IMG/VR virus record: IMGVR_UViG_3300045051_000909
Span: 1-64,000 of that record
Length of the DNA stretch: 64,000 bases
From: a virus
Taxonomy: Duplodnaviria; Heunggongvirae; Uroviricota; Caudoviricetes
Direction: 5' to 3' (one strand)
Made by a program: the position numbers and the translations under genes. How positions within the stretch are numbered: the first letter of the stretch is position 1; every line of letters starts with the position of its first letter. The notes beneath the pieces are model-generated. The model was not told the DNA's origin. It ran no database searches and saw nothing but the letters and a program-made list of their open reading frames with translations. Of the stretch, positions 1 to 64,000 are shown in pieces.

Positions 1-2
1 GG

Positions 3-575
3 CCATGCGGTCGGCGGGTACGCGGGGCATCGTATCGGTGGAGCGTACTAGGGTCGGAGCCCAAGCAGGCGTCTATTTTTGAGCTCGCTTACGAGCTCGG
101 CTGCAAGGCCGCCGCCGCACAGTTCCAGCCTGTCGCGCCGCCGAAGCCCGCCGCTGCGGCGCCTCTCCGCACCGCTGCCACCCCGCCTCCGAAGCTTTCC
201 CAGCCCCCCGCGCCTCCTACGATGCCCCTCGGCATCAAGCCGCCAGCGCCGATGCCACAGATCAATCCACAGCCGATTCCGCAGCTGGCGGGGACGATGC
301 AACAACAACAGACTCAGCAGGCGGTGGCTCAACCGCAGAAGCTGCTTAATGACGCTGCTAAGATCGGTGAGTTTCGTTTAGGTCTGTCCCCAGACCCCAA
401 GCTAGCTCCTGGAGAGATTCGAGCGGATAATGGACGGCGGGTACTGGGTACGAATTTCGACAGCCCGCTCCAGGACAGGCGGGTCTCCCAGGGTTTCGAG
501 GCACTGCGCGTCCAGAAGAACCAGGACATGCTTAACGCCGGTAACGAGGCGTCGCTAGGTGCACCAGGAGTCTAG
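3..575 (+). CDS. partial CDS: 3' portion of a Pro/Ala/Gln-rich hypothetical protein (5' end lies upstream of window)
   Basis: reading frame open from window edge to stop at 573-575; low-complexity Pro/Gln-rich; next gene starts 3 nt later. Confidence 0.4.
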   Translation, partial: PCGRRVRGASYRWSVLGSEPKQASIFELAYELGCKAAAAQFQPVAPPKPAAAAPLRTAATPPPKLSQPPAPPTMPLGIKPPAPMPQINPQPIPQLAGTMQQQQTQQAVAQPQKLLNDAAKIGEFRLGLSPDPKLAPGEIRADNGRRVLGTNFDSPLQDRRVSQGFEALRVQKNQDMLNAGNEASLGAPGV

Positions 576-577
576 GA

Positions 578-1393
578 ATGGCGTTGGGGTTGTCGATCAC
601 GCGGACCATCCCGCTGTTTCCCCATGGAAACTTCGTTCAGTGGGATCTGCTTGATCCTACCGAGCAGGGGACCTACACGTTCGCGGTATACCGTTCGGGA
701 AGCCCCCAGGGTCCGTGGGATCTGCTGGCTGATGACCTCGAGGACACTTACAACCTTGTAGATCGTGTCCCGACTACCAAAGAAAACGACACCAATCAGC
801 TTGCGCTTACACGCGGTATCTTCTATCGCGTCACCGTAGCTTCGCCGAGTGCTGAAGTCGCTGAAGCCGTTTCGGCTGTAGAACCCCGTCTCGATGTTCG
901 TCAGCGTCTCCTCAAGCGCAAGATCCTGCGCGATGAGAGCATCATGCTTCGCAAGCTCAATGGGGTCGAGGTGGCTGTGCTTAAGCGAAAGCACTGGGGA
1001 GACCGCTGCACCAAATGCTTCGACAAGTATACCAAGAACGTGATTCGAGCTAACTGCACCGTGTGCTACGGAACAGGGTTTGTCGGCGGCTACTTTGAGC
1101 CCATCACAACCCTGGCGAAGCGCGCACCCGCTCCGCCCACGACAACGCTTACGCCCCAAGGCAAGCAGGACATCGCGTTGACGCGCGTAATGATGCTTGA
1201 CGCACCTGCGGTCGTAGAAGACGACGTGCTGGTATTCCTACGAGACAATCGCCGCTTCGTTGTAAAAAATGTGGCCTCGACAGAGCTCCAGACGGTGACG
1301 GTGCACCAGACGCTGATGGTAAGTGAAATCCAGCGTGGCTCTATCGAGTACCGGCTCGACGTGGATCCGCTGCGTATCCCGCCACTATTCTAG
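578..1393 (+). CDS. hypothetical virion-module protein with CxxC...CxxC zinc ribbon
   Basis: 271-aa ORF tightly packed after upstream stop; CTKCFDKY...CTVCYGTG motif. Confidence 0.55.
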   Translation: MALGLSITRTIPLFPHGNFVQWDLLDPTEQGTYTFAVYRSGSPQGPWDLLADDLEDTYNLVDRVPTTKENDTNQLALTRGIFYRVTVASPSAEVAEAVSAVEPRLDVRQRLLKRKILRDESIMLRKLNGVEVAVLKRKHWGDRCTKCFDKYTKNVIRANCTVCYGTGFVGGYFEPITTLAKRAPAPPTTTLTPQGKQDIALTRVMMLDAPAVVEDDVLVFLRDNRRFVVKNVASTELQTVTVHQTLMVSEIQRGSIEYRLDVDPLRIPPLF

Positions 1394-1401
1394 GAATTCT
1401 C

Positions 1402-2097
1402 ATGACTCTCAAGGCTGATCCACAGCGCCGCCCTAGACTACCTGAGCAGCAGGCCGATGTTCACATCGGCTCCCCCATCGCGCTTGAGGCGTTGATGACG
1501 GAGATTGTCCGGGAGCGTTTCCGGCCAGGTAACGGGCTAGCCTGGGTCTACGCCGATAACGCTACTCCGCTGGCTACTGAAGCTAACGATCCTGACGCAC
1601 CGCGTCGTATTGTCATCGAACCCTCTTTTAACATTAATGACGAGCTCCGCAACACCCGGCCCGCCATCTTCGTGGAGAAGGGCGAGACGCAAGCCCAGAA
1701 GGTCGCGGTCAACAACTTCGTTGGCCAGGAGCTCAAGTCCGGAACTAAGGGCTTCTACGCTCTCAGCACTGTGCCCGTTGATATTGAAGCAGTGTCGGAT
1801 ACCAAGGGCGAAAGCGCCTTGTTGGCAGATCTGGTCTGGTTCTACCTACTTGCAGGTCGAGAGTCTATCCGAGCCACTTTCGGCATCCATGATGTCTCCG
1901 AACCCCTTCTTGGCCGCACTACCCCGTTCGACTCAGACAAAACGGCCTGGAGCACCAAGGTTTCACTGACCTTGCAGGTGGAGTTTCGTTGGTGGACAGT
2001 ACCCATCTCCCCGCTTCTTCGTGAAATTGTTGTGCGATTTCAACAGTCGGGGGAGACGAATCCGGATGCTTACTTGCTAAAGAGGTATATCCGCTGA
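1402..2097 (+). CDS. hypothetical protein (231 aa)
   Basis: ORF in co-directional block; stop overlaps next start (TGATG). Confidence 0.5.
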   Translation: MTLKADPQRRPRLPEQQADVHIGSPIALEALMTEIVRERFRPGNGLAWVYADNATPLATEANDPDAPRRIVIEPSFNINDELRNTRPAIFVEKGETQAQKVAVNNFVGQELKSGTKGFYALSTVPVDIEAVSDTKGESALLADLVWFYLLAGRESIRATFGIHDVSEPLLGRTTPFDSDKTAWSTKVSLTLQVEFRWWTVPISPLLREIVVRFQQSGETNPDAYLLKRYIR

Positions 2098-2615
2098 TGC
2101 CGTATAAGGACCCGGAATACATGAAGAAATGGCGTGCTGCGAACAAGGATAAGATCGCGGCGTATAACCACGAAGATCACGTCCGGCGACAACAGAATCC
2201 CGCACATCGCGAAAGCAAACGGCAAGCTGCTGCCCGATGGTACGCCAGAAACACGACCCGCATCAAACAAGCCAAGCGCGCCTACTATGACGCGAATAAG
2301 AACCAGTGGCGTAATTCGGCGTTCCGACGAAAGTATGGGATCACATTAGCAGATTACGAGAAGCTCTTAGCCGCCCAACAAAACCGCTGTGCTATTTGCA
2401 GTACGCTGACACCAGGTGGTCGTGGCGAGCATTTTCATGTTGATCATGATCATGCTACCGGTGTTGTTCGCGGCTTATTGTGTCATAATTGCAATCTTGG
2501 TGTAGGCTCATTTAAGGATCAGCCGGAACGGCTAGAAGCAGCGGCTACTTATCTTCGAACCCGGGGTTCTGCCCGAGTAGCCTATACTACTGCTAACACG
2601 CCTTTGGAGGAATAA
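2097..2615 (+). CDS. HNH endonuclease
   Basis: CAIC...HVDHDHATGVVRGLLCHNCNLGVG = canonical H-N-H zinc-finger nuclease motif. Confidence 0.85.
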   Translation: MPYKDPEYMKKWRAANKDKIAAYNHEDHVRRQQNPAHRESKRQAAARWYARNTTRIKQAKRAYYDANKNQWRNSAFRRKYGITLADYEKLLAAQQNRCAICSTLTPGGRGEHFHVDHDHATGVVRGLLCHNCNLGVGSFKDQPERLEAAATYLRTRGSARVAYTTANTPLEE

Positions 2616-2619
2616 CCCC

Positions 2620-4656
2620 ATGGCACTTAGTCGTCCGGTCGTGCTCGTGTACCAAGAGTTCGCGAGCCTCAGCAGCTCCCCGGCTACTCCGGAGCTCAAC
2701 GTTTTGATCGCGGGTCCCGCGTACCACATCCAGGACTTCCTGGATGACCGCTCCAACATCAAGGTTGCGACTACCTACGGCACGCGGAACGCGGCGGCTA
2801 CCGGCTCGTCGGTAGCTCCGCTCAACAATGCCGATGCGGTTGTGGTTGCATCGCCACCGAACAACATCGTCGGCGCAGTCCTCGATGCCGCCAGCGTCAA
2901 GGTGTACCTGGGCGCCCCGGCTATTGAGATCGCCCATGCGGATGATGCTGTGACGGCGCCTGACGTCACCACGATCACCTCCATCTTGGTTGATTTCGAA
3001 GCTGAGGGCGTACTCGCTGGCGACTCGGTGATCCTCACCAAGTTGGGCGTAGGCGACCTGGTCCGCACTGTTCGTTCAGTCTCGGGCAAGGTGATCACCT
3101 GCACCGACGAGATGCCTGCGGCCGGTTACACCAAGGTCCGCGTTGAGCGCACATTGGCGGATGCGCAGGTGCCTGCGAACAAGGTTGTCGTCGCGGGCCA
3201 GACGATCACGGTCAAGGGCGGTCTCACGCTGGAAACCAAGCCGGTCGCCAGCGCGGATGTCTATGTGGCTTACCGGGCGCTGCGAACGGATCTCCAGGAA
3301 GTCCGGTACCTCAACGACTTCAACGCGCTCAAGGGCGTGTTTGGACGTACGCTCTCGAGCGGAACGCTCCACAGCGGCGTCGATGCCCGCAACCCGCTGG
3401 CAGTTGGTGCGATGATCGCGCTACTCAACACCAACACCCCTGTGCAGATCTACGGTATCCCGACGGATGACCTCGCGGGCTACCTGACCATGAAGGCGGA
3501 CATCTCGCCGCGCAAGGACGTGTACGCGGTGGTTCCGCTCACCACGGACTCGAGCGTCGTTGCAGCGCTGAAGGCCGACTTCGAGAATCTCGCGGATCCT
3601 GCTTACGCAATCGCCAACGGCGTTCCGCAGAAGTTCCGCGTCGTGATCGGGTCGGTGGGCGAGCTGCCGACTTACGGCGTGATCGTTGATGTGGCTACGG
3701 ACGGCGAAACGAAGTACGTCAACGGCGAGAGCAGCACCGTCGACTTCTACGACGCCAACGCTACGTTCATCGACGACCATGTTGCCCCGGGACAGTACCT
3801 CGAGGTTCCGACCGACCTGGCAGCCACGAGCCTTGCTTCGAGCCAGAAGTTCGTGGTCGCGTCGGTGCTCTCCAACCAGCGTATCAAGGTCACTGCCGCA
3901 CACGCTGCGCTGGCCGAAGCCACCAACGTCGTTTACCGCATCGTCAAGGCGCTGGACAAGGACGGTCAGGTTAGCGAGCTCGTCAGCGTGGCACAGAGCT
4001 TCCGCAGCCGCCGCTGCGTCCTCTGCTGGCCGGACAAGGTTGACGTCTCGAGCCTGACCGACGGCTCGCTGACTCGTGGTGCGGATGGCGCTGCGGTTGC
4101 CGCAGCCAGCCAGCCCGGCTACTACTTGGCATGCGCGGTGGGCGGCATGACCGCTGGTCTGCCGTCGCACCAGGGCTTCACCAACCTGGGTATCGCGGGC
4201 ATCAGCAAGCTCTACAACGTCAACACCTACTTCAGCGACCGCCAGATCACCCAGATCTCGAACAACGGCTGGCTCGTCTTCCAGCAGGATACCCCGAGCT
4301 CGCTGCCGTACGTCGTCCACCAGTGCACCACCGACCCGTCGACACTCCAGTTCGGCGAGTTCTCGATGGTCAAGAACTTCGACTTCGTGTCGATGTTCTT
4401 CTCCGACATCCTGGACGACTACATCGGCATCTGGAACATTAACCCGGAGACCATCGGGTTTATCGGCGCGGCGCTGTCGGCGGGCGTCGAGAACCTCAAG
4501 CTCCGTCGGCGGGTTCGTATCGGTGCTCCGATCATCGATGCCAAGGTTACGAAGCTCGGTGAGTCGGCGATCTCCGAGGACCGCCTCGAGATCTACATCG
4601 AGGTGGACTTCCCGAAGCCGCTGAACACTGTCGGCCTCCACCTCGTCAGCGTGTAA
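2620..4656 (+). CDS. large virion structural protein (678 aa), function unassigned
   Basis: long ORF in structural block; no NTPase motifs; GC-mirror ORF 3421..4854(-) considered shadow. Confidence 0.55.
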   Translation: MALSRPVVLVYQEFASLSSSPATPELNVLIAGPAYHIQDFLDDRSNIKVATTYGTRNAAATGSSVAPLNNADAVVVASPPNNIVGAVLDAASVKVYLGAPAIEIAHADDAVTAPDVTTITSILVDFEAEGVLAGDSVILTKLGVGDLVRTVRSVSGKVITCTDEMPAAGYTKVRVERTLADAQVPANKVVVAGQTITVKGGLTLETKPVASADVYVAYRALRTDLQEVRYLNDFNALKGVFGRTLSSGTLHSGVDARNPLAVGAMIALLNTNTPVQIYGIPTDDLAGYLTMKADISPRKDVYAVVPLTTDSSVVAALKADFENLADPAYAIANGVPQKFRVVIGSVGELPTYGVIVDVATDGETKYVNGESSTVDFYDANATFIDDHVAPGQYLEVPTDLAATSLASSQKFVVASVLSNQRIKVTAAHAALAEATNVVYRIVKALDKDGQVSELVSVAQSFRSRRCVLCWPDKVDVSSLTDGSLTRGADGAAVAAASQPGYYLACAVGGMTAGLPSHQGFTNLGIAGISKLYNVNTYFSDRQITQISNNGWLVFQQDTPSSLPYVVHQCTTDPSTLQFGEFSMVKNFDFVSMFFSDILDDYIGIWNINPETIGFIGAALSAGVENLKLRRRVRIGAPIIDAKVTKLGESAISEDRLEIYIEVDFPKPLNTVGLHLVSV

Positions 4657-4665
4657 CGGAGCCCC

Positions 4666-5028
4666 ATGACGTCTGGTCTCTCCAAGTTCGCTGCCAATCG
4701 GGCGCCGGCCGCTTTCGGTGCCCGCTTGGTGGAGGAGTTGATCAAAGGGGCTAGGGAGAACGGTTTCGGTCGTCCCGTGAATGTACAATTCGCAGGGTTC
4801 CCCGAAAACTTTTTCAGCGGCGTGAAGATCGCTGCTGAAAAGTTCGCGTTGCAACCAGAAACAATTCGCGATCTACTTGAGGTGGGCGGCCTCGGGATGC
4901 TCGCGATACCTACGATCCACCATATGGCGACTGCCGAGAAGCCGATGGATAAGGCTATGGCAGGAACCGAACTCGCAGGCTTGGGCGTGCTCGCCGCGCA
5001 CCCCCTTCACGGACTCTTGAAGAGGTAA
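4666..5028 (+). CDS. hypothetical protein (120 aa)
   Basis: ORF 10 nt after previous stop, same strand. Confidence 0.45.
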   Translation: MTSGLSKFAANRAPAAFGARLVEELIKGARENGFGRPVNVQFAGFPENFFSGVKIAAEKFALQPETIRDLLEVGGLGMLAIPTIHHMATAEKPMDKAMAGTELAGLGVLAAHPLHGLLKR

Positions 5029-5038
5029 GGAGACGGCA

Positions 5039-5815
5039 ATGGCCAACCCTATCGGCATTACTAAGGGCGTCGTCGGCTGGCACTTCCAGAACCAGTACGT
5101 CGAGCGCGCAATGGACAACGCAGCCTATGAGGCTGCGCACCCTGACGACACGCTGGTTCTAGCAGGCCCGGCACGCTTCGGGTCGATGGATACGTCGGGC
5201 AACAAGTCCGACTTCTCCTCGCTCCTGGCCATTGGCATGCTCCAGTCGATCCAGTTCACCCAGACCAAGCCCACCCAGCCGATGATGGCCATCGGTTCGG
5301 GCCGCTCCTTCTTCGTCTCGGGCAAGGCCCAGACGCAGTGGAACATTGGCCGCCTGTTCGTGAACGGCCGCAACATGCTGCGCGTGTTGTACCACAACGC
5401 CGTGGCAGGCGGTGTCGAGGTCCAGAACTTCGACGACAAGCCGGCGCTCAAGAAGACCAGCCAGTTTTTCGTCAACCTGGACTCCGAGCTCTACTACGTC
5501 CCGTTCGGTCTGGCCTGCTTCTTCCGCAACAAGGCGCATGACTTCGTGGGCGCGTTCTACGCCGAGCTCTGCATGATCAACAGCTACGCCATCGGCGTCA
5601 ACGCTGGCCAAAGCATGATCCTCGAGAACGTCTCGGGCCTGGCTGACCGCCTGCATCCGATGGAGTACAGCACGCTCGCCACAGGCACCCCGCAGGGCGC
5701 TTCGAATGTTCCGAAGAAGACCCTGGACCAGATCCTGGACTTCACGGGCGGCCCGGGCACCACCTCCGGCATGACGGGCGTCAACAACAACGGCACCTTC
5801 GAGCTGAGCGACTGA
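5039..5815 (+). CDS. abundant structural protein, candidate major capsid protein (258 aa)
   Basis: AGGAG-like RBS upstream; immediately followed by the strongest intrinsic terminator of the arm. Confidence 0.5.
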   Translation: MANPIGITKGVVGWHFQNQYVERAMDNAAYEAAHPDDTLVLAGPARFGSMDTSGNKSDFSSLLAIGMLQSIQFTQTKPTQPMMAIGSGRSFFVSGKAQTQWNIGRLFVNGRNMLRVLYHNAVAGGVEVQNFDDKPALKKTSQFFVNLDSELYYVPFGLACFFRNKAHDFVGAFYAELCMINSYAIGVNAGQSMILENVSGLADRLHPMEYSTLATGTPQGASNVPKKTLDQILDFTGGPGTTSGMTGVNNNGTFELSD

Positions 5816-5837
5816 TCAGCAGCAGCTCTACAGTGAC

Positions 5838-5876
5838 CGGGGCCGTTGGACTTGTTCCAACGGCCCTTTCTTTTTG
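5838..5876 (+). terminator. rho-independent terminator (GGGGCCGTTGGA..TTCCAACGGCCC hairpin + T9)
   Basis: GC-rich perfect stem followed by TTTCTTTTT; coordinates +/-2. Confidence 0.7.
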
Positions 5877-5889
5877 ATAGGCTGAGCCC

Positions 5890-7428
5890 ATGCTAAACCC
5901 CCACCTCCCAGACTCCTATGCCGGCGACCGGCAGCGCCCCGATGATCAGTATGGAAATGCGTTGGGGGACCGATCTTCTCGTCGCTGGGATCTAGCCACC
6001 ATTGTCTCCTTCGATGCAGCTACGCAGACGTATCGCGTACAGGCCCAACGTGCAGGTCCGCTCCCTAATGTTCCACGTCTGATTCGTGACCCCGGTGACA
6101 TTGCGGTGCTGGCTGCCGAAACCACCGTGGCCATCCACGATGAGCTGGGGTTCTGGGTTATCGACAGTGTTATCAAGTTTGCGCCTATCTCGCCGGTTAC
6201 AGTGCGAACGTCGCAGGTTACAGAACTGCGAGGCGTCGGTGGAGAAGACCCCGTCTACGCTCCAAAGAGCGACGCCGTTTCGTACGGCAGTCCTGAAGAC
6301 CCCAAGGATCTTCTTGAGGGAGATTGGCTTCGGCAGAGCCCCGACGGGAACCTGGTGGGCGTCCTTGCCGGGGGCGTCAACGTATTGAAGTCTTCGCCGA
6401 TGTCGCAGATCCGCACGCACCAGCTACAGGATCTCGTCGAAATCATCTCGTCCACATATCGCCACCTCACGTCTATGGGTGATCTACGCATCCAGAATGA
6501 CGGGGGCAAGACCTCGCTCATTTGGCGTGCGGGGGCTAATCAAACTGAAACGGGAGCTAACGCGGGGCACTGGACTATCCGGCTCGACGTGGGCGCTACC
6601 GGCGACGTATTCAACTTTGAAGTGACCACTCCTGAAGGCAACACGCTCGCCAAGGTTCACATGAGTGGGGACGGGCGTCTTGAGCTGACGGGTGTGTCAG
6701 GAGTGGATATTACTTCGGGTGACCGCGGACCTATGCGAGAAGACGTGGCGGGTAGCCGTCATACTAAGATTCGCGGTGCCTGGGACCTAAGCGTCAAGGG
6801 CGACAACGATCTTCTCGTGCAGGGCGCGCGCACCGCCGAAGTTGCGAAGAACGACAGTCTCACTGTTGGCAATGATCTAAATGAGAATGTCAGCAACGCC
6901 CGTAACACTTACGTCGGCGGCAAGGCCACCGAGAAGGTGGCAGGTGGTGGTTCTGTTCCGCCGCCTGTTCCAACCCAGGTAGCCAAAGAAATCCAGCTCC
7001 TGAATGGTGGCTACCTGCTCGAGGTGGGCGACCCCGCAAAGGGATCGCTGCCCACCGGCTTGCAGGGAATGAACTTCGTGTCTCACGTCGGTGGTATCAA
7101 CTTCGTAATGATGCCCACAGCGATGCCACCCCCGGTAGGCGCATTCAGTGTCATCACCAGCCTGCCTATGTCCGTTCTTCTAGGTGCGAATGGCGCTGCT
7201 GTGAAGAACCCGTTGACAGGTGGTTACACGATCACCCCTGTGGCGCCATTCGGGGTGATGAAGTACGAACCGTTCATGGCAATGATGACCGCTCTGCTCA
7301 CCTGGCTAGACACGCATGTTCATCCGAGTGCAGTTGGTCCTACCGGTCCGCCGGCAGCCCCGTCGTCTGCGATGATCAATCCACTGATTGCACCGATCCG
7401 CAGCGTGCGCGTCATGGTAGGCATGTAG
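5890..7428 (+). CDS. Gly-rich virion protein (512 aa), tail/spike-class candidate
   Basis: long ORF with Gly-rich beta-rich composition; follows terminator plus -10-like TGATAGGCT. Confidence 0.5.
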   Translation: MLNPHLPDSYAGDRQRPDDQYGNALGDRSSRRWDLATIVSFDAATQTYRVQAQRAGPLPNVPRLIRDPGDIAVLAAETTVAIHDELGFWVIDSVIKFAPISPVTVRTSQVTELRGVGGEDPVYAPKSDAVSYGSPEDPKDLLEGDWLRQSPDGNLVGVLAGGVNVLKSSPMSQIRTHQLQDLVEIISSTYRHLTSMGDLRIQNDGGKTSLIWRAGANQTETGANAGHWTIRLDVGATGDVFNFEVTTPEGNTLAKVHMSGDGRLELTGVSGVDITSGDRGPMREDVAGSRHTKIRGAWDLSVKGDNDLLVQGARTAEVAKNDSLTVGNDLNENVSNARNTYVGGKATEKVAGGGSVPPPVPTQVAKEIQLLNGGYLLEVGDPAKGSLPTGLQGMNFVSHVGGINFVMMPTAMPPPVGAFSVITSLPMSVLLGANGAAVKNPLTGGYTITPVAPFGVMKYEPFMAMMTALLTWLDTHVHPSAVGPTGPPAAPSSAMINPLIAPIRSVRVMVGM

Positions 7429-7430
7429 TC

Positions 7431-7443
7431 TTTACCGCGTAAA
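7431..7443. promoter_or_regulatory. TTTACnnnGTAAA inverted-repeat site (copy 1 of 4)
   Basis: TTTACCGCGTAAA between convergent gene ends; AT-rich palindrome in GC-rich DNA. Confidence 0.45.
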
Positions 7444-7481
7444 AAAAAACAAACCCCCCGAACCATTGCAGGTTCGAGGGG
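7441..7481 (-). terminator. minus-strand intrinsic terminator (CCCCGAACC..GGTTCGAGGGG hairpin, T-run on minus strand)
   Basis: hairpin preceded on + strand by A9 = T-run for minus-strand transcripts from 7738..8235. Confidence 0.5.
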
Positions 7482-7737
7482 TTCGTTCCACGCCGGGCCT
7501 CTGCGCCGTCCGCATGCGCTAAATGGGCGGGCAGCGTGTTGCGGACTTCGGGTAGCCGTCGCTGTGGGCCAGCGAAGCGGTCTTAGTGCGGTTCTTCTCG
7601 GTGCCCCGATGCTTCACCGATACTCTCCTAACGCCGTGCCACATCCCAATGGTCACAACGCCAGGTACAACGAACCACGCCACGGAATATACCCCGCAGT
7701 AAAAGAAAACGCCAGACCTTTCGGGCTGGCGCTTTCT

Positions 7738-8235
7738 CTACTCGGATTCAGCGTGCCATTGCGTTCGCTTCAGCAGAGGCGTAAACGCCCCAACGAGTTT
7801 GCCGCCATCGAAGATACCGATGTTGGACGGATCCCCGTCGGGATTCTGCTCCTCGCTGTAAAGATGGAACGTAGGGTCCGTTAGGACGGAAGTTAGGAAG
7901 TCGTAGAACTGCGGGCGCATGAAGCGCTCGACGTTCTCCGACACCAGCTGCATGACCTCAAGTGCCCCTTCTTCATCGTCTTCCCAGGAAGCACGCATGA
8001 CTTGAGCACGCTCTCCGTCAGTACCTTGCGGCACTTTTTCGTAACGCCACTGGCGCACGTCGACATACGGATCGCTGACCCACGACTCAACTTTGATCTG
8101 GTCGATAGGGTACTCAAGTACGAAGTAAGGCGAATGAACAATGCCGATGCCCTTGTCGGGGAGCATCAAGCAAGCGACTTTCCTATTACGAGGATGGAGC
8201 TTGTTCAACTCCTTAACATCGCGGTCGTCGATCAT
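7738..8235 (-). CDS. hypothetical protein (165 aa)
   Basis: ORF on minus strand; overlaps upstream minus gene end by 23 nt. Confidence 0.5.
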   Translation of the reverse strand: MIDDRDVKELNKLHPRNRKVACLMLPDKGIGIVHSPYFVLEYPIDQIKVESWVSDPYVDVRQWRYEKVPQGTDGERAQVMRASWEDDEEGALEVMQLVSENVERFMRPQFYDFLTSVLTDPTFHLYSEEQNPDGDPSNIGIFDGGKLVGAFTPLLKRTQWHAESE

Positions 8236-8566
8236 CGAGCCGGATCACCGTAGCCCCACCATGAAAGGGGCAATTATGGTCTTCACACATCTCACCGTGC
8301 TCATCCACCGCGTAGGTGTGATAATCCAGTGCTACCTCCTCCAGCTGATCGAGCAGCTTCTGTTCCATGTCCCCGTCTACTAGGTACATGTGAGTGGCTT
8401 CGAGAGCACCCGATACTAGCGTACCCGCCACAGCGCTGCCCAATCGCTCCGGCAGCCGACTCAGCTCGCGACGCTGAGGCGGGCTGCCCTCGCGTAGTCG
8501 ATCTTCGTCGATCTCCATGATGACTACCAACCTTTTGACTGCCATGATTTTCCACATCACCCGCAA
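8213..8566 (-). CDS. hypothetical protein (start uncertain, 8566 or 8545)
   Basis: ORF upstream of 7738..8235 on same strand; promoter-like GTGTATAAGTG ~8620. Confidence 0.4.
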   Translation of the reverse strand: MRVMWKIMAVKRLVVIMEIDEDRLREGSPPQRRELSRLPERLGSAVAGTLVSGALEATHMYLVDGDMEQKLLDQLEEVALDYHTYAVDEHGEMCEDHNCPFHGGATVIRLDDRRPRC

Positions 8567-8738
8567 AGGAGTGACTCGTTGGATGATGGTGGTGATGTGG
8601 TTATCGCAGTGGACACTTATACACTCACGTTCGTGCTGCTGCGTCGATAGGCTCGTAACTCGAGCCTACGTCGTTGCAGAGTCTCCACCCTAATACCAGG
8701 GTTTCCGTTGAAGCACTCTGCACCTCCAAAAATCAAAA

Positions 8739-8771
8739 GAAGCAGGGGGGAGTGTGTGGCCCCCTGCTTCT
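8739..8771 (-). terminator. intrinsic terminator after 8787..9236 (AGAAGCAGGGGG..CCCCCTGCTTCT)
   Basis: perfect 12-bp stem; on minus strand followed by TTTTGATTTTTGG. Confidence 0.6.
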
Positions 8772-8786
8772 ACCGCATGCTCTGCA

Positions 8787-9236
8787 CTACGAGCCCGCGG
8801 CCTCCTTGCGCTTGGCCGCCAGCGCGTTCTTGTTGCTGACGTGCTTCGTCAGCTCCGCGCGCAGCTCCGCCTCGCTCTTCTTGACGATCTCGAGCTCCTT
8901 GATGGCGGTCTCGAGCTTGGCCTTGGTGTCGGCCGCCCCGGTGATCATCTCGTTGTACTTCTCCTGGAGGGAGGTCTTGTCCGTCTGGGCCTGGAGGAGG
9001 GCGTGGCCCACCTGCTCGCGGTCCTGGCGGAGCTTCTCGAGGTCGGCGGTCATCTCGAGGACCTGGTTCTCCAGGCGCAGCTTCGAGTTGGTCACCACCT
9101 TGAGCTCGGCCTCCGTCTCCTTCACCTTCGTGGCGGCGCGCCGCCACAGGTAGGTGAGGGTGCCGGTTTCGGCGGCGACGGCGGCGCCGATGGCGATCTT
9201 GCCCCAGTGCGCTGCGAAGAAAGTTGCGATGCCCAT
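8787..9236 (-). CDS. membrane-anchored coiled-coil protein (149 aa); i-spanin/holin-like architecture
   Basis: N-terminal hydrophobic segment FFAAHWGKIAIGAAVAA followed by long heptad-rich helix; own promoter (GGTATAAGC ~9291) and terminator. Confidence 0.5.
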   Translation of the reverse strand: MGIATFFAAHWGKIAIGAAVAAETGTLTYLWRRAATKVKETEAELKVVTNSKLRLENQVLEMTADLEKLRQDREQVGHALLQAQTDKTSLQEKYNEMITGAADTKAKLETAIKELEIVKKSEAELRAELTKHVSNKNALAAKRKEAAGS

Positions 9237-9342
9237 TTGTAGTCTCCTCCAGGAGATGTTTTCCCGCCGGGAAATCCGTTCGGGTACAATTGCTTATACC
9301 TACCCCCAGTGGGCTTTTTAGAACCCCTGGGGGTATGCTAGG

Positions 9343-9639
9343 GTGATGCCCATGTCCTGGTCTAGAGAGCTTCCATTGGCAGGTACCCTGGCCCAGTTAA
9401 TGCGGGTCCAACTACGGCTAGAACGACTGGCCTTACTCCAGAAATTGCGTGCCGCCGAGACTCAGGCCGCATCCATGGGTGTCCCTGCGGACAAATTCCG
9501 CGAGATCGAACGCACACTGATGGCGATGCCGCTAGGCCCACCCGATGAGCTGGAATTGCCACCCCCAACGCCTAAGCCGGCTAGCAGCGATTCTGTGGAG
9601 CATCTAGCTGTGAGCACGAATCCTAGGAGCACGTTCTAA
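9343..9639 (+). CDS. hypothetical protein (98 aa)
   Basis: ORF preceded by GGGTATGCT -10-like; stop overlaps next start (TAATGG). Confidence 0.45.
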   Translation: MMPMSWSRELPLAGTLAQLMRVQLRLERLALLQKLRAAETQAASMGVPADKFREIERTLMAMPLGPPDELELPPPTPKPASSDSVEHLAVSTNPRSTF

Positions 9640-11420
9640 TGGCCGGACAGTGGACAAGTTACGAGCTCCCGAAGCTTCCTCCTGGCGTATCCTCCGCCGC
9701 TTCGACGATCAAGGCGATTCTGGATACGCTAACCTCTCTACTGAACCTTCTCAAGGGTGTTCTAGAGGTTCTGTCCAGCCTAGAGATTGGCAACCTGAGT
9801 GTTGCCCAGCTTGCGATCAAGGCTGCGATTAAGACGGTGGAAACCGCGATCCAGGCATTCATGGAAGAAGCCGGGATCTACATCCTCTTCGTGCCGCCAC
9901 GAAAGCGCGTTGTAATCCCGCCTGTGGTTAGCGAAGTCATGGGGCGTATCGGCGTCTCGTCCATGTCCGATCTCGTACAGGTAAAGGTCGGCTCGGCGCT
10001 TACTGTCGACTTCCCCAAAGACAATGCGGCGATGACGCAGTTTTATGATGAGGTTTTCTCGGGTAACGCAGGCAACGCCGGCTTCGTGCGCACCGTTATT
10101 GAATCTCTAGACGACTACGGGGACGCTAATCGCCCCCAGTTGGGACAGAACGATGCTGTATTCGGGATGTGTGTTGTAGCGGGTAGCTCAGACTACTTTC
10201 AGCTGTTGAGCTTCCTCACAGCGTTCCAGTCTCTATTTGGCGCGGGCCGTCCTGCAAGTTCAATGGAGGTGCCCGGGCTACCAGTCCCGCAGAACCTGCG
10301 TGTGCGCCCTGGTGGCGGGGGTATGTTCCTCGAGTGGGACTACCAGAATGGCCTGTCCGAGATCCCCAGCCTCAATACTAGTGCGATGATCAAAAAGATT
10401 GCGATCATCCGCAGTAAGAATCCTGTGCTGTTGAGCAAGACGCAGCCGATGGAGATCTTCGGCGGCAGTGATTTGACCTCGGGGATGAAGGCAGGAACTG
10501 GGGATGACGTCATCGAGATCATCGATGTGATCTCCGACGCCAGCGGCGCCAACCTTAAGCACGACTACATGGATACGAGCACAGAGTTCGATAGCGCGGA
10601 TTCTTACTTCTACACCGTCGCTTATGGCCTCTCTGTCGGGACTACTGCTGATTTGCTACTTGGAAAGGGTCAGGACATCGGATTCCGCCGCTTTTCCAAT
10701 GTGGCGAAGGCGTGTGTAGCCACGGACCCCGCCTCCGCCCGCTCCGCGTCTGGCACCGCCCCCGACTGGATGCGCACGCCGCGCTTGCCGGACATGATGC
10801 CTTTGTTCGGTAAGCTCATTGACCGGCTAAGTGTATACCTACAACAGTTCGACAATTACACTAGCGGCTTCGGGGATATGCTGAAGACGTATATCAAGGT
10901 GCTCGAGCAACAGATCCTCACCTACGAAGAGATGGCTCAGGAAGTCACGGGGACGGTTAACCAGCTCGTTTCGCTGCTGGACGTGAAAGCCAACGTCGGT
11001 ATCTACATGCGTCCTATCGACGGCGTCGGAGGTACGACATTCCTAAAGACGGACATGCTGTCGGCATTCAGTGACACCACCGATAGTCAACGCCCCCCAT
11101 TTGACCGGGGTGATGAATACGTAGGCGGCCTGGTGCTGCTCGCGGCGGCTCCCAGCAAGGTTGATTTAGCTCCAGTCAAGGCGCTGATACAGCAGCTTGT
11201 AATGAGTGGCGGGCAGGAAGAGAGTGTCATCTCTGCTGCCTTGAAAGAGATTGACAAGGTGCTCGATAGTGCTGAGCAGAGCCTCGCTGTAACCGAGTCC
11301 GCGCCTATCAGCGAGCCACCAGTTCTCGGTTCCGACGAGCCGCTACAGCCGGACTGCCCCCAGACGCTGGCTAGGCAGTATGACTTCAACGATGACCTTA
11401 GCGTACGAGGCGAACTGTGA
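9639..11420 (+). CDS. large virion protein (593 aa), function unassigned
   Basis: long ORF translationally coupled to 9343..9639. Confidence 0.55.
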   Translation: MAGQWTSYELPKLPPGVSSAASTIKAILDTLTSLLNLLKGVLEVLSSLEIGNLSVAQLAIKAAIKTVETAIQAFMEEAGIYILFVPPRKRVVIPPVVSEVMGRIGVSSMSDLVQVKVGSALTVDFPKDNAAMTQFYDEVFSGNAGNAGFVRTVIESLDDYGDANRPQLGQNDAVFGMCVVAGSSDYFQLLSFLTAFQSLFGAGRPASSMEVPGLPVPQNLRVRPGGGGMFLEWDYQNGLSEIPSLNTSAMIKKIAIIRSKNPVLLSKTQPMEIFGGSDLTSGMKAGTGDDVIEIIDVISDASGANLKHDYMDTSTEFDSADSYFYTVAYGLSVGTTADLLLGKGQDIGFRRFSNVAKACVATDPASARSASGTAPDWMRTPRLPDMMPLFGKLIDRLSVYLQQFDNYTSGFGDMLKTYIKVLEQQILTYEEMAQEVTGTVNQLVSLLDVKANVGIYMRPIDGVGGTTFLKTDMLSAFSDTTDSQRPPFDRGDEYVGGLVLLAAAPSKVDLAPVKALIQQLVMSGGQEESVISAALKEIDKVLDSAEQSLAVTESAPISEPPVLGSDEPLQPDCPQTLARQYDFNDDLSVRGEL

Positions 11421-11665
11421 TCCTGCGTGACTACGAATGTAAGAAGTGCGAAGAGGTATTCGAGGACTTCGATGGGTCCGAAGTAGCCTGCCCAAAGTGT
11501 AAGAGTGCGGAAGTTCAGCGGATTTTCGCTAAGTCCCCTGCGACGCTGACGGTAATCATCCCCACGTATCCCGGTTGCAAGAAGCACAAGGCTGGTTACG
11601 TGCACAGCCACGGCGACCGCCCAAAGACCCCCGGGAAGATCCAAGTAGGCTACACAGGCAAGTAG
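11417..11665 (+). CDS. FmdB-family zinc-ribbon protein
   Basis: YECKKCEEVFE...CPKCKS N-terminal Zn ribbon typical of FmdB-like regulators; GTGA overlap with upstream gene. Confidence 0.55.
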   Translation: MILRDYECKKCEEVFEDFDGSEVACPKCKSAEVQRIFAKSPATLTVIIPTYPGCKKHKAGYVHSHGDRPKTPGKIQVGYTGK

Positions 11666-11687
11666 ATGTAACCGCCTATACTTAGAC

Positions 11688-12785
11688 ATGCTCCAGCACC
11701 CCTACCAAGAGGGCCAGGCGGAAGCCCTCGGCGCGTTCGGCGTTGAGAAGACCGCCATCAGTGCTCCCCTGCTGCTAGGACTAGGCGGCCTCGGCGCCGG
11801 CTACGCCATGTCGCAGCCTGGAGAGGAGTCCCAGGGAAGCATCCTGGGCGGCCTCGGGGGGCTCGCAGCAGGCTTTGGGCTCCAAGCCGCAGGGCGTGGC
11901 CTCGGGCGTCTCGGACGCGCTGCTGGTGGCTTAGCGGCGCGCGCAGGACGCGGTGTCATGGGCCTGAATCGCGTGGGTCAGGGCACTGTTGACGCGCTCA
12001 AGAATTACAGCGTCGCAGGTGCCGCCGGTCAGCAGATAGCGGGAGCGTTGCCTGCGGGACAGGCGCCGCGAGCACTACCACCGATGGGCGGGACTACCCG
12101 CGCCCCTGCGTCGATGGGCCCGATTCCACAAGGCCCGTCGTCTCTGCCGCAGCAAGGGCAGCTGCCTCCAGGTCCCGCCGCCCCGCCGATGCTCCCACCA
12201 CCTCGTGGCATGGTCCCGGCGTCCCAGGCGATTATCCCCATGCAGGCAGGTCCTGCGGGCGCGTACGCCATGGCTGCGAAGCGTGCTTCTGAACTCTACG
12301 GCGTAAAGGAGGCTGATTGGCAGTTTGGCGTAAGTCCCAATCAGCTCCCTTTTCGTATCGGCTATTCCGACAAAGCAACGCGTCTAGAAGGCATGCACCG
12401 TTTCGTTTCTCCTGATGTGATCAATCAAGCCTACGAGGGGATCGACCAAGGCCATGATCCGCAGGCGATCTTAGATACCGCGAAGGATACCGGTAGTCTG
12501 TTACATCCCGGTGTCGGTGCGGCACTAGGTGCCTACGGCGTGCACCGGTTCCTTCCATCTGGCGGCCTGCCTGGTATGGCCCTAGGTGCCCTTGCTGGTG
12601 GTGGACTGGGAGCTATTTACAACGCAGCTACAGCAGGTGACCGTATCCGCGACATGAGCGAGGCGCTTCGCGGTATCCAACTCGAGGATCAGAAGCGCGT
12701 ATCGCGCCTATCCGCGATTGGGGGCCAGCCGTCTACAACGGCCAATGAGTCGAACCCACTGCTTGTCTCGCGTGGAGAAGCCTGA
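11688..12785 (+). CDS. Gly/Ala/Pro-rich hypothetical protein (365 aa)
   Basis: ORF with GLGGLG repeats and Pro-rich segment; mirror ORF on minus strand rejected. Confidence 0.5.
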   Translation: MLQHPYQEGQAEALGAFGVEKTAISAPLLLGLGGLGAGYAMSQPGEESQGSILGGLGGLAAGFGLQAAGRGLGRLGRAAGGLAARAGRGVMGLNRVGQGTVDALKNYSVAGAAGQQIAGALPAGQAPRALPPMGGTTRAPASMGPIPQGPSSLPQQGQLPPGPAAPPMLPPPRGMVPASQAIIPMQAGPAGAYAMAAKRASELYGVKEADWQFGVSPNQLPFRIGYSDKATRLEGMHRFVSPDVINQAYEGIDQGHDPQAILDTAKDTGSLLHPGVGAALGAYGVHRFLPSGGLPGMALGALAGGGLGAIYNAATAGDRIRDMSEALRGIQLEDQKRVSRLSAIGGQPSTTANESNPLLVSRGEA

Positions 12786-12955
12786 TGCTTCACGACGCCT
12801 ATAAGCTGGGAGCCGAGAAGGCGTTGGAGACGTTCGGTGTGCACGGCACGCCGAAGCCCCCGCCTACTTGGTCCCAAGGCGTGCAGAAGTCGCCCCGTAA
12901 AACTGTGCAGCTTGGCGTCACGATCCCATCCATGAGCGAGAGCCCTGCACGATGA
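12785..12955 (+). CDS. small protein (56 aa) coupled between 11688..12785 and endolysin
   Basis: TGATG overlap at start and ATGA overlap at end; below 60-aa track threshold. Confidence 0.35.
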   Translation: MLHDAYKLGAEKALETFGVHGTPKPPPTWSQGVQKSPRKTVQLGVTIPSMSESPAR

Positions 12956-13482
12956 GCCACTTCGACGAGGCCATCAAGAGCGTCCTCGTCCACGAGGGCG
13001 GGTGGTGTGACTACCCCGAAGATCCAGGTGGTGAGACCAACTTCGGCATCTCGATGATGTTCATCCGCAACCAGGGCCTTACTGCGAAGGATCTTGGCCT
13101 GGCGGATATGCAGCCCGGATGCTTGCGAAAGCTGAGTCTAGATACTGCCAAGGCGCTCTATCGTAAGTACTTCTGGGATCCATTCCCTTACGACAAGATC
13201 GACAACTATCGGATTGCGGCGAAGCTCTTTGATACCGCCGTAAACATCAGTCCGCGAAACGCGCACCGAATGCTCCAGCGCGTGCTCGGTGATGATTTGA
13301 AGGTCGATGGAGTCCTGGGACCAAAGACGATCTCTGCGACTAACGCCGCGACGCCCGATCTTCTTTTGGCTAGCTACTGCCAAGCTCACGCGGATTACTA
13401 CAAGGCGTTGGCCGCCCGTAAGCCTGAGATGAAGATCTTTCTGAAGGGCTGGCTTGAGCGCGCCCGCTGGCCTCTGAGCTAA
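12952..13482 (+). CDS. endolysin: GH108-like glycosidase domain + PG_binding_3 peptidoglycan-binding domain
   Basis: HEGGWCDYPEDPGGETNFGI (GH108 signature) then DGVLGPKTISA... C-terminal PG-binding module. Confidence 0.8.
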   Translation: MSHFDEAIKSVLVHEGGWCDYPEDPGGETNFGISMMFIRNQGLTAKDLGLADMQPGCLRKLSLDTAKALYRKYFWDPFPYDKIDNYRIAAKLFDTAVNISPRNAHRMLQRVLGDDLKVDGVLGPKTISATNAATPDLLLASYCQAHADYYKALAARKPEMKIFLKGWLERARWPLS

Positions 13483-13519
13483 AAAAAAAAAGGCGCCCGG
13501 TGATTTCTCACTAGGCGCC
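13481..13519 (-). terminator. intrinsic terminator for minus-strand arm (GGCGCC..GGCGCC hairpin, T11 on minus strand)
   Basis: A11 then GGCGCCCGGTGATTTCTCACTAGGCGCC on + strand; sits between convergent endolysin and vWA genes. Confidence 0.55.
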
Positions 13520-13526
13520 TCCCAAA

Positions 13527-14561
13527 CTACCGCAGATGCAGCAGCTTGGTTCCGCGAGGCAGCTTGCGGTTGTTCGACGTGCTCTGGACGAAGATGTCGT
13601 AGTTGCCGTGGTTGCCCGGCACCACCGTCACGTCGAGGTCCGGCAGGCCCAGCACCTGGCGCGCCTGCGGCCCGGCGTAGACCTTCTGGGTCGCCTTGTC
13701 GACGATGGCGATGGCCTTGTGGAACTGCACCTTCTCCTTCTTCATGAGCTGGTAGTACGCGCTGCCCGGGTGGTAGAACCCGATCTTGTTCTCGACGAAC
13801 GGCTGGATCGCCGTCTCGCTGGGCACCGTCCAGATCGTGGCCCGGTCGGTCAGGTCATGGAGCTGCTTGTTCAGCGTCGAGGTCTTCACCTGGGCCATGT
13901 TGGGCGCGAAGAAGCCCCGGGTCGCGCTTTGCCCGAAGGCGCGGCTGGTGTAGTAGGCGCTGATACCGCTCGAGATGGCCTCGCCCATCACCTCCGCGCC
14001 CTGCGACGTGGCCTCCCACACCTGGATGTTGTCGATGGGGATGTCGAAGTTCTTGTGCAGCTGGCGGCGATTGTCATCGCTGGGAACGAGGAAGACCAGC
14101 GTCCAGCGGTCGGTCTTCTGCACCCGGGCGGTGAGCTTGGCGAGCGTCTTGGCGTTGAGCGTACGCGACTGATTCTCCTCCCCGTCGGTGATGACGAAGA
14201 GCAGGAACGACGTGTTCTTCTCGTCGGCATCGTCGAACTTCTCGAGCTCGGTGATGGCGATGCCCGTGGCGTCGAGGAGCGCCGTCCCGCCCGCCGGCTG
14301 GATGCTCAGGTCGGTCTCGTTGACGCGCTCCACGTCGCGCCGGAGGAATTCGATGTCGACCTGGTCATCGAACTTGATGTACGACACGGTCGTCTTCTGG
14401 CCGGTCTCCTTCGCGGTCTTCTTGAGCGTGCGCAGGTTCGAGCGCAGCGCCTGGGTTGCCGGCGTCTTCACCGACTGCATTGACCCACTGCGGTCGACGA
14501 CGAACATGACGTGGTTGGTCAGCGCCTTCTGGGAAACAGCCGTCTTCTTCTTGGTTGCCAT
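13527..14561 (-). CDS. von Willebrand factor A (vWA) domain protein
   Basis: VVDRSGSM (MIDAS DxSxS) ... ITDGEEN motifs; the + strand mirror ORF 13536..14483 is a GC shadow. Confidence 0.8.
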   Translation of the reverse strand: MATKKKTAVSQKALTNHVMFVVDRSGSMQSVKTPATQALRSNLRTLKKTAKETGQKTTVSYIKFDDQVDIEFLRRDVERVNETDLSIQPAGGTALLDATGIAITELEKFDDADEKNTSFLLFVITDGEENQSRTLNAKTLAKLTARVQKTDRWTLVFLVPSDDNRRQLHKNFDIPIDNIQVWEATSQGAEVMGEAISSGISAYYTSRAFGQSATRGFFAPNMAQVKTSTLNKQLHDLTDRATIWTVPSETAIQPFVENKIGFYHPGSAYYQLMKKEKVQFHKAIAIVDKATQKVYAGPQARQVLGLPDLDVTVVPGNHGNYDIFVQSTSNNRKLPRGTKLLHLR

Positions 14562-14579
14562 GTGGTTCTTCTCCTTTTG

Positions 14580-15512
14580 TTACTTTCGCGTCAGTGCGTC
14601 GATGTTCATCAGCGGTGTTACTCCGCCCATGATCGTCTGGGGTAACTGCCCGTTCCACTTTTCCACGCGCGCTCGCTCCACTTCCAGGCGCCGCAACTCG
14701 AGCAGCTTGTCGGTCAGTGCTGCGTTGAGTAATGCGTTGGCCTTGGCTTCTGCTTCGGCGCGCGCCAGCTTGGATTTGGCCTCGCCTTCGGCGGTTGTGA
14801 GATTTGCTCGAGCGTCAGCTTCCGCAGCCGCTACGCGCTTGGCACCCTCGGCCTGTGCTTGTTTCACCTCGTTCTCCACTCGCAGCGCGTGCTGCGTGGC
14901 TTCGATCTTGGCGTTCAGAGTTTTGACCACGCTGTCCGGCAGTCGGAAGGTCCCGATGAGGTAAACCTTGCTTACTTCGATGCCGAAAGGTTTGACCTCA
15001 GCGGCGACCCGGTCCTGGACCTTGTCCATCAGTTCGGCTTTGCCTTCTCCGTAAACCGATTCCACGGACATGGACCCCCCGATCTCATTGATGGCGTCGC
15101 GTACGTTGTTGCGCAAAAACGTATCGGTGATCTCGTCGATGCCGCGTCGATACTTCTGGAACACGGTGACCACCTTGTCGGACGGGATGTGGTAGGTGAT
15201 CCCGATGTCTGCGTTGACGCTCAGTCCTTCCTTGGTCTGGAAGGTCAGCGACTCGTCGCGCGGCGACTGGTCGGTCTTGTCGTGCGTCCAGGTGTAATTC
15301 TGCTCGTAGATCGGGAACTCGTACAGCGTTTCACCCATGCTCATCCAGTGCACCCCGACCGGCAGGATCTTGGGCTCGACGCCCTTGCCCTCGCCGAAGA
15401 GATCCACCTTGACGCCGACGTGACCCGGATCCACCGTTGCGCACTGACAACCGCCGTAGCACCCACCGGACAGCAACAACAGCAACGCCAGAAGCCTCAG
15501 ATCGTGTTTCAT
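14580..15512 (-). CDS. SPFH/band-7 (prohibitin/flotillin-like) domain lipoprotein
   Basis: start moved to MKHDLRLLALLLLLSGGC (lipobox); SPFH core ...VNADIGITYHI...AEVKPFGIEV.. then Ala/Glu-rich coiled coil; ATGA overlap with upstream gene. Confidence 0.8.
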   Translation of the reverse strand: MKHDLRLLALLLLLSGGCYGGCQCATVDPGHVGVKVDLFGEGKGVEPKILPVGVHWMSMGETLYEFPIYEQNYTWTHDKTDQSPRDESLTFQTKEGLSVNADIGITYHIPSDKVVTVFQKYRRGIDEITDTFLRNNVRDAINEIGGSMSVESVYGEGKAELMDKVQDRVAAEVKPFGIEVSKVYLIGTFRLPDSVVKTLNAKIEATQHALRVENEVKQAQAEGAKRVAAAEADARANLTTAEGEAKSKLARAEAEAKANALLNAALTDKLLELRRLEVERARVEKWNGQLPQTIMGGVTPLMNIDALTRK

Positions 15513-15712
15513 TTCTTCTCCTTGTGTTTGTTGTAGAAGTGAACACCAACGGCGATGGCGCTTATCACGCCAGCACCGACAGCGATAAAGCCGAGACGGA
15601 CCAGGGCGTCGTTCTGAGAACTGACCCAGTGTGGCACCCAGATCCCGTACAGCATGACCGCAGGGACTGCTGTCATCCCCGCATAGACGACGTGGACAGG
15701 CTTCAAAGACAT
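15509..15712 (-). CDS. small two-TM membrane protein, NfeD-like partner of SPFH gene
   Basis: 67 aa, two hydrophobic helices, GAGG RBS, translationally coupled to SPFH gene. Confidence 0.5.
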   Translation of the reverse strand: MSLKPVHVVYAGMTAVPAVMLYGIWVPHWVSSQNDALVRLGFIAVGAGVISAIAVGVHFYNKHKEKK

Positions 15713-15896
15713 CGTTTACCTCGTAACGAAAACGCCACCCACCCTCGCAGGTGAGTGGCGTCATGGGTAGCCGGGGGCCGGGACCTACCCGGCGACCCTT
15801 GGGTTAGCTAACCCACTGCTCTGGTCCAGGCTCCTCAACCGCGCTAGCTTTCGGCTCGGTGTGCCCAAGTCTGAGCTACCCCGGCATGCGTTGGAA

Positions 15897-16244
15897 CTAC
15901 TCGGCCTTGAAGTGCAGCTTGGCGTAGATCGCGTCGCGCACGAAATCCGCCGGGCGGTACGGCTGTTCCTTCGTGCTCTTCTCCTTGCAGACCGCCACGA
16001 TCTGCTTGAAGGCATCCTTGGCCACCTGGCCCTGGGCCTTCACGCCTGCGATGCGCTTGCTGGGCGCCTTCTCAGTCTTCGCCTTCGGCGCCTTGACGGT
16101 CTTCTTCGCGGCCGGCTTCTTGGTCGCCTTCGCCTTGGTGGCCTTCTTGGCGGCCGGCTTCTCGACCTCAGCCTTCGGGGTCTCGACGGTGGTGTTCACC
16201 AGCGGGATGACATTCGTGTCCGTGCTGCTGTTCTGGTTTTCCAT
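15897..16244 (-). CDS. Lys/Ala-rich histone H1-like basic protein
   Basis: KPAAKKATKAKATKKPAAKKTVKAPKAKTEKAPSK repeats; start set to MENQNSS with AAGGGGAAG RBS. Confidence 0.55.
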   Translation of the reverse strand: MENQNSSTDTNVIPLVNTTVETPKAEVEKPAAKKATKAKATKKPAAKKTVKAPKAKTEKAPSKRIAGVKAQGQVAKDAFKQIVAVCKEKSTKEQPYRPADFVRDAIYAKLHFKAE

Positions 16245-16321
16245 ATTGCGCTTCCCCTTGTTCAAGTTTTACTGCGATCTGGCCCCCTAAATATCAGGGG
16301 CACCGATCCGGCGTCAAGCTC

Positions 16322-16954
16322 TTACAGCTGACCCCGGTAGATGATGAAGTTGGCCTTGTGGATCGTTTCGGCCGCCTCCTCCTCGAGCTTCTGCCAGGCG
16401 TGCGACCAGTCGGCGCTCAGGGTGTAGTGGACTTGGGCGTAGCCGCGGTCCTTGTGCAAGGTGACCGTCACTTCCTTGACTCCCTTGCTGCCGTCGGTGG
16501 TGAACTTCACCTGGTCCTTGCGGCTCTTGGTGCGGGCGGTCACCTCATCGATGATCTCGTCATCGTTCTCGCTGCTGTTGTCGACGATCTCCTGGAGCTG
16601 GCTGACCTTCACCTTGCCGAAGGTCTTGCGCTGCGCCGCATCCACACCGATCTCCTCGAGCGCGTCCAGGAGGTCGCGTTTGGTGCTCGCTTCCTGGATG
16701 ATCATGCGGTTGAGCGTGTGGCTCCAGCCGCGCGGGGCTTCGGGCTTGGTGCTGAAGATCGCCTTGAACACGCGGTCGTGCAACCGGGTCAGGGCCTGGT
16801 AGGTCTCATAGGGCACCCGCTGACGCCCACTCCGGTGGTACTCCTCCTCGTGACCGGAGATCCGGAAGATCTCGAACTTGTTGTTCACTTCCGTGCCGTG
16901 GCGCCGCACGAAGTCGACGAAATCCTGAGCCACGAAAAAGATGAGCTGTTCCAT
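16322..16954 (-). CDS. hypothetical protein (210 aa)
   Basis: AAGGAG RBS 7 nt upstream of ATG. Confidence 0.55.
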   Translation of the reverse strand: MEQLIFFVAQDFVDFVRRHGTEVNNKFEIFRISGHEEEYHRSGRQRVPYETYQALTRLHDRVFKAIFSTKPEAPRGWSHTLNRMIIQEASTKRDLLDALEEIGVDAAQRKTFGKVKVSQLQEIVDNSSENDDEIIDEVTARTKSRKDQVKFTTDGSKGVKEVTVTLHKDRGYAQVHYTLSADWSHAWQKLEEEAAETIHKANFIIYRGQL

Positions 16955-17006
16955 GGTTGTACTGCTCCTTGTAAAAGAAGCAGCCCCCGAAGGGGCTGCC
17001 TCAAGA

Positions 17007-17408
17007 TCACTTCACCTGCTTCTGGACCTTCCCCATGAAGGCCTTGATGATGTACGCGTTGAGCTTGGGGTCGTCGGCGAACGTCACCATCTCGCCGATG
17101 CCCATCCCCAGGGTCGTGGAGAACTCCTCCAGGGTCCGCTTGGCCACGCCGGGGAGGGCGACCTCCTTGACGGGCGGCGGAGTGACCTTCGACCCCGTCG
17201 GTGCCGGGTAGTACCGCTTCGGGTGTCGCCCCTGCACGTAGAGACGTCCTTCCTTGACGTGATGCTGGAGCCCCGCGTGTGCGCTGACTCGGCTCAGCCC
17301 CGTGGCTTCCATCACGTCGCGGGTCGTGAGCCCCGTCGGCTTCGTGTTGATGACCTTCCACGTCAACGTCTTCGCGTTCTTTTTCTGCATGGTTCCCTTT
17401 CTGATCAT
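17007..17408 (-). CDS. basic hypothetical protein, possible winged-helix DNA binder
   Basis: GAGGAGG RBS; ATGA overlap with kinase gene. Confidence 0.5.
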   Translation of the reverse strand: MIRKGTMQKKNAKTLTWKVINTKPTGLTTRDVMEATGLSRVSAHAGLQHHVKEGRLYVQGRHPKRYYPAPTGSKVTPPPVKEVALPGVAKRTLEEFSTTLGMGIGEMVTFADDPKLNAYIIKAFMGKVQKQVK

Positions 17409-17908
17409 GCCGCCTCCTCGAGAACCTTATCAAAGTTCTCAGGTGTGACGATGAGAATCTGATCAAATCCCTCTGCGCGTGTGGGGGGTTCGATCTGCAT
17501 CGCCAGCGCTTCGAGCTTCCCATCGGGAAGCCGACGGTCGTGAGTTCGTTGCAAGTTCCGCTGGACGCACGTATTCAGCGGAGTGTCGAAGAACAGCCCG
17601 ACGACTCTTTGCTTCTGCCCCTTCGCGACATTGACCGTCGCACAGCGCGAGATCGCCGTCAGAAACATGGCGTCGAATACCACAGCCACGTCCTTAGGTA
17701 CGTCGCGAAGGTTTGCCAGCGCTTCTCCGTAGCGCCGGTAGGCCAGTCGCCAAGCATCGGCAGATCTCTCACGAGTCCACCGGTATTGCTGTTCGTCGTA
17801 GAGTGCCTCGTCCGGAGATATGTAGATACAAGGCACGCGCTGGCGAAGAGCCTGCGCGAACGTCGTTTTTCCCGAGTTCGCAAGGCCCATGAGAACTAGC
17901 ACAGCCAT
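17405..17908 (-). CDS. P-loop kinase (polynucleotide-kinase/AAA_33-like)
   Basis: Walker A VLVLMGLANSGKTTFA near N-terminus, Walker-B-like VVFDAMF; small stand-alone kinase fold. Confidence 0.7.
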   Translation of the reverse strand: MAVLVLMGLANSGKTTFAQALRQRVPCIYISPDEALYDEQQYRWTRERSADAWRLAYRRYGEALANLRDVPKDVAVVFDAMFLTAISRCATVNVAKGQKQRVVGLFFDTPLNTCVQRNLQRTHDRRLPDGKLEALAMQIEPPTRAEGFDQILIVTPENFDKVLEEAA

Positions 17909-17958
17909 CCGGGTTCACCTCCTTTCCTTGGAGGCTTATACCCTATTGGCTAGGTGTT

Positions 17959-18816
17959 TCAGATGTGGCAATCGACGCAGACGACGATGGTATCCTGGTG
18001 CTTCTCGAGCACCGTACGCACTTCATCAGCCCAGTCCGACTCCTTCTTTTCGTTCGCCACCGACGCCCACCAGCCCATTTGTCCTTTCTCGATCCACTCC
18101 TGATCAGGAGTAACCAAGGCAAAAGGCGCATCTTCGGGCGTGTAGTGCTTGAGCAGTTCGCGTGCGGGCAGAATGTTTCCCTGGCTCTTCCACTCAGTCG
18201 GCCACTTCAAGCGCATGCCTTTGCCGTCGCAGCCGTTGCAGGTGTACGCAGGATCCTTCGCACGCGTTTCCCTGCCCAGAGTATCGTTGCGCTTACCTGT
18301 GCCTTGGCACAGAGGACAGCGCTCCATGTTGTCCGGATCCTTCTCAGGATCGTAGTCGCTGAGTGCACCGGTCCAGCGACCGCCAATCATCCACCAATCC
18401 CACTTCGAATCCGGGTTGTAGGTGGTGTGTCGAATACCTGTTCCGTTGCAGTCGCTGCACGTAGGATCCGGCTTTTGGTAGAGCGGATGCTGCCGCTCTG
18501 CGGCTTCCACTGCCTGCACATATTTCCCAATGTGCTTATTCCAGAGAGTATTTACGTCCTCACGCGCAGCATCCTCCAGCTCCCTGTGCGCCGTGCTCGC
18601 GTGGTACGTGGCGCGCAGCATCTCCATGTTGGTGCCCAACGCCTTCTCCGCCTCCTCACGACCCTCTTGTCGCGCTATTTGCCCTATGCAGTAGCAGTCC
18701 TCCTCGTGAGTATCGACAATCATGTTCTCATCGAATGGCGCCAGCAGATTACTGACCGCGTTGTCCAGGTCCCGGGCATTTGCCGGAACCAGAACATACG
18801 TCAAGAAATGCGACAT
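17959..18816 (-). CDS. Cys-rich hypothetical protein (start at MSHFLTY)
   Basis: CSDCNGTG...CPLCQGTGKR...CNGCDGKG repeats; start chosen to give ATGA coupling to phosphoesterase gene. Confidence 0.5.
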   Translation of the reverse strand: MSHFLTYVLVPANARDLDNAVSNLLAPFDENMIVDTHEEDCYCIGQIARQEGREEAEKALGTNMEMLRATYHASTAHRELEDAAREDVNTLWNKHIGKYVQAVEAAERQHPLYQKPDPTCSDCNGTGIRHTTYNPDSKWDWWMIGGRWTGALSDYDPEKDPDNMERCPLCQGTGKRNDTLGRETRAKDPAYTCNGCDGKGMRLKWPTEWKSQGNILPARELLKHYTPEDAPFALVTPDQEWIEKGQMGWWASVANEKKESDWADEVRTVLEKHQDTIVVCVDCHI

Positions 18817-18817
18817 G

Positions 18818-19561
18818 TCAGATCTCCACGATCTGGTTGGGGCGGTATCCGTTTTTCCCGCGCTCGTAATTCGGATATCCCATCGGGTTACAGACCACGC
18901 GGGTACCACCAATCCGGTATCTAAAGGCCATGTGTGTATGGCCATGGACCCACAGCGACGGACGCTGTGCCAAAATCTGCTTCTCCATATTCACCATGAA
19001 GAAACGATTGATCGGTGAATGGATGTACCTGTTCGGGATGCTCATGGGACTCGGCAGGTGGTGCGTGAGCACGATGTCCCCTTTCTGGACTGCCTCGAGC
19101 CCCGCTACAAACCGAGCGTGCTCCTCGTACACCCATGGGACAAAGTGTTCGATGTGCTCGAAATCCGGCATCGCTTCTCCGAGGCGCCCATAGTACCAAG
19201 GTTCACCCTCGGGGAACCACATAGTACCGGCGTAGATCCGGCGCCCCTCGATCTCGATCAATTCGTTGCGAGGGATCCGCAGGTTCGGATGCCAGGAGGC
19301 GACTGTCTTGAGCAGTGACCAAGTCTCTTCGGGCACGGTGCCCCAGAACTCGTGATTTCCTGGAACGTAGACCACGTACTGGAATGCACCGCAGACCCGC
19401 GTGAGCCAATCATCGATGGGATTCAAAAACTGGGCGGGCAGCACGTCTCCGACAAGAAAGAGAACTTCGCCCCCCGGCTGATCGCAGATCTCACTAAGGA
19501 GCTCAGCCCCGCCGTCTTCGTAGAACTCCAGGTGCCAATCAGATTCTATTTGTGCGCGCAT
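18818..19561 (-). CDS. calcineurin-like metallophosphoesterase
   Basis: metallophosphatase motifs ...VGDV..(GD), GNHE, ..VHGHTH.. Confidence 0.8.
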   Translation of the reverse strand: MRAQIESDWHLEFYEDGGAELLSEICDQPGGEVLFLVGDVLPAQFLNPIDDWLTRVCGAFQYVVYVPGNHEFWGTVPEETWSLLKTVASWHPNLRIPRNELIEIEGRRIYAGTMWFPEGEPWYYGRLGEAMPDFEHIEHFVPWVYEEHARFVAGLEAVQKGDIVLTHHLPSPMSIPNRYIHSPINRFFMVNMEKQILAQRPSLWVHGHTHMAFRYRIGGTRVVCNPMGYPNYERGKNGYRPNQIVEI

Positions 19562-19632
19562 CTATTTCCTCTACCCGGTCGATGGCAAAAATTGCCAGGG
19601 CGTGTGTACGCCCCAGCAATTCTCTGTTCCGC

Positions 19633-20115
19633 CTATCCGCCGTTGATGATACGGAATCGCGCCCTGCGAACTTGTGGGTGTGCCATGCGTTCGAGAGCGG
19701 CGTAATACTCCTTGCGACTCTGTATATTGTGGAAGATGACGGTGTTGGTTTTCGCTACGTATACACCCGGTACGGAAATCGGTTCGTCCCCAACAATGGT
19801 GACAGGGAACACTTCACGGCCGTTTCGGATCACAAGGGAGAGCTCCGATGAAGGAGCCCACGACGGGAGACTTGCCGCGTCTGCTTTCGTGTCCTCGGCA
19901 CTGAAGAGGCCGCCCCAGTAGATAGCCGCTGCGGCTACCCTGTCGTACGTCTCAGGTGAAGTCGGATCCCCGATTGGCGGGACCCACAGCTCGCTGAAAC
20001 TCCACGTACCCTTGTTGGTTCGAACTGTGCCTTCGTACCGGCCTTCACCGAGCTTGCTAACTTCCCCGGTGAAGCGACTCTTTACTTCCAACGTACCTGA
20101 GAGCCGGGTAGACAT
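19633..20115 (-). CDS. hypothetical protein (160 aa)
   Basis: minus-strand ORF in operon context. Confidence 0.5.
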   Translation of the reverse strand: MSTRLSGTLEVKSRFTGEVSKLGEGRYEGTVRTNKGTWSFSELWVPPIGDPTSPETYDRVAAAAIYWGGLFSAEDTKADAASLPSWAPSSELSLVIRNGREVFPVTIVGDEPISVPGVYVAKTNTVIFHNIQSRKEYYAALERMAHPQVRRARFRIINGG

Positions 20116-20118
20116 CGC

Positions 20119-20472
20119 TCACACTGCCTTTCTGCGAATGCGGCGCCCGAAGGCCTTCCGCAATTCCTTCTCCATTCTCTTTGTGAGCTCCAGCATGTCG
20201 CTGATGCCGTTTCGAACACGACTACTGGCATCGACCTGGATTACGGTAAGACCATGCGCAGCCGGATCTGAGCCTCTCAGCCCGTCAGCCGATTCCCCGA
20301 GTTCTTTGTTAAAGTTCTCGAGAGACTGCGCAGTCCAGTCACTCCATTCTTGGAGCTCCCGGAGTGTCTTTTGCAGGCGCCACCCCTGCTTGGACAACTC
20401 GCGTTTTCTCATTGGGTTGCGTACCTCCAGTGGATTGGGTTTAGAAGCCACCTGTGGCGCGGGTACATACAC
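20119..20472 (-). CDS. hypothetical protein (start possibly internal MRKREL)
   Basis: chosen over opposite-strand ORF 20012..20509 because all neighbours are minus-strand. Confidence 0.4.
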   Translation of the reverse strand: MYVPAPQVASKPNPLEVRNPMRKRELSKQGWRLQKTLRELQEWSDWTAQSLENFNKELGESADGLRGSDPAAHGLTVIQVDASSRVRNGISDMLELTKRMEKELRKAFGRRIRRKAV

Positions 20473-20483
20473 TTATACCCACG

Positions 20484-20681
20484 TCAGCGCCCGTGCTGAT
20501 GGTACTTAGCATCCGGATCTGGGTAGCCTGTTCGATCCATGTTGTCCTGAATCTCCTGCGTCGGTGTCCCGAAACGGGACCTGATCCCGACTTGGAAACC
20601 GATGATAATACCTCGGATGTTGTGCGGGTGACCGGCTTCCTTGCCGCAGTACCCGCATACACGCTTCTTCAAAGCTGGCAT
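20484..20681 (-). CDS. small CxxC protein (65 aa)
   Basis: VCGYCGKEAGHPH motif. Confidence 0.4.
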   Translation of the reverse strand: MPALKKRVCGYCGKEAGHPHNIRGIIIGFQVGIRSRFGTPTQEIQDNMDRTGYPDPDAKYHQHGR

Positions 20682-20684
20682 TAT

Positions 20685-20882
20685 TTACCTCGTAAAGGAT
20701 TGCTGCCGAAGCTCGTCTTCCACTTCCTCGATAAGTCGAGTCAGCGTCTCGAGGAGCTCCCCCGTATCATTGTCTCCACGCTCGTAGGCTTCAATAGCCC
20801 GAGTCGACACACGATCTCTCTCGAGGCGTGCGGAGACATAGAAGGAGTGCAGATCAGTGAAGAGTGGGCTTTTTGCGGGCAC
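20685..20882 (-). CDS. small acidic hypothetical protein (65 aa)
   Basis: ORF immediately upstream of 20484..20681. Confidence 0.35.
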   Translation of the reverse strand: MPAKSPLFTDLHSFYVSARLERDRVSTRAIEAYERGDNDTGELLETLTRLIEEVEDELRQQSFTR

Positions 20883-21104
20883 GGCGCGAGACCTGGGTAT
20901 CGTAGGCGGTGGAATCCATCGAGGCCAGATGCGTCTTGCCAGTAGGGTGAGCGGTGACGTCAGGGTCTGGCGCAGGCGTGGGCGGGAGCACTGTTACCTC
21001 CACCCACTGCCCGTACATGAACACCTTTTTCTTTGGCAGCTCGTCGCTCACGGGGTGAAGCCTATGCGACTTGGGCTAGTTCCGCAAGCGCGTTGTTACG
21101 CTTT

Positions 21105-21425
21105 TCACCGCACTTCTTGAAAGCGCGCCGTGTACTTATCGATGTCCTTCTGGGTTAGCGAAACGGACTCGCCCTCGGCGTTCACGCGGGAAACGAAGAA
21201 ATCTCCCATGACAACGTCCCGGATCTCAGGCAGGGAGCGGTTGGGCGGAAGGCCTTTGAGCTTACCCTCCTCATTGCAGATCAGCTGTACGTAGTCCTCG
21301 AGGTACACAGCTTCGATGAATCCTCCGACGAGCTCCTGCATCGGCCTCAGGGCGGGCTCGATCTCCCGCGCTTCTGGCGATTGTCCCACAGGGACTACGA
21401 GAACTTTGATCTTCTTCTTGGCCAT
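21105..21425 (-). CDS. hypothetical protein (start at MAKKK)
   Basis: AGGAGG RBS upstream of ATG at 21425. Confidence 0.5.
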   Translation of the reverse strand: MAKKKIKVLVVPVGQSPEAREIEPALRPMQELVGGFIEAVYLEDYVQLICNEEGKLKGLPPNRSLPEIRDVVMGDFFVSRVNAEGESVSLTQKDIDKYTARFQEVR

Positions 21426-21503
21426 GGTGCCTCCTAGACAAAAAAGGACCACAGCGGGAGAAAGCCCCGCGTGGCCCAGTTGCTAGCTTCTACCAACTTT
21501 CGG

Positions 21504-21686
21504 TCAGCTCTTGAGCTGAGGGATTGAACGTAGGCCTCGGAGGGCTTTCCACTCCGGAGGCGGTTCAATAGGCACCCCGTGGATGAGGACGTAGGGGGCC
21601 CAGATTTTCTCAAGGAACTCGTCCGCTCCGATGCGGAGTCCCAGCTTCTGGAACATGATTACGCCACTCACCGCAGCTGGAACCAT
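21504..21686 (-). CDS. small hypothetical protein (60 aa)
   Basis: AGGAGG RBS; first gene after divergent promoter region. Confidence 0.45.
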   Translation of the reverse strand: MVPAAVSGVIMFQKLGLRIGADEFLEKIWAPYVLIHGVPIEPPPEWKALRGLRSIPQLKS

Positions 21687-21706
21687 GGTGTACCTCCTCG
21701 TTCTAT

Positions 21707-21733
21707 CTTATACCCGCTCTACCACCTATACTT
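21707..21733. promoter_or_regulatory. divergent promoter pair (minus GGGTATAAG; plus TATACT)
   Basis: CTTATACCC and CTATACTTG elements between divergent genes 21686(-) and 21739(+); coordinates +/-2. Confidence 0.4.
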
Positions 21734-21738
21734 GAGGC

Positions 21739-22587
21739 ATGTTCCTGGATCCTTATGAGCGCGGTGTCGCTGACGCCCTTGAGAAGTTTGCGATGTCGCG
21801 GGGCCGCGCGATGGCCCGGCAGTTCGGCCAGATGTTCCAATCCACCAAGGACCCCCGCTACCTGAACCTAGCTGCACGCGCCGGTGAAGCTGCGTTCTCG
21901 CCTACCTCGCGTCCGGTGCAGCTTGCGAATATTGGCGGCGGGGCCGAGGCCAACGTCAACCTGATGGTCGGTCCACACGCGGGCCAGGCCAAGGCCCAAG
22001 TCTGGAAGCAAGGGCGTACCGACTCCTCTGCGTTCTCGCAGACTCAGTGGAATCGCCGTGCGCAGCTTGGTGCTGAGAACGCGGGCAATCCCGCGTTCGC
22101 GCAGTTCCTGGGAGAGTCCCAGGGCCCCAAGGGCGCCCCGATCCACAAGTATGAATACGTACAAGGTACGCCGATGAACCGCGCGCAGGTGCAGCAGGAT
22201 CCGCAGCTTGCGCAGGCGTATATGCGCACGCGTATGCAGGCCGGTCGCGCAGGACGTCAGGCTGGTATGCGGATTCTCGATGCCAAACCCGGCAACATGG
22301 TGCGGCCTGCCAATGGGGGCGACCCCAAGCTCGTCGATTACCTCGCCTTCAAGCCGGATGAGCTCTACAGCAACGCCATGCGCAAGCGCATGGGTGTGCA
22401 GGAAACCCGGCCGCTCATGACTCCCAAGGGCGAACAGATGTTCCCCAATCTCGGGCCTTCAAATATGGGCGCCCACGAGACAATGCAACAGCAGCAACAG
22501 CAGCTTCTGTCAGCGGTGCACCGACCCCCTCAAAAGCGAGTCCCGCCCCCCGGTGACCCAACACGCGTTGAGGGTCTGCGCCGCTAA
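21739..22587 (+). CDS. Gln-rich hypothetical protein (282 aa)
   Basis: ORF downstream of TATACT promoter. Confidence 0.55.
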   Translation: MFLDPYERGVADALEKFAMSRGRAMARQFGQMFQSTKDPRYLNLAARAGEAAFSPTSRPVQLANIGGGAEANVNLMVGPHAGQAKAQVWKQGRTDSSAFSQTQWNRRAQLGAENAGNPAFAQFLGESQGPKGAPIHKYEYVQGTPMNRAQVQQDPQLAQAYMRTRMQAGRAGRQAGMRILDAKPGNMVRPANGGDPKLVDYLAFKPDELYSNAMRKRMGVQETRPLMTPKGEQMFPNLGPSNMGAHETMQQQQQQLLSAVHRPPQKRVPPPGDPTRVEGLRR

Positions 22588-22596
22588 GAGGTCACC

Positions 22597-22986
22597 ATGG
22601 ATCAGCGAGTTGAGCTCATTGCAGCAGCGTGCCATCAAGCGTGGTACGCATATACCGTCCTCGCGCTGGGCGAGGAGGGCAAAACGTGGCAGGAGGCCCC
22701 CGAGTGGCAACGGTCGTCGATCCGACACGCGGTTAAATTCTGGGACGAGCTTGACGTGGCCCACACGTCATTCGAAACGCTGTGCGCGGCGACCCATGTT
22801 GCCTGGATGAACCACAAGCTGCGAGATGGCTGGAAACTCGGTCCAGTCAAGGACGAGGCAAAAAAAGAACACCCATGCCTCGTGCCCTATGAACAGCTGC
22901 CCCTCGCCCAGCGCAAGAAGGACGAAGTCGTGTTACGTGCCTATCTGGCATTGCGGGGTATTCTGGGTAACCCGAGTTTCGCCTGA
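22597..22986 (+). CDS. RyR (ryanodine-receptor) domain protein
   Basis: HQAWYAY..W......HVAWMNHKLRDGWKLGPVKDEAKKEHPCLVPYEQLPLAQRKKDEVVLR matches the RyR-domain signature seen in phages. Confidence 0.7.
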   Translation: MDQRVELIAAACHQAWYAYTVLALGEEGKTWQEAPEWQRSSIRHAVKFWDELDVAHTSFETLCAATHVAWMNHKLRDGWKLGPVKDEAKKEHPCLVPYEQLPLAQRKKDEVVLRAYLALRGILGNPSFA

Positions 22987-23002
22987 AAGCTAAACACGCC
23001 CC

Positions 23003-23032
23003 AGCCCCCTTTCGGGAAGCCGGGGCGTGTTG
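23003..23032. terminator. bidirectional terminator hairpin between convergent arms
   Basis: ACACGCCCCAGC..GCCGGGGCGTGT stem; coordinates +/-2. Confidence 0.5.
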
Positions 23033-23041
23033 TGCGTGGGT

Positions 23042-23659
23042 TTAGCATACGCATTCGAACTGCGGGGATCCGCAGAGGCCACAGCGTACGCTGTTGGTGG
23101 CCTTATACTTCGCCCAGCAGTGGTCGCAAAAGACCCCGGCGAAGTGCCTGCCAGCTACCCGATCCCGGGTTAGGATTTCAGAGCAACTTGCGCAATGGAC
23201 GCGGCCCTCATCTACCAGGGCCCATGTGCTGGCCAATGCCCCTCGGAGCAATCCATCGATTTCCATGATGGATGCTGTGGGCGTGCCTATGTGCGTGATG
23301 GCTGTACGGCCGCCATCGATCCAGCGGTAAATAGTTATGTCGTAGTTGATCATGTACTGCGGGGCTTTATCACCGCGTATGATCAACCCTAAGACGACGC
23401 TGGGGTCGCCGCTACGGCCTCGCATCGCTTTGCCTTCGCGCGACAGGAGTAATGACGCACCACCGTGGAGGCTACCGTTACCGTACTTCATTCGGTATCC
23501 CCACGCGCGTTCGTACTCCTGAATAGCGTGATCCAGAAGCCACTGTACCGCGTCCTGTTCGCCTACTCGACAGACGGAGCAGAGGTACACCATTTGGCCT
23601 GCGGCCACTTGGCTTGGGGTGAGCACCGTGTCGAACTCACCGCACTGACCGCACACCAT
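23042..23659 (-). CDS. Cys-rich hypothetical protein (205 aa)
   Basis: multiple CxxC pairs (CGQCGE, CSVC, CASC, CDHC, CGLCGS). Confidence 0.5.
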   Translation of the reverse strand: MVCGQCGEFDTVLTPSQVAAGQMVYLCSVCRVGEQDAVQWLLDHAIQEYERAWGYRMKYGNGSLHGGASLLLSREGKAMRGRSGDPSVVLGLIIRGDKAPQYMINYDITIYRWIDGGRTAITHIGTPTASIMEIDGLLRGALASTWALVDEGRVHCASCSEILTRDRVAGRHFAGVFCDHCWAKYKATNSVRCGLCGSPQFECVC

Positions 23660-24473
23660 TACCGATCACCTCTCTGAGACGTCGGTACAGCGTGTCAGGG
23701 TTATTCTCGGATAGGCCCGACATCTGGCCGTCATTCAATTCTATTACGACCCACACCCCCTCCGTCGTCTGTGCGACGTCGAGTGCATAGAAATTCGCGG
23801 CGTCTCCGATGGTGGAGATAACCTTGGCCAAGAAGGGCTCAGGGACTTCGCTCACCTGCGGATCGATGCCGCGCTCCCGCAGCTCCTCTACATGCGACGA
23901 CCAGTAATAGGCTCCGCACAGAATCTGTCCGTATGCCACGAAGAAGCGGAACTCCTTCGTGATCGGCATTCCGTTGATCTCGCTAGTCATGTACCGCTCA
24001 AGCGGTACGTATTTGCGGATCGCGATGCCCTGATGGCTGATGAGCTGGTCATCCGTGAGCCGAGAATACACGGTGCCCATGTCCTCCCAGGTTTCGGCGA
24101 ACATGTGCGTCTTCCAGCGATCCTTGCGCGAATTGGTCAGTCCCTTTAGGACGAACGGCCCGGCGTCGCGGGGCACGTCTTCCATGCGATACCACGTCTG
24201 GGGTGTCAGACCTTCCAGGTCTGTTGTCCAATTCCGCAAGTCGGCGATGTACTCGTGCTGCGTTGCCGAATTTATCATCCGGCCGCCAAGGTTGCGAACA
24301 TCTCGCTCGAGTTCCCGATAGAACGGGAGCACGGAATAACGCCCTACAACTAGCACGTCGGGGTCGTTGTTCTCGATCTCCGTTCGTGCAGGTACGCAGC
24401 AGAAGTACTTCTCCGCTGCCTCGAGCTCGTCGCGTTCCATGTCGGCTTTGCGATACAGAATGACCGGAGTCAC
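23637..24473 (-). CDS. ATP-grasp domain protein
   Basis: C-terminal GVWVVIELNDGQMSGL and preceding K/E-rich ATP-grasp-like fold pattern. Confidence 0.6.
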   Translation of the reverse strand: MTPVILYRKADMERDELEAAEKYFCCVPARTEIENNDPDVLVVGRYSVLPFYRELERDVRNLGGRMINSATQHEYIADLRNWTTDLEGLTPQTWYRMEDVPRDAGPFVLKGLTNSRKDRWKTHMFAETWEDMGTVYSRLTDDQLISHQGIAIRKYVPLERYMTSEINGMPITKEFRFFVAYGQILCGAYYWSSHVEELRERGIDPQVSEVPEPFLAKVISTIGDAANFYALDVAQTTEGVWVVIELNDGQMSGLSENNPDTLYRRLREVIGNGVRSVR

Positions 24474-24652
24474 TTGGTCCTCGTCACGGCACCGACACGA
24501 TTACCGTTGGTGTCCAGTACGACGTGCCCCTCCAGAGACTCAGCATCATCGATACGCTGGGCGAGTGCGCGAAGTATCCGCGCCACTTCGAAAGCGGGCT
24601 TATCCTCAAACGCCGCATTCTCCATGTTGATTACGATCTTCACCTTGCTCAC
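24470..24652 (-). CDS. small hypothetical protein (60 aa)
   Basis: GTG start; ATGA-type coupling to ATP-grasp gene. Confidence 0.4.
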   Translation of the reverse strand: MSKVKIVINMENAAFEDKPAFEVARILRALAQRIDDAESLEGHVVLDTNGNRVGAVTRTK

Positions 24653-24828
24653 GGCGCGAAAACCTCCAGTTCACTCTTCGGAATCGTCCCGTCCTCGACG
24701 TTGACGAGAAGTGCTTCGCGAAGCACTTCAGTTGGCTCATCGTCGTAAACCTGGAACCCGTGCTCGGTCAGGATGTACTCGATGGCGTTACGGGTGAGCT
24801 GGTTGACCCTCTCCTTGGTAGATCTCAT
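24649..24828 (-). CDS. small hypothetical protein (59 aa)
   Basis: GGAGACGGGAGTGG RBS-like; ATGA overlap upstream and GTGA overlap downstream; below track threshold. Confidence 0.4.
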   Translation of the reverse strand: MRSTKERVNQLTRNAIEYILTEHGFQVYDDEPTEVLREALLVNVEDGTIPKSELEVFAP

Positions 24829-25157
24829 CCACTCCCGTCTCCTTCTTGCTGCAAGTGTCGAAGCATCTGTGCTCGCGTATGCGGGCAGCGCTCACTTCTC
24901 AAGATTCTGAATCCCGCGTTCCCTAGCGCTCTCAAGAACGCGTGCGTATGCGCGCTGGTAGTGACCGAGAATTTCTGACTGGTCACCCATGCGATTCGGC
25001 GGTCGTTGTAAGTCCACGCCAACTTCTTAGCTATAGGCTCGGCATACGAGTACGCAGTCTCTTTGCGGTACCACCCGCTACCCGCATGCGCGTACTCACG
25101 ACTGCCGGGTCGTGCAAACTGTTCAGCGACATCGTTGATCTTCTTTCGGCCGCGCAA
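24825..25157 (-). CDS. hypothetical protein (110 aa)
   Basis: minus-strand ORF in operon. Confidence 0.45.
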   Translation of the reverse strand: MRGRKKINDVAEQFARPGSREYAHAGSGWYRKETAYSYAEPIAKKLAWTYNDRRIAWVTSQKFSVTTSAHTHAFLRALGNAGFRILRSERCPHTRAQMLRHLQQEGDGSG

Positions 25158-25223
25158 AAAATTCTCCTACATGAAAGCGGCCCCCGAGCAGTGAACACAG
25201 AACACTCGGAGGCCGCCGATGGC

Positions 25224-25436
25224 CTAGTTGCGGAGCGTTACGCGCTCCAGGCGACGAATTGCAGCTTGCAGTGCACGTCGCGTCTCCGCGTTCTCGCCAC
25301 CGTGCAGGTGTTCGAGTTCGTAGAGGATGCGTAGGCGATTGGGCGGGTATTCCACCAAGTGCAACTTGGGGAAATAGGCATTGAGCAGCTTCTCCTGCTC
25401 AGTCAGCATCGAGGCCTCCGTTTGGTGCGTTCCCAT
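25224..25436 (-). CDS. hypothetical protein (70 aa)
   Basis: directly abuts HicB-like gene. Confidence 0.4.
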   Translation of the reverse strand: MGTHQTEASMLTEQEKLLNAYFPKLHLVEYPPNRLRILYELEHLHGGENAETRRALQAAIRRLERVTLRN

Positions 25437-25661
25437 CTACTTATACCGGGAATCCTCGATACCCTGATGAAGGGTATCGGCGTGCGCCGGGGTGGACATG
25501 ATCGGCACGCCGCACACGGCCATCGCCTCTACGGTGCGTTCGAGCGCCTGGGTGAGTGTCTTTCCCTGGCTCCGGCAGCCCGGGATTTCCTGTACCGACG
25601 TCACCCAGTAATTGCTGCTGTCATCTCCATCGATCACGATGGTGAGTTGTTTCTTTGCCAT
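25437..25661 (-). CDS. HicB-like (UPF0150) antitoxin-fold protein
   Basis: YWVTSVQEIPGCRSQGKTLTQALERTVEAM matches HicB N-terminal RNase-H-like fold pattern; no HicA partner seen. Confidence 0.55.
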   Translation of the reverse strand: MAKKQLTIVIDGDDSSNYWVTSVQEIPGCRSQGKTLTQALERTVEAMAVCGVPIMSTPAHADTLHQGIEDSRYK

Positions 25662-25725
25662 TCCTTCTCCTGTTGGGGTTGAACAAAAGAAGCGGAGCAG
25701 CGCCGAAGCGCTGCCCCGCCGAGAA

Positions 25726-26709
25726 CTACGGGATGTAGTACCGCAGCGGCCCTGGGTAGGTCCCAGCGGCGCCGAGGTCCACGGCGCTTACCACTTCCGG
25801 CGTAGACCCCACCACAGAGTAGCAACCGGCATTCGCCCGATACGTCAGTAGGGCGCTGGGGGTGTACAGCGTCGCCGCACCACTTGCGCTGTAATAGACG
25901 TGTCCGTTCACCACGGCCATGGTGTACGGCGACTCGAGGTACGCGTTACCGGTGCAATTCGAGGCCGTGAAGTACACTTTCATACCGTTCTCGACTGGTG
26001 CCCCGGAGAGCCAACGCTGAACCAAGACGTTGACACCGCCGTGCCGCTCAACGATGGAAATCGTGTTGGCACCGCTGCCGCTCAAGACCGGCCCAATGAT
26101 GTAGCCGGTGGCGTCCTTGGCGTAGGCCACGATACCCGGGGGGCCTTCGATGCCCTGAATGCCCTGAGCACCCGTATCACCCTTCGGCCCCTGGACACCT
26201 TGGAGACCCTGAATGCCCTGGTCGCCTTTGTCACCCTTCAGGCCCTGAGCACCGGTATCGCCCTTCAAGCCTTGGAGACCCTGAGCACCTTGAGCACCGG
26301 TATCGCCCTTCAGACCCTGCGGACCTTGGGCTCCGGTATCGCCCTTGTCACCTTTGTCGCCCTTCAGGCCTTGAGCACCCTGTGCACCCATGTCGCCCTT
26401 CAGGCCTTGCGGGCCTTGAGTACCCTGGAACCCTTGCGGACCTTGGGCACCCGTATCGCCCTTCGGTCCCTGCGGGCCCTGGGTTCCCTGCGCACCGGTG
26501 TCGCCCTTGTCGCCCTTCAGCCCCTGCGGACCTTGCGGGCCCACGTCGCCCTTATCGCCCTTGTCGCCCTGGACACCAGGATCGCCCTTCAGCCCCTGCG
26601 GGCCTTGGGGACCTTGAGGGCCAACCAGCGCGTCGGGGCTAGTAGTGTTGTTAGGCGCCTCATTGGCGCACGCGGTAAGCACCACCAGCATAGCGATAAG
26701 GGTCTTCAT
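25726..26709 (-). CDS. collagen-like (Gly-X-Y) repeat lipoprotein with C-terminal globular domain
   Basis: MKTLIAMLVVLTAC lipobox; ~55 uninterrupted GXY triplets (GPQGPQGLKGDKGD...); ~130-aa non-repetitive C-terminus. Confidence 0.8.
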   Translation of the reverse strand: MKTLIAMLVVLTACANEAPNNTTSPDALVGPQGPQGPQGLKGDPGVQGDKGDKGDVGPQGPQGLKGDKGDTGAQGTQGPQGPKGDTGAQGPQGFQGTQGPQGLKGDMGAQGAQGLKGDKGDKGDTGAQGPQGLKGDTGAQGAQGLQGLKGDTGAQGLKGDKGDQGIQGLQGVQGPKGDTGAQGIQGIEGPPGIVAYAKDATGYIIGPVLSGSGANTISIVERHGGVNVLVQRWLSGAPVENGMKVYFTASNCTGNAYLESPYTMAVVNGHVYYSASGAATLYTPSALLTYRANAGCYSVVGSTPEVVSAVDLGAAGTYPGPLRYYIP

Positions 26710-26737
26710 CGTGGACTCCTAGTTTTGGGTTTACAAC

Positions 26738-26772
26738 TTATACCCAAAAGAAACCGCCCCTTGAGAGGGCGG
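26738..26772 (-). promoter_or_regulatory. terminator-promoter cassette (hairpin then T-run then GGGTATAAG -10-like element on minus strand)
   Basis: CTTATACCCAAAAGAAA + CCGCCCC..GGGCGG hairpin; coordinates +/-2. Confidence 0.5.
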
Positions 26773-26779
26773 CTTCTAG

Positions 26780-27001
26780 TCAGCGCAGTCCCAAACGCTG
26801 TCGCAGCGTGTGGATTTCGTCGCGGAGTTCGAGGATCTTCTTGGCGGGCTTTCCGTTGAACGGCACGATGCGAGGATACCCAACAGCCGTAACGGCACCG
26901 CGCAAACTAGGGAATGCCACGCTAGCCTGCTTGAGCCCCTCGTTTACTGAGTAAACCACGCCCACCTCTCCATCGACTTCGACGAGTTCCTCAGGCAGCA
27001 T
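26780..27001 (-). CDS. small hypothetical protein (73 aa)
   Basis: ORF overlapping start of MazG-like gene by 11 nt. Confidence 0.4.
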   Translation of the reverse strand: MLPEELVEVDGEVGVVYSVNEGLKQASVAFPSLRGAVTAVGYPRIVPFNGKPAKKILELRDEIHTLRQRLGLR

Positions 27002-27338
27002 CGCCGTTCACCTCCACCACGACATAGCGCTTCGTGAACCCGCCCTTCTCCTCACGTTTGCGGTTTGCGCGGTCACGCAACTCCATCCAGCCCATGTCGT
27101 ACATGTCTGCGATGGCGAGAAGCGCCTCAAAGATATCTGTGAGCTCCTCGCGCGCAGGTTCCAAGGGCTTACCGATCCCGGACGCGTCCACGAACTCCTC
27201 AGTCTCTTCCTGCAACTTGCGAATCGCGTACAGCAGAAACTCCTCGTCGTCCTGCACCTTGCGGTAGACGACCGTCTGCCCCGCATTCACCATGATCGCA
27301 GGGATGTTGTCGCGCACCAGCTTATCCAGCTTCTTCAT
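26991..27338 (-). CDS. MazG/HisE-like nucleoside triphosphate pyrophosphohydrolase
   Basis: MKKLDKLVRDNIP...LQEETEEF...ELTDIFEAL: EExxE metal motifs of all-alpha NTP-PPase family. Confidence 0.7.
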   Translation of the reverse strand: MKKLDKLVRDNIPAIMVNAGQTVVYRKVQDDEEFLLYAIRKLQEETEEFVDASGIGKPLEPAREELTDIFEALLAIADMYDMGWMELRDRANRKREEKGGFTKRYVVVEVNGDAA

Positions 27339-27625
27339 GAGGCTCCCGTGTGAGTGGTGTGTGGATGCCTATTGCAGCACCAGGTAGTCTTGTTGTTCTC
27401 CGAGACGAAGAAGTAGAACGAGTAGCGATCAGGGTCGAAGCCCGCGTCGCGCTGGAGCTCGCGCGCGTCCTTCTCGGTAAGCGTCCTGTGAATCAGGAAG
27501 CTCAGCCGATAGTCCTCTGACCGGTCAATAATCAGCGTCACAGGTTTGTGTGGCTGGTTATGGTGAGCAGCGGGAAATTCTCCCGTAGTACGACGTCTAC
27601 GCTGCGGGTTGAAAGGCCGCGGCAT
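27335..27625 (-). CDS. hypothetical protein (96 aa)
   Basis: ATGA-coupled to MazG-like gene; preceded by cassette. Confidence 0.45.
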   Translation of the reverse strand: MPRPFNPQRRRRTTGEFPAAHHNQPHKPVTLIIDRSEDYRLSFLIHRTLTEKDARELQRDAGFDPDRYSFYFFVSENNKTTWCCNRHPHTTHTGAS

Positions 27626-27650
27626 GCGTAAGCCTCCTTTCGGTTACAGG

Positions 27651-27687
27651 CTTATACCCAAAAGAAAGCCCCCACCGAGTGGGAGCT
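27651..27687 (-). promoter_or_regulatory. terminator-promoter cassette
   Basis: GCTTATACCCAAAAGAAAG + hairpin; RBS AAGGAGG follows on minus strand. Confidence 0.5.
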
Positions 27688-27694
27688 TTCGATG

Positions 27695-28180
27695 TTATTG
27701 GGGAACCAATTCGCGCAACCGAGACGCCGCATCCAATGCCCCGAGACGATTGACGAAGCAGACCGCCGCCGCCGACGGATCCTTAACACGCTTGGCCTGC
27801 TTAGCGTATCCCTCGTACTGGTGTGCCATTACGGTCAGGCGATCCGCTGCCAGGTGAACTACCTCTCCGAACACCTTAGGTATGATCTGCAACTCCGGTG
27901 GTTCGAACACCACCGGCCGCAGATGCATATTCGCCAGCCTAGCTGCGATTCTGGTCTCAAGCCGCTCTGCACGCGCGCGGCATCCTGCGGACAGCAAGTT
28001 CAACTGATCCAGCACGTCACGATTCGACAACTGCGTCAGCCACGCTGAATCGATGATGATCTCCACGGTCTTTTCACGTTGCCAGCATACTGCCAACTGT
28101 GCAGTGAACTTCTGTCCGGCGGGATCGTTCTTGCCCGTCCCACCTCCCTCTAGCAATCTCAAGTTGAGATCTGTGGTCAT
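27695..28180 (-). CDS. hypothetical protein (161 aa)
   Basis: minus-strand ORF between two cassettes. Confidence 0.5.
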   Translation of the reverse strand: MTTDLNLRLLEGGGTGKNDPAGQKFTAQLAVCWQREKTVEIIIDSAWLTQLSNRDVLDQLNLLSAGCRARAERLETRIAARLANMHLRPVVFEPPELQIIPKVFGEVVHLAADRLTVMAHQYEGYAKQAKRVKDPSAAAVCFVNRLGALDAASRLRELVPQ

Positions 28181-28250
28181 GCGCCCCGCTCTTCCTTGTT
28201 TTCAGTTACGTGGTTGGTACTGAAAAACCCGGGTTGGTTCGTGTCCGTTT

Positions 28251-28300
28251 GCTTATACCCAAAAGAAAGCGCCGTGGAGGGGACGATGCCCCCACGGCGC
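28251..28300 (-). promoter_or_regulatory. terminator-promoter cassette
   Basis: GCTTATACCCAAAAGAAAGC + GCGCCGTGG..CCACGGCGC hairpin. Confidence 0.5.
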
Positions 28301-28314
28301 CTTCGCGGTTCGTT

Positions 28315-28437
28315 TTACGTCGAACCGCGCCTGAACGTGTAGCCTTCGTCGACGATGTACTTCTTGTACAGCATCCGACCGGCATCGTAGATGCCCATGC
28401 CGACGGCAACCGCAAACGCGGTTTTCCAGAAGCCCAT
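28315..28437 (-). CDS. small membrane protein (40 aa)
   Basis: MGFWKTAFAVAVGMGIY single TM; own cassette up- and downstream; coordinates +/-1. Confidence 0.35.
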   Translation of the reverse strand: MGFWKTAFAVAVGMGIYDAGRMLYKKYIVDEGYTFRRGST

Positions 28438-28478
28438 CGAAGGCCTCCTTGTGAGGGTTGAAGGTTTGGGGTTTGCCA

Positions 28479-28640
28479 CTAGCTGGGCAGCGGCGCTTCC
28501 GGCTCGACGTGGACCGCCACGCGGCGCGGCTTCGAGGCCATCTTGTCCAGCGCCTCAGCACCGGCCATCACGCCCACGATCCCCAGGCCGCCCAGGAAGG
28601 TGCCGACGGTGACGCAGATGATCGTCTTGAACATACCCAT
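28479..28640 (-). CDS. small membrane protein (53 aa)
   Basis: MGMFKTIICVTVGTFLGGLGIVGVMAG single TM; own promoter cassette; coordinates +/-1. Confidence 0.35.
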   Translation of the reverse strand: MGMFKTIICVTVGTFLGGLGIVGVMAGAEALDKMASKPRRVAVHVEPEAPLPS

Positions 28641-28697
28641 GTGTTTTCCTCCAACCCCGGCGGATACGGGGCAAGTTGGTTTTCCGCTTTACTAAAC

Positions 28698-28740
28698 GCT
28701 TATACCCAAAAAAACGGGGGATCCTTGGAAGGACCCCCCG
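28698..28740 (-). promoter_or_regulatory. terminator-promoter cassette
   Basis: GCTTATACCCAAAAAAAC + GGGGGATCC..GGACCCCC hairpin; TTTAGTAAA leader. Confidence 0.5.
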
Positions 28741-28809
28741 CTGGTCAGCGGAACAGCAACTCGTGCACCAGCTCCAACAATTTCAACTGGGCGCGCTGTA
28801 CGAGGCGCT

Positions 28810-29157
28810 TCATGCGCTTGCTCCTCCCGGCGGTGGCAATTGCGTGAGCTGCGGATGGCGCGGCATGGCGTTGCTGTGGAACTTGTTGCGCACCTCCGGG
28901 CCGCAGGTCGCGCACTGCCCGTCGCAGCCGAGCAGCCGGATCTGGAGGGACTTCGCCTCCGTCATGACCCGGTTCTTCGCTGCCACGCTGTTGGTCATGC
29001 TCGTCGCCTCGTCGATGACCGCATCGATGAGCGAGGCCATCTCGAGACTCGTGGCCTTCTTGTCGTTCACCAGCATGTCCGCGATGACCGTGAGCATGAG
29101 GATCTCTTCGGCCAGGAACAGCTGCTTCAGCATCTTCATCGCGTCGTTGTCGGTCAT
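28810..29157 (-). CDS. hypothetical protein (115 aa)
   Basis: AAAGGA RBS; chosen over overlapping alternative frames. Confidence 0.45.
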   Translation of the reverse strand: MTDNDAMKMLKQLFLAEEILMLTVIADMLVNDKKATSLEMASLIDAVIDEATSMTNSVAAKNRVMTEAKSLQIRLLGCDGQCATCGPEVRNKFHSNAMPRHPQLTQLPPPGGASA

Positions 29158-29166
29158 GTCGTCCTT

Positions 29167-29559
29167 TCACATCAGGTTGGGGGTAGCATGCGCTTCGGCT
29201 TCCGCATTGACCCACAGAGCCACCATCTTCCGATGCGTCTCCTCGGGGTCCGCGTCATCCAGCTTTGCGATTGCAACCGCGACATCGCGGTTGTGGCAGA
29301 ACGCCCGGAGGTACGCCTCGAGCATCTCTGCGCGAGCCTTGCTGAAGCGCTGCGTCGGGATGACCCAGGGCAGACCGAGCTGGCGCAGGTACGCCGGCCG
29401 CAGGCCCGCCAGGGTCATCCAGCCCAACATCTCGGCATAGCGCAGCAGCGCGCCGAGGTACCGCTTGTTGAGCAGCGCGAGGGCGATCCCCGCCATCCGC
29501 GTGTAGAGGGCATCCCCGAGCTGCGTGGCCAGAACGACGCGCTTGTTGTTGTGGTTCAT
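29167..29559 (-). CDS. hypothetical protein (130 aa)
   Basis: first gene after cassette at ~29600. Confidence 0.5.
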   Translation of the reverse strand: MNHNNKRVVLATQLGDALYTRMAGIALALLNKRYLGALLRYAEMLGWMTLAGLRPAYLRQLGLPWVIPTQRFSKARAEMLEAYLRAFCHNRDVAVAIAKLDDADPEETHRKMVALWVNAEAEAHATPNLM

Positions 29560-29593
29560 TTTTGGAGCTCCGAGGTTTTCGGGTTTACTAGAA

Positions 29594-29633
29594 GCTCATA
29601 CCCAAAAAGAAGCGCCGGCTTCGAATAGCCGGC
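29594..29633 (-). promoter_or_regulatory. terminator-promoter cassette (variant GGGTATGAGC)
   Basis: GGGTTTACTAGAAGCTCATACCCAAAAAGAAGC + GCCGGCT..AGCCGGC hairpin. Confidence 0.5.
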
Positions 29634-29640
29634 ACTCCTT

Positions 29641-29822
29641 CTAGCGGGTAACGAGGCGGAGCGCGTTACCCCGAGTGAAGGTACGGGGCGTCGGTGGTGG
29701 CGGGGGTCGCTTTGGGCGGTCATTGCGGACGTAGCCCTTGCGATTAGCCTCACGCGCCTTAGCCTTACGGTGGCCACGCCATTCGTAGACGCGCCACTCG
29801 TAATCGGGCAGGTAGATCACGC
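29641..29822 (-). CDS. small basic protein (start at GTG ~29822)
   Basis: GGAGG RBS 7 nt upstream of GTG; Arg/Lys/Pro-rich. Confidence 0.35.
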
Positions 29823-30068
29823 GCGAACCTCCGAGGACAGCATCGGAACCCAGGTGCACGCCTGCATCATCCAATCATCCGCCGCGCGCTGCCACGCCAG
29901 GCCCATGTTCAGCGAGTAGTTGGCGTCCAGCAATCGCCCCCACTTCTCGTAAGCCGCCGCAGCCTCGAGCGAGCGGTCAGAGTAGGAGGCGCAACGGAAC
30001 GCGGCTTCAATCGCGTCCGCGAAGCTTTCCAGGGCGTACTGCTCGGACAAGTAGTAGTCGATACTCAT
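29817..30068 (-). CDS. hypothetical protein (83 aa)
   Basis: first gene after cassette at ~30110. Confidence 0.45.
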   Translation of the reverse strand: MSIDYYLSEQYALESFADAIEAAFRCASYSDRSLEAAAAYEKWGRLLDANYSLNMGLAWQRAADDWMMQACTWVPMLSSEVRA

Positions 30069-30106
30069 GGAGGTCGGCCTCCCGCAAAGGTTTGGGTTTA
30101 CTAGAA

Positions 30107-30150
30107 GCTAATACCAAAAAAAGCAGCGCCCCCAGGATTGGGAGCGCTGC
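30107..30150 (-). promoter_or_regulatory. terminator-promoter cassette (variant TGGTATTAGC)
   Basis: GGGTTTACTAGAAGCTAATACCAAAAAAAGC + GCAGCGC..GCGCTGC hairpin. Confidence 0.5.
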
Positions 30151-30181
30151 CACATTCGCGGTGAGGATTGGCCGCAAATGT

Positions 30182-30685
30182 TCATGCCTTCGCGTGTGCC
30201 TCGGTGTGGCAGTGGTCGCAGTTCCCGTCGCAGTCCTTGTCCTCGTCCTCGCCGCCCGGCTGCATCTTCTTGAGCAGCTCCACGAACGGGTTCTTCTCCC
30301 GGGGCAGCGTCAGGTACAGCTTCTCGAGCGCGTTGCAGGCGTCGACCGGATCCGGCAAGTTCGCGAACGTCTCGGCCTGCTTGCCGATCTCCTTGGCTTC
30401 CTCGCCCGTCTTGAGGCCCTTGACCACCGCCGCCGTGAGAGCCTCGGTGATGTTCAGGTGCATCAGCGAGGACAGCGTCTTGCCCAGCGCGGGCTCGAGC
30501 GCGGCCATCGCCTCTTCGTACTTGTACTCCTTGGCCAGCGGGATCGCGATCTCGATGGCGCTGTCGTAGAGCTTCTGCGCGTTGTCGGGTTCGATGATCT
30601 TGCGCTCGATGCCTTCGCTGAGCATCTGCTGGAGGAACTCCACGCTGAGCTGCGTCTGGATTCCAGCGAGTCGGGTGATGCGCAT
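30182..30685 (-). CDS. hypothetical protein with C-terminal CDGNCDHCHTEAH metal-binding tail (start at MRITRL)
   Basis: TAATG coupling with upstream gene. Confidence 0.5.
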   Translation of the reverse strand: MRITRLAGIQTQLSVEFLQQMLSEGIERKIIEPDNAQKLYDSAIEIAIPLAKEYKYEEAMAALEPALGKTLSSLMHLNITEALTAAVVKGLKTGEEAKEIGKQAETFANLPDPVDACNALEKLYLTLPREKNPFVELLKKMQPGGEDEDKDCDGNCDHCHTEAHAKA

Positions 30686-31107
30686 TACGACCTCCTCTTC
30701 TTCTTGGTGGTAGCAGCGGGTTTGGTATTGCTCTTGGTGGTGGTGAACAACTGAACGTCGCCCTTCTCGAAGGGCTGGAAGTTGCCCGTGCGGCACTGAA
30801 TCACCTTCTTCCAGCCATTCATCTTCATGTTGGCGATGAGACTTTCCGCAGTAGGCATTTTCTTCTCGACGTCCTTGAGCGTCATCACCTGGCCGTCGAT
30901 GAAGTACATCTTGTCGCTGTACATGGGCTGCCCATGCAGGGTCTCGCGTGCGATCTTCCGCTCGTTGCGCTTCCAGAATCGGAACGCGAAGGCCTCGCGA
31001 GGCGCTTTCTTCAACGCCACCTCGGGGTCGGGCTTGGCGATGGCCTTGTCCTCTCGTTCAGAGAAGAAGGCCCCGGGGATCAGGTACTCCACGTAGTGCT
31101 TGATCAT
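30685..31107 (-). CDS. hypothetical protein (140 aa)
   Basis: minus-strand ORF coupled both sides. Confidence 0.5.
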   Translation of the reverse strand: MIKHYVEYLIPGAFFSEREDKAIAKPDPEVALKKAPREAFAFRFWKRNERKIARETLHGQPMYSDKMYFIDGQVMTLKDVEKKMPTAESLIANMKMNGWKKVIQCRTGNFQPFEKGDVQLFTTTKSNTKPAATTKKKRRS

Positions 31108-31110
31108 CTA

Positions 31111-31857
31111 TTAGATCTCGTAGTTGGGTACTCCCAGGCACCGTTCGATGATCCGGAAGTACTCGATGAACTTCTCCTTCGACCAGGCGTGCACGCCCAG
31201 GCCGCCCGTCGTGTCGTAGAACGTCACGTCGTCCTTCTTTGTCACTGCGTCGAGCTCCGGGCACTCGAACGGCGGTGAGCACGACACCTCGATGACATCG
31301 ACCCGTTTGCGTGGGCCCACGACCACCTTGGCCCCGTGCAGTGTGAACTTGTACCACGGCTCGAGCTCAGAGCCGCTGTAGCGATTCTTGATGGGCGTGT
31401 ACTCCTCGATCCCCAGCTCAGCCAGCAGCTCGGACCAGTACTTCTTGTGCCGCGTGAGGATCGGATCCTCAGGCGCTTGTACGTGCTTCGTGTTCTCTGC
31501 GTTGTACGGGCCCTCCCACTCATCGTCCGCGCGCTTGATGTACCCCACCACACCCAGGGGCAGGGCGGGCGGCGTCGGCGTGATCGGACGCGACATGTCC
31601 TTGTTCGCGTGCTTGTCCCAGGTCAGGCGCCACTGAGCCATCATCGGGCCGTTGACCCAGCGCTCGACGGCCAGCGTAGCGTCCTTCATGTGGAAGAGCG
31701 CCAGCGGGCCGCAGCCGTATCCGGTGAGGATCCAGACGGGCTGGCCGCAGCGACCACACACGAACGACTCGTGGCTGAACGACGCGCTCAGCGTCCCGCC
31801 ACCGAATCTCCACTTCTTTGCACCACAGATGCACGGCATCACATCTTCGGGCAGCAT
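31111..31857 (-). CDS. Cys-rich hypothetical protein (start at MLPEDV)
   Basis: GGAGG RBS 4 nt before ATG; GGGTATAAGCGGG promoter upstream. Confidence 0.5.
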   Translation of the reverse strand: MLPEDVMPCICGAKKWRFGGGTLSASFSHESFVCGRCGQPVWILTGYGCGPLALFHMKDATLAVERWVNGPMMAQWRLTWDKHANKDMSRPITPTPPALPLGVVGYIKRADDEWEGPYNAENTKHVQAPEDPILTRHKKYWSELLAELGIEEYTPIKNRYSGSELEPWYKFTLHGAKVVVGPRKRVDVIEVSCSPPFECPELDAVTKKDDVTFYDTTGGLGVHAWSKEKFIEYFRIIERCLGVPNYEI

Positions 31858-31890
31858 GCCACCTCCACAAAGGTTTGGGTTCACTGCCCG

Positions 31891-31935
31891 CTTATACCCG
31901 AAAAAAGGCTGTGCTCCCGGAGTGGGAGCAAAGCC
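31891..31935 (-). promoter_or_regulatory. terminator-promoter cassette
   Basis: GCTTATACCCGAAAAAAGGC + GCTCCC..GGGAGC hairpin. Confidence 0.5.
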
Positions 31936-31936
31936 A

Positions 31937-32161
31937 TCACTGGATACGGTGATCCAGTAGCAGAGCGATCTGCTTCTGCGAGCCCTGCTTGAACATCACG
32001 CTGCCCGTGTCGATCAGCTCCTGGAGCTCTTTGGTGCTCAGCTCTGGGCCCATGATCATCGTCGTCTGCCCAGCATTGAACTCGAATTGCCAGGTGACTC
32101 GCTGCGCCCGCAGATGTTTCAGTGACGCGTAGTACCGCACCTTCAGGGTGTGCAGGATCAT
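31937..32161 (-). CDS. small hypothetical protein (74 aa)
   Basis: ORF ends at cassette. Confidence 0.4.
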   Translation of the reverse strand: MILHTLKVRYYASLKHLRAQRVTWQFEFNAGQTTMIMGPELSTKELQELIDTGSVMFKQGSQKQIALLLDHRIQ

Positions 32162-32418
32162 CGCAGCCTCCGCAGCATCATTTTGAATAGCCGCTCAGCG
32201 CGTCGACACACGTCAGCACATGCGCGTTCAGGCGTCTTGTAGACGCGGGTCTCTTCGATCACCGTATCCGAGCTGATCGCGATGTACCCGGACCACAATC
32301 CCTTGGCGGGTGTTACCACCAGGAATATTTCCGACTTCTCATCAAAGTCGTAGGTGTAGAAGTCATCCAGCAGTGTCCAGTTCTTCAGCAACCGCGCGCT
32401 ACCTTTGTTAGCAGGCAC
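32158..32418 (-). CDS. hypothetical protein (86 aa)
   Basis: ATGA-coupled. Confidence 0.45.
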   Translation of the reverse strand: MPANKGSARLLKNWTLLDDFYTYDFDEKSEIFLVVTPAKGLWSGYIAISSDTVIEETRVYKTPERACADVCRRAERLFKMMLRRLR

Positions 32419-32421
32419 GTA

Positions 32422-32904
32422 TTACCGCCACCCCTTCCGACGCAGTTCCGCGTCCAGTATCTCCATCATCTGCTGGAGGTGCTCCGCTTGATTCCGGATC
32501 GTGTTCAGCAGCATCACGTCGCGCGGCTCGCTCTCTGAGCTCCCCTCCAACGCCTGCGCGGCGTACATCATCGTCTCCGCCAGGTGTGCGACGTACTGCA
32601 CCAGAGCTTCCCGCAACCGAACCTCAACTTCGGCATGGCGGCTATGCACGGGCACCCCCGGCCCGATCACCCGATGCCACGCGGCCACCATGGCAGTGCT
32701 CATGCCTGCGCCGAAGCACCAGCCGATGTTGCCCTGAGCCACAGCCTCAGCGGCTACGCCATCCATTCCCTGTAGCCGCATGAACTCGAGATATCCCAGA
32801 TAGAAAGCCCTGGCATCATTCTCGGTTGTTATCAACATCACGGCGTCTGTTAAAACACCGTTGCCCTTTTCATAGAGCGTCTTCGTGTAGAATTCGAGGC
32901 TCAC
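32422..32904 (-). CDS. hypothetical protein (160 aa), first gene of minus arm
   Basis: preceded by GGGTATAAGTC promoter-like element at ~32920. Confidence 0.5.
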   Translation of the reverse strand: MSLEFYTKTLYEKGNGVLTDAVMLITTENDARAFYLGYLEFMRLQGMDGVAAEAVAQGNIGWCFGAGMSTAMVAAWHRVIGPGVPVHSRHAEVEVRLREALVQYVAHLAETMMYAAQALEGSSESEPRDVMLLNTIRNQAEHLQQMMEILDAELRRKGWR

Positions 32905-33127
32905 TGTCGACGTCCTTTCTTTATTTCGTTGTGAGCTAATAGTTCCAGCTTCCTCTATAGACTTATACCCTACCCCGCCATACAGGCACGGATGGCTTTA
33001 ACGGCCGTTAGGGCGCTTTTGGCCCCCGGGCCCTGGCCTAGTGTTGGTTGGGGTAGCTCCGCGCGTCCTGGCCTCAATACGGCCTTTATAGCGGGGTTTC
33101 TAAATAGATCGGGGATACGATGAAACG

Positions 33128-33285
33128 TCGTTTCACCGACTCGCTGTTTCGCCGAGTCTTTCGATCAGTCAAAGCTTGTGTGTATGCTGTACGGTGTAAC
33201 GTGGTGTTTAGACTCGCCGTTTCGCCGACTCGCTGATTCCCCGAAACCTTAGAATACGCAACAGTGGTTGTTTCGCTGATTCGTA
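33128..33285. repeat. iteron-like direct repeats (core GTTTCGCCGACTCGCTG, 4-5 copies)
   Basis: GTTTCACCGACTCGCTGTTTCGCCGAGTC ... GACTCGCCGTTTCGCCGACTCGCTGATTC ... GTTTCGCTGATTCG. Confidence 0.55.
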
Positions 33286-33460
33286 TACTGTGACAGCCAC
33301 CGCCTCTAAGACAGCTACGTATACTGATCCTAAAGGCTACACGTACCCCTGTATCTCTATACATACGATAACGTTACATATATACGCATATGCCCCTTAT
33401 ATTCCCCGCGCCCCCGGGCACATCATTACGCGCGCGCGGCTACACGCTTCTAAAACTGCG

Positions 33461-33474
33461 TGTCAAATTTGACA
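33461..33474. promoter_or_regulatory. perfect 14-bp palindrome TGTCAAATTTGACA (operator candidate), with TGTCAAA half-site repeated 20 nt downstream
   Basis: exact inverted repeat in non-coding region. Confidence 0.5.
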
Positions 33475-33843
33475 CACCCATTTGGACAAAATGTCAAACA
33501 TACGTATGTACGAGACTGAGGGGTATGTGGAAAAGGTACTTTAGATTGCTCGCGCGCGCATAGATCCTAGGTTTCCCGGTAACGCATCTGTACACATGAG
33601 CATGTGCTGAGATCCCTAAGAACAATAACGCATTGGGTTGAGGGGGGCAGGTCGCCCTCATCAGATCAGACTCGTTTGAATAGCCGCTTAGTGACCCAAT
33701 AAAACCTGGGGTGGCTCATTCACTAACCACCGGTTCCGTGCGTAAATTCGACGGGGCTAAGAATACTGATCTCCGCAAATAACGTGTTCCATACTCTATT
33801 CACAACGGCGGCGGGGAGGCGGCGCAACCCCGTAGTCATTGCT

Positions 33844-33871
33844 TGACGTTACGGCGTAAACGGGGTATGTC
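33844..33871 (+). promoter_or_regulatory. sigma70-like promoter for rightward arm (-35 TTGACG, 16-nt spacer, -10 TATGTC), overlapped by GTTACGGCGTAAA inverted repeat
   Basis: positioned ~30 nt upstream of AGGAG RBS and ATG at 33899. Confidence 0.45.
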
Positions 33872-33898
33872 CTGGTCAACTTCTCGATAGGAGCAGAT

Positions 33899-35830
33899 AT
33901 GCTAAGTACCTGGCTAAAGGACCTGCATCGCCTCGCTACCGCCACCAACGCCCCCTTCCCCGTCTACGACACCACGCGCGCATGTATCAGCGAGCACGGA
34001 CTGGCGTACTACGTCCTCCCCAGGAAGCGGCGTCTCGAGGACTCCCTGTGGTTCGACGGAACGTTGTACGCCCAGCAGCGCCGGCTCGCCGCTGTCAACG
34101 CAGGGCTCGAGCCACCGCACTGGAACAGCGAGGATGTGCTGCTGCTCATCCATTGGCCGCATCTGCTATGGACGGCGAGGCCACACAGCCGCTCTCCGAT
34201 GAAGCCGATGGCTCATCGTCTCCTGCGGGCGCTGAAGCCGTTGATCCTGCAATACGACGCCGCCCTGGTGACGATGCTCGAGCGTTACGAAACTGACTGG
34301 GCCAAGAACGTCAAGGAGCACCAGGGAGATCTGGGCTACTTCGGGCAGCGAGACGAGGCGGACGGGGAGATCTTTACTGCGCATTTGCAAAGCCTCCTCG
34401 CCAACAAGAGCTTCAAGCAGCACCTCGCAGCCACCATGCGGCAGAGCACACGCATCGTCACTGCCGATCATGTGCAGCACACCTTGGGTCGCTGCCCCAG
34501 CGGAGCGACGCATCGTAAAGGCCAGGATTGCGGCGCCTGCAAGGACTTGCGCTGGGTGCGGGCCAACACCAGCGTCCTCTGGCCCGGCAAGCTCAACGAG
34601 GTCAAGAGCGGCATGGCCGAGCTCCAATTCGATAAGCCCGACCTCTGGCCGGAGGGGATTACTAATCCCTGGCTGCTGGAGCTGCGCCATTGGGTTTCTC
34701 TGTGCAGTGAGCAGGAAGGCGTGGCGCGCACTGAATACCCGGGATACGGCGAGGCGTTGCTCGTGGATTTCGGCAAGCTCATCGAAACGGCGAAGCGCTA
34801 CGACCGCGAAATGCCGTTGACGAAGTTCTTCGATGTCACCGCCCCCGCCGATTTCTGGACGCCTGGCTGCCGTGCCCGCGCCGCTTTCCACGAGGTTACC
34901 AAGGGCGAGTTCCTGGCGCGTCGCCCCAAGCCACTCAAGGATCTCGTGGAGTCGGTGGGGTGGCGCTGGGAAGAGTCCTTGGAGACGCCGTATGAATTGA
35001 TCTCCCTGTTCGCCATCGCGGGCAAGTTCGCTGGCGTCAAGAAGACCGCCAAGTCCCTTTCTTTGGCTTGGCGCAGCCGCAAGATCACGGAGCCCCGCAA
35101 GCTTCCCCCGAAGCTGGTGACGCTGACCTACGCCGACGCCGGAGGACGGCAGTTTTATATCCAGGCGGCGAGGCGGCGCTTCATCGACATCAAAGGCACA
35201 CTGGCTGAAGGCCAGCGTGCCTTTGCCTGCTTTACCACGCCGTTCCCCGTGGGCGGTGAGGAAACGAAGTACAAGTATCGCAAGCGCAAGGCCTTCAAGA
35301 TCAACGGTGTCCTGTTCTGGACGGTGCGCGGTCTCAACATGCTGGCCAGTGTGCGTTGGCAGCACAACATCAAGAATCCTGAGAATGGTGAGGTAATGCA
35401 CAAGGAAGGCGAGCCCAAATACCCCTGGGCCGAGGCTTTCCGAGACTGGGCGGATATCGAGGAGTCGAAGCTGACGTTGGAGCGCTTCCGTGAGTTGCGC
35501 TATGAGGCCAAGTACGGAGAGCGGCTTTTGCGGTATCAGAAGGGTCGAGCCAAACACATTGGCCCGTTCACTAATCAGGAGGACAACACGCTGCGAGAGT
35601 TCTTTCTTTTGCGTGCGCCAGGTTCGCACCGCATCGCCAAGGAGGAGTGGAATCAGATCCTGCCGCTGCTTCCTGGGCGTTCGCAGAAGTCGATCATTCG
35701 CCGGCTCGAGGAGCTAGGCAAACAATACGCACGGGAGCACGGCTGGGCCGCTTACTGCGACTCGGGGCTATGCGTGCGGCGTTCGCACCTGCGCAAACAA
35801 CGTTGGATCAAGGAAGGGATTGCGCTATGA
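33899..35830 (+). CDS. large early protein (643 aa) with C-terminal Myb/SANT-like DNA-binding domain
   Basis: AGGAG RBS; C-terminus FTNQEDNTLREFF...WNQILPLLPGRSQKSIIRRLEEL has Myb-repeat W/F spacing; mirror ORF 34166..35629(-) rejected. Confidence 0.65.
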   Translation: MLSTWLKDLHRLATATNAPFPVYDTTRACISEHGLAYYVLPRKRRLEDSLWFDGTLYAQQRRLAAVNAGLEPPHWNSEDVLLLIHWPHLLWTARPHSRSPMKPMAHRLLRALKPLILQYDAALVTMLERYETDWAKNVKEHQGDLGYFGQRDEADGEIFTAHLQSLLANKSFKQHLAATMRQSTRIVTADHVQHTLGRCPSGATHRKGQDCGACKDLRWVRANTSVLWPGKLNEVKSGMAELQFDKPDLWPEGITNPWLLELRHWVSLCSEQEGVARTEYPGYGEALLVDFGKLIETAKRYDREMPLTKFFDVTAPADFWTPGCRARAAFHEVTKGEFLARRPKPLKDLVESVGWRWEESLETPYELISLFAIAGKFAGVKKTAKSLSLAWRSRKITEPRKLPPKLVTLTYADAGGRQFYIQAARRRFIDIKGTLAEGQRAFACFTTPFPVGGEETKYKYRKRKAFKINGVLFWTVRGLNMLASVRWQHNIKNPENGEVMHKEGEPKYPWAEAFRDWADIEESKLTLERFRELRYEAKYGERLLRYQKGRAKHIGPFTNQEDNTLREFFLLRAPGSHRIAKEEWNQILPLLPGRSQKSIIRRLEELGKQYAREHGWAAYCDSGLCVRRSHLRKQRWIKEGIAL

Positions 35831-36546
35831 GTCGCAAGGAGGCTAAGCGGCTAAGAGCCTCGCGGCAGTATAACGAAAAGGCGGCGCAGGGTCTTTGTCG
35901 AAATGAGGGATGTCACAATCCTGTGACACCAGGAAAGGTACGTTGTGCGCCGTGTCTCGAACACTACAATAAGCTTCGACAAGAGCGGCGAGTACGCAAC
36001 CGCGAAATTAGTTTGTGCATCGATTGTGGTAATCCCTCAAGCGGATATTCGAGATGTGAAGTATGTCGTTCGGGCGCCCGGCGTATCGATAATAAGCTGT
36101 ACCGCATCAGCTGTGAAGCAGGTACTTGTGTAACTTGTGGCCGCCCCGCGGCCCCAAATCTTCGAAGTTGTTTGGTTCATTGGTTTAGCGGTATTGCCAA
36201 GTCTCAGCAGTATCGCGGAGCTGATCTCGGTTCGCTTTCAGGAACGGAAATTCGTGCACTGTTTGAATTACAGCAAGGGCGTTGTGCATACACGGGGACT
36301 CCACTGCGTATCGGAGGCCGTGCGTGGAACAGTGCTTCACTGGACCACAAACTCCCAATCAGTCAAGGAGGCACGAACAGCATCGACAACTTGCACTGGG
36401 TCGCGTGGTGTATAAACGGTCTCAAAGGCACGTTATCAGACAGCGAATTCCAAGAGACGTTTGATGCACCCACACTTTCGCGATTTATAATCGTCTTAGC
36501 TAAGAAAGAAAAGCATGACCAAATCCCAGGAAACAGCGCTGCGTAA
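35827..36546 (+). CDS. HNH endonuclease with N-terminal tandem CxxC zinc-finger repeats
   Basis: RCAYTG...DHKLPISQGGTNSIDNLHWVAWCIN = HNH core; four Cx2C..Cx2C pairs upstream; ATGA-coupled. Confidence 0.75.
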   Translation: MSRKEAKRLRASRQYNEKAAQGLCRNEGCHNPVTPGKVRCAPCLEHYNKLRQERRVRNREISLCIDCGNPSSGYSRCEVCRSGARRIDNKLYRISCEAGTCVTCGRPAAPNLRSCLVHWFSGIAKSQQYRGADLGSLSGTEIRALFELQQGRCAYTGTPLRIGGRAWNSASLDHKLPISQGGTNSIDNLHWVAWCINGLKGTLSDSEFQETFDAPTLSRFIIVLAKKEKHDQIPGNSAA

Positions 36547-36715
36547 GATCTGCAAGAAGGCGGGCTTCAACGTCGCTATCACCAACGTACTCGTGGAGAT
36601 CCATAAGGGCCTCGAGCGCACCTACGCCGGCTACATCAAGGCGCTGCGGCAGGAGAACGTGGAGCTCAAGCGGCAGCTGCGAGACGCCGCGTTCTACACC
36701 ATGAGGATGAAGTGA
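36515..36715 (+). CDS. small hypothetical protein (66 aa)
   Basis: ORF overlapping 3' end of HNH gene by 32 nt; weak support. Confidence 0.3.
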   Translation: MTKSQETALRKICKKAGFNVAITNVLVEIHKGLERTYAGYIKALRQENVELKRQLRDAAFYTMRMK

Positions 36716-36906
36716 TGCGCCGAGATCTGTGGGTAATTCTGCTCTGCCTCGCCATCCCCATCGCCGCCCTGTTCTGGGTGTCCTGGGAGAAGAGCCGCTG
36801 GCGGTGCGTCGAAACTGGGCCGGGGACGTGTTGGCGCACCTACGTTCCGCTGCACTCGGGGCCGTATCCCTGCACGATGTGCACGAAGTGGGAAAGGAAA
36901 TCATGA
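36712..36906 (+). CDS. small membrane-like protein (64 aa)
   Basis: ATGA-coupled; hydrophobic N-terminus. Confidence 0.35.
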   Translation: MMRRDLWVILLCLAIPIAALFWVSWEKSRWRCVETGPGTCWRTYVPLHSGPYPCTMCTKWERKS

Positions 36907-37136
36907 AACCTACGATTTACTACACCCTTGGTGTGGAGAAAGACGATTACGCAAAGGGGCGTTACATGGTGGTGATCCGGGATAGCAGGCGGCATATTCT
37001 CGGGGTTCCTCTGCGCGACGAAGACAAGGAAACCGCAGAGCGGCTGTTGGGGGCGTTGCGGTTTGCCTTCGATTACGGCATGACCGCCGTTCGCATGGAG
37101 GTAGATCGCGTCCACATCAACCTGGTGGAGAAATAG
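36903..37136 (+). CDS. hypothetical protein (77 aa, start MKPTIYY)
   Basis: ATGA overlap with upstream ORF; GGAAAGGAAA RBS. Confidence 0.45.
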   Translation: MKPTIYYTLGVEKDDYAKGRYMVVIRDSRRHILGVPLRDEDKETAERLLGALRFAFDYGMTAVRMEVDRVHINLVEK

Positions 37137-37138
37137 GA

Positions 37139-37345
37139 ATGAAGTTCATCGTCCGCCTCTACGACGGCTTCGACAACCAGTGGATGGATATCAGCAAGCC
37201 CGTGTCCAAAGAAGAAGCGCAGAAGATCTGGGCCGAGAACACGAACGGCGGAACGAAGAACACCAAGTACAGCGACATCGATTACTACGCCATCTTCCCG
37301 GCGGACACCAAGATGCTCTATTCCGATGGGTTCGGGGAGTATTAA
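37139..37345 (+). CDS. hypothetical protein (68 aa)
   Basis: AGGAATG start 3 nt after previous stop. Confidence 0.45.
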   Translation: MKFIVRLYDGFDNQWMDISKPVSKEEAQKIWAENTNGGTKNTKYSDIDYYAIFPADTKMLYSDGFGEY

Positions 37346-37348
37346 GCC

Positions 37349-37726
37349 ATGAAAAAGTCGCGATTAACATTCAAGGAAGGCGGCGTGCATGGCTGCTGCG
37401 CCAACTGCGGCGAGCCCCCTGAAGAACACCTCCGCAACATAAACCACTGTGATGGCGTCTGTCCGCCGAAACCTACGCCGCTCCGCGACGAGGTCGGCCT
37501 GGTGCTGTCGGGCAAGCATCTCGCCTACGGCTGGAAACGTGGGTGGTTACAGTGGGCGCCCTCGTGCGTTCGAAAAACAATCATCGATGTCTGGAATCCC
37601 GTCGCCTGTTGTATCTGGGGCCATGCCCCTTTTGGGCCGCTGGTTGAGGAAGACGGGACGGTGATTCAACATGACGTTGTTTGCACGCACTGCTGCAAAC
37701 ACTGGCTGCCGGAGAAGGAACAGTGA
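37349..37726 (+). CDS. Cys-rich protein; distant member of zinc-knuckle family (CANCGEPPEEHLRNINHC)
   Basis: C-x2-C-x6-H-x6-C spacing near N-terminus plus extra Cys pairs. Confidence 0.5.
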   Translation: MKKSRLTFKEGGVHGCCANCGEPPEEHLRNINHCDGVCPPKPTPLRDEVGLVLSGKHLAYGWKRGWLQWAPSCVRKTIIDVWNPVACCIWGHAPFGPLVEEDGTVIQHDVVCTHCCKHWLPEKEQ

Positions 37727-38061
37727 CCAAGAAGAAGACCAAGAAGCCTAAGTTGATGCAGCGTCGTCTCGCGGGCCTGGAAGTCCGCAGACGCGTCAAT
37801 AGCCATGCGGCCTATGCCCACCTGTTCTACGAGGACATGTACGACGACGGCACCGTGCGTGTCTCTCGCGGAAACAACCTCGACACGCTGCCGGGGTTCG
37901 ACTACTACAACGGCGGCACCAAGAAGCAGCAAGAGCGGGCCAAGCAGGCATACGCCGGTGAGATGTATGCGGAGCTCCAAGCCGCTGCGGTCCTATTCGA
38001 GCACATCACTCGGCGCTGCTTGGAGCTGGACGAGCTGCATGGGATCAAGGAGAAGCCGTAA
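37723..38061 (+). CDS. hypothetical protein (GTG start, 112 aa)
   Basis: GTGA overlap with upstream stop. Confidence 0.45.
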   Translation: MTKKKTKKPKLMQRRLAGLEVRRRVNSHAAYAHLFYEDMYDDGTVRVSRGNNLDTLPGFDYYNGGTKKQQERAKQAYAGEMYAELQAAAVLFEHITRRCLELDELHGIKEKP

Positions 38062-38264
38062 TGGCCAACCACCTGCACAAATACGTTCTGTGGCTTCATA
38101 ACCACACAGATCAGCGTGACGATGAATGGTTGGTGTTCTGGGCCAAGGACGACGATGAGGCCAAGCACAAGGGCTCTGAGTTGAGTATTGACCGTACGCG
38201 CTTCAGCCGGGGCGGCGTCATGACCGCCAAGGAGTTCCAGAAGAAGATGGGGATGGCGCCATGA
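38061..38264 (+). CDS. hypothetical protein (67 aa)
   Basis: TAATG coupling. Confidence 0.45.
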   Translation: MANHLHKYVLWLHNHTDQRDDEWLVFWAKDDDEAKHKGSELSIDRTRFSRGGVMTAKEFQKKMGMAP

Positions 38265-38464
38265 GGCCATTCCGCAGTTGGCTCGGTACCATCAACTTCT
38301 TCTTGTTGCAGTTCTTCTTCGTTCGCCTCTACGCTGAGGGCGCCACCACGGAGGAACTGGAGAACAATCCGCGCTACGGCCTTATGGGCTTTGTGGCGCC
38401 GTTCACGGGCTGGTGGGGCTCGTATTGGCCCCGGCAGCCGCGCTTCATGAGGACGTTTCGATGA
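38261..38464 (+). CDS. hypothetical protein (67 aa)
   Basis: ATGA coupling. Confidence 0.4.
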   Translation: MRPFRSWLGTINFFLLQFFFVRLYAEGATTEELENNPRYGLMGFVAPFTGWWGSYWPRQPRFMRTFR

Positions 38465-38655
38465 ACCTGCGAATCAAGACAGGCCAAGAGCCCGGAGATC
38501 TCGGTAAGTCCGAAAAGCAGAAGATGCTCGAGGGAAAGCACAAGGACAAGAAGCGCGCGAAGAACTTCAAGAAGTACGTGCGCATGCAGGAGCGCGCCGT
38601 GCTTAAGGAGCGAGCCAAGAAGCGCATCGAGCAAGACCTGAGCGAGGAGTCATGA
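38461..38655 (+). CDS. Lys-rich small protein (64 aa)
   Basis: ATGA coupling; KHKDKKRAKNFKKY basic tract. Confidence 0.45.
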   Translation: MNLRIKTGQEPGDLGKSEKQKMLEGKHKDKKRAKNFKKYVRMQERAVLKERAKKRIEQDLSEES

Positions 38656-39170
38656 AGGAACACGTCTGGGAAGTAGAGGAGATTGACGGCGGTCCGGTCG
38701 GTATCGAGGAGTTCTGGATCTGCCGCGCCTGCGGTGCCAGCGGCGGGCCGACGATCACAGGGCAGACGCCGGGGAAGTGGATCTTCTACGCCAGCGGCTT
38801 TCACGCTGACCAGAAGCTGCCTGAGGACTGCGACGCCGCTGCGAAGATCATCGCTGGGTTCAAGAAGGAAACCGTGCTGGAGGCCATGTTGAACAGCATC
38901 GAGAAACGGCGTATGAAGCCGCCCAAGAAGAGCCCCCGCAAGGCAGAAGCAGTGCCGATGCCCACGATGGAAGACCGCGTCCGCGTCTATGAGGCGTTGC
39001 TGCACAGCATCCAGGCAGCGCGGGTTACTGGCGAAGGCGAGCGGCTCTACAAGCTGCTGGGACGCGTAAACAACTGGTCCTATGCCCACCGCGCCGGCAA
39101 TGGAGAGCTCAGCGACAAGGAGTTGCAGCAGCAGATCAACCGCGCGTTCTGGGCGCTGGAGGACAAGTAG
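38652..39170 (+). CDS. hypothetical protein (172 aa) with CRACG zinc motif
   Basis: ATGA coupling. Confidence 0.5.
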   Translation: MKEHVWEVEEIDGGPVGIEEFWICRACGASGGPTITGQTPGKWIFYASGFHADQKLPEDCDAAAKIIAGFKKETVLEAMLNSIEKRRMKPPKKSPRKAEAVPMPTMEDRVRVYEALLHSIQAARVTGEGERLYKLLGRVNNWSYAHRAGNGELSDKELQQQINRAFWALEDK

Positions 39171-39172
39171 TT

Positions 39173-39589
39173 ATGCGTATCCTAATCCTCGACGACGACA
39201 AAGATCGCCACGACGGCTTCGCCGAGCTGTACGCCAACGACGAGCGCGTCCACGTCTACACCGCAGAGCATGCCGCCCAGGCCCTGGACTCTCAGGACTT
39301 CGACGCCGTCTACCTCGACCACGATCTCAACGGGACAGCGTACGCGCCGAGCTCGACCGAGAGCGGCTACGCTGCGGCAGTGCACATCACTCACATGGCG
39401 CCAGAGCGCCGTCCCAAGAAGGTATTCGTCCACAGCTGGAATCCGCCTGGTGCCTACAACATGGTGCGCGTACTGCGCCGTGCCGGCGTAGACGTCGTCT
39501 ACAAGCCCTACTGGATCGGCTACGAAACAGCGGCAGAGGGCTGCGAAGAAGCATTCCACACCTGGGAAAAGATGCACGGTAAAGCCTGA
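39173..39589 (+). CDS. stand-alone receiver (REC/CheY-like) domain protein
   Basis: MRILILDDD acidic pocket, ..DAVYLDHDL phospho-acceptor region, conserved downstream S/T and K-like positions. Confidence 0.5.
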   Translation: MRILILDDDKDRHDGFAELYANDERVHVYTAEHAAQALDSQDFDAVYLDHDLNGTAYAPSSTESGYAAAVHITHMAPERRPKKVFVHSWNPPGAYNMVRVLRRAGVDVVYKPYWIGYETAAEGCEEAFHTWEKMHGKA

Positions 39590-39590
39590 G

Positions 39591-39887
39591 ATGCCGCCTG
39601 ACGCCATCGTAAAGATTCTTACCAGCAACGGCGTAAAGACCGCGCTGATGGCCGATCCACGTAAAGATGACTTCGTCTGGCACGGCGGGACGTTGCTGCG
39701 CGTAGTCCAAATCAACGAAATTGCATTCTTGGCCTGCTGCGTTTTAGCGGATTCGCCAGTGCCAGAAGCTACTTGGTTTGCTTTTGAGAGTCTGACCATC
39801 GCCACCTGCAAGCACTGCCACCAAGCCCACACAGATCACGCTGATAATGAGAAATGCCTATTCGAACCAACGAATTGGGCCATTTGA
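39591..39887 (+). CDS. zinc-knuckle family paralog 1 (CKHCHQAHTDHADNEKCLFEPTNW)
   Basis: C-terminal C-x2-C-x6-H-x5-C-LF-xPT motif. Confidence 0.6.
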   Translation: MPPDAIVKILTSNGVKTALMADPRKDDFVWHGGTLLRVVQINEIAFLACCVLADSPVPEATWFAFESLTIATCKHCHQAHTDHADNEKCLFEPTNWAI

Positions 39888-39905
39888 CAAAGCAAGTTGT
39901 TTCAG

Positions 39906-39950
39906 AGGGCGCCCTGTATCCGGGGGCGCCTTCTTTTTGGTATAAGGAGG
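39906..39950 (+). promoter_or_regulatory. terminator-promoter cassette (hairpin, T-run, TGGTATAAG, AGGAGG)
   Basis: GGGCGCCCTGTATCCGGGGGCGCC TTCTTTTTGGTATAAGGAGG. Confidence 0.55.
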
Positions 39951-39953
39951 GCA

Positions 39954-40232
39954 ATGCTAAAGACGGATTGGATATTCGACATGATCCCCTGCGAAATACG
40001 ACTCGAGTCGCGCTGGCCTCAGCGCTGCGGTAAACGCTCCGTAGTTGCCAAGTTGAATTCCAATGGCTTCGTGGTCTACTGCTGCCGTACACACTCTCGC
40101 AGCAAGGCTCTCAAGAACGCCGATTCCCCTGCGTGGTGGGAGTGCGCTAACTGTGGCAAGATCCGCGAAAACCACGCCGACAACGGTAAGTGCCTCTATG
40201 AGCCAACCACCTTCAAAGCCATCGAACGCTGA
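39954..40232 (+). CDS. zinc-knuckle family paralog 2 (CANCGKIRENHADNGKCLYEPTTF)
   Basis: start at ATG after cassette RBS; C-terminal family motif. Confidence 0.6.
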   Translation: MLKTDWIFDMIPCEIRLESRWPQRCGKRSVVAKLNSNGFVVYCCRTHSRSKALKNADSPAWWECANCGKIRENHADNGKCLYEPTTFKAIER

Positions 40233-40428
40233 CACGATTGAGCGTTGGGCGACGCCGCAACAAATTGATACGATCATCAGCGGCACCAAGGCAGAGGGGG
40301 AGCATACATGGTACGTATTGAAAGCTGCTTGGGCGATCTGCAAGCACTGCAAGCAGCCTCGGCGAGACCACGCTGACAATGAGAAGTGTCTCTACGAACC
40401 GACGAGCTTTGAGCCTGAGATCACATGA
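40198..40428 (+). CDS. zinc-knuckle family paralog 3 (CKHCKQPRRDHADNEKCLYEPTSF); start uncertain
   Basis: only in-frame ATG overlaps paralog 2 by 35 nt. Confidence 0.45.
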   Translation: MSQPPSKPSNADTIERWATPQQIDTIISGTKAEGEHTWYVLKAAWAICKHCKQPRRDHADNEKCLYEPTSFEPEIT

Positions 40429-40727
40429 CTCAGACCTATCCGCACGCTGAGGGCACTGTGCTCGGTATTAACGAGGACCTGTTCATCGTTCGCGGCTACC
40501 ATTACGTCCCTTATGGCAAAGACGCAGGCCATTGGTATATCCGCCTTCGCCGCATGGCCGATACTGCATTCCTCAGCACAATAGTGGTTGACGATAAGCT
40601 TGAGCAGGCGCGGGTTGCCTGCAAACACTGCCGTATGGTGTTACTAGACCACGCCGACGGCGGGCAGTGCCTCTACAGCCCCACGCGCTTCGAGTCGTGG
40701 GTAATCAAGGAATATCCACATGGCTGA
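40425..40727 (+). CDS. zinc-knuckle family paralog 4 (CKHCRMVLLDHADGGQCLYSPTRF)
   Basis: ATGA coupling; family motif. Confidence 0.6.
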   Translation: MTQTYPHAEGTVLGINEDLFIVRGYHYVPYGKDAGHWYIRLRRMADTAFLSTIVVDDKLEQARVACKHCRMVLLDHADGGQCLYSPTRFESWVIKEYPHG

Positions 40728-41025
40728 ATTCACGCCGCCCCCCTGGAAGTGGGAGTACGGCTATAACAACGGCGGGATGGCAACGGGATTCTTCTTTATC
40801 CCGGCGAACAACCAGAATGCCAGCGTGGAGATGCTGATTGACGATGCTATCCTCGCCGCCGCCTCTCCCAACCTGTACCTGGCGTTGAAGGGGCTCGAGG
40901 ATCCCTACGAGCCGGGACGATTCTGTGACCACGCTGCCGAGCCTTGTGCTCGCTGCGAGGCCGCACGCAAGGCGCTTGCACGCGCTGAGGGCAAGGGCAT
41001 GATCTCCTCGGACGAGGAAGCATAG
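40720..41025 (+). CDS. hypothetical protein (101 aa) with CDHAAEPCARC
   Basis: co-directional ORF. Confidence 0.45.
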   Translation: MAEFTPPPWKWEYGYNNGGMATGFFFIPANNQNASVEMLIDDAILAAASPNLYLALKGLEDPYEPGRFCDHAAEPCARCEAARKALARAEGKGMISSDEEA

Positions 41026-41208
41026 ATGACCAGCAAAGACCTGGAGCACTACCTCAAGGCCGCCAACGAAAGCAGCATCGCGAACGCACATCCCAATCTT
41101 CAGACTGCCTACGCCATCCTCGTTCTGGCGCAGGTGGTGGATCACGGATTCAAGTCTGTCGTTGCATCACTGTCCGATGTTTACCGCGTAATGAAGGAGA
41201 GGCGGTGA
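41026..41208 (+). CDS. small hypothetical protein (60 aa)
   Basis: begins 1 nt after previous stop. Confidence 0.4.
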   Translation: MTSKDLEHYLKAANESSIANAHPNLQTAYAILVLAQVVDHGFKSVVASLSDVYRVMKERR

Positions 41209-41360
41209 TGGGACGCCGAGCCGAGCAAAACGACCGCCACGAGAACAGCGAGACCAAGAAGTACAACAAGAAGCAAACCAATCGCCATCTGCGGCGCCGA
41301 GGCAAGAAAGAGTTGGAAGACGCGCCGAAGAAGAAGGCATATCGAGGATACAGCGGATGA
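41208..41360 (+). CDS. small highly basic protein (50 aa)
   Basis: TGATG and ATGA overlaps on both sides; Arg/Lys-rich. Confidence 0.35.
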   Translation: MGRRAEQNDRHENSETKKYNKKQTNRHLRRRGKKELEDAPKKKAYRGYSG

Positions 41361-41611
41361 TTATCACCAAAGCCTGGCAGCGATTCCTGGATGGACAGTG
41401 GGTCAAGAAGGCGCCGAAGAGGCCGGGTAATTACCCTGTCGCTGATCAAGCCGGCCACTACGCCGGCGAGATCGAGGTGATTCGTACGCGGGAGAAGGAG
41501 TTGCTCGCAGCGCGTAGTGTCGCTGAACCGCCGCATCGGGCGTGGGCGGGTTGGTGGTGGTCGGCGCCCCTGCCCCGCCTCCCCAAGCCGAAGAAGTGGG
41601 ACAGCAAGTGA
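41357..41611 (+). CDS. hypothetical protein (84 aa)
   Basis: ATGA coupling. Confidence 0.45.
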   Translation: MIITKAWQRFLDGQWVKKAPKRPGNYPVADQAGHYAGEIEVIRTREKELLAARSVAEPPHRAWAGWWWSAPLPRLPKPKKWDSK

Positions 41612-41955
41612 AATTCCACAAGAAGCCCATCTACAACGATCTGCCCAAGTACTTCAACGGCAAACCTGCGGAGTCGTTCACCGCCGCCCAGATTCGTATC
41701 CATTCGCTGGTGGTGGCGCTCACCATGTCATCCGTACAGTGGGCAACCACGAAGCATTACGAACGCATGACTCAGCAGTACCAGCACGATGACTCCTATC
41801 GTTGGTGGCTCGACCGCTTCACCGAGAGCGCGAGCTACGAGGTCTGGAATCGGGTCTTCGAGGTAACGCGGGCAGGGCAGTACGGCAGCAACGACCGCGA
41901 GGCCGAGAAGAAGGCCAATGCGGCGAAACAGCAATTCGACGCAGCAGTGGTGTAA
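41608..41955 (+). CDS. hypothetical protein (GTG start)
   Basis: GTGA overlap with upstream stop. Confidence 0.45.
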   Translation: MKFHKKPIYNDLPKYFNGKPAESFTAAQIRIHSLVVALTMSSVQWATTKHYERMTQQYQHDDSYRWWLDRFTESASYEVWNRVFEVTRAGQYGSNDREAEKKANAAKQQFDAAVV

Positions 41956-41964
41956 TGCCGCAGA

Positions 41965-41998
41965 GAAGGCGCCCTCCCACAGGGCGCTTTCTTTTTGG
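41965..41998 (+). terminator. terminator, left copy of identical 34-bp repeat GAAGGCGCCCTCCCACAGGGCGCTTTCTTTTTGG
   Basis: GGCGCCCT..AGGGCGC hairpin + T-run. Confidence 0.6.
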
Positions 41999-42064
41999 CC
42001 TACAGATGAACGCTTCCTTGGTATGAGGATGAGCAGCAACGATCACGTTTACTCGAAAGGACCC

Positions 42065-42589
42065 ATGACTGACATTCACTGGAAACACCGGATGGACCGC
42101 CGTGTCTACATCGATCTGAATGATGAGATGAATATCCGTATCGGTAGTAGCGGCAATGTCCCTGAGCGCACACGCGTCATACAATCCACGCACTATCGCG
42201 AAGTCTTCAATCTTTTCTCGATCCCGGGAAACGAGGACGTGGAAAAGCTGTTGCAGTATTGCTTGTATCGCCACGCTATCGATAAGGATTGGTTCAGCGC
42301 CAAATCAGACAAGGACCCTGAGGTCTGGTACTTGATTGAAGAGCTGCGTCCAGCGGAACAGCGAGGCAATGTCGTCAACACCGTCGAGCGGCTGTGTCTT
42401 GAGTTCAACGTCCCGTCGTGGCCAGTCGTACTTCGCCCCAGCAAGAATATGCTGGCGGGAATATTGCGACAGCGGAAGTGGCAGAATGCGCGGGAATCCG
42501 TAGCGGCGGCGCGCCGGTACTGGGAGCCGATCCTTCAACGGCGGGACCGTCGTGAAATACCTTTGGCAGATATTGCTGCGGGGATTTGA
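42065..42589 (+). CDS. GIY-YIG-like (T5orf172/MUG113-type) domain protein, putative homing endonuclease
   Basis: N-terminal VYIDLNDEMNIRIGSSGNVPERTR resembles GIY..(K/R)IG.T..R core; GAAAGGA RBS; flanked by identical terminator repeats. Confidence 0.45.
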   Translation: MTDIHWKHRMDRRVYIDLNDEMNIRIGSSGNVPERTRVIQSTHYREVFNLFSIPGNEDVEKLLQYCLYRHAIDKDWFSAKSDKDPEVWYLIEELRPAEQRGNVVNTVERLCLEFNVPSWPVVLRPSKNMLAGILRQRKWQNARESVAAARRYWEPILQRRDRREIPLADIAAGI

Positions 42590-42591
42590 AG

Positions 42592-42631
42592 GAAGGCGCC
42601 CTCCCACAGGGCGCTTTCTTTTTGGTATGAG
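42592..42631 (+). promoter_or_regulatory. terminator-promoter cassette, right copy of 34-bp repeat (then TGGTATGAG)
   Basis: sequence identical to 41965-41998. Confidence 0.6.
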
Positions 42632-42660
42632 GTAGTACCACGTCAACAATTGGAGTCGCC

Positions 42661-42954
42661 GTGAAGTTCGAAGTAGGGGAGCGCGTGTTTTGGAAGGCCG
42701 CATACGAGACTCAGCTCATGAGCCCTCGCTCAATGGATGGCCCGTACACCGTAACGACACCTCCGCCCGGTACGCCGCGCTGGATGCTTGAGTGCATGGT
42801 CTGGCTCGAGGAAGACTTCTATGGGAATCGGCGTACCATCGGACGCTACGCCAACCACTTCATCAGCATCTGCATCAACTGCTACAAGCCCAAGGCCGAC
42901 CACGCTGACAATGGGAAATGTCTCTTCGAACCAACCTACTGGAGGTCACACTAG
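42661..42954 (+). CDS. zinc-knuckle family paralog 5 (CINCYKPKADHADNGKCLFEPTYW)
   Basis: GTG start after TGGAG RBS; family motif. Confidence 0.6.
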   Translation: MKFEVGERVFWKAAYETQLMSPRSMDGPYTVTTPPPGTPRWMLECMVWLEEDFYGNRRTIGRYANHFISICINCYKPKADHADNGKCLFEPTYWRSH

Positions 42955-43317
42955 ATGGTGCAGCTTTCTTTGCCATTCAACATCGCCTCGCCGCTCGCAA
43001 TTACCAGTCTGTCGTTCTGGGCGCAGCTCAAGCGCTACATCAAGAACTACGCCGCCCAGCAGAACCGCTTCGAGATTGAACCGCAGATCCCGCCCGCCTT
43101 GCTGGCGTTGGCGTTGAAGTCCAAGGTCCGCTGCGTCCACTGCAACAAGTGGATCCACCCCGTTCGCCTGCGCAAGGCGTCGCCGGGGCGCAATACCCGG
43201 AACACCGCCAAGCAGTTCTTCGTCGCCCTCACCTGCCCGCTGAAGGTCAACATGGGCTGCGCCCGCGGCAAGCGTGCCCGCGACGCCAGCGCGGCTCTGG
43301 CACAGGCGCTACGATGA
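42955..43317 (+). CDS. hypothetical protein (120 aa)
   Basis: starts 1 nt after previous stop. Confidence 0.45.
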   Translation: MVQLSLPFNIASPLAITSLSFWAQLKRYIKNYAAQQNRFEIEPQIPPALLALALKSKVRCVHCNKWIHPVRLRKASPGRNTRNTAKQFFVALTCPLKVNMGCARGKRARDASAALAQALR

Positions 43318-43568
43318 GCCCGGATATCCAGCTGTGCGTTGAGATCCTCGACGCTTGGATTGCGGACGCCGGCAAGAAGATTGCTGAATACAGCGCGCAG
43401 TGTCGAGGGTTGGAAAGCGCCCGCCGCTTCGAGGTGTGCAGCGGCGAGGCAGACGCCAACGAGCCGCCGGCACCAACCTACGCCTACGCCATCAAGAACA
43501 TCGTTCCGCGTATCAAGCGTGAGCTCCTGTACAAGTGCGGTGAGCTCTCGCGAGGCGCCGGGATCTAA
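43314..43568 (+). CDS. hypothetical protein (84 aa, start MSPDIQ)
   Basis: ATGA coupling. Confidence 0.45.
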   Translation: MSPDIQLCVEILDAWIADAGKKIAEYSAQCRGLESARRFEVCSGEADANEPPAPTYAYAIKNIVPRIKRELLYKCGELSRGAGI

Positions 43569-43573
43569 ATCCA

Positions 43574-43750
43574 ATGTTCTGGCAAGCAATACCCAGCAGC
43601 AAACTGTCCAGCAAATCGCTCAGAGCCGACGACTACATGCCAGTGTCCAAGCGGCGGCGCCTCATCAAGGAATTGAAGTCTAACCTGCGCGTCATCCACA
43701 GCCACCTGGCGGGCATGGAGAGGCGCCTCAAGGAACTCGAGGAAACGTGA
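43574..43750 (+). CDS. small basic protein (58 aa)
   Basis: below track threshold; coupled to next small ORF; coordinates +/-1. Confidence 0.3.
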   Translation: MFWQAIPSSKLSSKSLRADDYMPVSKRRRLIKELKSNLRVIHSHLAGMERRLKELEET

Positions 43751-43887
43751 TGTCCACCAACAACATCCTTCATCTGATCGGCTTGGGTTTGATCGGCACT
43801 GCCGCGGTCAATCAGTTCGGCTGGCTCAACGGGCTGGCCATCGTCTTCGCCGTCTTCATTCTCATGCCCTACCACCCGCGTTCCTGA
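43750..43887 (+). CDS. small membrane protein (45 aa)
   Basis: ILHLIGLGLIGTAAV..LAIVFAVFILM hydrophobic. Confidence 0.3.
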   Translation: MSTNNILHLIGLGLIGTAAVNQFGWLNGLAIVFAVFILMPYHPRS

Positions 43888-43888
43888 C

Positions 43889-44128
43889 ATGAAGACCCGT
43901 CGCGGCTACACCCTTGTCGAGGTCCTGATTCTCGTCGCCATCGTGGGGATCCTCTCCACCATTGCCCTGGCCAGCTACCAGCAATACCACCTGCGAAAGA
44001 ACTGCCGGCGCGGGCGCTACGAGTTCACCGGGGCGACGGTGTGCTCGAGCTCCAGCCCCTCCGGCCATTACTGCGAACGCTACGAACCCGAGAAGCGATT
44101 CATCTGTGACCAACCCAACGAAGAGTAA
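43889..44128 (+). CDS. type IV pilin-like (prepilin N-terminal motif) small protein
   Basis: MKTRRG|YTLVEVLILVAIVGILSTIALASY = class III signal peptide with G-1 and E+5. Confidence 0.55.
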   Translation: MKTRRGYTLVEVLILVAIVGILSTIALASYQQYHLRKNCRRGRYEFTGATVCSSSSPSGHYCERYEPEKRFICDQPNEE

Positions 44129-44140
44129 AGGAGCAACACC

Positions 44141-44419
44141 ATGAACGTTTCCAAAGAATGGCTCGACGAGCACGTCAAGGAGTTCGAGGACGCGCTGCGC
44201 TTCACTGAGCCGGAGTCGCGTGTAGCGGTGGCCACCTGCCTCGCGGGGGCAATGATCGCTGAGGAAGTTGCGAACGTCTCGAGCACGCTGTCGGAGGTCG
44301 CCCAGAATCTCGACTACATCGACAACAAGCTCGACAGCCTGATCGACACGAGCGCGCTCAACGGCATTCAAGAGGCCATCGAGGAGCTCACCAAGGCCGT
44401 CACCGAGAAGTCGAAATGA
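44141..44419 (+). CDS. hypothetical acidic protein (92 aa)
   Basis: AAGGAG RBS. Confidence 0.5.
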   Translation: MNVSKEWLDEHVKEFEDALRFTEPESRVAVATCLAGAMIAEEVANVSSTLSEVAQNLDYIDNKLDSLIDTSALNGIQEAIEELTKAVTEKSK

Positions 44420-44856
44420 CGGACGCTGAGATCAAGAAGCTCGCTCATGATCTGGTCACCAACCAGATCTTCATGAGCGACCAGTGCAGGCGCCCCGAAG
44501 AAGTCTCGATGGTCTTCATGCCGCTGCTCTTCCTGGACGCTGCCGCCCTCGAGACGCTGAAGAAGGATGACATCGTTCACTTCTACGAGTACAACGCCAA
44601 GGCCCTGCCGCGAGGCATCAACGGGATGCCGATGTTCTCCTCTATGCACTGCATCAGCCGCCAGGACTACGACAAGCTGCTCGTGGTCGAGAAGCAGATG
44701 CGGGTGGCGCTCGGCGAAATCAGCGAGACGCCGGAGCCATGTGAGTATTGCAAGGCGGACGGGTCCGACAGGGAAACCGCTACTGCCGAACGCCTAGCAC
44801 TCGGGCTGCCAGCCTTCGGCGCCTGCTGCGAGTGGTCGAAACAGAAGTCGTCATGA
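44416..44856 (+). CDS. hypothetical protein (146 aa)
   Basis: ATGA coupling. Confidence 0.5.
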   Translation: MTDAEIKKLAHDLVTNQIFMSDQCRRPEEVSMVFMPLLFLDAAALETLKKDDIVHFYEYNAKALPRGINGMPMFSSMHCISRQDYDKLLVVEKQMRVALGEISETPEPCEYCKADGSDRETATAERLALGLPAFGACCEWSKQKSS

Positions 44857-45116
44857 AACCGCATGTCGGTGATTACGTCGGCTACCCCGGTGGGAAGGCC
44901 ATCGGGGTAGTCGAGAAGTACGGACACTTGAATGCAGAAGTCTGTGCCTGGACAATCCGCTACCTGAACAACACCGGGGTAGAGAGCGGGACATCTGTCT
45001 ACGGCTTTCCTTTTGTCGTCAAGTGCAAGAACTGCCACTGTAGCCGCAACCAACACGCTCGCGGAGGCAAGTGCCTCTTTGAGCCAACGAAGTGGGAACG
45101 TGGAGTCAAGCTGTGA
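44853..45116 (+). CDS. zinc-knuckle family paralog 6 (CKNCHCSRNQHARGGKCLFEPTKW)
   Basis: ATGA coupling; N-terminal VGDYVGYPGGKAIGVV SH3/KOW-like strand. Confidence 0.6.
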   Translation: MKPHVGDYVGYPGGKAIGVVEKYGHLNAEVCAWTIRYLNNTGVESGTSVYGFPFVVKCKNCHCSRNQHARGGKCLFEPTKWERGVKL

Positions 45117-45496
45117 AAAATGAAGACATCGCTCCAGTAGTAACTCTCTTCATAATAATCAGTCTATTCGTCGGCGGTATTGTCGGGTTTGCGCTGATGC
45201 CTAGCGGCCACGAAGTTCTGGCCACGGTCCTAACGTCGATCTACGTGGCGCTGTGGACTATCCCCCTTGTCACTACGCCAATCGTCTGCGCTATCCTCGA
45301 TAAGCTCGAGGAAGGGCGGGCACTGAAGCGCGACATCCGCCGCGCTGAGTCCAAGGCCAAGGTAGAGGAGATCAACCTGCGTCACGCGCTGGAGATGGAT
45401 CGCATTCGCCTGGAGCACGGGAGAATTCAGCATGAGCTCAGAGAAGTCCTCGCGGAAGACGGCGTCCCGCCGGCACCCCGTGCCCAGGGTCGGTGA
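45113..45496 (+). CDS. membrane protein (GTG start) with two TM helices and coiled-coil tail
   Basis: GTGA overlap. Confidence 0.45.
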   Translation: MKNEDIAPVVTLFIIISLFVGGIVGFALMPSGHEVLATVLTSIYVALWTIPLVTTPIVCAILDKLEEGRALKRDIRRAESKAKVEEINLRHALEMDRIRLEHGRIQHELREVLAEDGVPPAPRAQGR

Positions 45497-45725
45497 TCTT
45501 GTTAAACATGAATACATCGATAGCGCTGTCGGGGTAGTCACCGAAGTGCGCCGAGACGAACCGTTTGGCGTCTGGATCACCTGGAACGCGAAATATGGAC
45601 CTAGTCCGTATAGGTGGGAAGAGCTCTTCGTCGTCTGCATGCACTGCAAGCAACCGTTCAAAGACCACGCTCGAGGGGGTTGGTGTCTATTCGAGCCGAC
45701 GCGTTGGGCGCGGAGACCTGCATGA
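45432..45725 (+). CDS. zinc-knuckle family paralog 7 (CMHCKQPFKDHARGGWCLFEPTRW); start 45432 or GTG 45480
   Basis: family motif; overlaps upstream gene. Confidence 0.5.
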   Translation: MSSEKSSRKTASRRHPVPRVGDLVKHEYIDSAVGVVTEVRRDEPFGVWITWNAKYGPSPYRWEELFVVCMHCKQPFKDHARGGWCLFEPTRWARRPA

Positions 45726-46003
45726 CAATCGTACCTATCGGCAAGGGAGACTACGTACGCAAGTTGCGTATGACCTCCAATTTCTACGACACGTATCCGG
45801 ATGATCCCATGCGTCGCGGTCAGGTGACTGACCGGGACGAGTGTATGCTCTATGTGAATTGGATAAGCGGCTTCATTACCGGGTGGTTCAAGCCCGAGGA
45901 GCTCGAAGCTCTCTGCCACAACTGCTTCATGGTCCATGAGGACCACGCTGACAACGAGAAGTGCCTGTACCAACCCACTTACTGGAAGGGGCCGTATCCA
46001 TGA
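45722..46003 (+). CDS. zinc-knuckle family paralog 8 (CHNCFMVHEDHADNEKCLYQPTYW)
   Basis: ATGA coupling. Confidence 0.6.
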   Translation: MTIVPIGKGDYVRKLRMTSNFYDTYPDDPMRRGQVTDRDECMLYVNWISGFITGWFKPEELEALCHNCFMVHEDHADNEKCLYQPTYWKGPYP

Positions 46004-46242
46004 TCTGGAACCACCGAGTCGTGAGGCGCGTCCACCGCCAAGGGAGGCGGCGGGAAACCGAGTACGCCATCCACGAGGCGTTCTACTGGGACAAGCGCAG
46101 CAAGAAGAAGGTGAGCGCGGTCACCGTGGACCCCATCGCTGTGCGCGGCAGCACGAAGAAGGAACTGCGGGAGACCTTGGAGCGCATGTTGCGCGCACTC
46201 GACGCCCCCGTGATCGACTACGATACACGGAAGGAGATCTAG
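46000..46242 (+). CDS. hypothetical protein (80 aa, start MIWNHR)
   Basis: ATGA coupling. Confidence 0.45.
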   Translation: MIWNHRVVRRVHRQGRRRETEYAIHEAFYWDKRSKKKVSAVTVDPIAVRGSTKKELRETLERMLRALDAPVIDYDTRKEI

Positions 46243-46244
46243 CC

Positions 46245-46523
46245 GTGTGTGCCAACTGTTACAAGAAGATCGAGGAGGCGATGAAGCGTGTTAACCGCTG
46301 GGGGCCGTTCGTCTGGTTCGTAGTGGTTCTCGGCGGCAACACGCTTATGGTCAAGATGGAGATCACGCTGCTGCTGAAGCCATTCCAGCTCTTCCACAAC
46401 ATCCTCTGGCTGGCGACGTGCATTGGGTTCGGCATCTTGGCCGCAGAGTGTGAACGCGCCTACGAGCACTACGTCTTCTGGTCCCTTGAGCGCGACTACC
46501 TGCGCAAGGACAAGCATCTGTGA
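46245..46523 (+). CDS. membrane protein with N-terminal CANC (GTG start)
   Basis: two hydrophobic helices. Confidence 0.4.
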   Translation: MCANCYKKIEEAMKRVNRWGPFVWFVVVLGGNTLMVKMEITLLLKPFQLFHNILWLATCIGFGILAAECERAYEHYVFWSLERDYLRKDKHL

Positions 46524-46912
46524 GTCGGTTCGACGATATGCCGTTTTACATCCATGATGGCGATAAGCAATACATCGTGGATGCACATTTCGACACTCGC
46601 TCCAAAGTTGGAGATCTCGTCCGCATCGGGATGCTCACCTTCTTCGGCATCGTAATCAAGGCCTGGAATGCCGAAGTAAGAAACGCCAGCGGCTTCATAG
46701 AGAGCGTTCCCATGCGCCGCGTGGTATTCCAGAACGGCTCACGCGACCGCGCGAATTACTCGGAGGACAATCTGAGCATCGTCCTCTGCGCCAACTGCTT
46801 GCTTCCAAGGTCAGAGCATGCGAAATACATGAGGTGTCTGTTCGAGCCCACGCGGTTCACACCCTGGAGGAAGACTGATGTACTGCCCAACGCACGGAGA
46901 CGTCTACGGTAG
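46520..46912 (+). CDS. zinc-knuckle family paralog 9 (CANCLLPRSEHAKYMRCLFEPTRF)
   Basis: GTGA coupling. Confidence 0.55.
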   Translation: MSRFDDMPFYIHDGDKQYIVDAHFDTRSKVGDLVRIGMLTFFGIVIKAWNAEVRNASGFIESVPMRRVVFQNGSRDRANYSEDNLSIVLCANCLLPRSEHAKYMRCLFEPTRFTPWRKTDVLPNARRRLR

Positions 46913-47114
46913 CAGCACCATCGGTTGCCCCTACTGCAATACTGGAACAATCACCGTGCCTCAGGGAGTGGTCTATTCGGGGCCGCCCCTCAGGGTTCCG
47001 ACGCTCGAGGAGCGCGTCGCCGCCCTGGAGGCCGAGGTGGCTGCGCTCAAGGAGCAGCTCCGCAACGCCGCCGGCGCCTTGGACTACGCGCGGCAGTTGA
47101 TGCCATTGCGATGA
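46878..47114 (+). CDS. zinc-ribbon + coiled-coil small protein (78 aa)
   Basis: MYCPTHG...CPYCNTG then heptad helix. Confidence 0.45.
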   Translation: MYCPTHGDVYGSSTIGCPYCNTGTITVPQGVVYSGPPLRVPTLEERVAALEAEVAALKEQLRNAAGALDYARQLMPLR

Positions 47115-47329
47115 AACCCTGGACAATCGAAACGCGGGACACCTGTCGCTTTTGCAGAATGCCCAAGGCCGAACACGCGGCCGCTGCCAAGTGCCTATTC
47201 GAGCCTACGCAATACGACCCGACAACGGTGTTGGTCATCGACGCAGAGAACGGTATCTCGTTGGATATCTCCGAACCCGCCGTACGGCAGTGGGTTGAGG
47301 GGATCGCCAGCGGGATACGCGGAGTCTGA
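47111..47329 (+). CDS. zinc-knuckle family paralog 10 with N-terminal motif (CRFCRMPKAEHAAAAKCLFEPTQY)
   Basis: ATGA coupling. Confidence 0.55.
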   Translation: MKPWTIETRDTCRFCRMPKAEHAAAAKCLFEPTQYDPTTVLVIDAENGISLDISEPAVRQWVEGIASGIRGV

Positions 47330-47335
47330 AAGGAA

Positions 47336-47370
47336 GCGGGCCAGCACCGGCCGCTTCTTTTTGGTATCAG
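47336..47370 (+). promoter_or_regulatory. terminator-promoter cassette (then TGGTATCAG)
   Basis: GCGGGCC..GGCCGC hairpin TTCTTTTTGGTATCAG. Confidence 0.5.
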
Positions 47371-47375
47371 CAGAC

Positions 47376-47645
47376 ATGAACCCCGCGAATTTCCGGGTCG
47401 GGGATGCGGTCACTATTGCCCTACTCCGTACGGATAGTTACCCTGTTGGCCGCGTCGTTAGTGTCCTCCCCGACTGCTTAAACGTAGCGTGGGGGTTTTC
47501 CCACGGCTACTTGGCGTATGACCCTACTGCGCTATGCCCTCTCTGTAACAATTGTCTAATGCTCCAAGTGGAACACGCCCAAAACAACAAATGCCTATTC
47601 GCTCCGACCTACTGGGACGGGGCGTGTGAAGGAAGGAAGAAGTGA
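47376..47645 (+). CDS. zinc-knuckle family paralog 11 (CPLCNNCLMLQVEHAQNNKCLFAPTYW)
   Basis: ATG 6 nt after -10-like element. Confidence 0.55.
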   Translation: MNPANFRVGDAVTIALLRTDSYPVGRVVSVLPDCLNVAWGFSHGYLAYDPTALCPLCNNCLMLQVEHAQNNKCLFAPTYWDGACEGRKK

Positions 47646-47761
47646 TCGAAGCGCTAGAGAGTTTCATAGGAGCTGTGTTGGGCTTGGTTGCAACGGCCGT
47701 TGCCGTTGCGGGCGTCCTTTATTTATTGGGCGTCCTTCAGTGAACAGGGAAACATCAAAAC

Positions 47762-49216
47762 ATGAGCGACCAGATTCTTCGCAATGCGCTGGATGAGGCC
47801 AAAGAGACCATCCGCGAGCAAGACGAGATGCTGCGCCAGTTGACCGCGCCCCCGTATCTGCGGGGCGTCGTCATCCGCCCACCGAAGCCGAACGACAAGC
47901 AGCTCTGCCTCATCTCCCAGGACGGAAAGCTCCTCGAGCTCGTCGCCCCCGCCAACGTGCAACTCCGCGCAGGTATGCAGCTGCGGCTGAACGCCCAGAC
48001 GATGGGGATTGTCGAGGTACTCAAGGAAGCGTCTCTCGGAGAGATCGGCTCCGTACTGCGCACGATGCCCGCGACGAATCAGTGTGAGGTCGAAGTCCAG
48101 GGGACAACGCGCGTGGTGTCGGTCGGTCTCGACAAAGCACCTGTCCGCGGCGACCGCGTGGTCGTCGACGAGACCTGCTCCGTGATCACCCAGAACCTGG
48201 GGAAGGAACAGGAGGCGTTCGCCTTCACTGGCGAGACCAGCGTGTCCTGGGAGGACATCGGTGGCCTGCGCGATGCCAAGGAGCAGATGATCGAAGCCAT
48301 CGAGCTCCCGCACAAGCATCCCGACCTCTACAAGAAGTACGGGAAGAAGCCCATCAAGGGCGTGCTGCTCTACGGTCCTCCGGGCTGCGGCAAGACGATG
48401 CTCGCCAAGGCCACGGCCACGGCGCTGTCCAAGGTCCACGGTCAGAAGACCTCCACGGGGTTCATCTACGTCAAGGGCCCCGAGATCCTCAGCAAGTTCG
48501 TGGGAACCAGCGAGGCGACGATTCGGGGGCTCTTCGAGCGCGCCCGCGAGCACAAGAAGAAGCACGGCTACCCCGCTGTGCTGTTCGTCGACGAAGCCGA
48601 CGCCATCCTGTCTCGTCGCGGTACGGGCATCAGCTCCGACATCGAAAAGACCATCGTCCCGATGTTCCTCGCCGAGATGGACGGCATGGACGACAGCGGG
48701 GCCGTCGTTCTGCTGGCAACGAACCGCCCAGACGTCCTGGACCCCGCAGTGGTCCGCGACGGACGCGTCGACCGCAAGGTTCGGGTGACCCGGCCCGAGG
48801 TCGACGGCGCCGCCGAGATCTTCAGCCTGAACCTGAAGGGGAAGCCCCTCATCGATCACACGCCCAAGGAGTACGCGCGCTTCTGCGCCGGCGAGCTGTA
48901 CGCCGACAAGCACGAGCTCTACGAAATCAATCTGCGCTCGGGAAACACGCTCAAGGTCAAGCTGTCCCACCTGGTCAACGGCGCGATGATCGCCGGCGTG
49001 GTCGACCAGGCCACCACCCTCGCAATGCGGCGGGACATCGCCCACAGCGGCAAGGGAAAGTGTGGGCTGACCAAGGAAGACGCCACGGAGGCCATCGCCT
49101 CTCTGCTCAAGCAGAATCGCGACCTCGACCACACCGACGAGTTGCAGGAGTTCACGCACGACTTCCGCAAGGACGTCGTGGGCGTCAACAAGATCCGGCA
49201 CGCGGCCACCGCGTAG
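47762..49216 (+). CDS. ARC/Mpa/PAN-like proteasomal-type AAA+ ATPase (coiled coil + OB + classic AAA)
   Basis: DIGGL...ELP..HP.LY..YG..P.KGVLLYGPPGCGKTMLAKA (near-identical to Mpa/ARC Walker A region), Walker B LFVDEAD, SRH ATNRPDVLDPAVVRDGRVDR; N-terminal heptad helix and OB-like segment. Confidence 0.8.
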   Translation: MSDQILRNALDEAKETIREQDEMLRQLTAPPYLRGVVIRPPKPNDKQLCLISQDGKLLELVAPANVQLRAGMQLRLNAQTMGIVEVLKEASLGEIGSVLRTMPATNQCEVEVQGTTRVVSVGLDKAPVRGDRVVVDETCSVITQNLGKEQEAFAFTGETSVSWEDIGGLRDAKEQMIEAIELPHKHPDLYKKYGKKPIKGVLLYGPPGCGKTMLAKATATALSKVHGQKTSTGFIYVKGPEILSKFVGTSEATIRGLFERAREHKKKHGYPAVLFVDEADAILSRRGTGISSDIEKTIVPMFLAEMDGMDDSGAVVLLATNRPDVLDPAVVRDGRVDRKVRVTRPEVDGAAEIFSLNLKGKPLIDHTPKEYARFCAGELYADKHELYEINLRSGNTLKVKLSHLVNGAMIAGVVDQATTLAMRRDIAHSGKGKCGLTKEDATEAIASLLKQNRDLDHTDELQEFTHDFRKDVVGVNKIRHAATA

Positions 49217-49231
49217 CCAGAGGAGCTACAC

Positions 49232-49432
49232 ATGTGGGAGCAGACCAAGAAGAGCAAGAAGAAGCCGACCGGCGGCAAGGGCGGCAAGACGGAGTTCGAA
49301 GACATCAGCGCGAAGATCCCCGACGCCAAGAGCGCCCTCGAGAAGTTGGAGGCCGCTGAGCGCGAGGCCAACCGGCTGAACCGCCAGAAGCAGAAGAAAG
49401 AAGAGGAGTCCAGTGGCTGCACCTGCTGGTGA
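49232..49432 (+). CDS. small disordered Lys-rich + helical protein (66 aa) downstream of AAA ATPase
   Basis: KKSKKKPTGGKGGK then EKLEAAEREANRL helix. Confidence 0.45.
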   Translation: MWEQTKKSKKKPTGGKGGKTEFEDISAKIPDAKSALEKLEAAEREANRLNRQKQKKEEESSGCTCW

Positions 49433-49772
49433 CATCCTCACGGTCATGGCGCTGTCGCTAGCAGTAGCGGCAGCTGCTATGACGCTCACCAAGGCGAAGG
49501 TGTTCTCCTGGCTGCGCGAGGCTGTGAGCTCGCGCAGTCAGTTCTTCGGTGAGCTGTTCAGTTGCCCGTACTGCATGAGCCACTGGCTCGCGTTCATCGG
49601 AGTATTGGTTTTCCGGCCGGCGCTGGCTATTTGCCCGGTCCCCTACCTGGGCCCGGTCGCCGAAGTGGCCCTGTCCACGTTCGTCGTAGTAGCGCTCAAC
49701 GCACCCATCGCCCGTTTGATTTTCTCAGCGTACGCCGCTATGGGAGCTCTTGCTGAAGAAGAGGAGGAGTAG
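49413..49772 (+). CDS. membrane protein with CPYC motif (DUF1360-like)
   Basis: three hydrophobic helices, CPYCMSHW. Confidence 0.5.
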   Translation: MAAPAGDILTVMALSLAVAAAAMTLTKAKVFSWLREAVSSRSQFFGELFSCPYCMSHWLAFIGVLVFRPALAICPVPYLGPVAEVALSTFVVVALNAPIARLIFSAYAAMGALAEEEEE

Positions 49773-50105
49773 ATGAGCGAAGAAGCGTTCGACGCCCTGA
49801 TGAAGAAGTACAGTCTCAACCCCAAGATTCCCAGCGTCTGCGGCCCCGGTTGGCTGCCCATTCTCGATGAGCTCTTCGACAAGCTCATCAAGCTGGGCTG
49901 GGACCGCGACGTACACCAGATCAAGGAGAAGTTCGGAAAGCTGCGCATCTACATCGGCCCCGGGACCGATGAGATGCGCCGGCTCGTTCACGAGGCCGAA
50001 GACAAGTCCAACCACGTCTGCGAGGAGTGCGGTAAGCCCGGTACGAACGGCGCAAGCAAGACGGGCTGGTTCCGCACCCTCTGCGAGAAATGCCGTGGCC
50101 GATAA
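49773..50105 (+). CDS. hypothetical protein with C-terminal CEECGK...CEKC zinc ribbon
   Basis: begins 1 nt after previous stop. Confidence 0.5.
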   Translation: MSEEAFDALMKKYSLNPKIPSVCGPGWLPILDELFDKLIKLGWDRDVHQIKEKFGKLRIYIGPGTDEMRRLVHEAEDKSNHVCEECGKPGTNGASKTGWFRTLCEKCRGR

Positions 50106-50434
50106 CAAGAAGATCGTTCGGATCCTGTTCGAGTACGAGGACGGGACGGCACGCCAAGCCGTCGGTGCCGACGCTGATACGTACATCAACTGGGTCAACG
50201 GGTTCATGGTCACAGCGCAGCTGCGAGCCGGTGGCGCGGACCCGACGGGCGAGAAGATGCACGCCCTGCTCAAGCCCTGCAAACCGCCGGTGGTGGAAGA
50301 GCTGTGAACCGCACCGATCCTGACCGCATCTTGGCGTGGCTTCTGGTGCACGCCGTGCGGCTCGGCTTCTTCATCTACGGCGTGGTGCAGCTTGTCGAGA
50401 ATCCGCCGAAGTTCAAAGAAGACGAGGACGAGTG

Positions 50435-50719
50435 ATGGCCGAGACGAAGCCCATCTACATGATCCGCAACAAGAAGACGGGGCTGTTCCGTCTGCCCAAC
50501 GGCAAAGCCAAGGTTCACTTCGGCCCGAACGGCGGCGTCCATCTCGAGGAGTGGAGCCCTGCCGGGAAGATCTTCGAGTCCATGGCCGCCGTCAAGCAGC
50601 ACCTGCGGCTCGCGGGCTACCAGCAACGCGCGAAGGACTGGGGGGTATGCGAGGTGAGGGTCCACGTAAGCAAGGCCACGCCCGTCAGAGAGGTTCTCGC
50701 CAAAAAGGAACGTCGGTGA
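50435..50719 (+). CDS. hypothetical protein (94 aa) sharing YMIRN-KTG N-domain with paralog 14
   Basis: KPIYMIRNKKTGLF vs GKLYMIRNTNTGHF in 52593. Confidence 0.5.
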   Translation: MAETKPIYMIRNKKTGLFRLPNGKAKVHFGPNGGVHLEEWSPAGKIFESMAAVKQHLRLAGYQQRAKDWGVCEVRVHVSKATPVREVLAKKERR

Positions 50720-51036
50720 ACGACGTTATCGGGTACAAGCTACTGCGCAAGCGCAAGGACGGTACGCTGGGTCCGCTGTTCATCAATCGGGCCCAGCGTA
50801 TCCCCTTCGGCGTATGGCTGAAAGCGAAGCCGCACCGTACGCCAGGCTACGCGTTTCGTCCGGGGTGGCACGCAACGGTGCGTCCCGTGGCGCCGCACCT
50901 ATCCCTCAAGGGGCGGGTGTGGTGCCGCGTTCGGCTTCGCGGCGTGACTGAGTACATCAGGCCCAAGGCGCAAGGAGGCACCTGGCTGTTGGCCAAGCAG
51001 ATGAAAATCGAAGCGGAGATCAAGGAAAAGAAATGA
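50716..51036 (+). CDS. hypothetical basic protein (GTG start)
   Basis: GTGA coupling. Confidence 0.45.
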   Translation: MNDVIGYKLLRKRKDGTLGPLFINRAQRIPFGVWLKAKPHRTPGYAFRPGWHATVRPVAPHLSLKGRVWCRVRLRGVTEYIRPKAQGGTWLLAKQMKIEAEIKEKK

Positions 51037-51518
51037 CCTGTGCAACGTGCTGGTGGCACGACAAGGGCCGTTGTCGCAATCTGGCATTCGGCTTCTTCGG
51101 TAAGGAAGTTCTCACCGCCATGCGGACGACGGACAAGCTCATCACGATCAACGTCCCCCACGCAATCAATGACTACCTGCTAGGGCGCTGCGCAAAGGCC
51201 GGCGATAACGGCTACCGCGAAGAGGCCAAGGTCCTGGTTATGTACGAGGAGGCGCGCAATCGCCCGGCGCCGCCGCCAGCTGTGTACACGGTCCCCAAGC
51301 CGATTCCTGTCGTTCGGTGCCCGGCGCCCTGGATTGCGTATGCCCCCCTCCCGGAGCATGAGATCAACTGGGGGAACAAGAAGCATCGGTTTGCGGAGCT
51401 CAGTATCATGATTCACGCACTCGACGTCAAGCCCAAGAACTCGGCGGAGATTCGACAGCTCCGCGCCCTCCGCAAAGAAGCGCGGCAGCTCAACAAGCAG
51501 ATAAGGGGGCACGCATGA
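51033..51518 (+). CDS. hypothetical protein (161 aa) with N-terminal CATCWWHDKGRC
   Basis: ATGA coupling. Confidence 0.5.
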   Translation: MTCATCWWHDKGRCRNLAFGFFGKEVLTAMRTTDKLITINVPHAINDYLLGRCAKAGDNGYREEAKVLVMYEEARNRPAPPPAVYTVPKPIPVVRCPAPWIAYAPLPEHEINWGNKKHRFAELSIMIHALDVKPKNSAEIRQLRALRKEARQLNKQIRGHA

Positions 51519-51733
51519 CCAAAGAAGAGATCAATGAAAAGGCCACGCAGTTGGGCATCGCCCTGGTGGACACCGTGAGCGGGTTCGACTTCGGAACCGA
51601 AGACCTCAACGAACGCATGATGGTCATCTACAACGCCAATCTGCGTTTCGCGGCAAGCTTCGCTGCCGGGCTTGTCACCGAAGAGGAGTTCGTCAGGCAC
51701 TTGGTCGAGTCTTACCGAGAGGCCAAGAAGTAG
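51515..51733 (+). CDS. hypothetical protein (72 aa)
   Basis: ATGA coupling; followed by cassette. Confidence 0.45.
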   Translation: MTKEEINEKATQLGIALVDTVSGFDFGTEDLNERMMVIYNANLRFAASFAAGLVTEEEFVRHLVESYREAKK

Positions 51734-51742
51734 CCGTGAGAG

Positions 51743-51779
51743 AGCGACGCCCGTAAGGGTCGCTTTCTTTTGGTATCAG
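51743..51779 (+). promoter_or_regulatory. terminator-promoter cassette (then TGGTATCAG)
   Basis: AGCGACGCCC..GGGTCGCT hairpin TTCTTTTGGTATCAG. Confidence 0.55.
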
Positions 51780-51811
51780 CTGATGCTGACAAAGCTTTCG
51801 GAGGTATCTGA

Positions 51812-52270
51812 GTGTCCCTTCCATTTGACGAAACGATCAAACCCGGAACTTGGACCAAGCGCAAGGTGGGTTTCGATGATCTGCGTTACTTAGTTACTGA
51901 TATTCACCCGGTGGCGGGCCAGTTACGTGTCGATGTTATCCAAGTCGACGCACGCACCCGGGACTGGTATCACCTGTTTTTCGAAGGCACCTTGGGGTCC
52001 TGGGCCCGTGAAATCTTCAACTGCCATCCGGGGCTACTAACGCCGCTCTGTGTGAATTGTCTGGAGTCTCGTGATGACCATGCACAGGATAAGTGCCTAT
52101 GGGCTCCGAGTTGGTTTGAGCCATTTGTAGAGTCCCGCCTGGATCGACTCGCACAGCTTCTGAGCGATCAACAAATTACGTGTATTCGCTGTGGTTGGCC
52201 TAAGGCGTTACACCAACCCCCTAGCCTGAAATGCATCGGAGGTCTCGGTATAGGAGTGTTCGCGCCATGA
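51812..52270 (+). CDS. zinc-knuckle family paralog 12 (CVNCLESRDDHAQDKCLWAPSWF plus degenerate second copy CIRCGWPKALHQPPSLKC)
   Basis: GTG start after GGAGG RBS. Confidence 0.55.
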   Translation: MSLPFDETIKPGTWTKRKVGFDDLRYLVTDIHPVAGQLRVDVIQVDARTRDWYHLFFEGTLGSWAREIFNCHPGLLTPLCVNCLESRDDHAQDKCLWAPSWFEPFVESRLDRLAQLLSDQQITCIRCGWPKALHQPPSLKCIGGLGIGVFAP

Positions 52271-52596
52271 AAGCCAAAGTCGCCATTCTCCAAAAACCCA
52301 GCGTGCCAAATCGCGCCCGCTACTACACCAACATCTTCTTGGCGATAAAGCGTCGGCGAGGCAACTACAGGGGTTTCTATTATCCCTGGACGGTGCTGTG
52401 CGCCAGACATCCACAATCTCTCGACTTCGTCTGTGTCCATTGCAAGAAGCGCTATTCCGAGCACGCGGGCGATAAGTGCCTGTTCGACACGACGTGGTTT
52501 AAGCACTGGGAAGTTGAAGTCACAGTCGATGCCAACGGCGTCGGCCACTGTGAGTACACACACCTGCTGGAAGACCTGGAAGGGGTTCCGTTTTGA
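52267..52596 (+). CDS. zinc-knuckle family paralog 13 (CVHCKKRYSEHAGDKCLFDTTWF)
   Basis: ATGA coupling. Confidence 0.55.
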   Translation: MKAKVAILQKPSVPNRARYYTNIFLAIKRRRGNYRGFYYPWTVLCARHPQSLDFVCVHCKKRYSEHAGDKCLFDTTWFKHWEVEVTVDANGVGHCEYTHLLEDLEGVPF

Positions 52597-52973
52597 GCAA
52601 GAAGAACAGCACTAAAGGCAAGCTGTACATGATCCGCAATACGAACACGGGGCACTTCGTGAGCGGCAAAGGCCGCTACGCCAACGAGACCAAGAACGGC
52701 AAGCTGTGGACGCACGGGACGCTGTTGCTACACCTCAACCTGTACAAGAGCTACCCCGCAAAGGATCTGGGCGATCCAGAGAGCTGGGCGTCTCTGCCCG
52801 AGAGCCTCGAGATCGTCGAGGTTGAGATCCGCGTCAAAGAGGAGACAGCGCGCAACGCCAAGCGTTACATGCTGGCGCGCCACCGCTGCCCGGACTGCGG
52901 CTTCTCCGCCAAAGCCCACACCGAGGATGGCCGATGCCTGTACGCACCGAATGCAGTCAACCCAAAACAATAA
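52593..52973 (+). CDS. zinc-knuckle family paralog 14 (CPDCGFSAKAHTEDGRCLYAPNAV)
   Basis: TTGA-type overlap; N-domain homologous to 50435..50719. Confidence 0.5.
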   Translation: MSKKNSTKGKLYMIRNTNTGHFVSGKGRYANETKNGKLWTHGTLLLHLNLYKSYPAKDLGDPESWASLPESLEIVEVEIRVKEETARNAKRYMLARHRCPDCGFSAKAHTEDGRCLYAPNAVNPKQ

Positions 52974-53224
52974 GCATCAACGACTGGGTACAGCTCCAAC
53001 ACTTGAAGGACGTCAAACGCGTCGGACGGGTTATTAGCGCCAGCCACTTCGTCTCGAATGCGTATGGTATTGAAGTGGTCTACCTCATACAATTTACTGA
53101 TACACCCTGGCCCGCCCAGTGTAGGGCTGAGGCACTCGTGCGTGTTTGCGGCAACTGCCACCGCCTTCCGGTGGACCACGCTGAATCGGGGCAGTGCCTC
53201 TACGCTCCTGGGAAATTCACATGA
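52934..53224 (+). CDS. zinc-knuckle family paralog 15 (CGNCHRLPVDHAESGQCLYAPGKF); start uncertain
   Basis: family motif. Confidence 0.5.
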   Translation: MPVRTECSQPKTISINDWVQLQHLKDVKRVGRVISASHFVSNAYGIEVVYLIQFTDTPWPAQCRAEALVRVCGNCHRLPVDHAESGQCLYAPGKFT

Positions 53225-53529
53225 ACACTGCTCTGCTAACCCTGGTCATTCTAGTGGCCAGTTTCGGGCCTCCCCTTGCGTACCTGATAGGGTGGGCAAA
53301 GGGGAACCGCCGACGGGCCGTATGTCGCTGGGGCGGAATCGGAGGATGTAGCGCCTACGCAGATACTGAGTGTGGGTCCGGATACTGCACGTATCACTGC
53401 CGGACATATTGTGACAGCCAGTGCTATGGTCGTCGCTCACCGAAGCCCTGTCGCCATTGCGGCCTGCCTTACAAGGACCACGCCGCGCCTAAATGCACCA
53501 TCGAGCCTACGTTCTACGAATCCAAGTAG
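53221..53529 (+). CDS. zinc-knuckle family paralog 16, membrane-anchored and Cys-rich (CRHCGLPYKDHAAPKCTIEPTFY)
   Basis: ATGA coupling; N-terminal TM helix. Confidence 0.55.
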   Translation: MNTALLTLVILVASFGPPLAYLIGWAKGNRRRAVCRWGGIGGCSAYADTECGSGYCTYHCRTYCDSQCYGRRSPKPCRHCGLPYKDHAAPKCTIEPTFYESK

Positions 53530-53536
53530 ACTGGGA

Positions 53537-53571
53537 AGCGACCTTCTAGGGGTCGCTTTCTTTGGTATCAG
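53537..53571 (+). promoter_or_regulatory. terminator-promoter cassette (then TGGTATCAG)
   Basis: AGCGACC..GGTCGCT hairpin TTCTTTGGTATCAG. Confidence 0.55.
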
Positions 53572-53621
53572 GAACCGATGTAGCCTTACGAGCATCCCAA
53601 CGAGCCACCCTGGAGGTACTT

Positions 53622-53915
53622 ATGCGCTGGCTCAAACTTGCACACGGTCTAGTCGTAGTTGCTTTGATCGCGGTGCTTATCGCGGTCGTAACAGGAGCTC
53701 AGCGCAACCACGCGGTTGCTCTAGAGAATGCGCAACACTATGCAGCTTCCCGCCATCCGCTTCGAGAAATTAGCGTCGAGTGTGCTCAGTTTGATTCACA
53801 CTCAGACGGCTATTTGCACTGCGCTGTGGTTTTGGATAAACAGCGGGTCATTCTGATCGAGTGCCCGGGTGCCTTGACCTTCAACAAGGACTGCAAGGAG
53901 AATTGGTGGCCCTGA
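53622..53915 (+). CDS. signal-anchored small secreted protein (97 aa)
   Basis: GGAGG RBS; MRWLKLAHGLVVVALIAVLIAVV hydrophobic N-terminus; Cys pairs. Confidence 0.5.
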   Translation: MRWLKLAHGLVVVALIAVLIAVVTGAQRNHAVALENAQHYAASRHPLREISVECAQFDSHSDGYLHCAVVLDKQRVILIECPGALTFNKDCKENWWP

Positions 53916-54364
53916 ATCGAGTTCCGCCGCGCCACGCCATTGTTTTACTGCGTAAAGACAAGGCGAAGCAAAGCGCGTCTCACTGGCGCGTAGCGGTTGT
54001 TCGTAACAGTAAAAAGGTGCTCATCGCCCCTATGTTTGGACCGGTGTCCCGGCAGCACAGCGGCACGGAAACCGTGGGGCCCAACTGCCTTGACCCCATC
54101 TGCTCCAACTGCAAGGAGCCCGCCTCGGACCACGCAGACAATGGCAAGTGTCTGTGGCATCCTACCTTTTTCAACTATGAAAAGGTTTCGCGTGAGTACC
54201 TTCTGAAGCTCGAGGAGGACTTTCAGGCGGATATGAAAAGGAAGGCCGAGGAGTACGAAGAGTATCGTAAACGGGAAGAGCTACTGGCCAAGTCCGCGGA
54301 AACGCAGTGGCTCTTCGGCCCACACTACCGCCCCAAGAAGAAGTCAGGAGGCAAGGTCAAATGA
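53906..54364 (+). CDS. zinc-knuckle family paralog 17 (CSNCKEPASDHADNGKCLWHPTFF) with K/E-rich C-terminal extension; start uncertain
   Basis: family motif in middle; TTTACTGCGTAAA site lies at 53944-53956 so true start may be downstream. Confidence 0.45.
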   Translation: MALNRVPPRHAIVLLRKDKAKQSASHWRVAVVRNSKKVLIAPMFGPVSRQHSGTETVGPNCLDPICSNCKEPASDHADNGKCLWHPTFFNYEKVSREYLLKLEEDFQADMKRKAEEYEEYRKREELLAKSAETQWLFGPHYRPKKKSGGKVK

Positions 54365-54573
54365 GGAGTGACGCCTTTCGCCAAGCCCTGCGGGAGTGCC
54401 GGTCCTGCTTTCGACCGCGGGTCACAGGTCGAGCAATGACCGACTACGTCTGCAAGAAGTGCGGAAAGGAGAAGACACACCACGACACTGCGGTGCCGGA
54501 GGTCTGTGAGGAGTGTTCCCGTGAGCACAACATCTGCCGGCGCTGCGGCGACCGCTTGGAGGACCACGCGTGA
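54361..54573 (+). CDS. zinc-knuckle family paralog 18, C-terminally truncated (ends CRRCGDRLEDHA-stop)
   Basis: motif interrupted by stop exactly after DHA. Confidence 0.4.
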   Translation: MRSDAFRQALRECRSCFRPRVTGRAMTDYVCKKCGKEKTHHDTAVPEVCEECSREHNICRRCGDRLEDHA

Positions 54574-54902
54574 TGGTGATCTGGAAATATCCTATAACTG
54601 CTTCTGTCGTAACCCTCTCATTGCCAGAAGGAGCACGCGTACTTCATGTTCACGAACAAAATGGAGATCCCTGTCTCTGGGCAGCGGTCGACCCAAACGC
54701 GCCCAGGACGGAAAGACGGTTCCACGCCATTCCGACTGGTTCCCCAATCGCCCATACCGTCGCGGTCGAAGATCAATCCGATCCGACCGGGTATCGTGTG
54801 GTGGGGACAGCCGGACGCCTCGGCAATGTACTGAAGTATCTCGGTACGGTGCATCTGGGAGCGTCGCTCGTCTTCCACATCTTCGAAGAAGTGCCGTGGT
54901 GA
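54570..54902 (+). CDS. hypothetical protein (110 aa)
   Basis: ATGA coupling. Confidence 0.45.
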   Translation: MMVIWKYPITASVVTLSLPEGARVLHVHEQNGDPCLWAAVDPNAPRTERRFHAIPTGSPIAHTVAVEDQSDPTGYRVVGTAGRLGNVLKYLGTVHLGASLVFHIFEEVPW

Positions 54903-55087
54903 CGGCGGAACAGCGAATCAAAGATCTCGAAGAAGCGCTGCGCTTAGCCACCGGGGACACCGGGGAGGCCTGGCAGGCGTGGGTCCACGAACAGGGCTGT
55001 CGGTACGAAGAGCCCTTTGAGGAAACGTGTACGTGCGACGGCCTCTACATCGTCAACGAAGTGAAACGCCTTCTAGGGAAGACTTGA
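54899..55087 (+). CDS. small hypothetical protein (GTG start, 62 aa)
   Basis: GTGA coupling. Confidence 0.35.
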   Translation: MTAEQRIKDLEEALRLATGDTGEAWQAWVHEQGCRYEEPFEETCTCDGLYIVNEVKRLLGKT

Positions 55088-55299
55088 CCGGGGAGTGTGC
55101 GCAGTGCGGGCTTCCTCTGCATTGGCATGACGAACAGCGCATCTGGGTGTACACACCCGACTACGAAAAGCTTCCTCATGCAGATCTTGTGGTGGCAGAG
55201 CAACGCCGCCGAGGCGAGAGCCTTGTCCATTTGTTCATGCGGATAGTCAAGCGCGAGCTTGATCACTACCGCGATGCTCGCAAGGGTAAAGTTCACTGA
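55084..55299 (+). CDS. small hypothetical protein (TTG start, 71 aa) with CAQCG
   Basis: TTGA coupling. Confidence 0.35.
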   Translation: MTGECAQCGLPLHWHDEQRIWVYTPDYEKLPHADLVVAEQRRRGESLVHLFMRIVKRELDHYRDARKGKVH

Positions 55300-55380
55300 A
55301 AGGTGTACGCGGTTGACATTATGACCGCATGTGATAGGACGGAGGTTGCAGGTTTCCACCAAACCCGGAGTACCAAAAAA

Positions 55381-56226
55381 ATGAACACCAAGATCATCAC
55401 CGAACAGGTGATCGTGACGCCGCAGATGGCGATGCAGTACCTGGACACCAACCACGACAACCGGCGCGTCAATCAGGACCGCGTCAAGCTCTTCGCCGAG
55501 GACATGCGGATGGGCCGCTGGAAGCTGAACCACCAGGGCCTCGCCTTCGACGAGAACGGGGAGCTCTTCGATGGCCAGCATCGGCTGTGGGCGGTGATCG
55601 AGGCTGACAAGTCCATCGAGTTCATGATCACGAAGGGGCTGTCCCGCGACGTCGTGACCACCATCGATGCGGGGCGTTCGCGGAGCATTGCGGACCAGCT
55701 GCACATGGTCGATCACGTCCCCAACTCGAACCGCGTGGTGGCGGCGCTCAACGCCATGCGGAACATCCCCACCAAGCACCGCAACGGCTTCTCCACCTAC
55801 GGCATGATCAAGGAGGAGACGGACAAGTACAAGAAGGAGATCGAGTGGGTGTTGAAGTACTACACCCCGCGCAACTGCCGGCTGATGAAGGCGCCGGTCG
55901 CCGCCGCTCTGATGTACGCCTACTCGGTCAACCCCGAGAAGGTGGACGCGTTCGCGATGAGCTACTGCAATGGCGATCAGCCCGAGCTCACGGATCCGAC
56001 GCGGGCGCTGCGGGACTACGTCCTCCTGCGCATGCCGGGCAAGCGCATCGAGCAGCGCGAACTCTCCCTCAAGGCGCTCAACTGCATCATGTCCTACCTC
56101 GAGGGCGACAAGGTGACCAAGCTGTACGCCACTGAGAGCGTGGTCTACTACTTCAAGGCCCACAACTCCACGGTGAAGCCCACGAAGAAGGTGGGCAAGA
56201 TCTATCGGCGGCGCAAGCTGACGTAG
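55381..56226 (+). CDS. ParB-like nuclease (ParB/Srx) domain protein
   Basis: ...LFDGQHRLWA... hallmark GxxR motif region of ParB N-terminal domain; start set to MNTKII. Confidence 0.6.
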   Translation: MNTKIITEQVIVTPQMAMQYLDTNHDNRRVNQDRVKLFAEDMRMGRWKLNHQGLAFDENGELFDGQHRLWAVIEADKSIEFMITKGLSRDVVTTIDAGRSRSIADQLHMVDHVPNSNRVVAALNAMRNIPTKHRNGFSTYGMIKEETDKYKKEIEWVLKYYTPRNCRLMKAPVAAALMYAYSVNPEKVDAFAMSYCNGDQPELTDPTRALRDYVLLRMPGKRIEQRELSLKALNCIMSYLEGDKVTKLYATESVVYYFKAHNSTVKPTKKVGKIYRRRKLT

Positions 56227-56242
56227 ATCTCACGGAAGAGAG

Positions 56243-56270
56243 GCGGCGCCAGTACGGGCCGCCTTTCTTT
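56243..56270 (+). terminator. intrinsic terminator after ParB-like gene
   Basis: GGCGGC..GCCGCC hairpin + TTTCTTTCT. Confidence 0.45.
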
Positions 56271-56284
56271 CTGTGGGTGCACAC

Positions 56285-56617
56285 ATGGACCTCAAAGCCA
56301 TTCAACAATTTCCCCACTGCGACTCCCGGATACTGCACGCTCCCGGGGAGTGCACCTACTGTGACCAGTACCCGGAGTGGCAAGACCTCCGGAAAGTCTG
56401 GGGGATCAATTTCACTGGGAAAACCGAACCCAGCTTGCAGCCGTGCCCCGCTGACAAGGCACGCGGCGGCAGCCACAAGATGTGGTATGGCAACGTCGCC
56501 TACGCGTACCCATGCAAGAATTGCAAGCGCGAACCCGGCGACCATGCCGACGACGGGCGCTGTCTCTACAGCCCCGGTACTAACTACGAACCCAACGAAC
56601 CCGCCAAGGAGAAGTAA
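56285..56617 (+). CDS. zinc-knuckle family paralog 19 (CKNCKREPGDHADDGRCLYSPGTNY)
   Basis: family motif; extra CxxC pair upstream. Confidence 0.55.
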   Translation: MDLKAIQQFPHCDSRILHAPGECTYCDQYPEWQDLRKVWGINFTGKTEPSLQPCPADKARGGSHKMWYGNVAYAYPCKNCKREPGDHADDGRCLYSPGTNYEPNEPAKEK

Positions 56618-56913
56618 TGGGTTGGGCAACTCCCTACATCAGCAAGCTCCTCGAAGGAGCTCCCGTTCAGTTTCGCCCACGCGGTAATTCGATGCACCCG
56701 CTCATCAAGTCCGGTGCGCTCGTCACTGTCGAACCCTTGACGCGCGACCCTCAGATCGGCGACATTGTTCTGTGTCGCGTCAATGGACAGCAGTACCTGC
56801 ACAAGGTCACAGCGGTCAACGGCGACCGTTACCAGATCAGCAACAACCGAGGTCACATTAACGGCTGGGTGGGTCGTAGAGCGATCTACGGGGTCACCAG
56901 CAAAGTGGAGTAG
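56617..56913 (+). CDS. S24 (LexA/UmuD-like) peptidase catalytic domain protein
   Basis: PRGNSMHPLIKSGALVTVEP...GDIVLCRVNGQQYLHKV: Ser in GNSM and Lys in HK spaced as in S24 Ser-Lys dyad; no DNA-binding domain. Confidence 0.55.
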   Translation: MGWATPYISKLLEGAPVQFRPRGNSMHPLIKSGALVTVEPLTRDPQIGDIVLCRVNGQQYLHKVTAVNGDRYQISNNRGHINGWVGRRAIYGVTSKVE

Positions 56914-56915
56914 CC

Positions 56916-57170
56916 ATGGCAAAGAAGAGTCCGAAGCTGACCCACATCACGCTCAAGAAGGACGAAGCAGCTTTGATCATCGACGCCAACGGGGTGGCCT
57001 CGCTCTACCTGCCCGAGCAGGATGGCGATGTCCCAGTCTCGGACGCCAGCGTCACTGCGGTCGTACTGTCGATGGCGGCACGGGACATCAAGCTCATGAC
57101 CAAGCTCCACAAGCAGCTCGATAAGATGGTTGCGGCCATCGAGGCAGGGAAGCCGCTACCCAAGAACTAA
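56916..57170 (+). CDS. hypothetical protein (84 aa)
   Basis: begins 2 nt after previous stop. Confidence 0.45.
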   Translation: MAKKSPKLTHITLKKDEAALIIDANGVASLYLPEQDGDVPVSDASVTAVVLSMAARDIKLMTKLHKQLDKMVAAIEAGKPLPKN

Positions 57171-57175
57171 GCAAG

Positions 57176-57212
57176 GGCCCGGGCAACCGGGCTCCTGCTT
57201 TCTTTGGTCTAC
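57176..57212 (+). promoter_or_regulatory. terminator-promoter cassette (GCCCGG..CCGGGC hairpin, T-run, TGGTCTACG)
   Basis: pattern as other cassettes. Confidence 0.4.
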
Positions 57213-57233
57213 GTTGTAAACGCGAGGTTCCTA

Positions 57234-57368
57234 ATGGCTGCTATCCTTGGATACGGTGTACTGGCCTTTGTTGTAGGCGTGATCTTATTCGGCATCGGAC
57301 AAGTTATCTATGGGCTTGTGACCAAGCCAAAGCCTCTATCTGACGGTACGGGTCGAAACGACCCATAG
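57234..57368 (+). CDS. small membrane protein (44 aa)
   Basis: AILGYGVLAFVVGVILFGIG; coordinates +/-1. Confidence 0.3.
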   Translation: MAAILGYGVLAFVVGVILFGIGQVIYGLVTKPKPLSDGTGRNDP

Positions 57369-57524
57369 CCTGAAAAAGTGGTATCAGAAGAGCCATGGGA
57401 ACATGTAGCAAACACCCACACACCAGTGAGGAGTCTGCCCAGCGCTGCTGGGCTACGGCTGCTCGCCGTAGAGCCGACCGGCGCATCCGCGCCTCTGGCT
57501 GGCTAGGCGACTTACCTTTCTACT

Positions 57525-57848
57525 ATGAACCACGAACCTACAAGCCACCTCGACGAGTCCTCCGAAGAGGCGTCGAAATCTTCGTCTTCTTCGAAGGCGT
57601 TCACGTACCGCGTAGGTGATCGCGTTCGTATCGACTTCATGGGAGGCGCGGTCTACGGCACCGTCTTCCAGGTCGTCAACGACACCACCGTGCGCGTGGT
57701 CTATGAGCACAGTCCAGAGTTCAATTCATACCATGCCGTGAGTTGGCGGGTCTCCGACATTCGAAAGCTCTGCCGCAACTGCCGCCGTCTCTACTCCGAA
57801 CACGCACAGAACGCCAAGTGTCTGTACGCCCCCGGCTACTTCGAATAG
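57525..57848 (+). CDS. zinc-knuckle family paralog 20 (CRNCRRLYSEHAQNAKCLYAPGYF); start uncertain
   Basis: VGDRVRIDFMGGAVYGTV SH3/KOW-like N-domain + family motif; preferred over overlapping ORF 57395..57619. Confidence 0.5.
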   Translation: MNHEPTSHLDESSEEASKSSSSSKAFTYRVGDRVRIDFMGGAVYGTVFQVVNDTTVRVVYEHSPEFNSYHAVSWRVSDIRKLCRNCRRLYSEHAQNAKCLYAPGYFE

Positions 57849-57850
57849 GC

Positions 57851-57884
57851 AAAAAAGGGCCCCACCGTTGGGCCCTTTCTTTTA
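57851..57884. terminator. bidirectional terminator (A-run, GGGCCC..GGGCCC hairpin, T-run)
   Basis: between convergent 57848(+) and 57882(-) gene ends. Confidence 0.6.
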
Positions 57885-58094
57885 CTGCGCTGCGCACGGT
57901 CCTGTGCACGCGGCGCCCCCTTCGATGACTTCGAGCTCGGGCGTTTTGCGGAAGATCCGCTCAACGTTGCGGGTCCGGCGCCGCAGATCCGCCACCATCA
58001 ACTTTTTCGCGTAGGCATCGAGTGCCTTGTGCGAGAAGTAACTGCCGATAGCGACCCCTGCGAGGCCAGCCAGAATGACGAGGCGGATGTTCAT
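57882..58094 (-). CDS. small membrane protein (70 aa) on minus strand
   Basis: LVILAGLAGVAIGSYF TM; own TGGTATAAGCCTTTAGTAAG promoter at ~58115-58140. Confidence 0.5.
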   Translation of the reverse strand: MNIRLVILAGLAGVAIGSYFSHKALDAYAKKLMVADLRRRTRNVERIFRKTPELEVIEGGAACTGPCAAQ

Positions 58095-58139
58095 GATAGA
58101 CTCCGGGGCTAAGGTTTCGGCTTACTAAAGGCTTATACC

Positions 58140-58457
58140 ATGTCGAATGATCGTCGTATGGAGCAGCTGCTCGGCCGTCAGATGGCGGCTATTGTGACCT
58201 CGATCAATGAAAAGCGGTACCCTGAACTATGCCGTCACTGTCATCAGTATCAAGACGAGCACGCCGAGGGTGGCAAATGTCTGTTTGAGCCTTCGACGTT
58301 TGACCCCTACCCCAATGCAGAAGCGCTGCAAACCGCAAACACCGCGTCGGAGCGCCTGAGAAAACTAAATGAACTCATTGAAGAAGTGGAAGCACCTTCG
58401 CCGCCGACCCCCATACATTGGCCCACTACAAAAGGGTCAACGGGTCGTGGTACGTGA
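58140..58457 (+). CDS. zinc-knuckle family paralog 21 (motif near N-terminus: CRHCHQYQDEHAEGGKCLFEPSTF)
   Basis: family motif followed by 55-aa tail. Confidence 0.5.
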   Translation: MSNDRRMEQLLGRQMAAIVTSINEKRYPELCRHCHQYQDEHAEGGKCLFEPSTFDPYPNAEALQTANTASERLRKLNELIEEVEAPSPPTPIHWPTTKGSTGRGT

Positions 58458-58710
58458 TGGTTATCCGAATACAGGACGAAAGGGCACCGTGCTCGAGTCG
58501 GTAGTGCCACACCGCTATTCAACTGTCCACTTACACGAACTCCCAAAACGTTACCGTGAGTACCTCGTCCAATTTGACGGCGATGGGGGGTCGTCGTATG
58601 TGCGACGTACTCACCTGTGGGCTGTCTGTAAGAACTGCGAAATGCCGCGCAAGGCACACGCAGCCAAGGGCAAGTGTCTTTTTGAACCTGCAACTTACTG
58701 GGAGACCTGA
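58369..58710 (+). CDS. zinc-knuckle family paralog 22 (CKNCEMPRKAHAAKGKCLFEPATYW); start 58369 or GTG 58447
   Basis: KGQRVVVRDGYPNTGRKGTV SH3/KOW-like N-domain. Confidence 0.5.
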   Translation: MNSLKKWKHLRRRPPYIGPLQKGQRVVVRDGYPNTGRKGTVLESVVPHRYSTVHLHELPKRYREYLVQFDGDGGSSYVRRTHLWAVCKNCEMPRKAHAAKGKCLFEPATYWET

Positions 58711-59018
58711 TGGCCGAGCAACCATGGATGTACGGCGCCAAGAAGTCAGTGGCTGTGCCACCCAAGCCGCAAAAGAAGATCGAGCCCGAAGAGAAACCGT
58801 TCCACTGGCAGCCCTCGAAGAAGAGCGTCTATTGGCCTACTGCCTTCGGTGTGAAGACGGCCGACGGCCACTGGCTCTGTATCTATGTGGATCGGCGCCA
58901 CGCTGAGAAGGTGTTCGCAGAGCACCCCGAAGCTAAGTACCTCTACACCGAACTCGACACCCTGATGGACGAGGAGGACAACGAAGCCAACTGGGGTCGC
59001 GTGGAGAAGACCAAGTGA
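58710..59018 (+). CDS. hypothetical protein (102 aa)
   Basis: TGATG coupling. Confidence 0.45.
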   Translation: MAEQPWMYGAKKSVAVPPKPQKKIEPEEKPFHWQPSKKSVYWPTAFGVKTADGHWLCIYVDRRHAEKVFAEHPEAKYLYTELDTLMDEEDNEANWGRVEKTK

Positions 59019-59452
59019 AATTTTCGGAAACCACCGCGTCACACTGCCGTTATGGGGGGCATGCGGAGGAGATCTGGGGGGACTGGCAGGTACTCTGGGA
59101 GTACAGCATTGCCGACTACCAAGGTAGCGCCCGGTTCCTTGCTGCCAAGAATGGTCGATTCGCTTACTACGAATGGAACTACGGTTCCTGTTCAGGTTGT
59201 GATAGCTGGGAAGCCGCTGGGACCTCGGATGCCGATATCTGCGAGGAGATGAAGCGCGATGCACTCTGGTTCACCAATCGCGCTGAGGTGGATGCCTGGC
59301 TTTTGCAGCGGTCTACTAGCAGCACGGATGCCGCTGATATGATGCACGCACTCCGCAACGTCTGCCCCCACTGCGGTCGCGGCAAGGATGACCATGCGAA
59401 TAGCGGCAAGTGTTTCTACGAGCCGACGACCTGGAAGGAGATGGAGACGTGA
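59015..59452 (+). CDS. zinc-knuckle family paralog 23 (CPHCGRGKDDHANSGKCFYEPTTW)
   Basis: GTGA coupling. Confidence 0.55.
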   Translation: MKFSETTASHCRYGGHAEEIWGDWQVLWEYSIADYQGSARFLAAKNGRFAYYEWNYGSCSGCDSWEAAGTSDADICEEMKRDALWFTNRAEVDAWLLQRSTSSTDAADMMHALRNVCPHCGRGKDDHANSGKCFYEPTTWKEMET

Positions 59453-59769
59453 GCGGCCTGTACATCCAAGTAGTGATGGAGTGCTGTCACTGCAAGGAAC
59501 GAGTCAACGGTTTCGCCGGTACCGGAATGGGTGGGCGTTATATCCCACATCCTCCTGAACACTGGGTTATGGTGGAGTACCGGGAGAACCTGTTCCTCTT
59601 CTGCTGTCCGCGCAAGAGGTGTCGGGATAAGCTCGGTTACACCAACCCCTCCAGTACCCATCACGGTGAGCCGCGTAAGTGCAAGTTCTGCGGGGCCTGG
59701 CTGAAGGACCATGCACATGGCGGTAAGTGCTTGTTTGAGCACACCTGTTACGAGCCTGAGTTTCCGTAA
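59449..59769 (+). CDS. zinc-knuckle family paralog 24 (CKFCGAWLKDHAHGGKCLFEHTCY), extra Cys pairs
   Basis: GTGA coupling. Confidence 0.55.
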   Translation: MSGLYIQVVMECCHCKERVNGFAGTGMGGRYIPHPPEHWVMVEYRENLFLFCCPRKRCRDKLGYTNPSSTHHGEPRKCKFCGAWLKDHAHGGKCLFEHTCYEPEFP

Positions 59770-59772
59770 TGG

Positions 59773-59813
59773 CAAAAAGAAAGGGCGCCCCTCGTGGGTG
59801 CGCCTTTTCTTTT
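59773..59813. terminator. bidirectional terminator (GGGCGCCC..GGGTGCGCC hairpin flanked by A-run and T-run)
   Basis: between convergent 59769(+) and 59812(-). Confidence 0.6.
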
Positions 59814-60144
59814 AGTCGGGGGAGAGTAGCCCAGCGTCACGGAGCATGGGCTTGAGGTATTCAGGGGGCGCTGGATCAGGGAGCAGCTGCCATACCTTCT
59901 GATCTGCCTCGGATAGCTCACCCGGTTCGTTGACATCACGGCGTGCCAGGATCTGCCGGTAAACGCCCGTCCAGTACAAGAAATACGACGCGTGGATCAG
60001 CTCAAAGGGATTGGGCAGGTAGACAATATGCACGCCAGGCTGAATACATTTGATGAGCTGCTTCATGAAGTGCCCGAAGAGCACAACGATGCCGACAGGA
60101 ACGAGGAGCCACAGCAGCGCGACCACGGCGTATCGGCGGATCAT
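59812..60144 (-). CDS. membrane protein (minus strand, start MIRRYAVV)
   Basis: two TM helices. Confidence 0.45.
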   Translation of the reverse strand: MIRRYAVVALLWLLVPVGIVVLFGHFMKQLIKCIQPGVHIVYLPNPFELIHASYFLYWTGVYRQILARRDVNEPGELSEADQKVWQLLPDPAPPEYLKPMLRDAGLLSPD

Positions 60145-60181
60145 CCAATCCTCCAAGCGTTAAGGTTTTCGGTCTCAAGTA

Positions 60182-60203
60182 CTTATACCATTCCGGGTAT
60201 AAG
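60182..60203. promoter_or_regulatory. back-to-back divergent -10 elements forming inverted repeat CTTATACCattccGGGTATAAG
   Basis: serves 59812..60144(-) and 60250..60759(+). Confidence 0.5.
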
Positions 60204-60249
60204 CGTTTGTTTCGGAGATTTACTCCGTAAACACCGATAGGAGAAGATC

Positions 60250-60759
60250 GTGAAAGAAATCGAAAGGAAGTTTCTGGTCCGCGCTGATCTCCTTCCCGCC
60301 TTGACCAAGGAAGACACGGCCAAGGTGAAGAAGGTCACTCAAGGATACCTCTCCATGGTACCCCCAGTCGTGCGCGTGAGGCTGGTTTCCACGAGTGAGC
60401 CCAACGACGTGCCCCGCGCCTACATGACCGTGAAGAGCGCTGGGACGCTGGTGCGCGAGGAAATCGAGACGGAGATCCTGCCTCGCTTCGGCTTCGAGCT
60501 GATGAAGCTCTGTCCGGTGTCGCTGTACAAATTCCGGCGGGACATGGGCGAGGGGTGGGTCGTGGACCATATCCCGGCGCTCGACCTCTGGCTCGCAGAG
60601 ATTGAGCTCGATCATGAGATGCAGCAGTTCCGCAGGCCCGCGTGGCTGGGGCGTGAGGTGACTGAGAGCCCGGAGTTCACCAGCCTGGCGCTGGCCCAAA
60701 AACTTCATCAAAAGCTTCAGGGCGACGGGAGCGTGCACGAACGTAACGCCCGCACCTAG
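60250..60759 (+). CDS. CYTH-domain (triphosphate tunnel metalloenzyme; CyaB/ThTPase-like) protein
   Basis: N-terminal EIERKFLV (ExExK), VRVRL, T.K....REE.E.EI, WLAEIELD acidic motifs. Confidence 0.6.
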   Translation: MKEIERKFLVRADLLPALTKEDTAKVKKVTQGYLSMVPPVVRVRLVSTSEPNDVPRAYMTVKSAGTLVREEIETEILPRFGFELMKLCPVSLYKFRRDMGEGWVVDHIPALDLWLAEIELDHEMQQFRRPAWLGREVTESPEFTSLALAQKLHQKLQGDGSVHERNART

Positions 60760-60927
60760 AGCTCGATCACTACTACGGCGGGGCGTTCTTCAGCCGGGCG
60801 GGCAGGAGGCGGAGGCTCGGGGAGCGGGAGCTGCGGCTGCTCTCGCTCCTCCTCCTTCTCCTGCCGTTGGATCTCTTTTATGATCCAAGCATCTAGCATG
60901 CTCAAAATATAGCTCGAGGGTAAAGAA

Positions 60928-60947
60928 AGCGCCCCTGATGGGGCGCT
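60928..60947. terminator. terminator hairpin AGCGCCCC..GGGGCGCT between convergent genes
   Basis: flanked by AAAGAAA and CTCTCTGTTT. Confidence 0.5.
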
Positions 60948-60953
60948 CTCTGT

Positions 60954-61760
60954 TTACAGCTTCGCCTTGCCCTTGGCGTGGCTCACCACCTGGCGCTCGG
61001 CGCTCCACTCGAGGTCGCCGTCGGCGGTGACATTGATCTCGAGCGTTTGCAGGTGATACTTCTTCTTGAGCTTCGAGAGGAAGGGCAGCAGAGCTTCTTC
61101 AATCTCCGCCTCCCACTCCGTCTCAGGGGCTTCGTCTTCCGTGTGTTCAGTGATACGCATGGGTTTCTCGGTCTCCGTCGGTTCGTTGTCCACGCCCAGT
61201 ACGGCGCGGGCGACCTTCAGTGATTCGCTCATGCGCGGGATCCAGATACCCCGCCCATCGTGAGCCGCCTTGTACGCCCGGTTCACTTCGTGCGCGTTCG
61301 CCTTCCTGTGCTCTGCGATATACGTCATCACGAAATTGTCGATCTCCAGCTGCTCCGGATCCACCATAGGCGTAGACTGCGGCTTCGGCGGAGGCGGCGG
61401 TACGATGACCAGTGCAGGCGGTGCCTTCATCTCCACCACCACCACCGCCTCTTCGGCAGGGGCCGGTGGTGGCGGGGGAGGCGGTGACACCTCGAACCAG
61501 GTCTTCGAGTGCTTGCGGACGAATGCGGCGCCTGCGCCGGCGGCGCAGCTGAGCTGTTGGATCAGCGGCTGCTTCCTGCGCTCCTCCTTTTCCCGGAGGG
61601 CTTCGCGCCGAGCCAGTGCTACCTGCGGTTTGGTAAGTGACGGCAGCCCGGCGTCCAGGACACCTCGGGCCAGGGTATTGATGGAGGGGGCGTGTTCTTC
61701 ATCCACGCTCTGGACAGTTTGCTTCACCCAGTCGTACGACGCTTTTAGACGTGCGTCCAT
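60954..61760 (-). CDS. hypothetical protein with poly-Pro linker (268 aa)
   Basis: PPPPPPPAPA and PPPPPKP linkers; promoter GGGTATAAGC at ~61797. Confidence 0.5.
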   Translation of the reverse strand: MDARLKASYDWVKQTVQSVDEEHAPSINTLARGVLDAGLPSLTKPQVALARREALREKEERRKQPLIQQLSCAAGAGAAFVRKHSKTWFEVSPPPPPPPAPAEEAVVVVEMKAPPALVIVPPPPPKPQSTPMVDPEQLEIDNFVMTYIAEHRKANAHEVNRAYKAAHDGRGIWIPRMSESLKVARAVLGVDNEPTETEKPMRITEHTEDEAPETEWEAEIEEALLPFLSKLKKKYHLQTLEINVTADGDLEWSAERQVVSHAKGKAKL

Positions 61761-61796
61761 GTGGTTCGGCTCCCGGAAAGGTTGCGGGTTACAAAT

Positions 61797-61815
61797 GCTT
61801 ATACCCGCTATACTG
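61797..61815. promoter_or_regulatory. divergent promoter pair (minus GGGTATAAGC; plus GCTATACTG)
   Basis: between 61760(-) and 61823(+). Confidence 0.45.
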
Positions 61816-61822
61816 AGAGGAA

Positions 61823-62071
61823 ATGTGGCGGCGAAAAGACGACTATATGACGCCAGAGGACTTTCGGTCCTGGTGCGTCAACTGCCTGCTACATCACGAT
61901 GATCACGCGGGGGAGAAGTGTCTCTATTCCCCTACGTTCTTCGCCCCCATTGAAGACATTCGTCCGGGTCAGATCGTTCCTCAGAGGTACCGGATAGTAC
62001 TCACCGAGTTCAGAAAACGCCTGATACAGCAGAGACGCCATGCACGAAAAAGACCTAAAAAAGCTAGCTAA
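61823..62071 (+). CDS. zinc-knuckle family paralog 25 (CVNCLLHHDDHAGEKCLYSPTFF, motif near N-terminus)
   Basis: family motif. Confidence 0.5.
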   Translation: MWRRKDDYMTPEDFRSWCVNCLLHHDDHAGEKCLYSPTFFAPIEDIRPGQIVPQRYRIVLTEFRKRLIQQRRHARKRPKKAS

Positions 62072-62351
62072 CCGTTTAGGGGATGAGCGTGTCGCTCGCA
62101 GCCTGGCTAAGTTCCAGTGTCGCTACTGCCGTCAGGCTAAAGCCGATCATGCGGACAACGGGAAGTGTTTGTATGAACCGACGTTCTTCGAATCACTAAC
62201 CGAAGAGCAGATCCAGGCCCAGATTGCTGAGCGCCAGACGGTTATGAAGGAGCTGTCCAGCTTCATCCACAAGTGGCAAGGTAAAGAGAGTCTTACCCGA
62301 CAGCTGTTTCCTGCAAGACCCGTTTTACCAAAAGGACCGAGATACAAGTGA
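62040..62351 (+). CDS. zinc-knuckle family paralog 26 (CRYCRQAKADHADNGKCLYEPTFF, motif near N-terminus)
   Basis: overlaps paralog 25 by 32 nt. Confidence 0.5.
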   Translation: MHEKDLKKLANRLGDERVARSLAKFQCRYCRQAKADHADNGKCLYEPTFFESLTEEQIQAQIAERQTVMKELSSFIHKWQGKESLTRQLFPARPVLPKGPRYK

Positions 62352-62719
62352 ATGACGCACGACCCTTCTTCGAAAAGACTCGCGAACCGCAGAGCTTCGC
62401 GCCTTATTTCCACAGTCTGCGCGTCCACCCATGTAACGCCTGTAACCAGGAAGTCATGGACCAGGAGCTCTTCGAGCCCTCTTTCTATGTGAGTCTCGAA
62501 TCTCTGCGTGCGCACACCAAGAATCTCTTCCGCCTGCACTGCCATACCAAGACCCCAAAGGAACATGGACGCCGGGCACTGTATGCTCGTCCGTGGTGGG
62601 TCATCGAGTCCTTGTATCAGATGTCGGACGGCTTCTGGCGTCCTGCCATGGTCGCGGGGGGCTACTCACTGTCGGAAGCTATCAAGGCCGCCATTGCAGA
62701 GATTCCGGAGATCCCATGA
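62348..62719 (+). CDS. degenerate zinc-knuckle family paralog 27 (CNACNQEVMDQELFEPSFY; His and last Cys lost)
   Basis: retains CxxC and ELFEPSFY tail. Confidence 0.45.
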   Translation: MNDARPFFEKTREPQSFAPYFHSLRVHPCNACNQEVMDQELFEPSFYVSLESLRAHTKNLFRLHCHTKTPKEHGRRALYARPWWVIESLYQMSDGFWRPAMVAGGYSLSEAIKAAIAEIPEIP

Positions 62720-63063
62720 CGGACATCAAGGACATGGTGATGCTCTGTAAAAACTGTGTGTTGACGAAGGATCAGCACGATCCCAACGGGCACTGCTTAT
62801 TTGAACCCACGTACTTCGAACCCGTCGACATCACCAAGGTGAAGGGGCAAGCCGAGATCATCAAGTACAAGGAGATCATTCGCAAGGCACACGAGAGTAT
62901 CCGGCGCCAGACTGAGCAGCTTGAGCAAACCTCGATAGCTCTGGATCGCACGTCAGAGCTTCTTGGCCGCACCTGCACACACCGCTACGCCAATGGGAAA
63001 TACGCAGGGGATAACGGGTTCCTGTATTCCCACTGCGAAATCTGCGGCGCGCCGCTTGACTAA
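62716..63063 (+). CDS. zinc-knuckle family paralog 28 (CKNCVLTKDQHDPNGHCLFEPTYF) with coiled-coil and C-terminal CEICG
   Basis: ATGA coupling. Confidence 0.55.
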   Translation: MTDIKDMVMLCKNCVLTKDQHDPNGHCLFEPTYFEPVDITKVKGQAEIIKYKEIIRKAHESIRRQTEQLEQTSIALDRTSELLGRTCTHRYANGKYAGDNGFLYSHCEICGAPLD

Positions 63064-63088
63064 TAGAATCGCATACGCTAGAAGGAAG

Positions 63089-63127
63089 GCCGTAAGGTTG
63101 ACGCGATTGACCTTACGGCTTTTTTTA
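63089..63127 (+). terminator. strong intrinsic terminator (GCCGTAAGG..CCTTACGGC + T8)
   Basis: 9-bp perfect stem + TTTTTTT. Confidence 0.7.
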
Positions 63128-63143
63128 GCTCACAGAGGGAAGG

Positions 63144-63329
63144 ATGACACGAACTGAAGGGGAACAGCTACTCATCGAAAAAGCAGAGCGGTATCAGGCG
63201 ATGTGGCGGTTGATCAAGTCCAAGAAATACAAAGGCAGCCGCCTTGACCTACTGGACCTGGAGATCGAAGTCATCAGCGCCGCCCAGAAGCTTCCACCCC
63301 GCCGTCCCAAGAAGGTGTCACATGCCTGA
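63144..63329 (+). CDS. small hypothetical protein (61 aa)
   Basis: AGGGAAGGATGA RBS-like. Confidence 0.45.
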   Translation: MTRTEGEQLLIEKAERYQAMWRLIKSKKYKGSRLDLLDLEIEVISAAQKLPPRRPKKVSHA

Positions 63330-63681
63330 ACAGTACTTGGAGAAAGGCCCCATGCGGTTCGATTACGGGGGCGAGGCTTATGCCGAAGGCTTCGAACGCG
63401 TATTCGGTCCGAAGGTGTGCAAGGGGGATCACAACTTGGAACTGGTCGCTCCGAGCCCCGAAGACCGTATCTGCGATGGAGACATTACCTGTGACACCCT
63501 GGTGTGCGGCAAGCTAGTCTGCAAGAAGTGCGACGTCGTTTGCACGGTCACTACCAATCGAGGGGCGCCGCTCTGCGAAGTATGCGGTCTGCCCCAGCAC
63601 ATGCACTCAGTGGACAAGAAGTCTTTCGTTATCGACGGTCTCGGCGCGATCCCGTGCTGGCCTCGAGAGGAGAAGCGATGA
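63322..63681 (+). CDS. Cys-rich hypothetical protein (119 aa)
   Basis: many CxxC/CxC pairs. Confidence 0.45.
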   Translation: MPEQYLEKGPMRFDYGGEAYAEGFERVFGPKVCKGDHNLELVAPSPEDRICDGDITCDTLVCGKLVCKKCDVVCTVTTNRGAPLCEVCGLPQHMHSVDKKSFVIDGLGAIPCWPREEKR

Positions 63682-63956
63682 GCACGCCTGAAAACGCTGA
63701 GCCGCAGCAACAGCAGATGTCCCCGCGTGAAGTCTTGCTAGCAACCCTTGCTGGGTGGTTGGACTCCGTAGCGCGCGAAGGCTCTACCGACGAAAGCATC
63801 ACCTTCCGGAAGGTTGGTTACATGCCGGGGGCTACGCAAGGACAGCGAGCCGGGGTAGTGGTTTCAGCGCGTGCCGAAGTAACCACGGCGATGGCACCGC
63901 TCGAGTACACCAAGATTGTTCCCGCGACGAGCGGGATCATCCTTCCGAAGCACTGA
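63678..63956 (+). CDS. hypothetical protein (92 aa)
   Basis: ATGA coupling; followed by TTTACTGCGTAAA palindrome. Confidence 0.45.
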   Translation: MSTPENAEPQQQQMSPREVLLATLAGWLDSVAREGSTDESITFRKVGYMPGATQGQRAGVVVSARAEVTTAMAPLEYTKIVPATSGIILPKH

Positions 63957-63960
63957 CCTT

Positions 63961-63979
63961 CGCTTTACTGCGTAAAGCG
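63961..63979. promoter_or_regulatory. CGCTTTACTGCGTAAAGCG palindrome (TTTACnnnGTAAA copy 4)
   Basis: 19-bp near-perfect inverted repeat after last gene. Confidence 0.45.
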
Positions 63980-64000
63980 AAAACGCCCATGGTGGGCGGA

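Follow-up and report, generated by a model that had tools for sequence, protein, structure and literature searches.

We propose that repeated hairpin, T-run and box cassettes in the accessory-gene arms of an uncultured, ~194-kb myophage are composite junctions between transcription units. In each, a GC-rich hairpin with a TTTCTTTT tail would act as the factor-independent terminator of the upstream gene, and the sequence GGTAT(A/C/G)AG set against it would serve the next gene, as the -10-like core of a promoter, specific to the lineage, from which transcription resumes. The box, GGTATNAG, is probably the promoter of the phage's own bacterial-type RNA polymerase and not an ordinary host promoter, because it recurs in phages that carry such an enzyme. 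We put the probability of this reading as a whole, terminators joined to promoters of a phage polymerase, at about two in three. The analysis shows the anatomy of the sequence, its enrichment and strand coherence, its conservation among relatives and its co-occurrence with the polymerase, and from these we deduce termination, initiation, the position of the start site and the identity of the polymerase.

Anatomy of the plus-arm cassettes

The window (the whole 64-kb stretch of DNA that was analyzed) had been described in a first-pass annotation as carrying eight plus-strand cassettes, at 39906, 41965, 42592, 47336, 51743, 53537, 56243 and 57176, all reading hairpin, T-run and GGTAT(A/C)AG. The first half of that description applies throughout: at all eight sites a GC-rich hairpin (ΔG -11.6 to -23.2 kcal/mol) is followed on the coding strand by a T-tract, TT(T)CTTT(TT), and the hairpins are co-oriented with the gene and lie 3–19 nt past the stops at 39887, 41955, 42589, 47329, 51733, 53529, 56226 and 57170. 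As the annotation had read them, these structures look like intrinsic terminators. The abutting box is present at five of the sites (39906, 42592, 47336, 51743 and 53537).

In the cassette at 39906–39946, the hairpin (39907–39930; ΔG -19.3) and T-run (39931–39938; TTCTTTTT) lead directly into the box GGTATAAG at 39939–39946 (TATAAG), and an ATG at 39954, the start of a JGI gene call of 92 aa (P0121), lies 7 nt 3' of the box, with an AGGAGG that overlaps it. At 42592–42631, the hairpin and T-run (42615–42623) precede GGTATGAG at 42624–42631, which reads TATGAG, so that A/C does not describe the variable base there; the GTG start at 42661 is 29 nt 3' of the box and has a GGAG Shine-Dalgarno site. 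The three reported TGGTATCAG variants were all found as TATCAG. In the cassette at 47336–47378 (hairpin 47336–47354, T-run 47355–47362), GGTATCAG occupies 47363–47370 and an ATG without a Shine-Dalgarno site begins at 47376, with 5 intervening nucleotides where 6 had been given. At 51743–51779, the T-run at 51764–51771 precedes GGTATCAG at 51772–51779, followed by GGAGG and a GTG at 51812, 32 nt 3' of the box; at 53537–53571 (ΔG -15.1), the T-run at 53557–53563 precedes GGTATCAG at 53564–53571, followed by GGAGG and an ATG at 53622, 50 nt 3' of the box.

The remaining three sites depart from this pattern. At 41965–42027, the hairpin and T-run (41965–41996; ΔG -20.6) are directly followed by GGCCTACAG, and the true box, GGTATGAG at 42020–42027, lies after a 23-nt spacer; the gene likely starts at ATG 42065, which has an AAGGA site. 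The site at 56243–56271 is a terminator only, with a hairpin (ΔG -18.8) and TTTCTTTC but no box (CTGTGGGTGCAC), and then an ATG at 56285. At 57176–57221 (ΔG -23.2), the terminator is followed by a degenerate box, GGTCTACG at 57206–57213, and by TTGTAAAC at 57214–57221, the downstream element typical of the minus-arm box class, ahead of an ATG at 57234 preceded by GAGG. A further plus-strand feature at 57380–57397 has a box without a terminator: GGTATCAG, 7 nt and an ATG at 57395 without a Shine-Dalgarno site, opening a 74-aa ORF whose reality is uncertain.

Boxes across the window behave as promoter cores

Seven minus-strand cassettes between 26737 and 31906 share this layout, as hairpin, TTTCTTTTG and GGTAT(A/G/T)AG. 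Their boxes start at 26744, 27658, 28259, 28706, 29602, 30115 and 31898, and every one leads into an A/C-rich leader, GTAAACCC(A/G)AAACC, with a Shine-Dalgarno site after it. An element GT(G)TAAAC about 6 nt after the box is found in the minus-arm boxes and at 57214, and is absent from the five full plus-arm cassettes. Beyond the arms, an intergenic region between divergent genes holds a minus-strand GGTATAAG at 9293–9300 that heads a leftward operon, and two GGTATAAG boxes stand back to back, 6 bp apart, at 60182–60203 (minus-strand box at 60189, plus-strand box at 60196), between the divergent genes at 59812–60156 (minus) and 60250–60759 (plus). The baseplate-hub gene has a plus-strand cassette of its own at 5835–5892, comprising a hairpin (ΔG -23.3), TTTCTTTTT, the degenerate box GATAGGCT, 6 nt and an ATG at 5890 without a Shine-Dalgarno site.

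The box is far more frequent in the window than expected. GGTATMAG was matched 23 times against 1.69 expected, a 13-fold enrichment, and among the tetramers that follow the 405 occurrences of GGTA, TAAG (16) and TCAG (7) stand out. There are 16 copies of GGTATAAG (1.2 expected), or 28 if any base is allowed at position 6, and all 28 are co-oriented with the downstream gene; in most of these genes a GGAGG-type Shine-Dalgarno site and start codon follow about 20–70 nt from the box. The combination TTTTN{0,2}GGTATNAG was found at 12 distinct sites, against 0.00 expected from 100 shuffles, and the arms in which these 12 abutted terminator-box units are located consist of small genes that have no homologs. 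Because the box is enriched, always co-oriented and the sole invariant block upstream of an orthologous operon (see below), we read it as behaving as a promoter core. No -35 consensus was found upstream of the boxes, and the proposed promoter would work without this element, since that position is occupied by hairpin DNA. Rfam and tRNA scans of the window gave no matches.

The T-run itself appears to belong to the terminator. It had been suggested that this tract doubles as the upstream part of the promoter; 16 of the 28 boxes lack it, however, and the same TTTTCTTTT tail is also carried by terminators without boxes, and for these reasons we assign it to the terminator and reject it as an obligatory promoter part. 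Hairpin stabilities across terminators range from -11 to -31 kcal/mol, and, as we read the terminator list, a box stands directly against roughly 12 of the 30 strong ones.

Conservation in relatives and association with a phage RNA polymerase

In an alignment of 159 columns upstream of the orthologous operon headed by the box at 9293–9300, comprising the window phage and five IMG/VR relatives (proteins about 58–61% identical), GGTATAAG is the sole invariant block, and it is thus kept in five of five relatives. The hub-gene cassette is likewise found in the same place in the five relatives, as hairpin, T-run, GGTA(T/A)nnT, 6–8 nt and ATG, so that a hairpin, T-run, box and ATG precede the hub gene in six of six phages. 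Contigs of two of the nearest relatives, L002 and L004, encode a fused beta-beta' polymerase, and beside the polymerase gene of both the sequence tttGGTATCAG, a GGTATCAG box of the variant flagged in the first-pass annotation, is conserved. No GGTATAAG was present in the polymerase loci of the nearest relatives.

The association extends to distant phages. Salmonella phage Arash has 31 copies of GGTATAAG against 4.8 expected, 30 of them on the gene strand, and downstream of them stands the GT(G)TAAAC element that the minus-arm boxes of the window phage also have. Arash encodes a beta-beta' polymerase (a fused beta/beta'-N and a beta'-C) together with sigma factors that contain regions 2 and 3; this polymerase and sigma are packaged in the virion (PMC10585845). 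In two high-GC metagenomic phages that carry the Arash-type polymerase, the density is 4 boxes per 25 kb. Across 78 viral loci that encode an Arash-type polymerase and span 37–69% GC, GGTATAAG occurs 166 times against 31.7 expected, whereas 80 unrelated viral loci, taken from a collagen-repeat query and reused as negative controls, have 29 copies against 33.4 expected. Little enrichment was seen in a 50-kb piece of the polymerase-encoding Vibrio phage D69 (4 copies versus 1.8). An exact-pattern scan of viral contigs for TTCTTTTKGGTATNAG gave single chance matches only.

Based on this co-distribution, we infer that the box is read not by the host sigma-70 holoenzyme but by an RNA polymerase of bacterial type that the phage encodes along with a sigma. 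The distant relative Arash has an enzyme of this kind, and two of the nearest relatives encode the fused beta-beta'N subunit. Neither polymerase nor sigma genes were found within the 64-kb window of the 194,266-bp JGI contig, and no polymerase of the window phage was among the matches listed (at least 120) for Arash Gp206. The Arash-type enzyme is about 57% identical to cellular beta, and no description of its promoter was found in the literature searched. More tentatively, and at somewhat less than even odds, GGTATAAG with its C, G and T variants at position 6 and the initiator GT(G)TAAAC may be an undescribed promoter of a widespread family of virion-packaged fused beta-beta'N polymerases with their own sigma, here welded to intrinsic terminators.

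Searches for relatives of the plus arm returned little. Megablast against INPHARED gave no match; single-protein locus searches with an AAA ATPase, a 643-aa protein and a minus-arm protein gave no relatives; and a metagenome scan returned solely ATPases of 39–51% identity. The high-scoring ATPase homologs that were inspected, P0034 and P0015, were on cellular (CPR bacterial) contigs and were set aside. The plus-arm paralog family had no homologs outside this phage, one apparent homolog, L221, being a false lead. Since the plus-arm cassettes lack the GTAAAC element and no plus-arm relatives were found, the function proposed for them draws on their repetition within the genome and on the GGTATCAG box conserved beside the polymerase gene in relatives.

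Alternative explanations

The strongest competitor is the model of the first-pass annotation, which takes the boxes for extended -10 promoters of the host sigma-70 (TGnTATnAG) without a -35 element and with the T-run as their upstream part. It is attractive in that T(-15) in the plus arm comes from the T-run and stands before G(-14), so that the sequence reads TGG-TAT as a host extended -10 promoter would, A(-11) is present, the hub cassettes of close relatives carry GGTATAAT or GGTATGGT, a canonical TAnnnT with TGG, and there is precedent for phages that use extended -10 promoters once -35 recognition has been disabled (PMC4124052). The base at -15, however, is T in the plus-arm cassettes, G in the minus-arm copies (G-GG-TAT) and A, C, G or T in non-cassette boxes, and the T-run is missing from more than half of the boxes, as noted above. 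All 28 copies of the box end in G, at position -7, where T(-7) is one of the defining contacts of sigma-70. The box is probably no extended -10 element for the host sigma-70. The enrichment of the 8-mer from 37 to 62% GC, including in a Salmonella phage, follows the phage polymerase and is not shared by unrelated phages, and a standard sigma-70 promoter scan of the window found 3 sites against 6.0 in shuffles, i.e., a depletion. We consider the sigma-70 model unlikely. What stands of the proposed "-35-less extended -10-type promoter" is promoter-core behavior without a -35 element.

It is less probable still that the cassettes are chiefly recombination modules through which orphan genes are gained, lost and shuffled, with regulatory activity as an accompaniment, in the manner of the promoter-early stem-loop (PeSL) cassettes (PMC2839356), although such a role would be compatible with junctions of terminators and phage-polymerase promoters. 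The 34-nt stretch at 41965–41998 is identical to 42592–42625, and these copies flank the single gene at 42065–42589, which has a weak T5orf172/GIY-YIG match (E 0.0019, below cutoff); the breakpoint of a Logan assembly contig falls exactly on 42596; and the arm in which the cassettes sit is made up of orphan genes, 26 paralogs among them. Apart from the pair 41965/42592 and the related stems at 51743 and 53537, however, stems and loops differ, which argues that most cassettes are not recent copies.

That the box is an RNA-level signal (for processing or stability 3' of the hairpin, or a regulator or antiterminator site) is very improbable: it is strand-specific and intergenic and lies at a fixed distance after the hairpin in 12 cassettes, but a hairpin is missing at 16 boxes, divergent operons to which no upstream transcript leads also begin with boxes (60182–60203, and 9293–9300 with its orthologs), and the sequence is -10-like with a spacing of 5–8 nt to ATGs that lack a Shine-Dalgarno site. 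Two other promoter types were rejected, N4-style hairpin promoters on the grounds that stem sequences vary and a T-tract follows, and T7-like single-subunit promoters on the grounds that copies in this phage show no conservation upstream of the 8-mer.

Leaders and putative leaderless genes

Under the proposed terminator and phage-polymerase promoter arrangement, transcription would probably start about 7 nt past the box, and most genes would then have a leader of 15–50 nt with a Shine-Dalgarno site. The earlier statement that several downstream genes have minimal leaders was overstated, since most have GGAGG-type Shine-Dalgarno leaders of 20–60 nt, and leaderless initiation is not indicated at 42661, 51812, 53622 or 42065, where Shine-Dalgarno leaders are present. 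At 47376, and perhaps at 39954 and 57395, the predicted start falls on the AUG and would yield a leaderless mRNA. The best candidate is 47376, given its proximity to the box and lack of a Shine-Dalgarno site; the ORF it opens (47376–47645) was missed by the pipeline gene caller, and a match to a paralog at 57525–57848 (37% identity, E 4e-13) marks it as a real gene. The two other starts are possibly leaderless, both being ambiguous, 39954 because an AGGAGG overlaps its box. The hub gene offers a parallel, as its start codon follows shortly after a -10-like element, without a Shine-Dalgarno site, in all six phages. Phage phiYS40 reportedly makes leaderless middle and late transcripts. Of the two mechanisms offered in the first-pass annotation, leaderless and factor-dependent initiation, the latter is the better.

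On the more tentative reading, in which the box is the promoter of a whole polymerase family, the same enzyme would stop and restart within about 10 bp, each small gene would have its own transcript, and some junctions would yield leaderless mRNA. The box provides a concrete 8-bp promoter candidate for a large, uncharacterized group of phages with a near-bacterial RNA polymerase and sigma. Because Arash is cultured and packages the enzyme, promoter specificity is directly testable, for example whether a sigma-like factor accepts G(-7) without a -35 element. Operon and start-codon annotation would also improve, given that genes without Shine-Dalgarno sites, such as that at 47376, can be missed or misplaced by automatic callers, and the fixed zero-spacer junction is a natural test bed for the coupling of termination and reinitiation.

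Comparison with known systems

Terminator-promoter cassettes and phage-specific promoters are both already known, and the junctions described here are therefore not a new kind of system. The PeSL cassettes of T4-type phages (Arbiol et al. 2010, PMC2839356; Comeau et al. 2014, PMC4122927) are likewise small composite terminator/promoter units repeated in hyperplastic regions between small orphan genes; they end in a Shine-Dalgarno site and start codon, and duplicates can flank one gene. Unlike the cassettes of the window phage, which is not T4-type, PeSLs have a full sigma-70 -35/-10 consensus and an AT-rich upstream region, and their stem-loop lies between or over the hexamers, whereas in the window phage a -35-less box follows directly on the hairpin and T-tract; this box ends in G and departs from the sigma-70 consensus.

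The late promoters of Thermus phage P23-45 and the middle promoters of T4 (PMC4124052) resemble the box in that they rely on one element in the -10 region, with G(-14) upstream, and do without a -35, and extended -10 phage promoters also share with it an ATG a few nucleotides after the element in a subset of genes. They differ in being read by host sigmaA or sigma-70 and in keeping T(-7) in place of G(-7), and the motif described here is common to phages of different hosts that have their own polymerase.

Arash (OQ632216; PMC10585845) shares tail-module synteny with the window phage (gp234, gp236 and gp237, 27–32% identity) and a GGTATAAG-N6-GTAAAC promoter-like motif before leftward genes; unlike those of the window phage, its boxes are not abutted to terminators, and it has neither the TATCAG class nor the plus-arm gene family. 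The virion and non-virion polymerases of phiKZ and AR9 (PMC5312081, PMC5449584, PMC4666361) also use a short, phage-specific, AT-rich core close to -10; it has no -35 element, recurs ahead of many phage genes and does not depend on the host promoter consensus. Their motifs differ from the box, and these enzymes consist of split beta/beta' sets that have diverged strongly and lack a canonical sigma, whereas the polymerase of the Arash type closely resembles bacterial RpoB/RpoC and is accompanied by sigma-70-family proteins.

Anatomy of the terminator–box cassettes

Eight plus-strand cassettes (39906, 41965, 42592, 47336, 51743, 53537, 56243 and 57176) had been described in the first-pass annotation as sharing one design of hairpin, T-run and 8-base promoter-like box, an anatomy that proved right overall and exact in five (39906, 42592, 47336, 51743 and 53537). 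In these five, a stop codon is followed after 3–19 nt by a GC-rich hairpin, the T-tract TT(T)CTTT(TT) (written TTTCTTTT) and, with a spacer of 0, the box GGTATNAG, whose variable base is C in three cassettes, as reported for the unusual variant, and A and G in one each. The other three depart from the design: at 41965 the hairpin and T-run lead into GGCCTACAG, with the box GGTATGAG 23 nt beyond, at 42020; 56243 has no box; and 57176 reads GGTCTACG then TTGTAAAC. Seven minus-strand cassettes at 26.7–31.9 kb have the same design. The pattern is far beyond chance and the feature is real and statistically strong: GGTATMAG has 23 occurrences where 1.69 would be expected, TTTTN{0,2}GGTATNAG matches 12 distinct sites and shuffled sequence gives 0.00, and TAAG (16) and TCAG (7) are conspicuous as the next four bases after the 405 occurrences of GGTA.

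The T-run had been thought to double as the upstream part of the promoter, and this was not supported. By our reading of a fold-based scan, the window contains ~30 strong hairpin/T-tract terminators, ~12 of which abut a box; the tail TTTTCTTTT is common to terminators with and without one (box-less examples are 7709−, 16979−, 25691−, 56264+, 57876+, 59782− and 60928−). Since this tail also ends box-less terminators and 16 of the 28 copies of GGTATNAG have no T-run upstream, the T-run is a feature of the terminator. Terminator and box appear from their distribution to be separable modules, with nothing to show that the promoter needs a T-run. What is unusual is their spacing, which is 0 or 1 nt in all 12 abutted cases. 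Stem and loop sequences are unlike one another in most cassettes, which are thus not simply recent duplicates; the exceptions are 51743 and 53537, which are related, and 41965 and 42592, which are identical over 34 nt.

These identical terminators (41965–41998 and 42592–42625) lie on either side of gene 42065–42589, whose product has a weak T5orf172/GIY-YIG-type match (E 0.0019, below cutoff). The arrangement suggests a cassette that has taken in a mobile gene. In Logan, an assembly of the phage breaks at 42596. Bidirectional terminators (A-run, hairpin, T-run) occur where genes converge, at 57853–57886, 59775–59812 and 7430–7460.

The box as a candidate promoter core

All 28 box copies are co-directed with the downstream gene, and most lie 20–70 nt 5′ of a GGAGG-type Shine–Dalgarno site and start codon. 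At 60182–60203, two back-to-back boxes separated by 6 bp head a divergent gene pair, so that there is no upstream transcript to process there. Five IMG/VR relatives of 168–190 kb, with sheath proteins 58–61% identical to that of the window, are syntenic with its positions 1–14.6 kb. The A-form of the box, GGTATAAG, heads the orthologous leftward operon in the window and in all five relatives, and is the sole invariant block in a 159-column alignment of the six operon heads. From this placement and conservation, the box behaves as a putative promoter core; the first-pass annotation was correct that no −35 element accompanies it.

Minus-strand boxes at 26744, 29602, 30115, 31898, 58139, 60189 and 61805 are followed, before the Shine–Dalgarno site, by a leader element rich in A and C and poor in G, (t)AGTAAACCC(A/G)AAACC(TTT), which could enhance translation or represent the initially transcribed sequence. 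Its GTAAAC portion also occurs in the distantly related Salmonella phage Arash, at the same distance from the box as in the minus arm (e.g., GGTATGAGcttctaGTAAACCC at 29602), and is absent from the plus-arm cassettes.

Start codons close to the box

Minimal leaders, suggestive of leaderless initiation, had been noted for several plus-arm genes; this was borne out at 47376 and not as a general rule, as four cassettes have ordinary Shine–Dalgarno leaders (box 42020 to ATG 42065, 42624 to GTG 42661, 51772 to GTG 51812, and 53564 to ATG 53622). An ATG falls 5–7 nt past the box at 47376, 39954 and 57395. The first has no Shine–Dalgarno site, and its ORF, missed by the pipeline gene caller, is 37% identical to the paralog at 57525–57848 (82 columns, E 4e-13), making 47376 a convincing candidate leaderless gene by sequence. 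The start at 39954 is the one called by JGI (P0121), but its status is ambiguous because an AGGAGG overlaps the box, and it is uncertain that the 57395 ORF is a real gene. An unannotated hydrophobic 33-aa ORF at 47642–47743 (+), VIEALESFIGAVLGLVATAVAVAGVLYLLGVLQ, overlaps the stop of the 47376 gene, and a 'terminator-like' hairpin at ~47690–47717 falls within it.

In all six phages, the gp5-like baseplate-hub gene is preceded by a hairpin, T-run and box, with the conserved N-terminal ATG 6–8 nt on and no Shine–Dalgarno site. This cassette (5835–5892 in the window, with orthologous sites in relatives L001–L005) carries a GGTAnnnT box, in the forms GATAGGCT, GGTAAGCT, GGTATAAT and GGTATGGT. These junctions, outside the range covered by the first-pass annotation, provide independent support for leaderless-type starts, here conserved within a tail module. 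The design recurs at 9346, before a small rightward gene, and at the orthologs of this gene. Boxes of this kind end in T and are canonical TAnnnT elements, so the clade seems to use two box types.

Genome context

The window is a piece of a large tailed phage (GC 59%) encoding a tail-sheath-like protein (2620–4656), the gp5-like hub (5890–7428), a collagen-like fibre, a GH108 lysin and many small proteins with no database match. No close phage was found at the DNA level in INPHARED; a protein identical to one from the window is encoded on a 194,266-bp JGI contig.

Genes are leftward between ~33 and 13.5 kb and rightward between 33.9 and 57.8 kb, the two arms being divided by a non-coding region of 0.9 kb and lower GC (33000–33900). 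It contains four GTTTCGCCGACTC-like repeats (33129–33282), the palindrome TGTCAAATTTGACA (33463–33476) and alternating CGCGCGCG tracts; no canonical sigma-70 promoter was detected there, and the region may be an origin or control region.

The leftward arm includes an unusual accessory set (13527–24473, −) of VWA, SPFH/Band-7, AAA_33 kinase, metallophosphoesterase, R2K ATP-grasp and DnaJ-type zinc-finger proteins. The rightward arm encodes a cREC_REC receiver-domain protein (39173–39589) and an AAA+ ATPase (47762–49216), labeled 'proteasome-associated ATPase' by JGI. Homologs of the ATPase (~55% identity) include proteins of candidate-phyla-radiation (CPR) bacteria, which suggests horizontal acquisition; two inspected homologs lie on CPR-type contigs, where their neighbours are DGR, restriction-modification and Abi genes; the sources of others are named Kerfeldbacteria or Staskawiczbacteria. 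A family of no fewer than 26 small paralogs (about 45–170 aa; 39492–63063, +) shares a C-terminal motif, CxxC-x6-8-(D/E)HAxxGKCL(Y/F)EPT(x)(F/W), that is probably a zinc ribbon. The family has no Pfam match; among 5.8 billion proteins searched with a profile, members were confined to the phage's own contig, apart from one 45-aa fragment. The collections searched held no relatives of the plus arm.

Association of the box with a fused RNA polymerase

Arash shares synteny and distant homology with the window over the sheath, tube and neighbouring genes (27–32% identity). In Arash, Gp206 joins a beta subunit and the N-terminal half of beta′ in one fused protein, Gp216 is the C-terminal half of beta′, and Gp10 (matching sigma region 3, and region 2 weakly) and Gp196 belong to the sigma family; its virion proteome includes the polymerase subunits and Gp10 (PMC10585845). 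The Arash genome contains 31 copies of GGTATAAG against 4.8 expected, 30 of them on the strand of the long leftward gene arm, 20–50 nt before a Shine–Dalgarno site and ATG, with the consensus tGGTATAAG-tAAaGTGTAAAc.

Across 78 polymerase-encoding IMG/VR loci (L227–L304) retrieved by a profile of the fused polymerase (1.01 Mb, 37–69% GC), the 8-mer occurred 166 times against 31.7 expected, compared with 29 against 33.4 in 80 unrelated viral loci as a control; two high-GC metagenomic phages with the fused polymerase carry four boxes each per 25 kb. The box motif thus appears to track the polymerase. No fused-polymerase gene lies within the 64-kb window; two of the 78 loci come from the contigs of L002 and L004, which places the enzyme in close relatives of the phage. 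In the nearest relatives the polymerase loci lack GGTATAAG, and in Vibrio phage D69 enrichment was slight over a 50-kb piece.

In three close relatives that encode the polymerase, a leftward (t)ttGGTAT(C/T)AG, which includes the TATCAG variant flagged at first reading, is conserved beside the polymerase gene, and TATACT-N7-ATG is conserved on the opposite strand at the start of that gene. At L298 (5960–6003) and its equivalents in L301 and L299, this ATG has no Shine–Dalgarno site and the two elements stand back to back, placing two promoter types side by side. The 78 loci also show, ~17–20 nt upstream of the box, a weak preference for CAAT (92 of 140 sites have A at −19; TCAATAA in Arash), which may be a −35-like contact and is absent from the window's terminator-abutted cassettes.

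Host polymerase had been assumed to read the boxes, which is probably wrong. Sigma-70 requires T(−7). Given the invariant G in place of this T, the missing −35 element and a motif conserved among phages that differ in host and base composition, we infer that the boxes would be read by a phage-encoded holoenzyme rather than by host sigma-70.

Comparison with known systems

In concept the cassettes resemble the PeSLs of T4-type phages, which combine promoter and terminator in one unit, lie among orphan genes and in some cases flank a single gene, but they are terminator-first, have no −35 element and carry a box that is not the sigma-70 consensus. Their promoter logic is similar to that of the extended −10 class in Thermus phages and T4 middle genes, but the boxes of these cassettes lack T(−7). 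No description of the promoter of an Arash-type polymerase was found in the literature available. The closest functional analogue of the boxes would be the short, phage-specific promoters of the phiKZ and AR9 polymerases, although the enzyme proposed here is much nearer to bacterial polymerase than those of phiKZ and AR9.

Follow-up and report, generated by a model that had tools for sequence, protein, structure and literature searches.

A docking-tail-less relative of the Mpa/ARC ATPases encoded beside a small C-x-C protein and a DUF1360 membrane protein in phages and CPR bacteria

Introduction

Mpa/ARC ATPases have been studied as the gateway of the bacterial proteasome, and the presence of a gene of this type in a phage genome raises the question of what such an unfoldase works on and with which partners. 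The locus considered here lies in a viral window, by which is meant the whole stretch of 64,000 nucleotides analysed, and the window belongs to a 194-kb contig. A preliminary description of the window had proposed a proteasomal unfoldase followed by a Pup-like small protein and acting on an array of paralogous proteins around it or on host targets. The analysis below addresses the kinship of the ATPase, the genes that accompany it in other genomes and the mechanism that the set of proteins may share.

Results

Domain architecture of the ATPase

The window is phage-like, encoding a tail sheath, a collagen-like fibre, a gp5 C-terminal domain and a GH108 endolysin, with no tRNA genes. The two ORFs given for the locus in the preliminary description, 47762..49216 (484 aa) and 49232..49432 (66 aa), are both present. 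The 492-aa ORF on the opposite strand (47723..49201) is only a high-GC shadow; the sense frame has GC fractions of 0.65/0.40/0.88 at the three codon positions, which identifies it as the coding frame. The features of the ATPase gene are as follows.

47762..49216, + strand: Mpa/ARC-like AAA+ ATPase, 484 aa, of a CPR/phage subfamily without docking tail; ATG start (TIGR03689, hhalign, Foldseek, AF2)
47768..47845, + strand: N-terminal coiled-coil helix, residues 3-28, ending in a conserved LTAPP junction (AF2)
47855..48232, + strand: tandem OB-like β-barrels at residues 32-87 and 94-157 (strands assigned by DSSP on the AF2 model)
48239..48796, + strand: AAA core (Pfam PF00004, E = 1.6e-34)
48374-48397, + strand: Walker A GPPGCGKT, residues 205-212 (motif position)
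48494-48505, + strand: pore loop-1 KFVG, residues 245-248 (motif position)
48587-48601, + strand: Walker B VDEAD, residues 276-280 (motif position)
48716-48778, + strand: SRH ATNRPDVLDPAVVRDGRVDRK with Arg fingers, residues 319-339 (motif position)
48800..49192, + strand: C-terminal helical lid and β insert, homologous to the Mpa C-terminal domain (AF2, hhalign, TIGR03689)

The AF2 model (pLDDT 92.1, pTM 0.80) places an N-terminal helix ahead of two β blocks of five to six strands each and a C-terminal domain with helices within residues 347-471 and strands at 385-400 and 472-477. The β blocks match the inter-domain region of Mpa by hhalign and within full-length Foldseek matches, and the Pfam OB model has no match in the ATPase; the coiled coil and OB-like segment of the preliminary description agree with the model and with the alignment to Mpa. 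In the hhalign alignment the coil, of about 26 residues, pairs with the C-terminal half of the coil in canonical Mpa. Residues Leu-10, Ala-13, Gln-20 and Pro-31 of the coil and junction are at least 90% conserved (the figure for Pro-31 being from 77 homologues), and Pro-31, at the coil/OB junction, is invariant in a 23-sequence alignment.

The Walker A and SRH of a classical-clade AAA domain that the preliminary description had recognized were likewise located, and Lys-211, Asp-277, Glu-278, Asn-321, Arg-322, Arg-335 and Arg-338 are invariant across the 77 homologues. The profile alignments and the predicted structure together show the ATPase to be a complete Mpa/ARC homologue with intact catalytic residues. 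The chain ends in KIRHAATA, having neither G-Q-Y-L nor a penultimate aromatic residue, and the TIGR03689 match stops at model position 494 of 512, in keeping with the earlier remark that the GQYL docking tail is lacking.

A separate subfamily of the Mpa/ARC type

The ATPase was described as ARC/Mpa-type rather than FtsH or Cdc48, and the comparisons bear this out. TIGR03689 leads the NCBIfam ranking by about 135 bits (338.9 bits, E = 5e-101, query residues 5-464), with PAN/Rpt at 203 and FtsH at 164 bits. The hhalign comparison of the ATPase profile with 14 canonical Mpa sequences gives a probability of 100% (E = 3.4e-95) over 477 columns, extending over query residues 2-483 with residue 483 paired to template position 584 of 601 and with the LTAPP junction shared. 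The best 30 Foldseek matches of the model are all Mycobacterium tuberculosis Mpa (E = 1e-37 to 1e-31), and Rpt subunits follow at 1e-24. In a PDB sequence search scored per domain Mpa is best, with 217 bits in one stretch, and VAT reaches 149 + 169 bits over two domains. The homology of the flanking domains to Mpa shows up only in profiles and structure; phmmer searches with the N-terminal 160 aa alone or the C-terminal 139 aa alone did not find Mpa.

The score of 338.9 bits falls below the TIGR03689 equivalog cut-off of 504.75 bits, members of the subfamily score 319-339 bits, and a canonical control (locus L131) scores 734.4 bits. A penultimate aromatic residue occurs in none of the 31 ATPases from loci with a DUF1360-motif gene, and G-[HA]-Y-[LFV] closes the sequence of each of the 13 canonical orthologues whose tail is intact, showing that the subfamily has lost the C-terminal docking tail. 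Judged from its sequence, the ATPase is not an Mpa equivalog and is a member of a sister subfamily found in CPR/Patescibacteria and many phage contigs. CPR bacteria carry its nearest cellular relatives, on their chromosomes, and a megablast comparison of 20 kb from the window with deposited phages gave no match. Viral relatives in IMG/VR were retrieved with an alignment query, a single-sequence query having returned nothing. The annotated "proteasome-associated ATPase" of Brevundimonas phages was set aside because its N terminus differs and the partner genes are absent. A PADLOC scan of the component proteins returned AAA-core matches to IetA and TRIP13 only; neither the small protein nor the DUF1360 protein matched a model.

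The small C-x-C protein

Directly downstream of the ATPase gene the following features are found.

49220..49225, + strand: Shine-Dalgarno sequence GAGGAG for the small ORF, 6 nt 5' of the ATG at 49232
49232..49432, + strand: Pup-shaped partner, 66 aa, ATG start, conserved downstream of the ATPase
49232-49324, + strand: basic, Gly-rich disordered N terminus (AF2 coil, residues 1-31)
49325-49411, + strand: acidic amphipathic helix (AF2 helix, residues 32-60)
49418-49426, + strand: terminal C-x-C, Cys-63/Cys-65 (conservation)

The small ORF has a GC3 of 0.91 and was called as a gene by JGI on the 194,266-bp source contig (P0242). Its product was described as Lys-rich, disordered plus helical and without a GGQ/GGE end, all of which holds; residues 1-31 carry no secondary structure in the AF2 model (pLDDT 55-60), the helix spans residues 32-60 with pLDDT of about 80 across residues 31-50, and the Lys-rich chain terminates in SSGCTCW. 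Cys-63 is invariant and Cys-65 at least 90% conserved. The family comprises proteins of 60-100 aa with a basic, Gly-rich disordered N terminus, a single acidic helix and a terminal C-x-C, the last being present in 22/22 members found among 1.84 billion representatives.

The proposed likeness to Pup stands as far as a conserved partner with a Pup-like layout is concerned and goes no further in the homology searches. The Pup model PF05639 gives no match at E ≤ 1 to any of 22 members searched with Pfam, which match chance coiled-coil families only, and the database matches of the small protein carry no precomputed Pfam domains. The family profile searched against protein sets of 5.8 billion and 1.84 billion sequences retrieves C-x-C members only, with no bridge to Pup. 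Against the PDB, three Pup chains are among the nine matches at E ≤ 10, co-linear over tail and helix, at E values of 0.56-1.2 that are not significant alone, and when a Pup HMM is run over 9,348 ORFs, C-x-C small proteins account for 7 of the 16 top matches. The hhalign score between small protein and Pup is 24.4 over 43 columns, compared with 7.7 ± 1.5 for column shuffles and 20-21 for reversed sequences, and the near equality of the reversed controls indicates that most of the signal comes from a generic acidic amphipathic helix. The small protein therefore resembles Pup in its predicted layout, and homology to Pup is unproven.

The DUF1360 membrane protein and the three-gene unit

A third gene overlaps the end of the small ORF.

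49403..49408, + strand: Shine-Dalgarno sequence GAGGAG of the DUF1360 gene, 4 nt 5' of the GTG at 49413 and still within the 3' end of the small ORF
49413..49772, + strand: DUF1360-type membrane protein, 119 aa, GTG start (PF07098, phrog_781)
49563-49586, + strand: conserved CPYCMSHW, residues 51-58, where the second TM helix begins on the cytoplasmic side

The protein matches PF07098 with 24.3 bits (cut-off 21; E = 3.2e-5) and also phrog_781, and its homologues at other loci are flagged, weakly, by PF07098. The two ORFs overlap by 20 nt, which together with the Shine-Dalgarno sites points to co-translation of the small ORF and the DUF1360 gene. The topology is predicted from hydropathy and the positive-inside rule, and the CPYCxSHW motif is assigned to the cytoplasmic side since a basic loop precedes it. 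At locus L005 a 35-aa mini-copy consisting of helix and CGC tail only is encoded directly before the DUF1360 gene, suggesting that helix and tail are a unit tied to the membrane protein.

The member order at the related loci is the ATPase, then a C-x-C protein of 60-100 aa, then a DUF1360 membrane protein with CPYCxSHW. The DUF1360-motif gene is found exclusively downstream of the ATPase (30/575 ORFs vs 0/4,719; Fisher P = 6e-30), and by blastp the ATPase and the DUF1360 gene are the only genes common to all 24 module loci. These loci include phage-like contigs of 26% to 62% GC and chromosomal loci in CPR bacteria, across which gene order and strand are kept and every other neighbour differs. 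Approximately two thirds of the retrieved viral ATPase relatives have no DUF1360 gene within 2.5 kb, and these are mostly more distant or differently built. The genes that actually travel with the ATPase are those for the small C-x-C protein and the DUF1360 protein, the latter having been missed in the preliminary description.

A gene of about 98 aa upstream occurs at some CPR loci only and second AAA genes in some phages only, which places both outside the core of the module. The ATPase and small ORF share a frame in the window, and programmed stop-codon readthrough fusing the two was considered and rejected because their frame relation varies among loci. Literature searches on DUF1360, phage proteasome-associated ATPases, Patescibacteria Mpa/Pup, UBact and Pup-like phage proteins, and on phage AAA+ unfoldases, returned no description of the module; DUF1360 appears in the searchable literature in two passing mentions only, and nothing there ties it to an ARC-like ATPase. 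The ATPase, the C-x-C protein and the DUF1360 protein apparently make up an undescribed three-gene unit.

Proteasome genes and the paralog array

Among the 119 ORFs of the window there is no match to Proteasome (PF00227), Pup_ligase (PF03136) or Pup (PF05639), and the search for 20S subunits that the preliminary description had suggested found none; ClpP, HslV and Lon genes are likewise absent from these 64 kb. As a positive control, the canonical Mpa gene of locus L131 is immediately followed by a Pup-ligase gene and a proteasome subunit. No proteasome genes were called in the flanks of the chromosomal CPR relatives. The subfamily was not found beside 20S, Pup-ligase or Pup genes in the phages or the CPR bacteria compared. 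With 339 bits against a cut-off of 504.75, no HbYX-type tail and none of these three genes in the window, the designation "proteasomal" is not upheld.

The paralog array surrounding the ATPase is real, a strict regular expression identifying at least 18 ORFs between 39591 and 63063 on both sides of the gene. At 17 other module-bearing loci its motif occurs in 0 ORFs, and for this reason the proposal that the ATPase acts on the array finds no support.

Discussion

Comparison with known systems

The ATPase has the same full-length domain order as Mpa/ARC (TIGR03689; PDB codes 5KWA, 5KZF, 7PX9 and 7LJF), sharing an LTAPP-ended coil, tandem OB domains, a classical-clade AAA domain, a K-[FY]-V-G pore loop, Arg fingers and the C-terminal domain at 28-37% identity. 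The differences are a coil roughly half as long, with about 80 residues fewer at the N terminus, the loss of the C-terminal ~17 residues carrying G-Q/H-Y-L, and a genomic position adjoining the C-x-C and membrane proteins instead of dop/pafA, pup and prcAB. PAN/Rpt ATPases, the second tier of structural and profile matches, share the coil-OB-AAA plan and the conserved coil/OB proline but differ in having a single OB domain and an HbYX tail, with lower matches (203 bits; Foldseek E = 1e-24). The small protein and Pup (PF05639) are of similar size and are both encoded alongside an Mpa-type ATPase, with (as predicted by AF2 for the small protein) a disordered N terminus in which a basic stretch precedes a Gly run and one acidic amphipathic helix bearing D-x-L-x-x-(I/L)-D-x-x-L at the same relative position. 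However, the small protein has no GGQ/GGE end, no F-V-R-x-Y-x-Q-K segment for PafA/Dop binding and no accompanying ligase gene, and it ends in C-x-C. DUF1360 (PF07098; phrog_781), which the third gene matches, is a family of small membrane proteins without an assigned function. By functional analogy only, FtsH and Msp1/ATAD1 may be compared as classical-clade AAA+ rings that act on membrane proteins from the cytoplasmic face; they carry their own TM helix, and FtsH its own protease, whereas here the membrane link would go via two small proteins.

Proposed mechanism

The reading preferred here, to which we give a probability of roughly 0.45, is that the three genes form one cassette encoding a proteasome-independent, membrane-linked AAA+ unfoldase with the Pup-like protein as an adaptor at the joint, a mechanism we infer from the features above. 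Like Mpa, the ATPase would assemble as a hexamer with its N-terminal helices paired into coiled coils above the OB ring. The small protein would be a non-ligated analogue of Pup whose acidic helix docks on the ATPase coiled coil, with the disordered, basic, Gly-rich N terminus directed into the ATPase pore. Co-occurrence and predicted topology suggest that its C-x-C engages CPYC...H in the DUF1360 protein on the cytoplasmic side of the membrane, perhaps through a metal bound by both, a mixed disulfide or acyl transfer. As a result the unfoldase would be stationed at the membrane, or would be given a handle with which to pull the membrane protein and bound clients. For the phage, the purpose might be membrane-protein remodelling, the timing of a membrane event or the removal of a host membrane protein.

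In the Mpa-Pup system the disordered N terminus of Pup enters the pore. The small protein keeps such a disordered, basic, Gly-rich N terminus, and the mini-copy of helix and CGC at L005 lies directly before the DUF1360 gene, so the small protein may instead be a detachable Pup-like tag and the DUF1360 protein or its client the substrate; the ATPase would then thread the small protein from its N terminus and extract or unfold the membrane protein, e.g. as an infection timer or switch. We regard this as somewhat unlikely, since the window is without a peptidase to dispose of the product and Gly-rich tracts often weaken AAA+ grip, which would suit a stable tether better than threading, although the data do not separate handle from anchor. 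A further reading, which we consider doubtful, takes the small C-x-C proteins as true relatives of Pup and the cassette as a form of "proto-pupylation," in which a Pup-like tag, joined to its target by cysteine chemistry at the membrane and not by an isopeptide ligase, is read by a proteasome-less Mpa-type ATPase; the Pup kin may in that case have survived as a non-ligated form or have branched off in parallel.

The other explanations keep the ATPase closer to the proteasome or detach it from its neighbours. An unfoldase feeding host or phage proteins, e.g. the paralogs, to a host 20S or another peptidase would fit the full-length Mpa homology and the related contigs with Ku, DUF6197 and Rv2743c-like genes, typical of actinobacteriophages, whose hosts have proteasomes, and the window covers 64 kb of the 194-kb contig. 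It is nevertheless very unlikely given that an HbYX-type tail occurs in 0/31 ATPases from the DUF1360-motif loci and the score lies below the equivalog cut-off, that the window lacks 20S, ClpP, HslV and Lon genes, that the nearest relatives are chromosomal in CPR bacteria with no proteasome genes called in their flanks, and that the paralog motif is missing from the 17 other module loci. A free-standing chaperone or disaggregase, with the two downstream genes as mere operon neighbours such as an unrelated small membrane-protein pair, is suggested by the many retrieved viral relatives that have no partner genes, but is hard to reconcile with an order and strand conserved across phages and CPR bacteria while other neighbours change, with the occurrence of the DUF1360 motif in 0/4,719 other ORFs and with translational coupling, and we hold it to be highly improbable. 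The combination of a Pup-like layout lacking the ligation end and an Mpa-like ATPase lacking the docking end would also be expected of decoys that jam the Pup-proteasome system of a host, either sequestering pupylated proteins or occupying the coiled coils of host Mpa. This seems barely credible, because a module that is chromosomal in CPR bacteria and present in phage contigs of 26-62% GC has most of its carriers unlikely to meet a Pup system, and the conserved C-x-C and the membrane partner would be left unexplained.

Implications

The three proteins of the proposed cassette are small enough for direct reconstitution. For the Pup field, the C-x-C protein is a candidate non-ligated counterpart of Pup, bringing the origin of coiled-coil Pup recognition within reach of experiment, and if the "proto-pupylation" reading were true, the cassette would represent an evolutionary intermediate on the way to Pup tagging and a machine of a new kind for membrane-protein extraction, with CPR bacteria as its carriers and phages spreading it. 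The DUF1360 membrane proteins gain a first functional context. For the Mpa/ARC family, the analysis suggests a widespread sister clade in which the whole unfoldase is retained and a membrane link stands in place of the proteasome, and it identifies the partner genes of that clade. The retention of so compact a cassette by many phages, some very large, and by genome-reduced CPR bacteria implies that the protein-remodelling activity it would provide close to the membrane is useful and probably general.

Organization of the cassette

The cassette comprises three genes, and the two ORFs claimed in the preliminary description, those of the ATPase and the small protein, are found exactly where it placed them:

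47762..49216, + strand, ATPase, 484 aa
49232..49432, + strand, small C-x-C protein, 66 aa
49413..49772, + strand, DUF1360-type membrane protein

The DUF1360 gene starts at a GTG and shares 20 nt with the 3' end of the small ORF; a GAGGAG Shine-Dalgarno sequence precedes each of the two partner genes. The ATPase frame has GC contents of 0.65/0.40/0.88 at codon positions 1/2/3, the coding signature of a GC-rich genome, and the third-position value (GC3) of the small ORF is 0.91. An antisense ORF at 47723..49201 (492 aa, longer than the ATPase ORF) is rejected as a shadow, with the coding signature in the sense frame. Both GC3 values are well above those of most neighbours (0.6-0.8) and the DUF1360 gene (0.72), possible explanations being codon bias linked to expression and mosaic acquisition; equally high values occur in scattered other window genes, e.g. 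8787-9236 (0.97) and 13527-14561 (0.94).

The window is phage DNA, with genes for a tail sheath, a collagen-like tail fibre, a gp5 C-terminal domain and a GH108 endolysin, and no close relative was found among deposited phages. Both the ATPase (P0001) and the small protein (P0242) recur in identical form on a 194,266-bp metagenomic contig, where JGI called the latter as a gene. Further Pfam matches in the window are to R2K ATP-grasp, RyR, cREC_REC, DUF3846, Band_7, VWA and an AAA_33/KTI12-type kinase, and the VWA, Band_7 and kinase homologues recur at different positions in the related contig L001. The ORF at 43889-44128 resembles a pilin and carries an N-terminal methylation motif (MKTRRGYTLVEVLILVAIV...).

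The ATPase as a homologue of Mpa/ARC

Pfam recognises only the AAA domain of the ATPase. The NCBIfam proteasome-ATPase model TIGR03689 (positions 19-494 of 512) matches residues 5-464 with 338.9 bits, compared with 206 for CDC48, 204 for PAN and 165 for FtsH. In a PDB sequence search VAT/p97 owes its top rank only to the summing of two AAA domains (149 + 169 bits), and Mpa matches in one stretch (residues 51-462, 217 bits). Using 77 homologues, AF2 yields a confident model (pLDDT 92.1, pTM 0.80), which has an AAA core followed by a helical C-terminal domain with a β insert. Its remaining elements and the catalytic motifs are as follows:

Residues 3-28, helix (AF2 model)
Residues 32-87 and 94-157, two β-barrels (AF2 model)
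Residues 205-212, Walker A, invariant in the family
Residues 245-248, pore loop KFVG, invariant in the family
Residues 276-280, Walker B, invariant in the family
Residues 319-339, SRH with its arginines, invariant in the family

In the PDB, Mycobacterium tuberculosis Mpa chains take all of the top 30 Foldseek places (476-508 aligned columns, E = 1e-37 to 1e-31), with 26S Rpt subunits next (E = 1e-24). The hhalign comparison of 23 phage-type proteins with 14 canonical Mpa orthologues gives a probability of 100% (E = 3.4e-95, 477 columns, query 2-483), the two profiles having an LTAPP coil/OB junction in common. The ARC/Mpa assignment made in the preliminary description stands because FtsH and Cdc48 are not the best homologues, with TIGR03689 and Foldseek both favouring Mpa, and from its sequence and predicted structure the ATPase is a complete and apparently active Mpa-type unfoldase.

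A subfamily without the docking tail

The TIGR03689 score lies below the equivalog cut-off of 504.75; two further subfamily members reach 319 and 332 bits, and a canonical Nitrospirales Mpa used as control scores 734 bits and extends to model position 511. Among genomes scanned at one per species, the closest cellular relatives (42-55% identity) belong to the Patescibacteria/CPR (Saccharibacteria, Kerfeld-, Taylor-, Peri- and Sungbacteria), with canonical Mpa from Nitrospirota, Poribacteria, Gemmatimonadota, Methylomirabilota, Nitrospinota and Actinomycetota at 33-37%. Compared with the phage-type proteins, the canonical family has ~80 extra N-terminal residues forming a longer coil and ~17 extra C-terminal residues forming the docking tail, which is lost in the ATPase, as had been proposed. 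A G-[HA]-Y-[LFV] end is present in 13/13 canonical proteins with an intact tail and in no CPR or phage protein, and none of 31 ATPases from loci with a DUF1360-motif gene has a penultimate aromatic residue. The 119 window ORFs include no match to Proteasome, Pup_ligase or Pup and no other compartmental peptidase; in the positive control L131 the canonical Mpa gene has, directly downstream, a gene of the Pup-ligase family (E = 6e-166) and one for a proteasome subunit (E = 2e-35). The earlier label "proteasomal" is thus not upheld. The ATPase does not strictly qualify as a proteasome ATPase, and it represents a new subfamily of a well-known family, whose members are labelled "proteasome-associated ATPase" or "AAA family ATPase" in databases.

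The C termini of the 77 homologues (alignment A5) end in alanine in 36 and in two small residues in 42 (-AA, -TA, -VA; e.g. KVRLAA, RQVAA, HAATA), the corresponding position in the window being 49199-49213. By analogy with ssrA-type C-terminal degrons, which they resemble, these ends could mark the ATPase for turnover by host ClpXP. Long CPR-type cellular homologues (550-780 aa) contain a domain of ~60-100 residues, inserted after the coiled coil and ahead of the first OB barrel, that the window ATPase does not have (L088 8001-9734; P0028 and P0058, columns ~75-130 of alignment A3). The "proteasome-associated ATPase" of Brevundimonas phages Polewnik and Strzyga (ON529863.1 9811-11232; L171 2707-4128) shares the AAA core and C-terminal domain with the window ATPase but has a disordered, Cys-containing N terminus in place of the coiled coil and OB domains; no C-x-C or DUF1360 partner accompanies it, and its annotation is probably over-specific.

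The two partner proteins

At least 22 members of the small-protein family share one constant layout. A basic N terminus (M-[FW]-[ED]-x-K-K-K) leads, in many cases by way of a Gly run, into an acidic stretch; next come a helix (P-[DE]-V-[DE]-x-x-L-x-x-[LI]-D-x-A-[LI]) and a charged spacer whose length varies, and an invariant C-x-C lies at or near the C terminus. AF2 predicts residues 1-31 as unstructured and 32-60 as helix. Among 177,635 PDB sequences the family profile has nine matches at E <= 10; three of these are to Pup chains, at E = 0.56-1.2, and extend from the N terminus through the Mpa-binding helix. The hhalign score with Pup is 24.4 over 43 co-linear columns (P = 1.1e-4), compared with 7.7 +/- 1.5 (maximum 13.9) for 200 column shuffles; reversed-sequence controls reach 20-21 on the helix alone, which counts against Pup homology. 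The Pup HMM places 7 of the 24 small proteins in the top 16 of 9,348 six-frame ORFs (chance expectation 0.04). Also against homology, no hit is significant on its own, no member matches Pfam Pup, and a profile searched exhaustively against 1.84 billion representatives retrieves C-x-C members only, none with a GGQ/GGE end. The family carries no annotation in any database where it occurs. The suggestion of a Pup-like neighbour is upheld: the small protein is Pup-like in architecture, and very plausibly so in binding mode, but it is not Pup. In locus L005 a 35-aa mini-ORF (11921-12028, MTLDEIEALLAEK...RCGCFGDGT) consisting of just the helix and a CGC tail lies directly before the DUF1360 gene, with the full 64-aa small protein separately after the ATPase; it looks like a partial duplication keeping the helix-plus-tail unit beside the membrane protein.

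The membrane protein matches DUF1360 (PF07098, over the gathering score) and phrog_781. Hydropathy indicates a first transmembrane helix at ~8-24, a basic loop with 4-8 Lys/Arg, a second hydrophobic segment starting with CPYCMSHW, and a third segment. The positive-inside rule places the Cys/His motif on the cytoplasmic membrane surface, within possible reach of the C-x-C tail of the small protein, itself cytoplasmic; this encounter is suggested solely by co-occurrence and topology. CPYC is also a glutaredoxin-type dithiol motif, which makes redox or acyl chemistry no less possible than a shared metal site.

Conservation of the gene trio

The order ATPase, 60-72-aa protein, DUF1360-type membrane protein occurs in five independent phage-like contigs (ATPases 49-53% identical) and at three chromosomal loci, including a Kerfeldbacteria MAG; at one of the three the two small genes are uncalled. 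An alignment-based scan of IMG/VR gives 537 viral relatives of the ATPase, 80 of which were kept and surveyed together with the earlier loci. Under a strict filter 24/84 loci hold the complete trio, and with duplicates removed 30/83 have a downstream DUF1360-type gene, mostly loci in which the ATPase match is full-length. The membrane-protein motif C-x-x-C-x-[SGT]-[HFY]-[WYF], counted within 2.5 kb downstream of the ATPase on the same strand, is found in 30/575 downstream ORFs versus 0/4,719 among the remaining ORFs in these loci (Fisher P = 6e-30). By blastp the ATPase and DUF1360 genes are the only window genes common to all 24 module loci, and both partners are present at 11/18 CPR-type genomic loci versus 0/13 canonical loci. 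Linkage of the ATPase with its two small partners, in phages as well as CPR chromosomes, is taken as obligatory. No paper describing the trio was found in literature outside subscription, and PADLOC has no model for either partner.

Other genes recur near the cassette. In six CPR-type chromosomal loci (L088 7708-8004, L089 7642-7968, L094, L096, L097, L104), and in no phage locus, the ATPase gene is directly preceded by a conserved gene of ~98-108 aa. A second, unrelated AAA gene, from two different families, lies within a few kb in phage contigs (L001 12328-13896, L052, L035, L065, L030, L029; L004 8190-9962, L005 8203-9969), the window having one AAA gene. In the cellular genome L090 (11068-16603), ~1.2 kb downstream of the cassette, a different AAA gene (558 aa) and two unknown genes accompany an 86-aa protein of ubiquitin-like look ending ...EGG-IQTS, a Prok-JAB peptidase and a ThiF/E1-like enzyme, which may be a ubiquitin-like conjugation set adjoining the ARC-like cassette.

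The array in which the ATPase was described as embedded is real, with at least 18 plus-strand ORFs of ~80-170 aa at 39591-63063, on both sides of the cassette, sharing the C-terminal motif C-x-x-C...H...C-L-F-x-P-T-x-W (searched as C-x-x-C...H...C-[LIVMF]-[FWY]-x-P-[TS]-x-[WFY]), which is suggestive of a zinc-knuckle-type element that follows a small β-rich N-domain. No ORF with this motif occurs in 17 other module-bearing loci; the embedding is therefore specific to the window phage, and the proposal that the ATPase acts on the array proteins receives no comparative support.

Proposed mechanism

By analogy with Mpa and Pup, the ATPase would form a hexamer with paired coiled coils, on which the small-protein helix would dock with its N terminus at the pore, and the C-x-C tail would be coupled to the DUF1360 protein; we give this scheme a probability of about 0.45. 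The outcome would be either an unfoldase stationed at the membrane or one pulling on the membrane protein. The latter, in which the small protein serves as a handle, is the main rival and is rather unlikely. Three other readings are improbable. A proteasomal role has the homology to Mpa on its side, and against it stand the missing tail and the lack of proteasome and Pup genes in the window. The small protein as a decoy of host Pup would draw on its Pup-like layout, set against the C-x-C end. The 30/575 versus 0/4,719 count speaks against the genes being mere neighbours.

With the coupled scheme as the preferred reading, we infer that the cassette is an Mpa-type unfoldase whose connection to a proteasome has given way to one with a membrane partner, made by a Pup-shaped adaptor with a Cys end.
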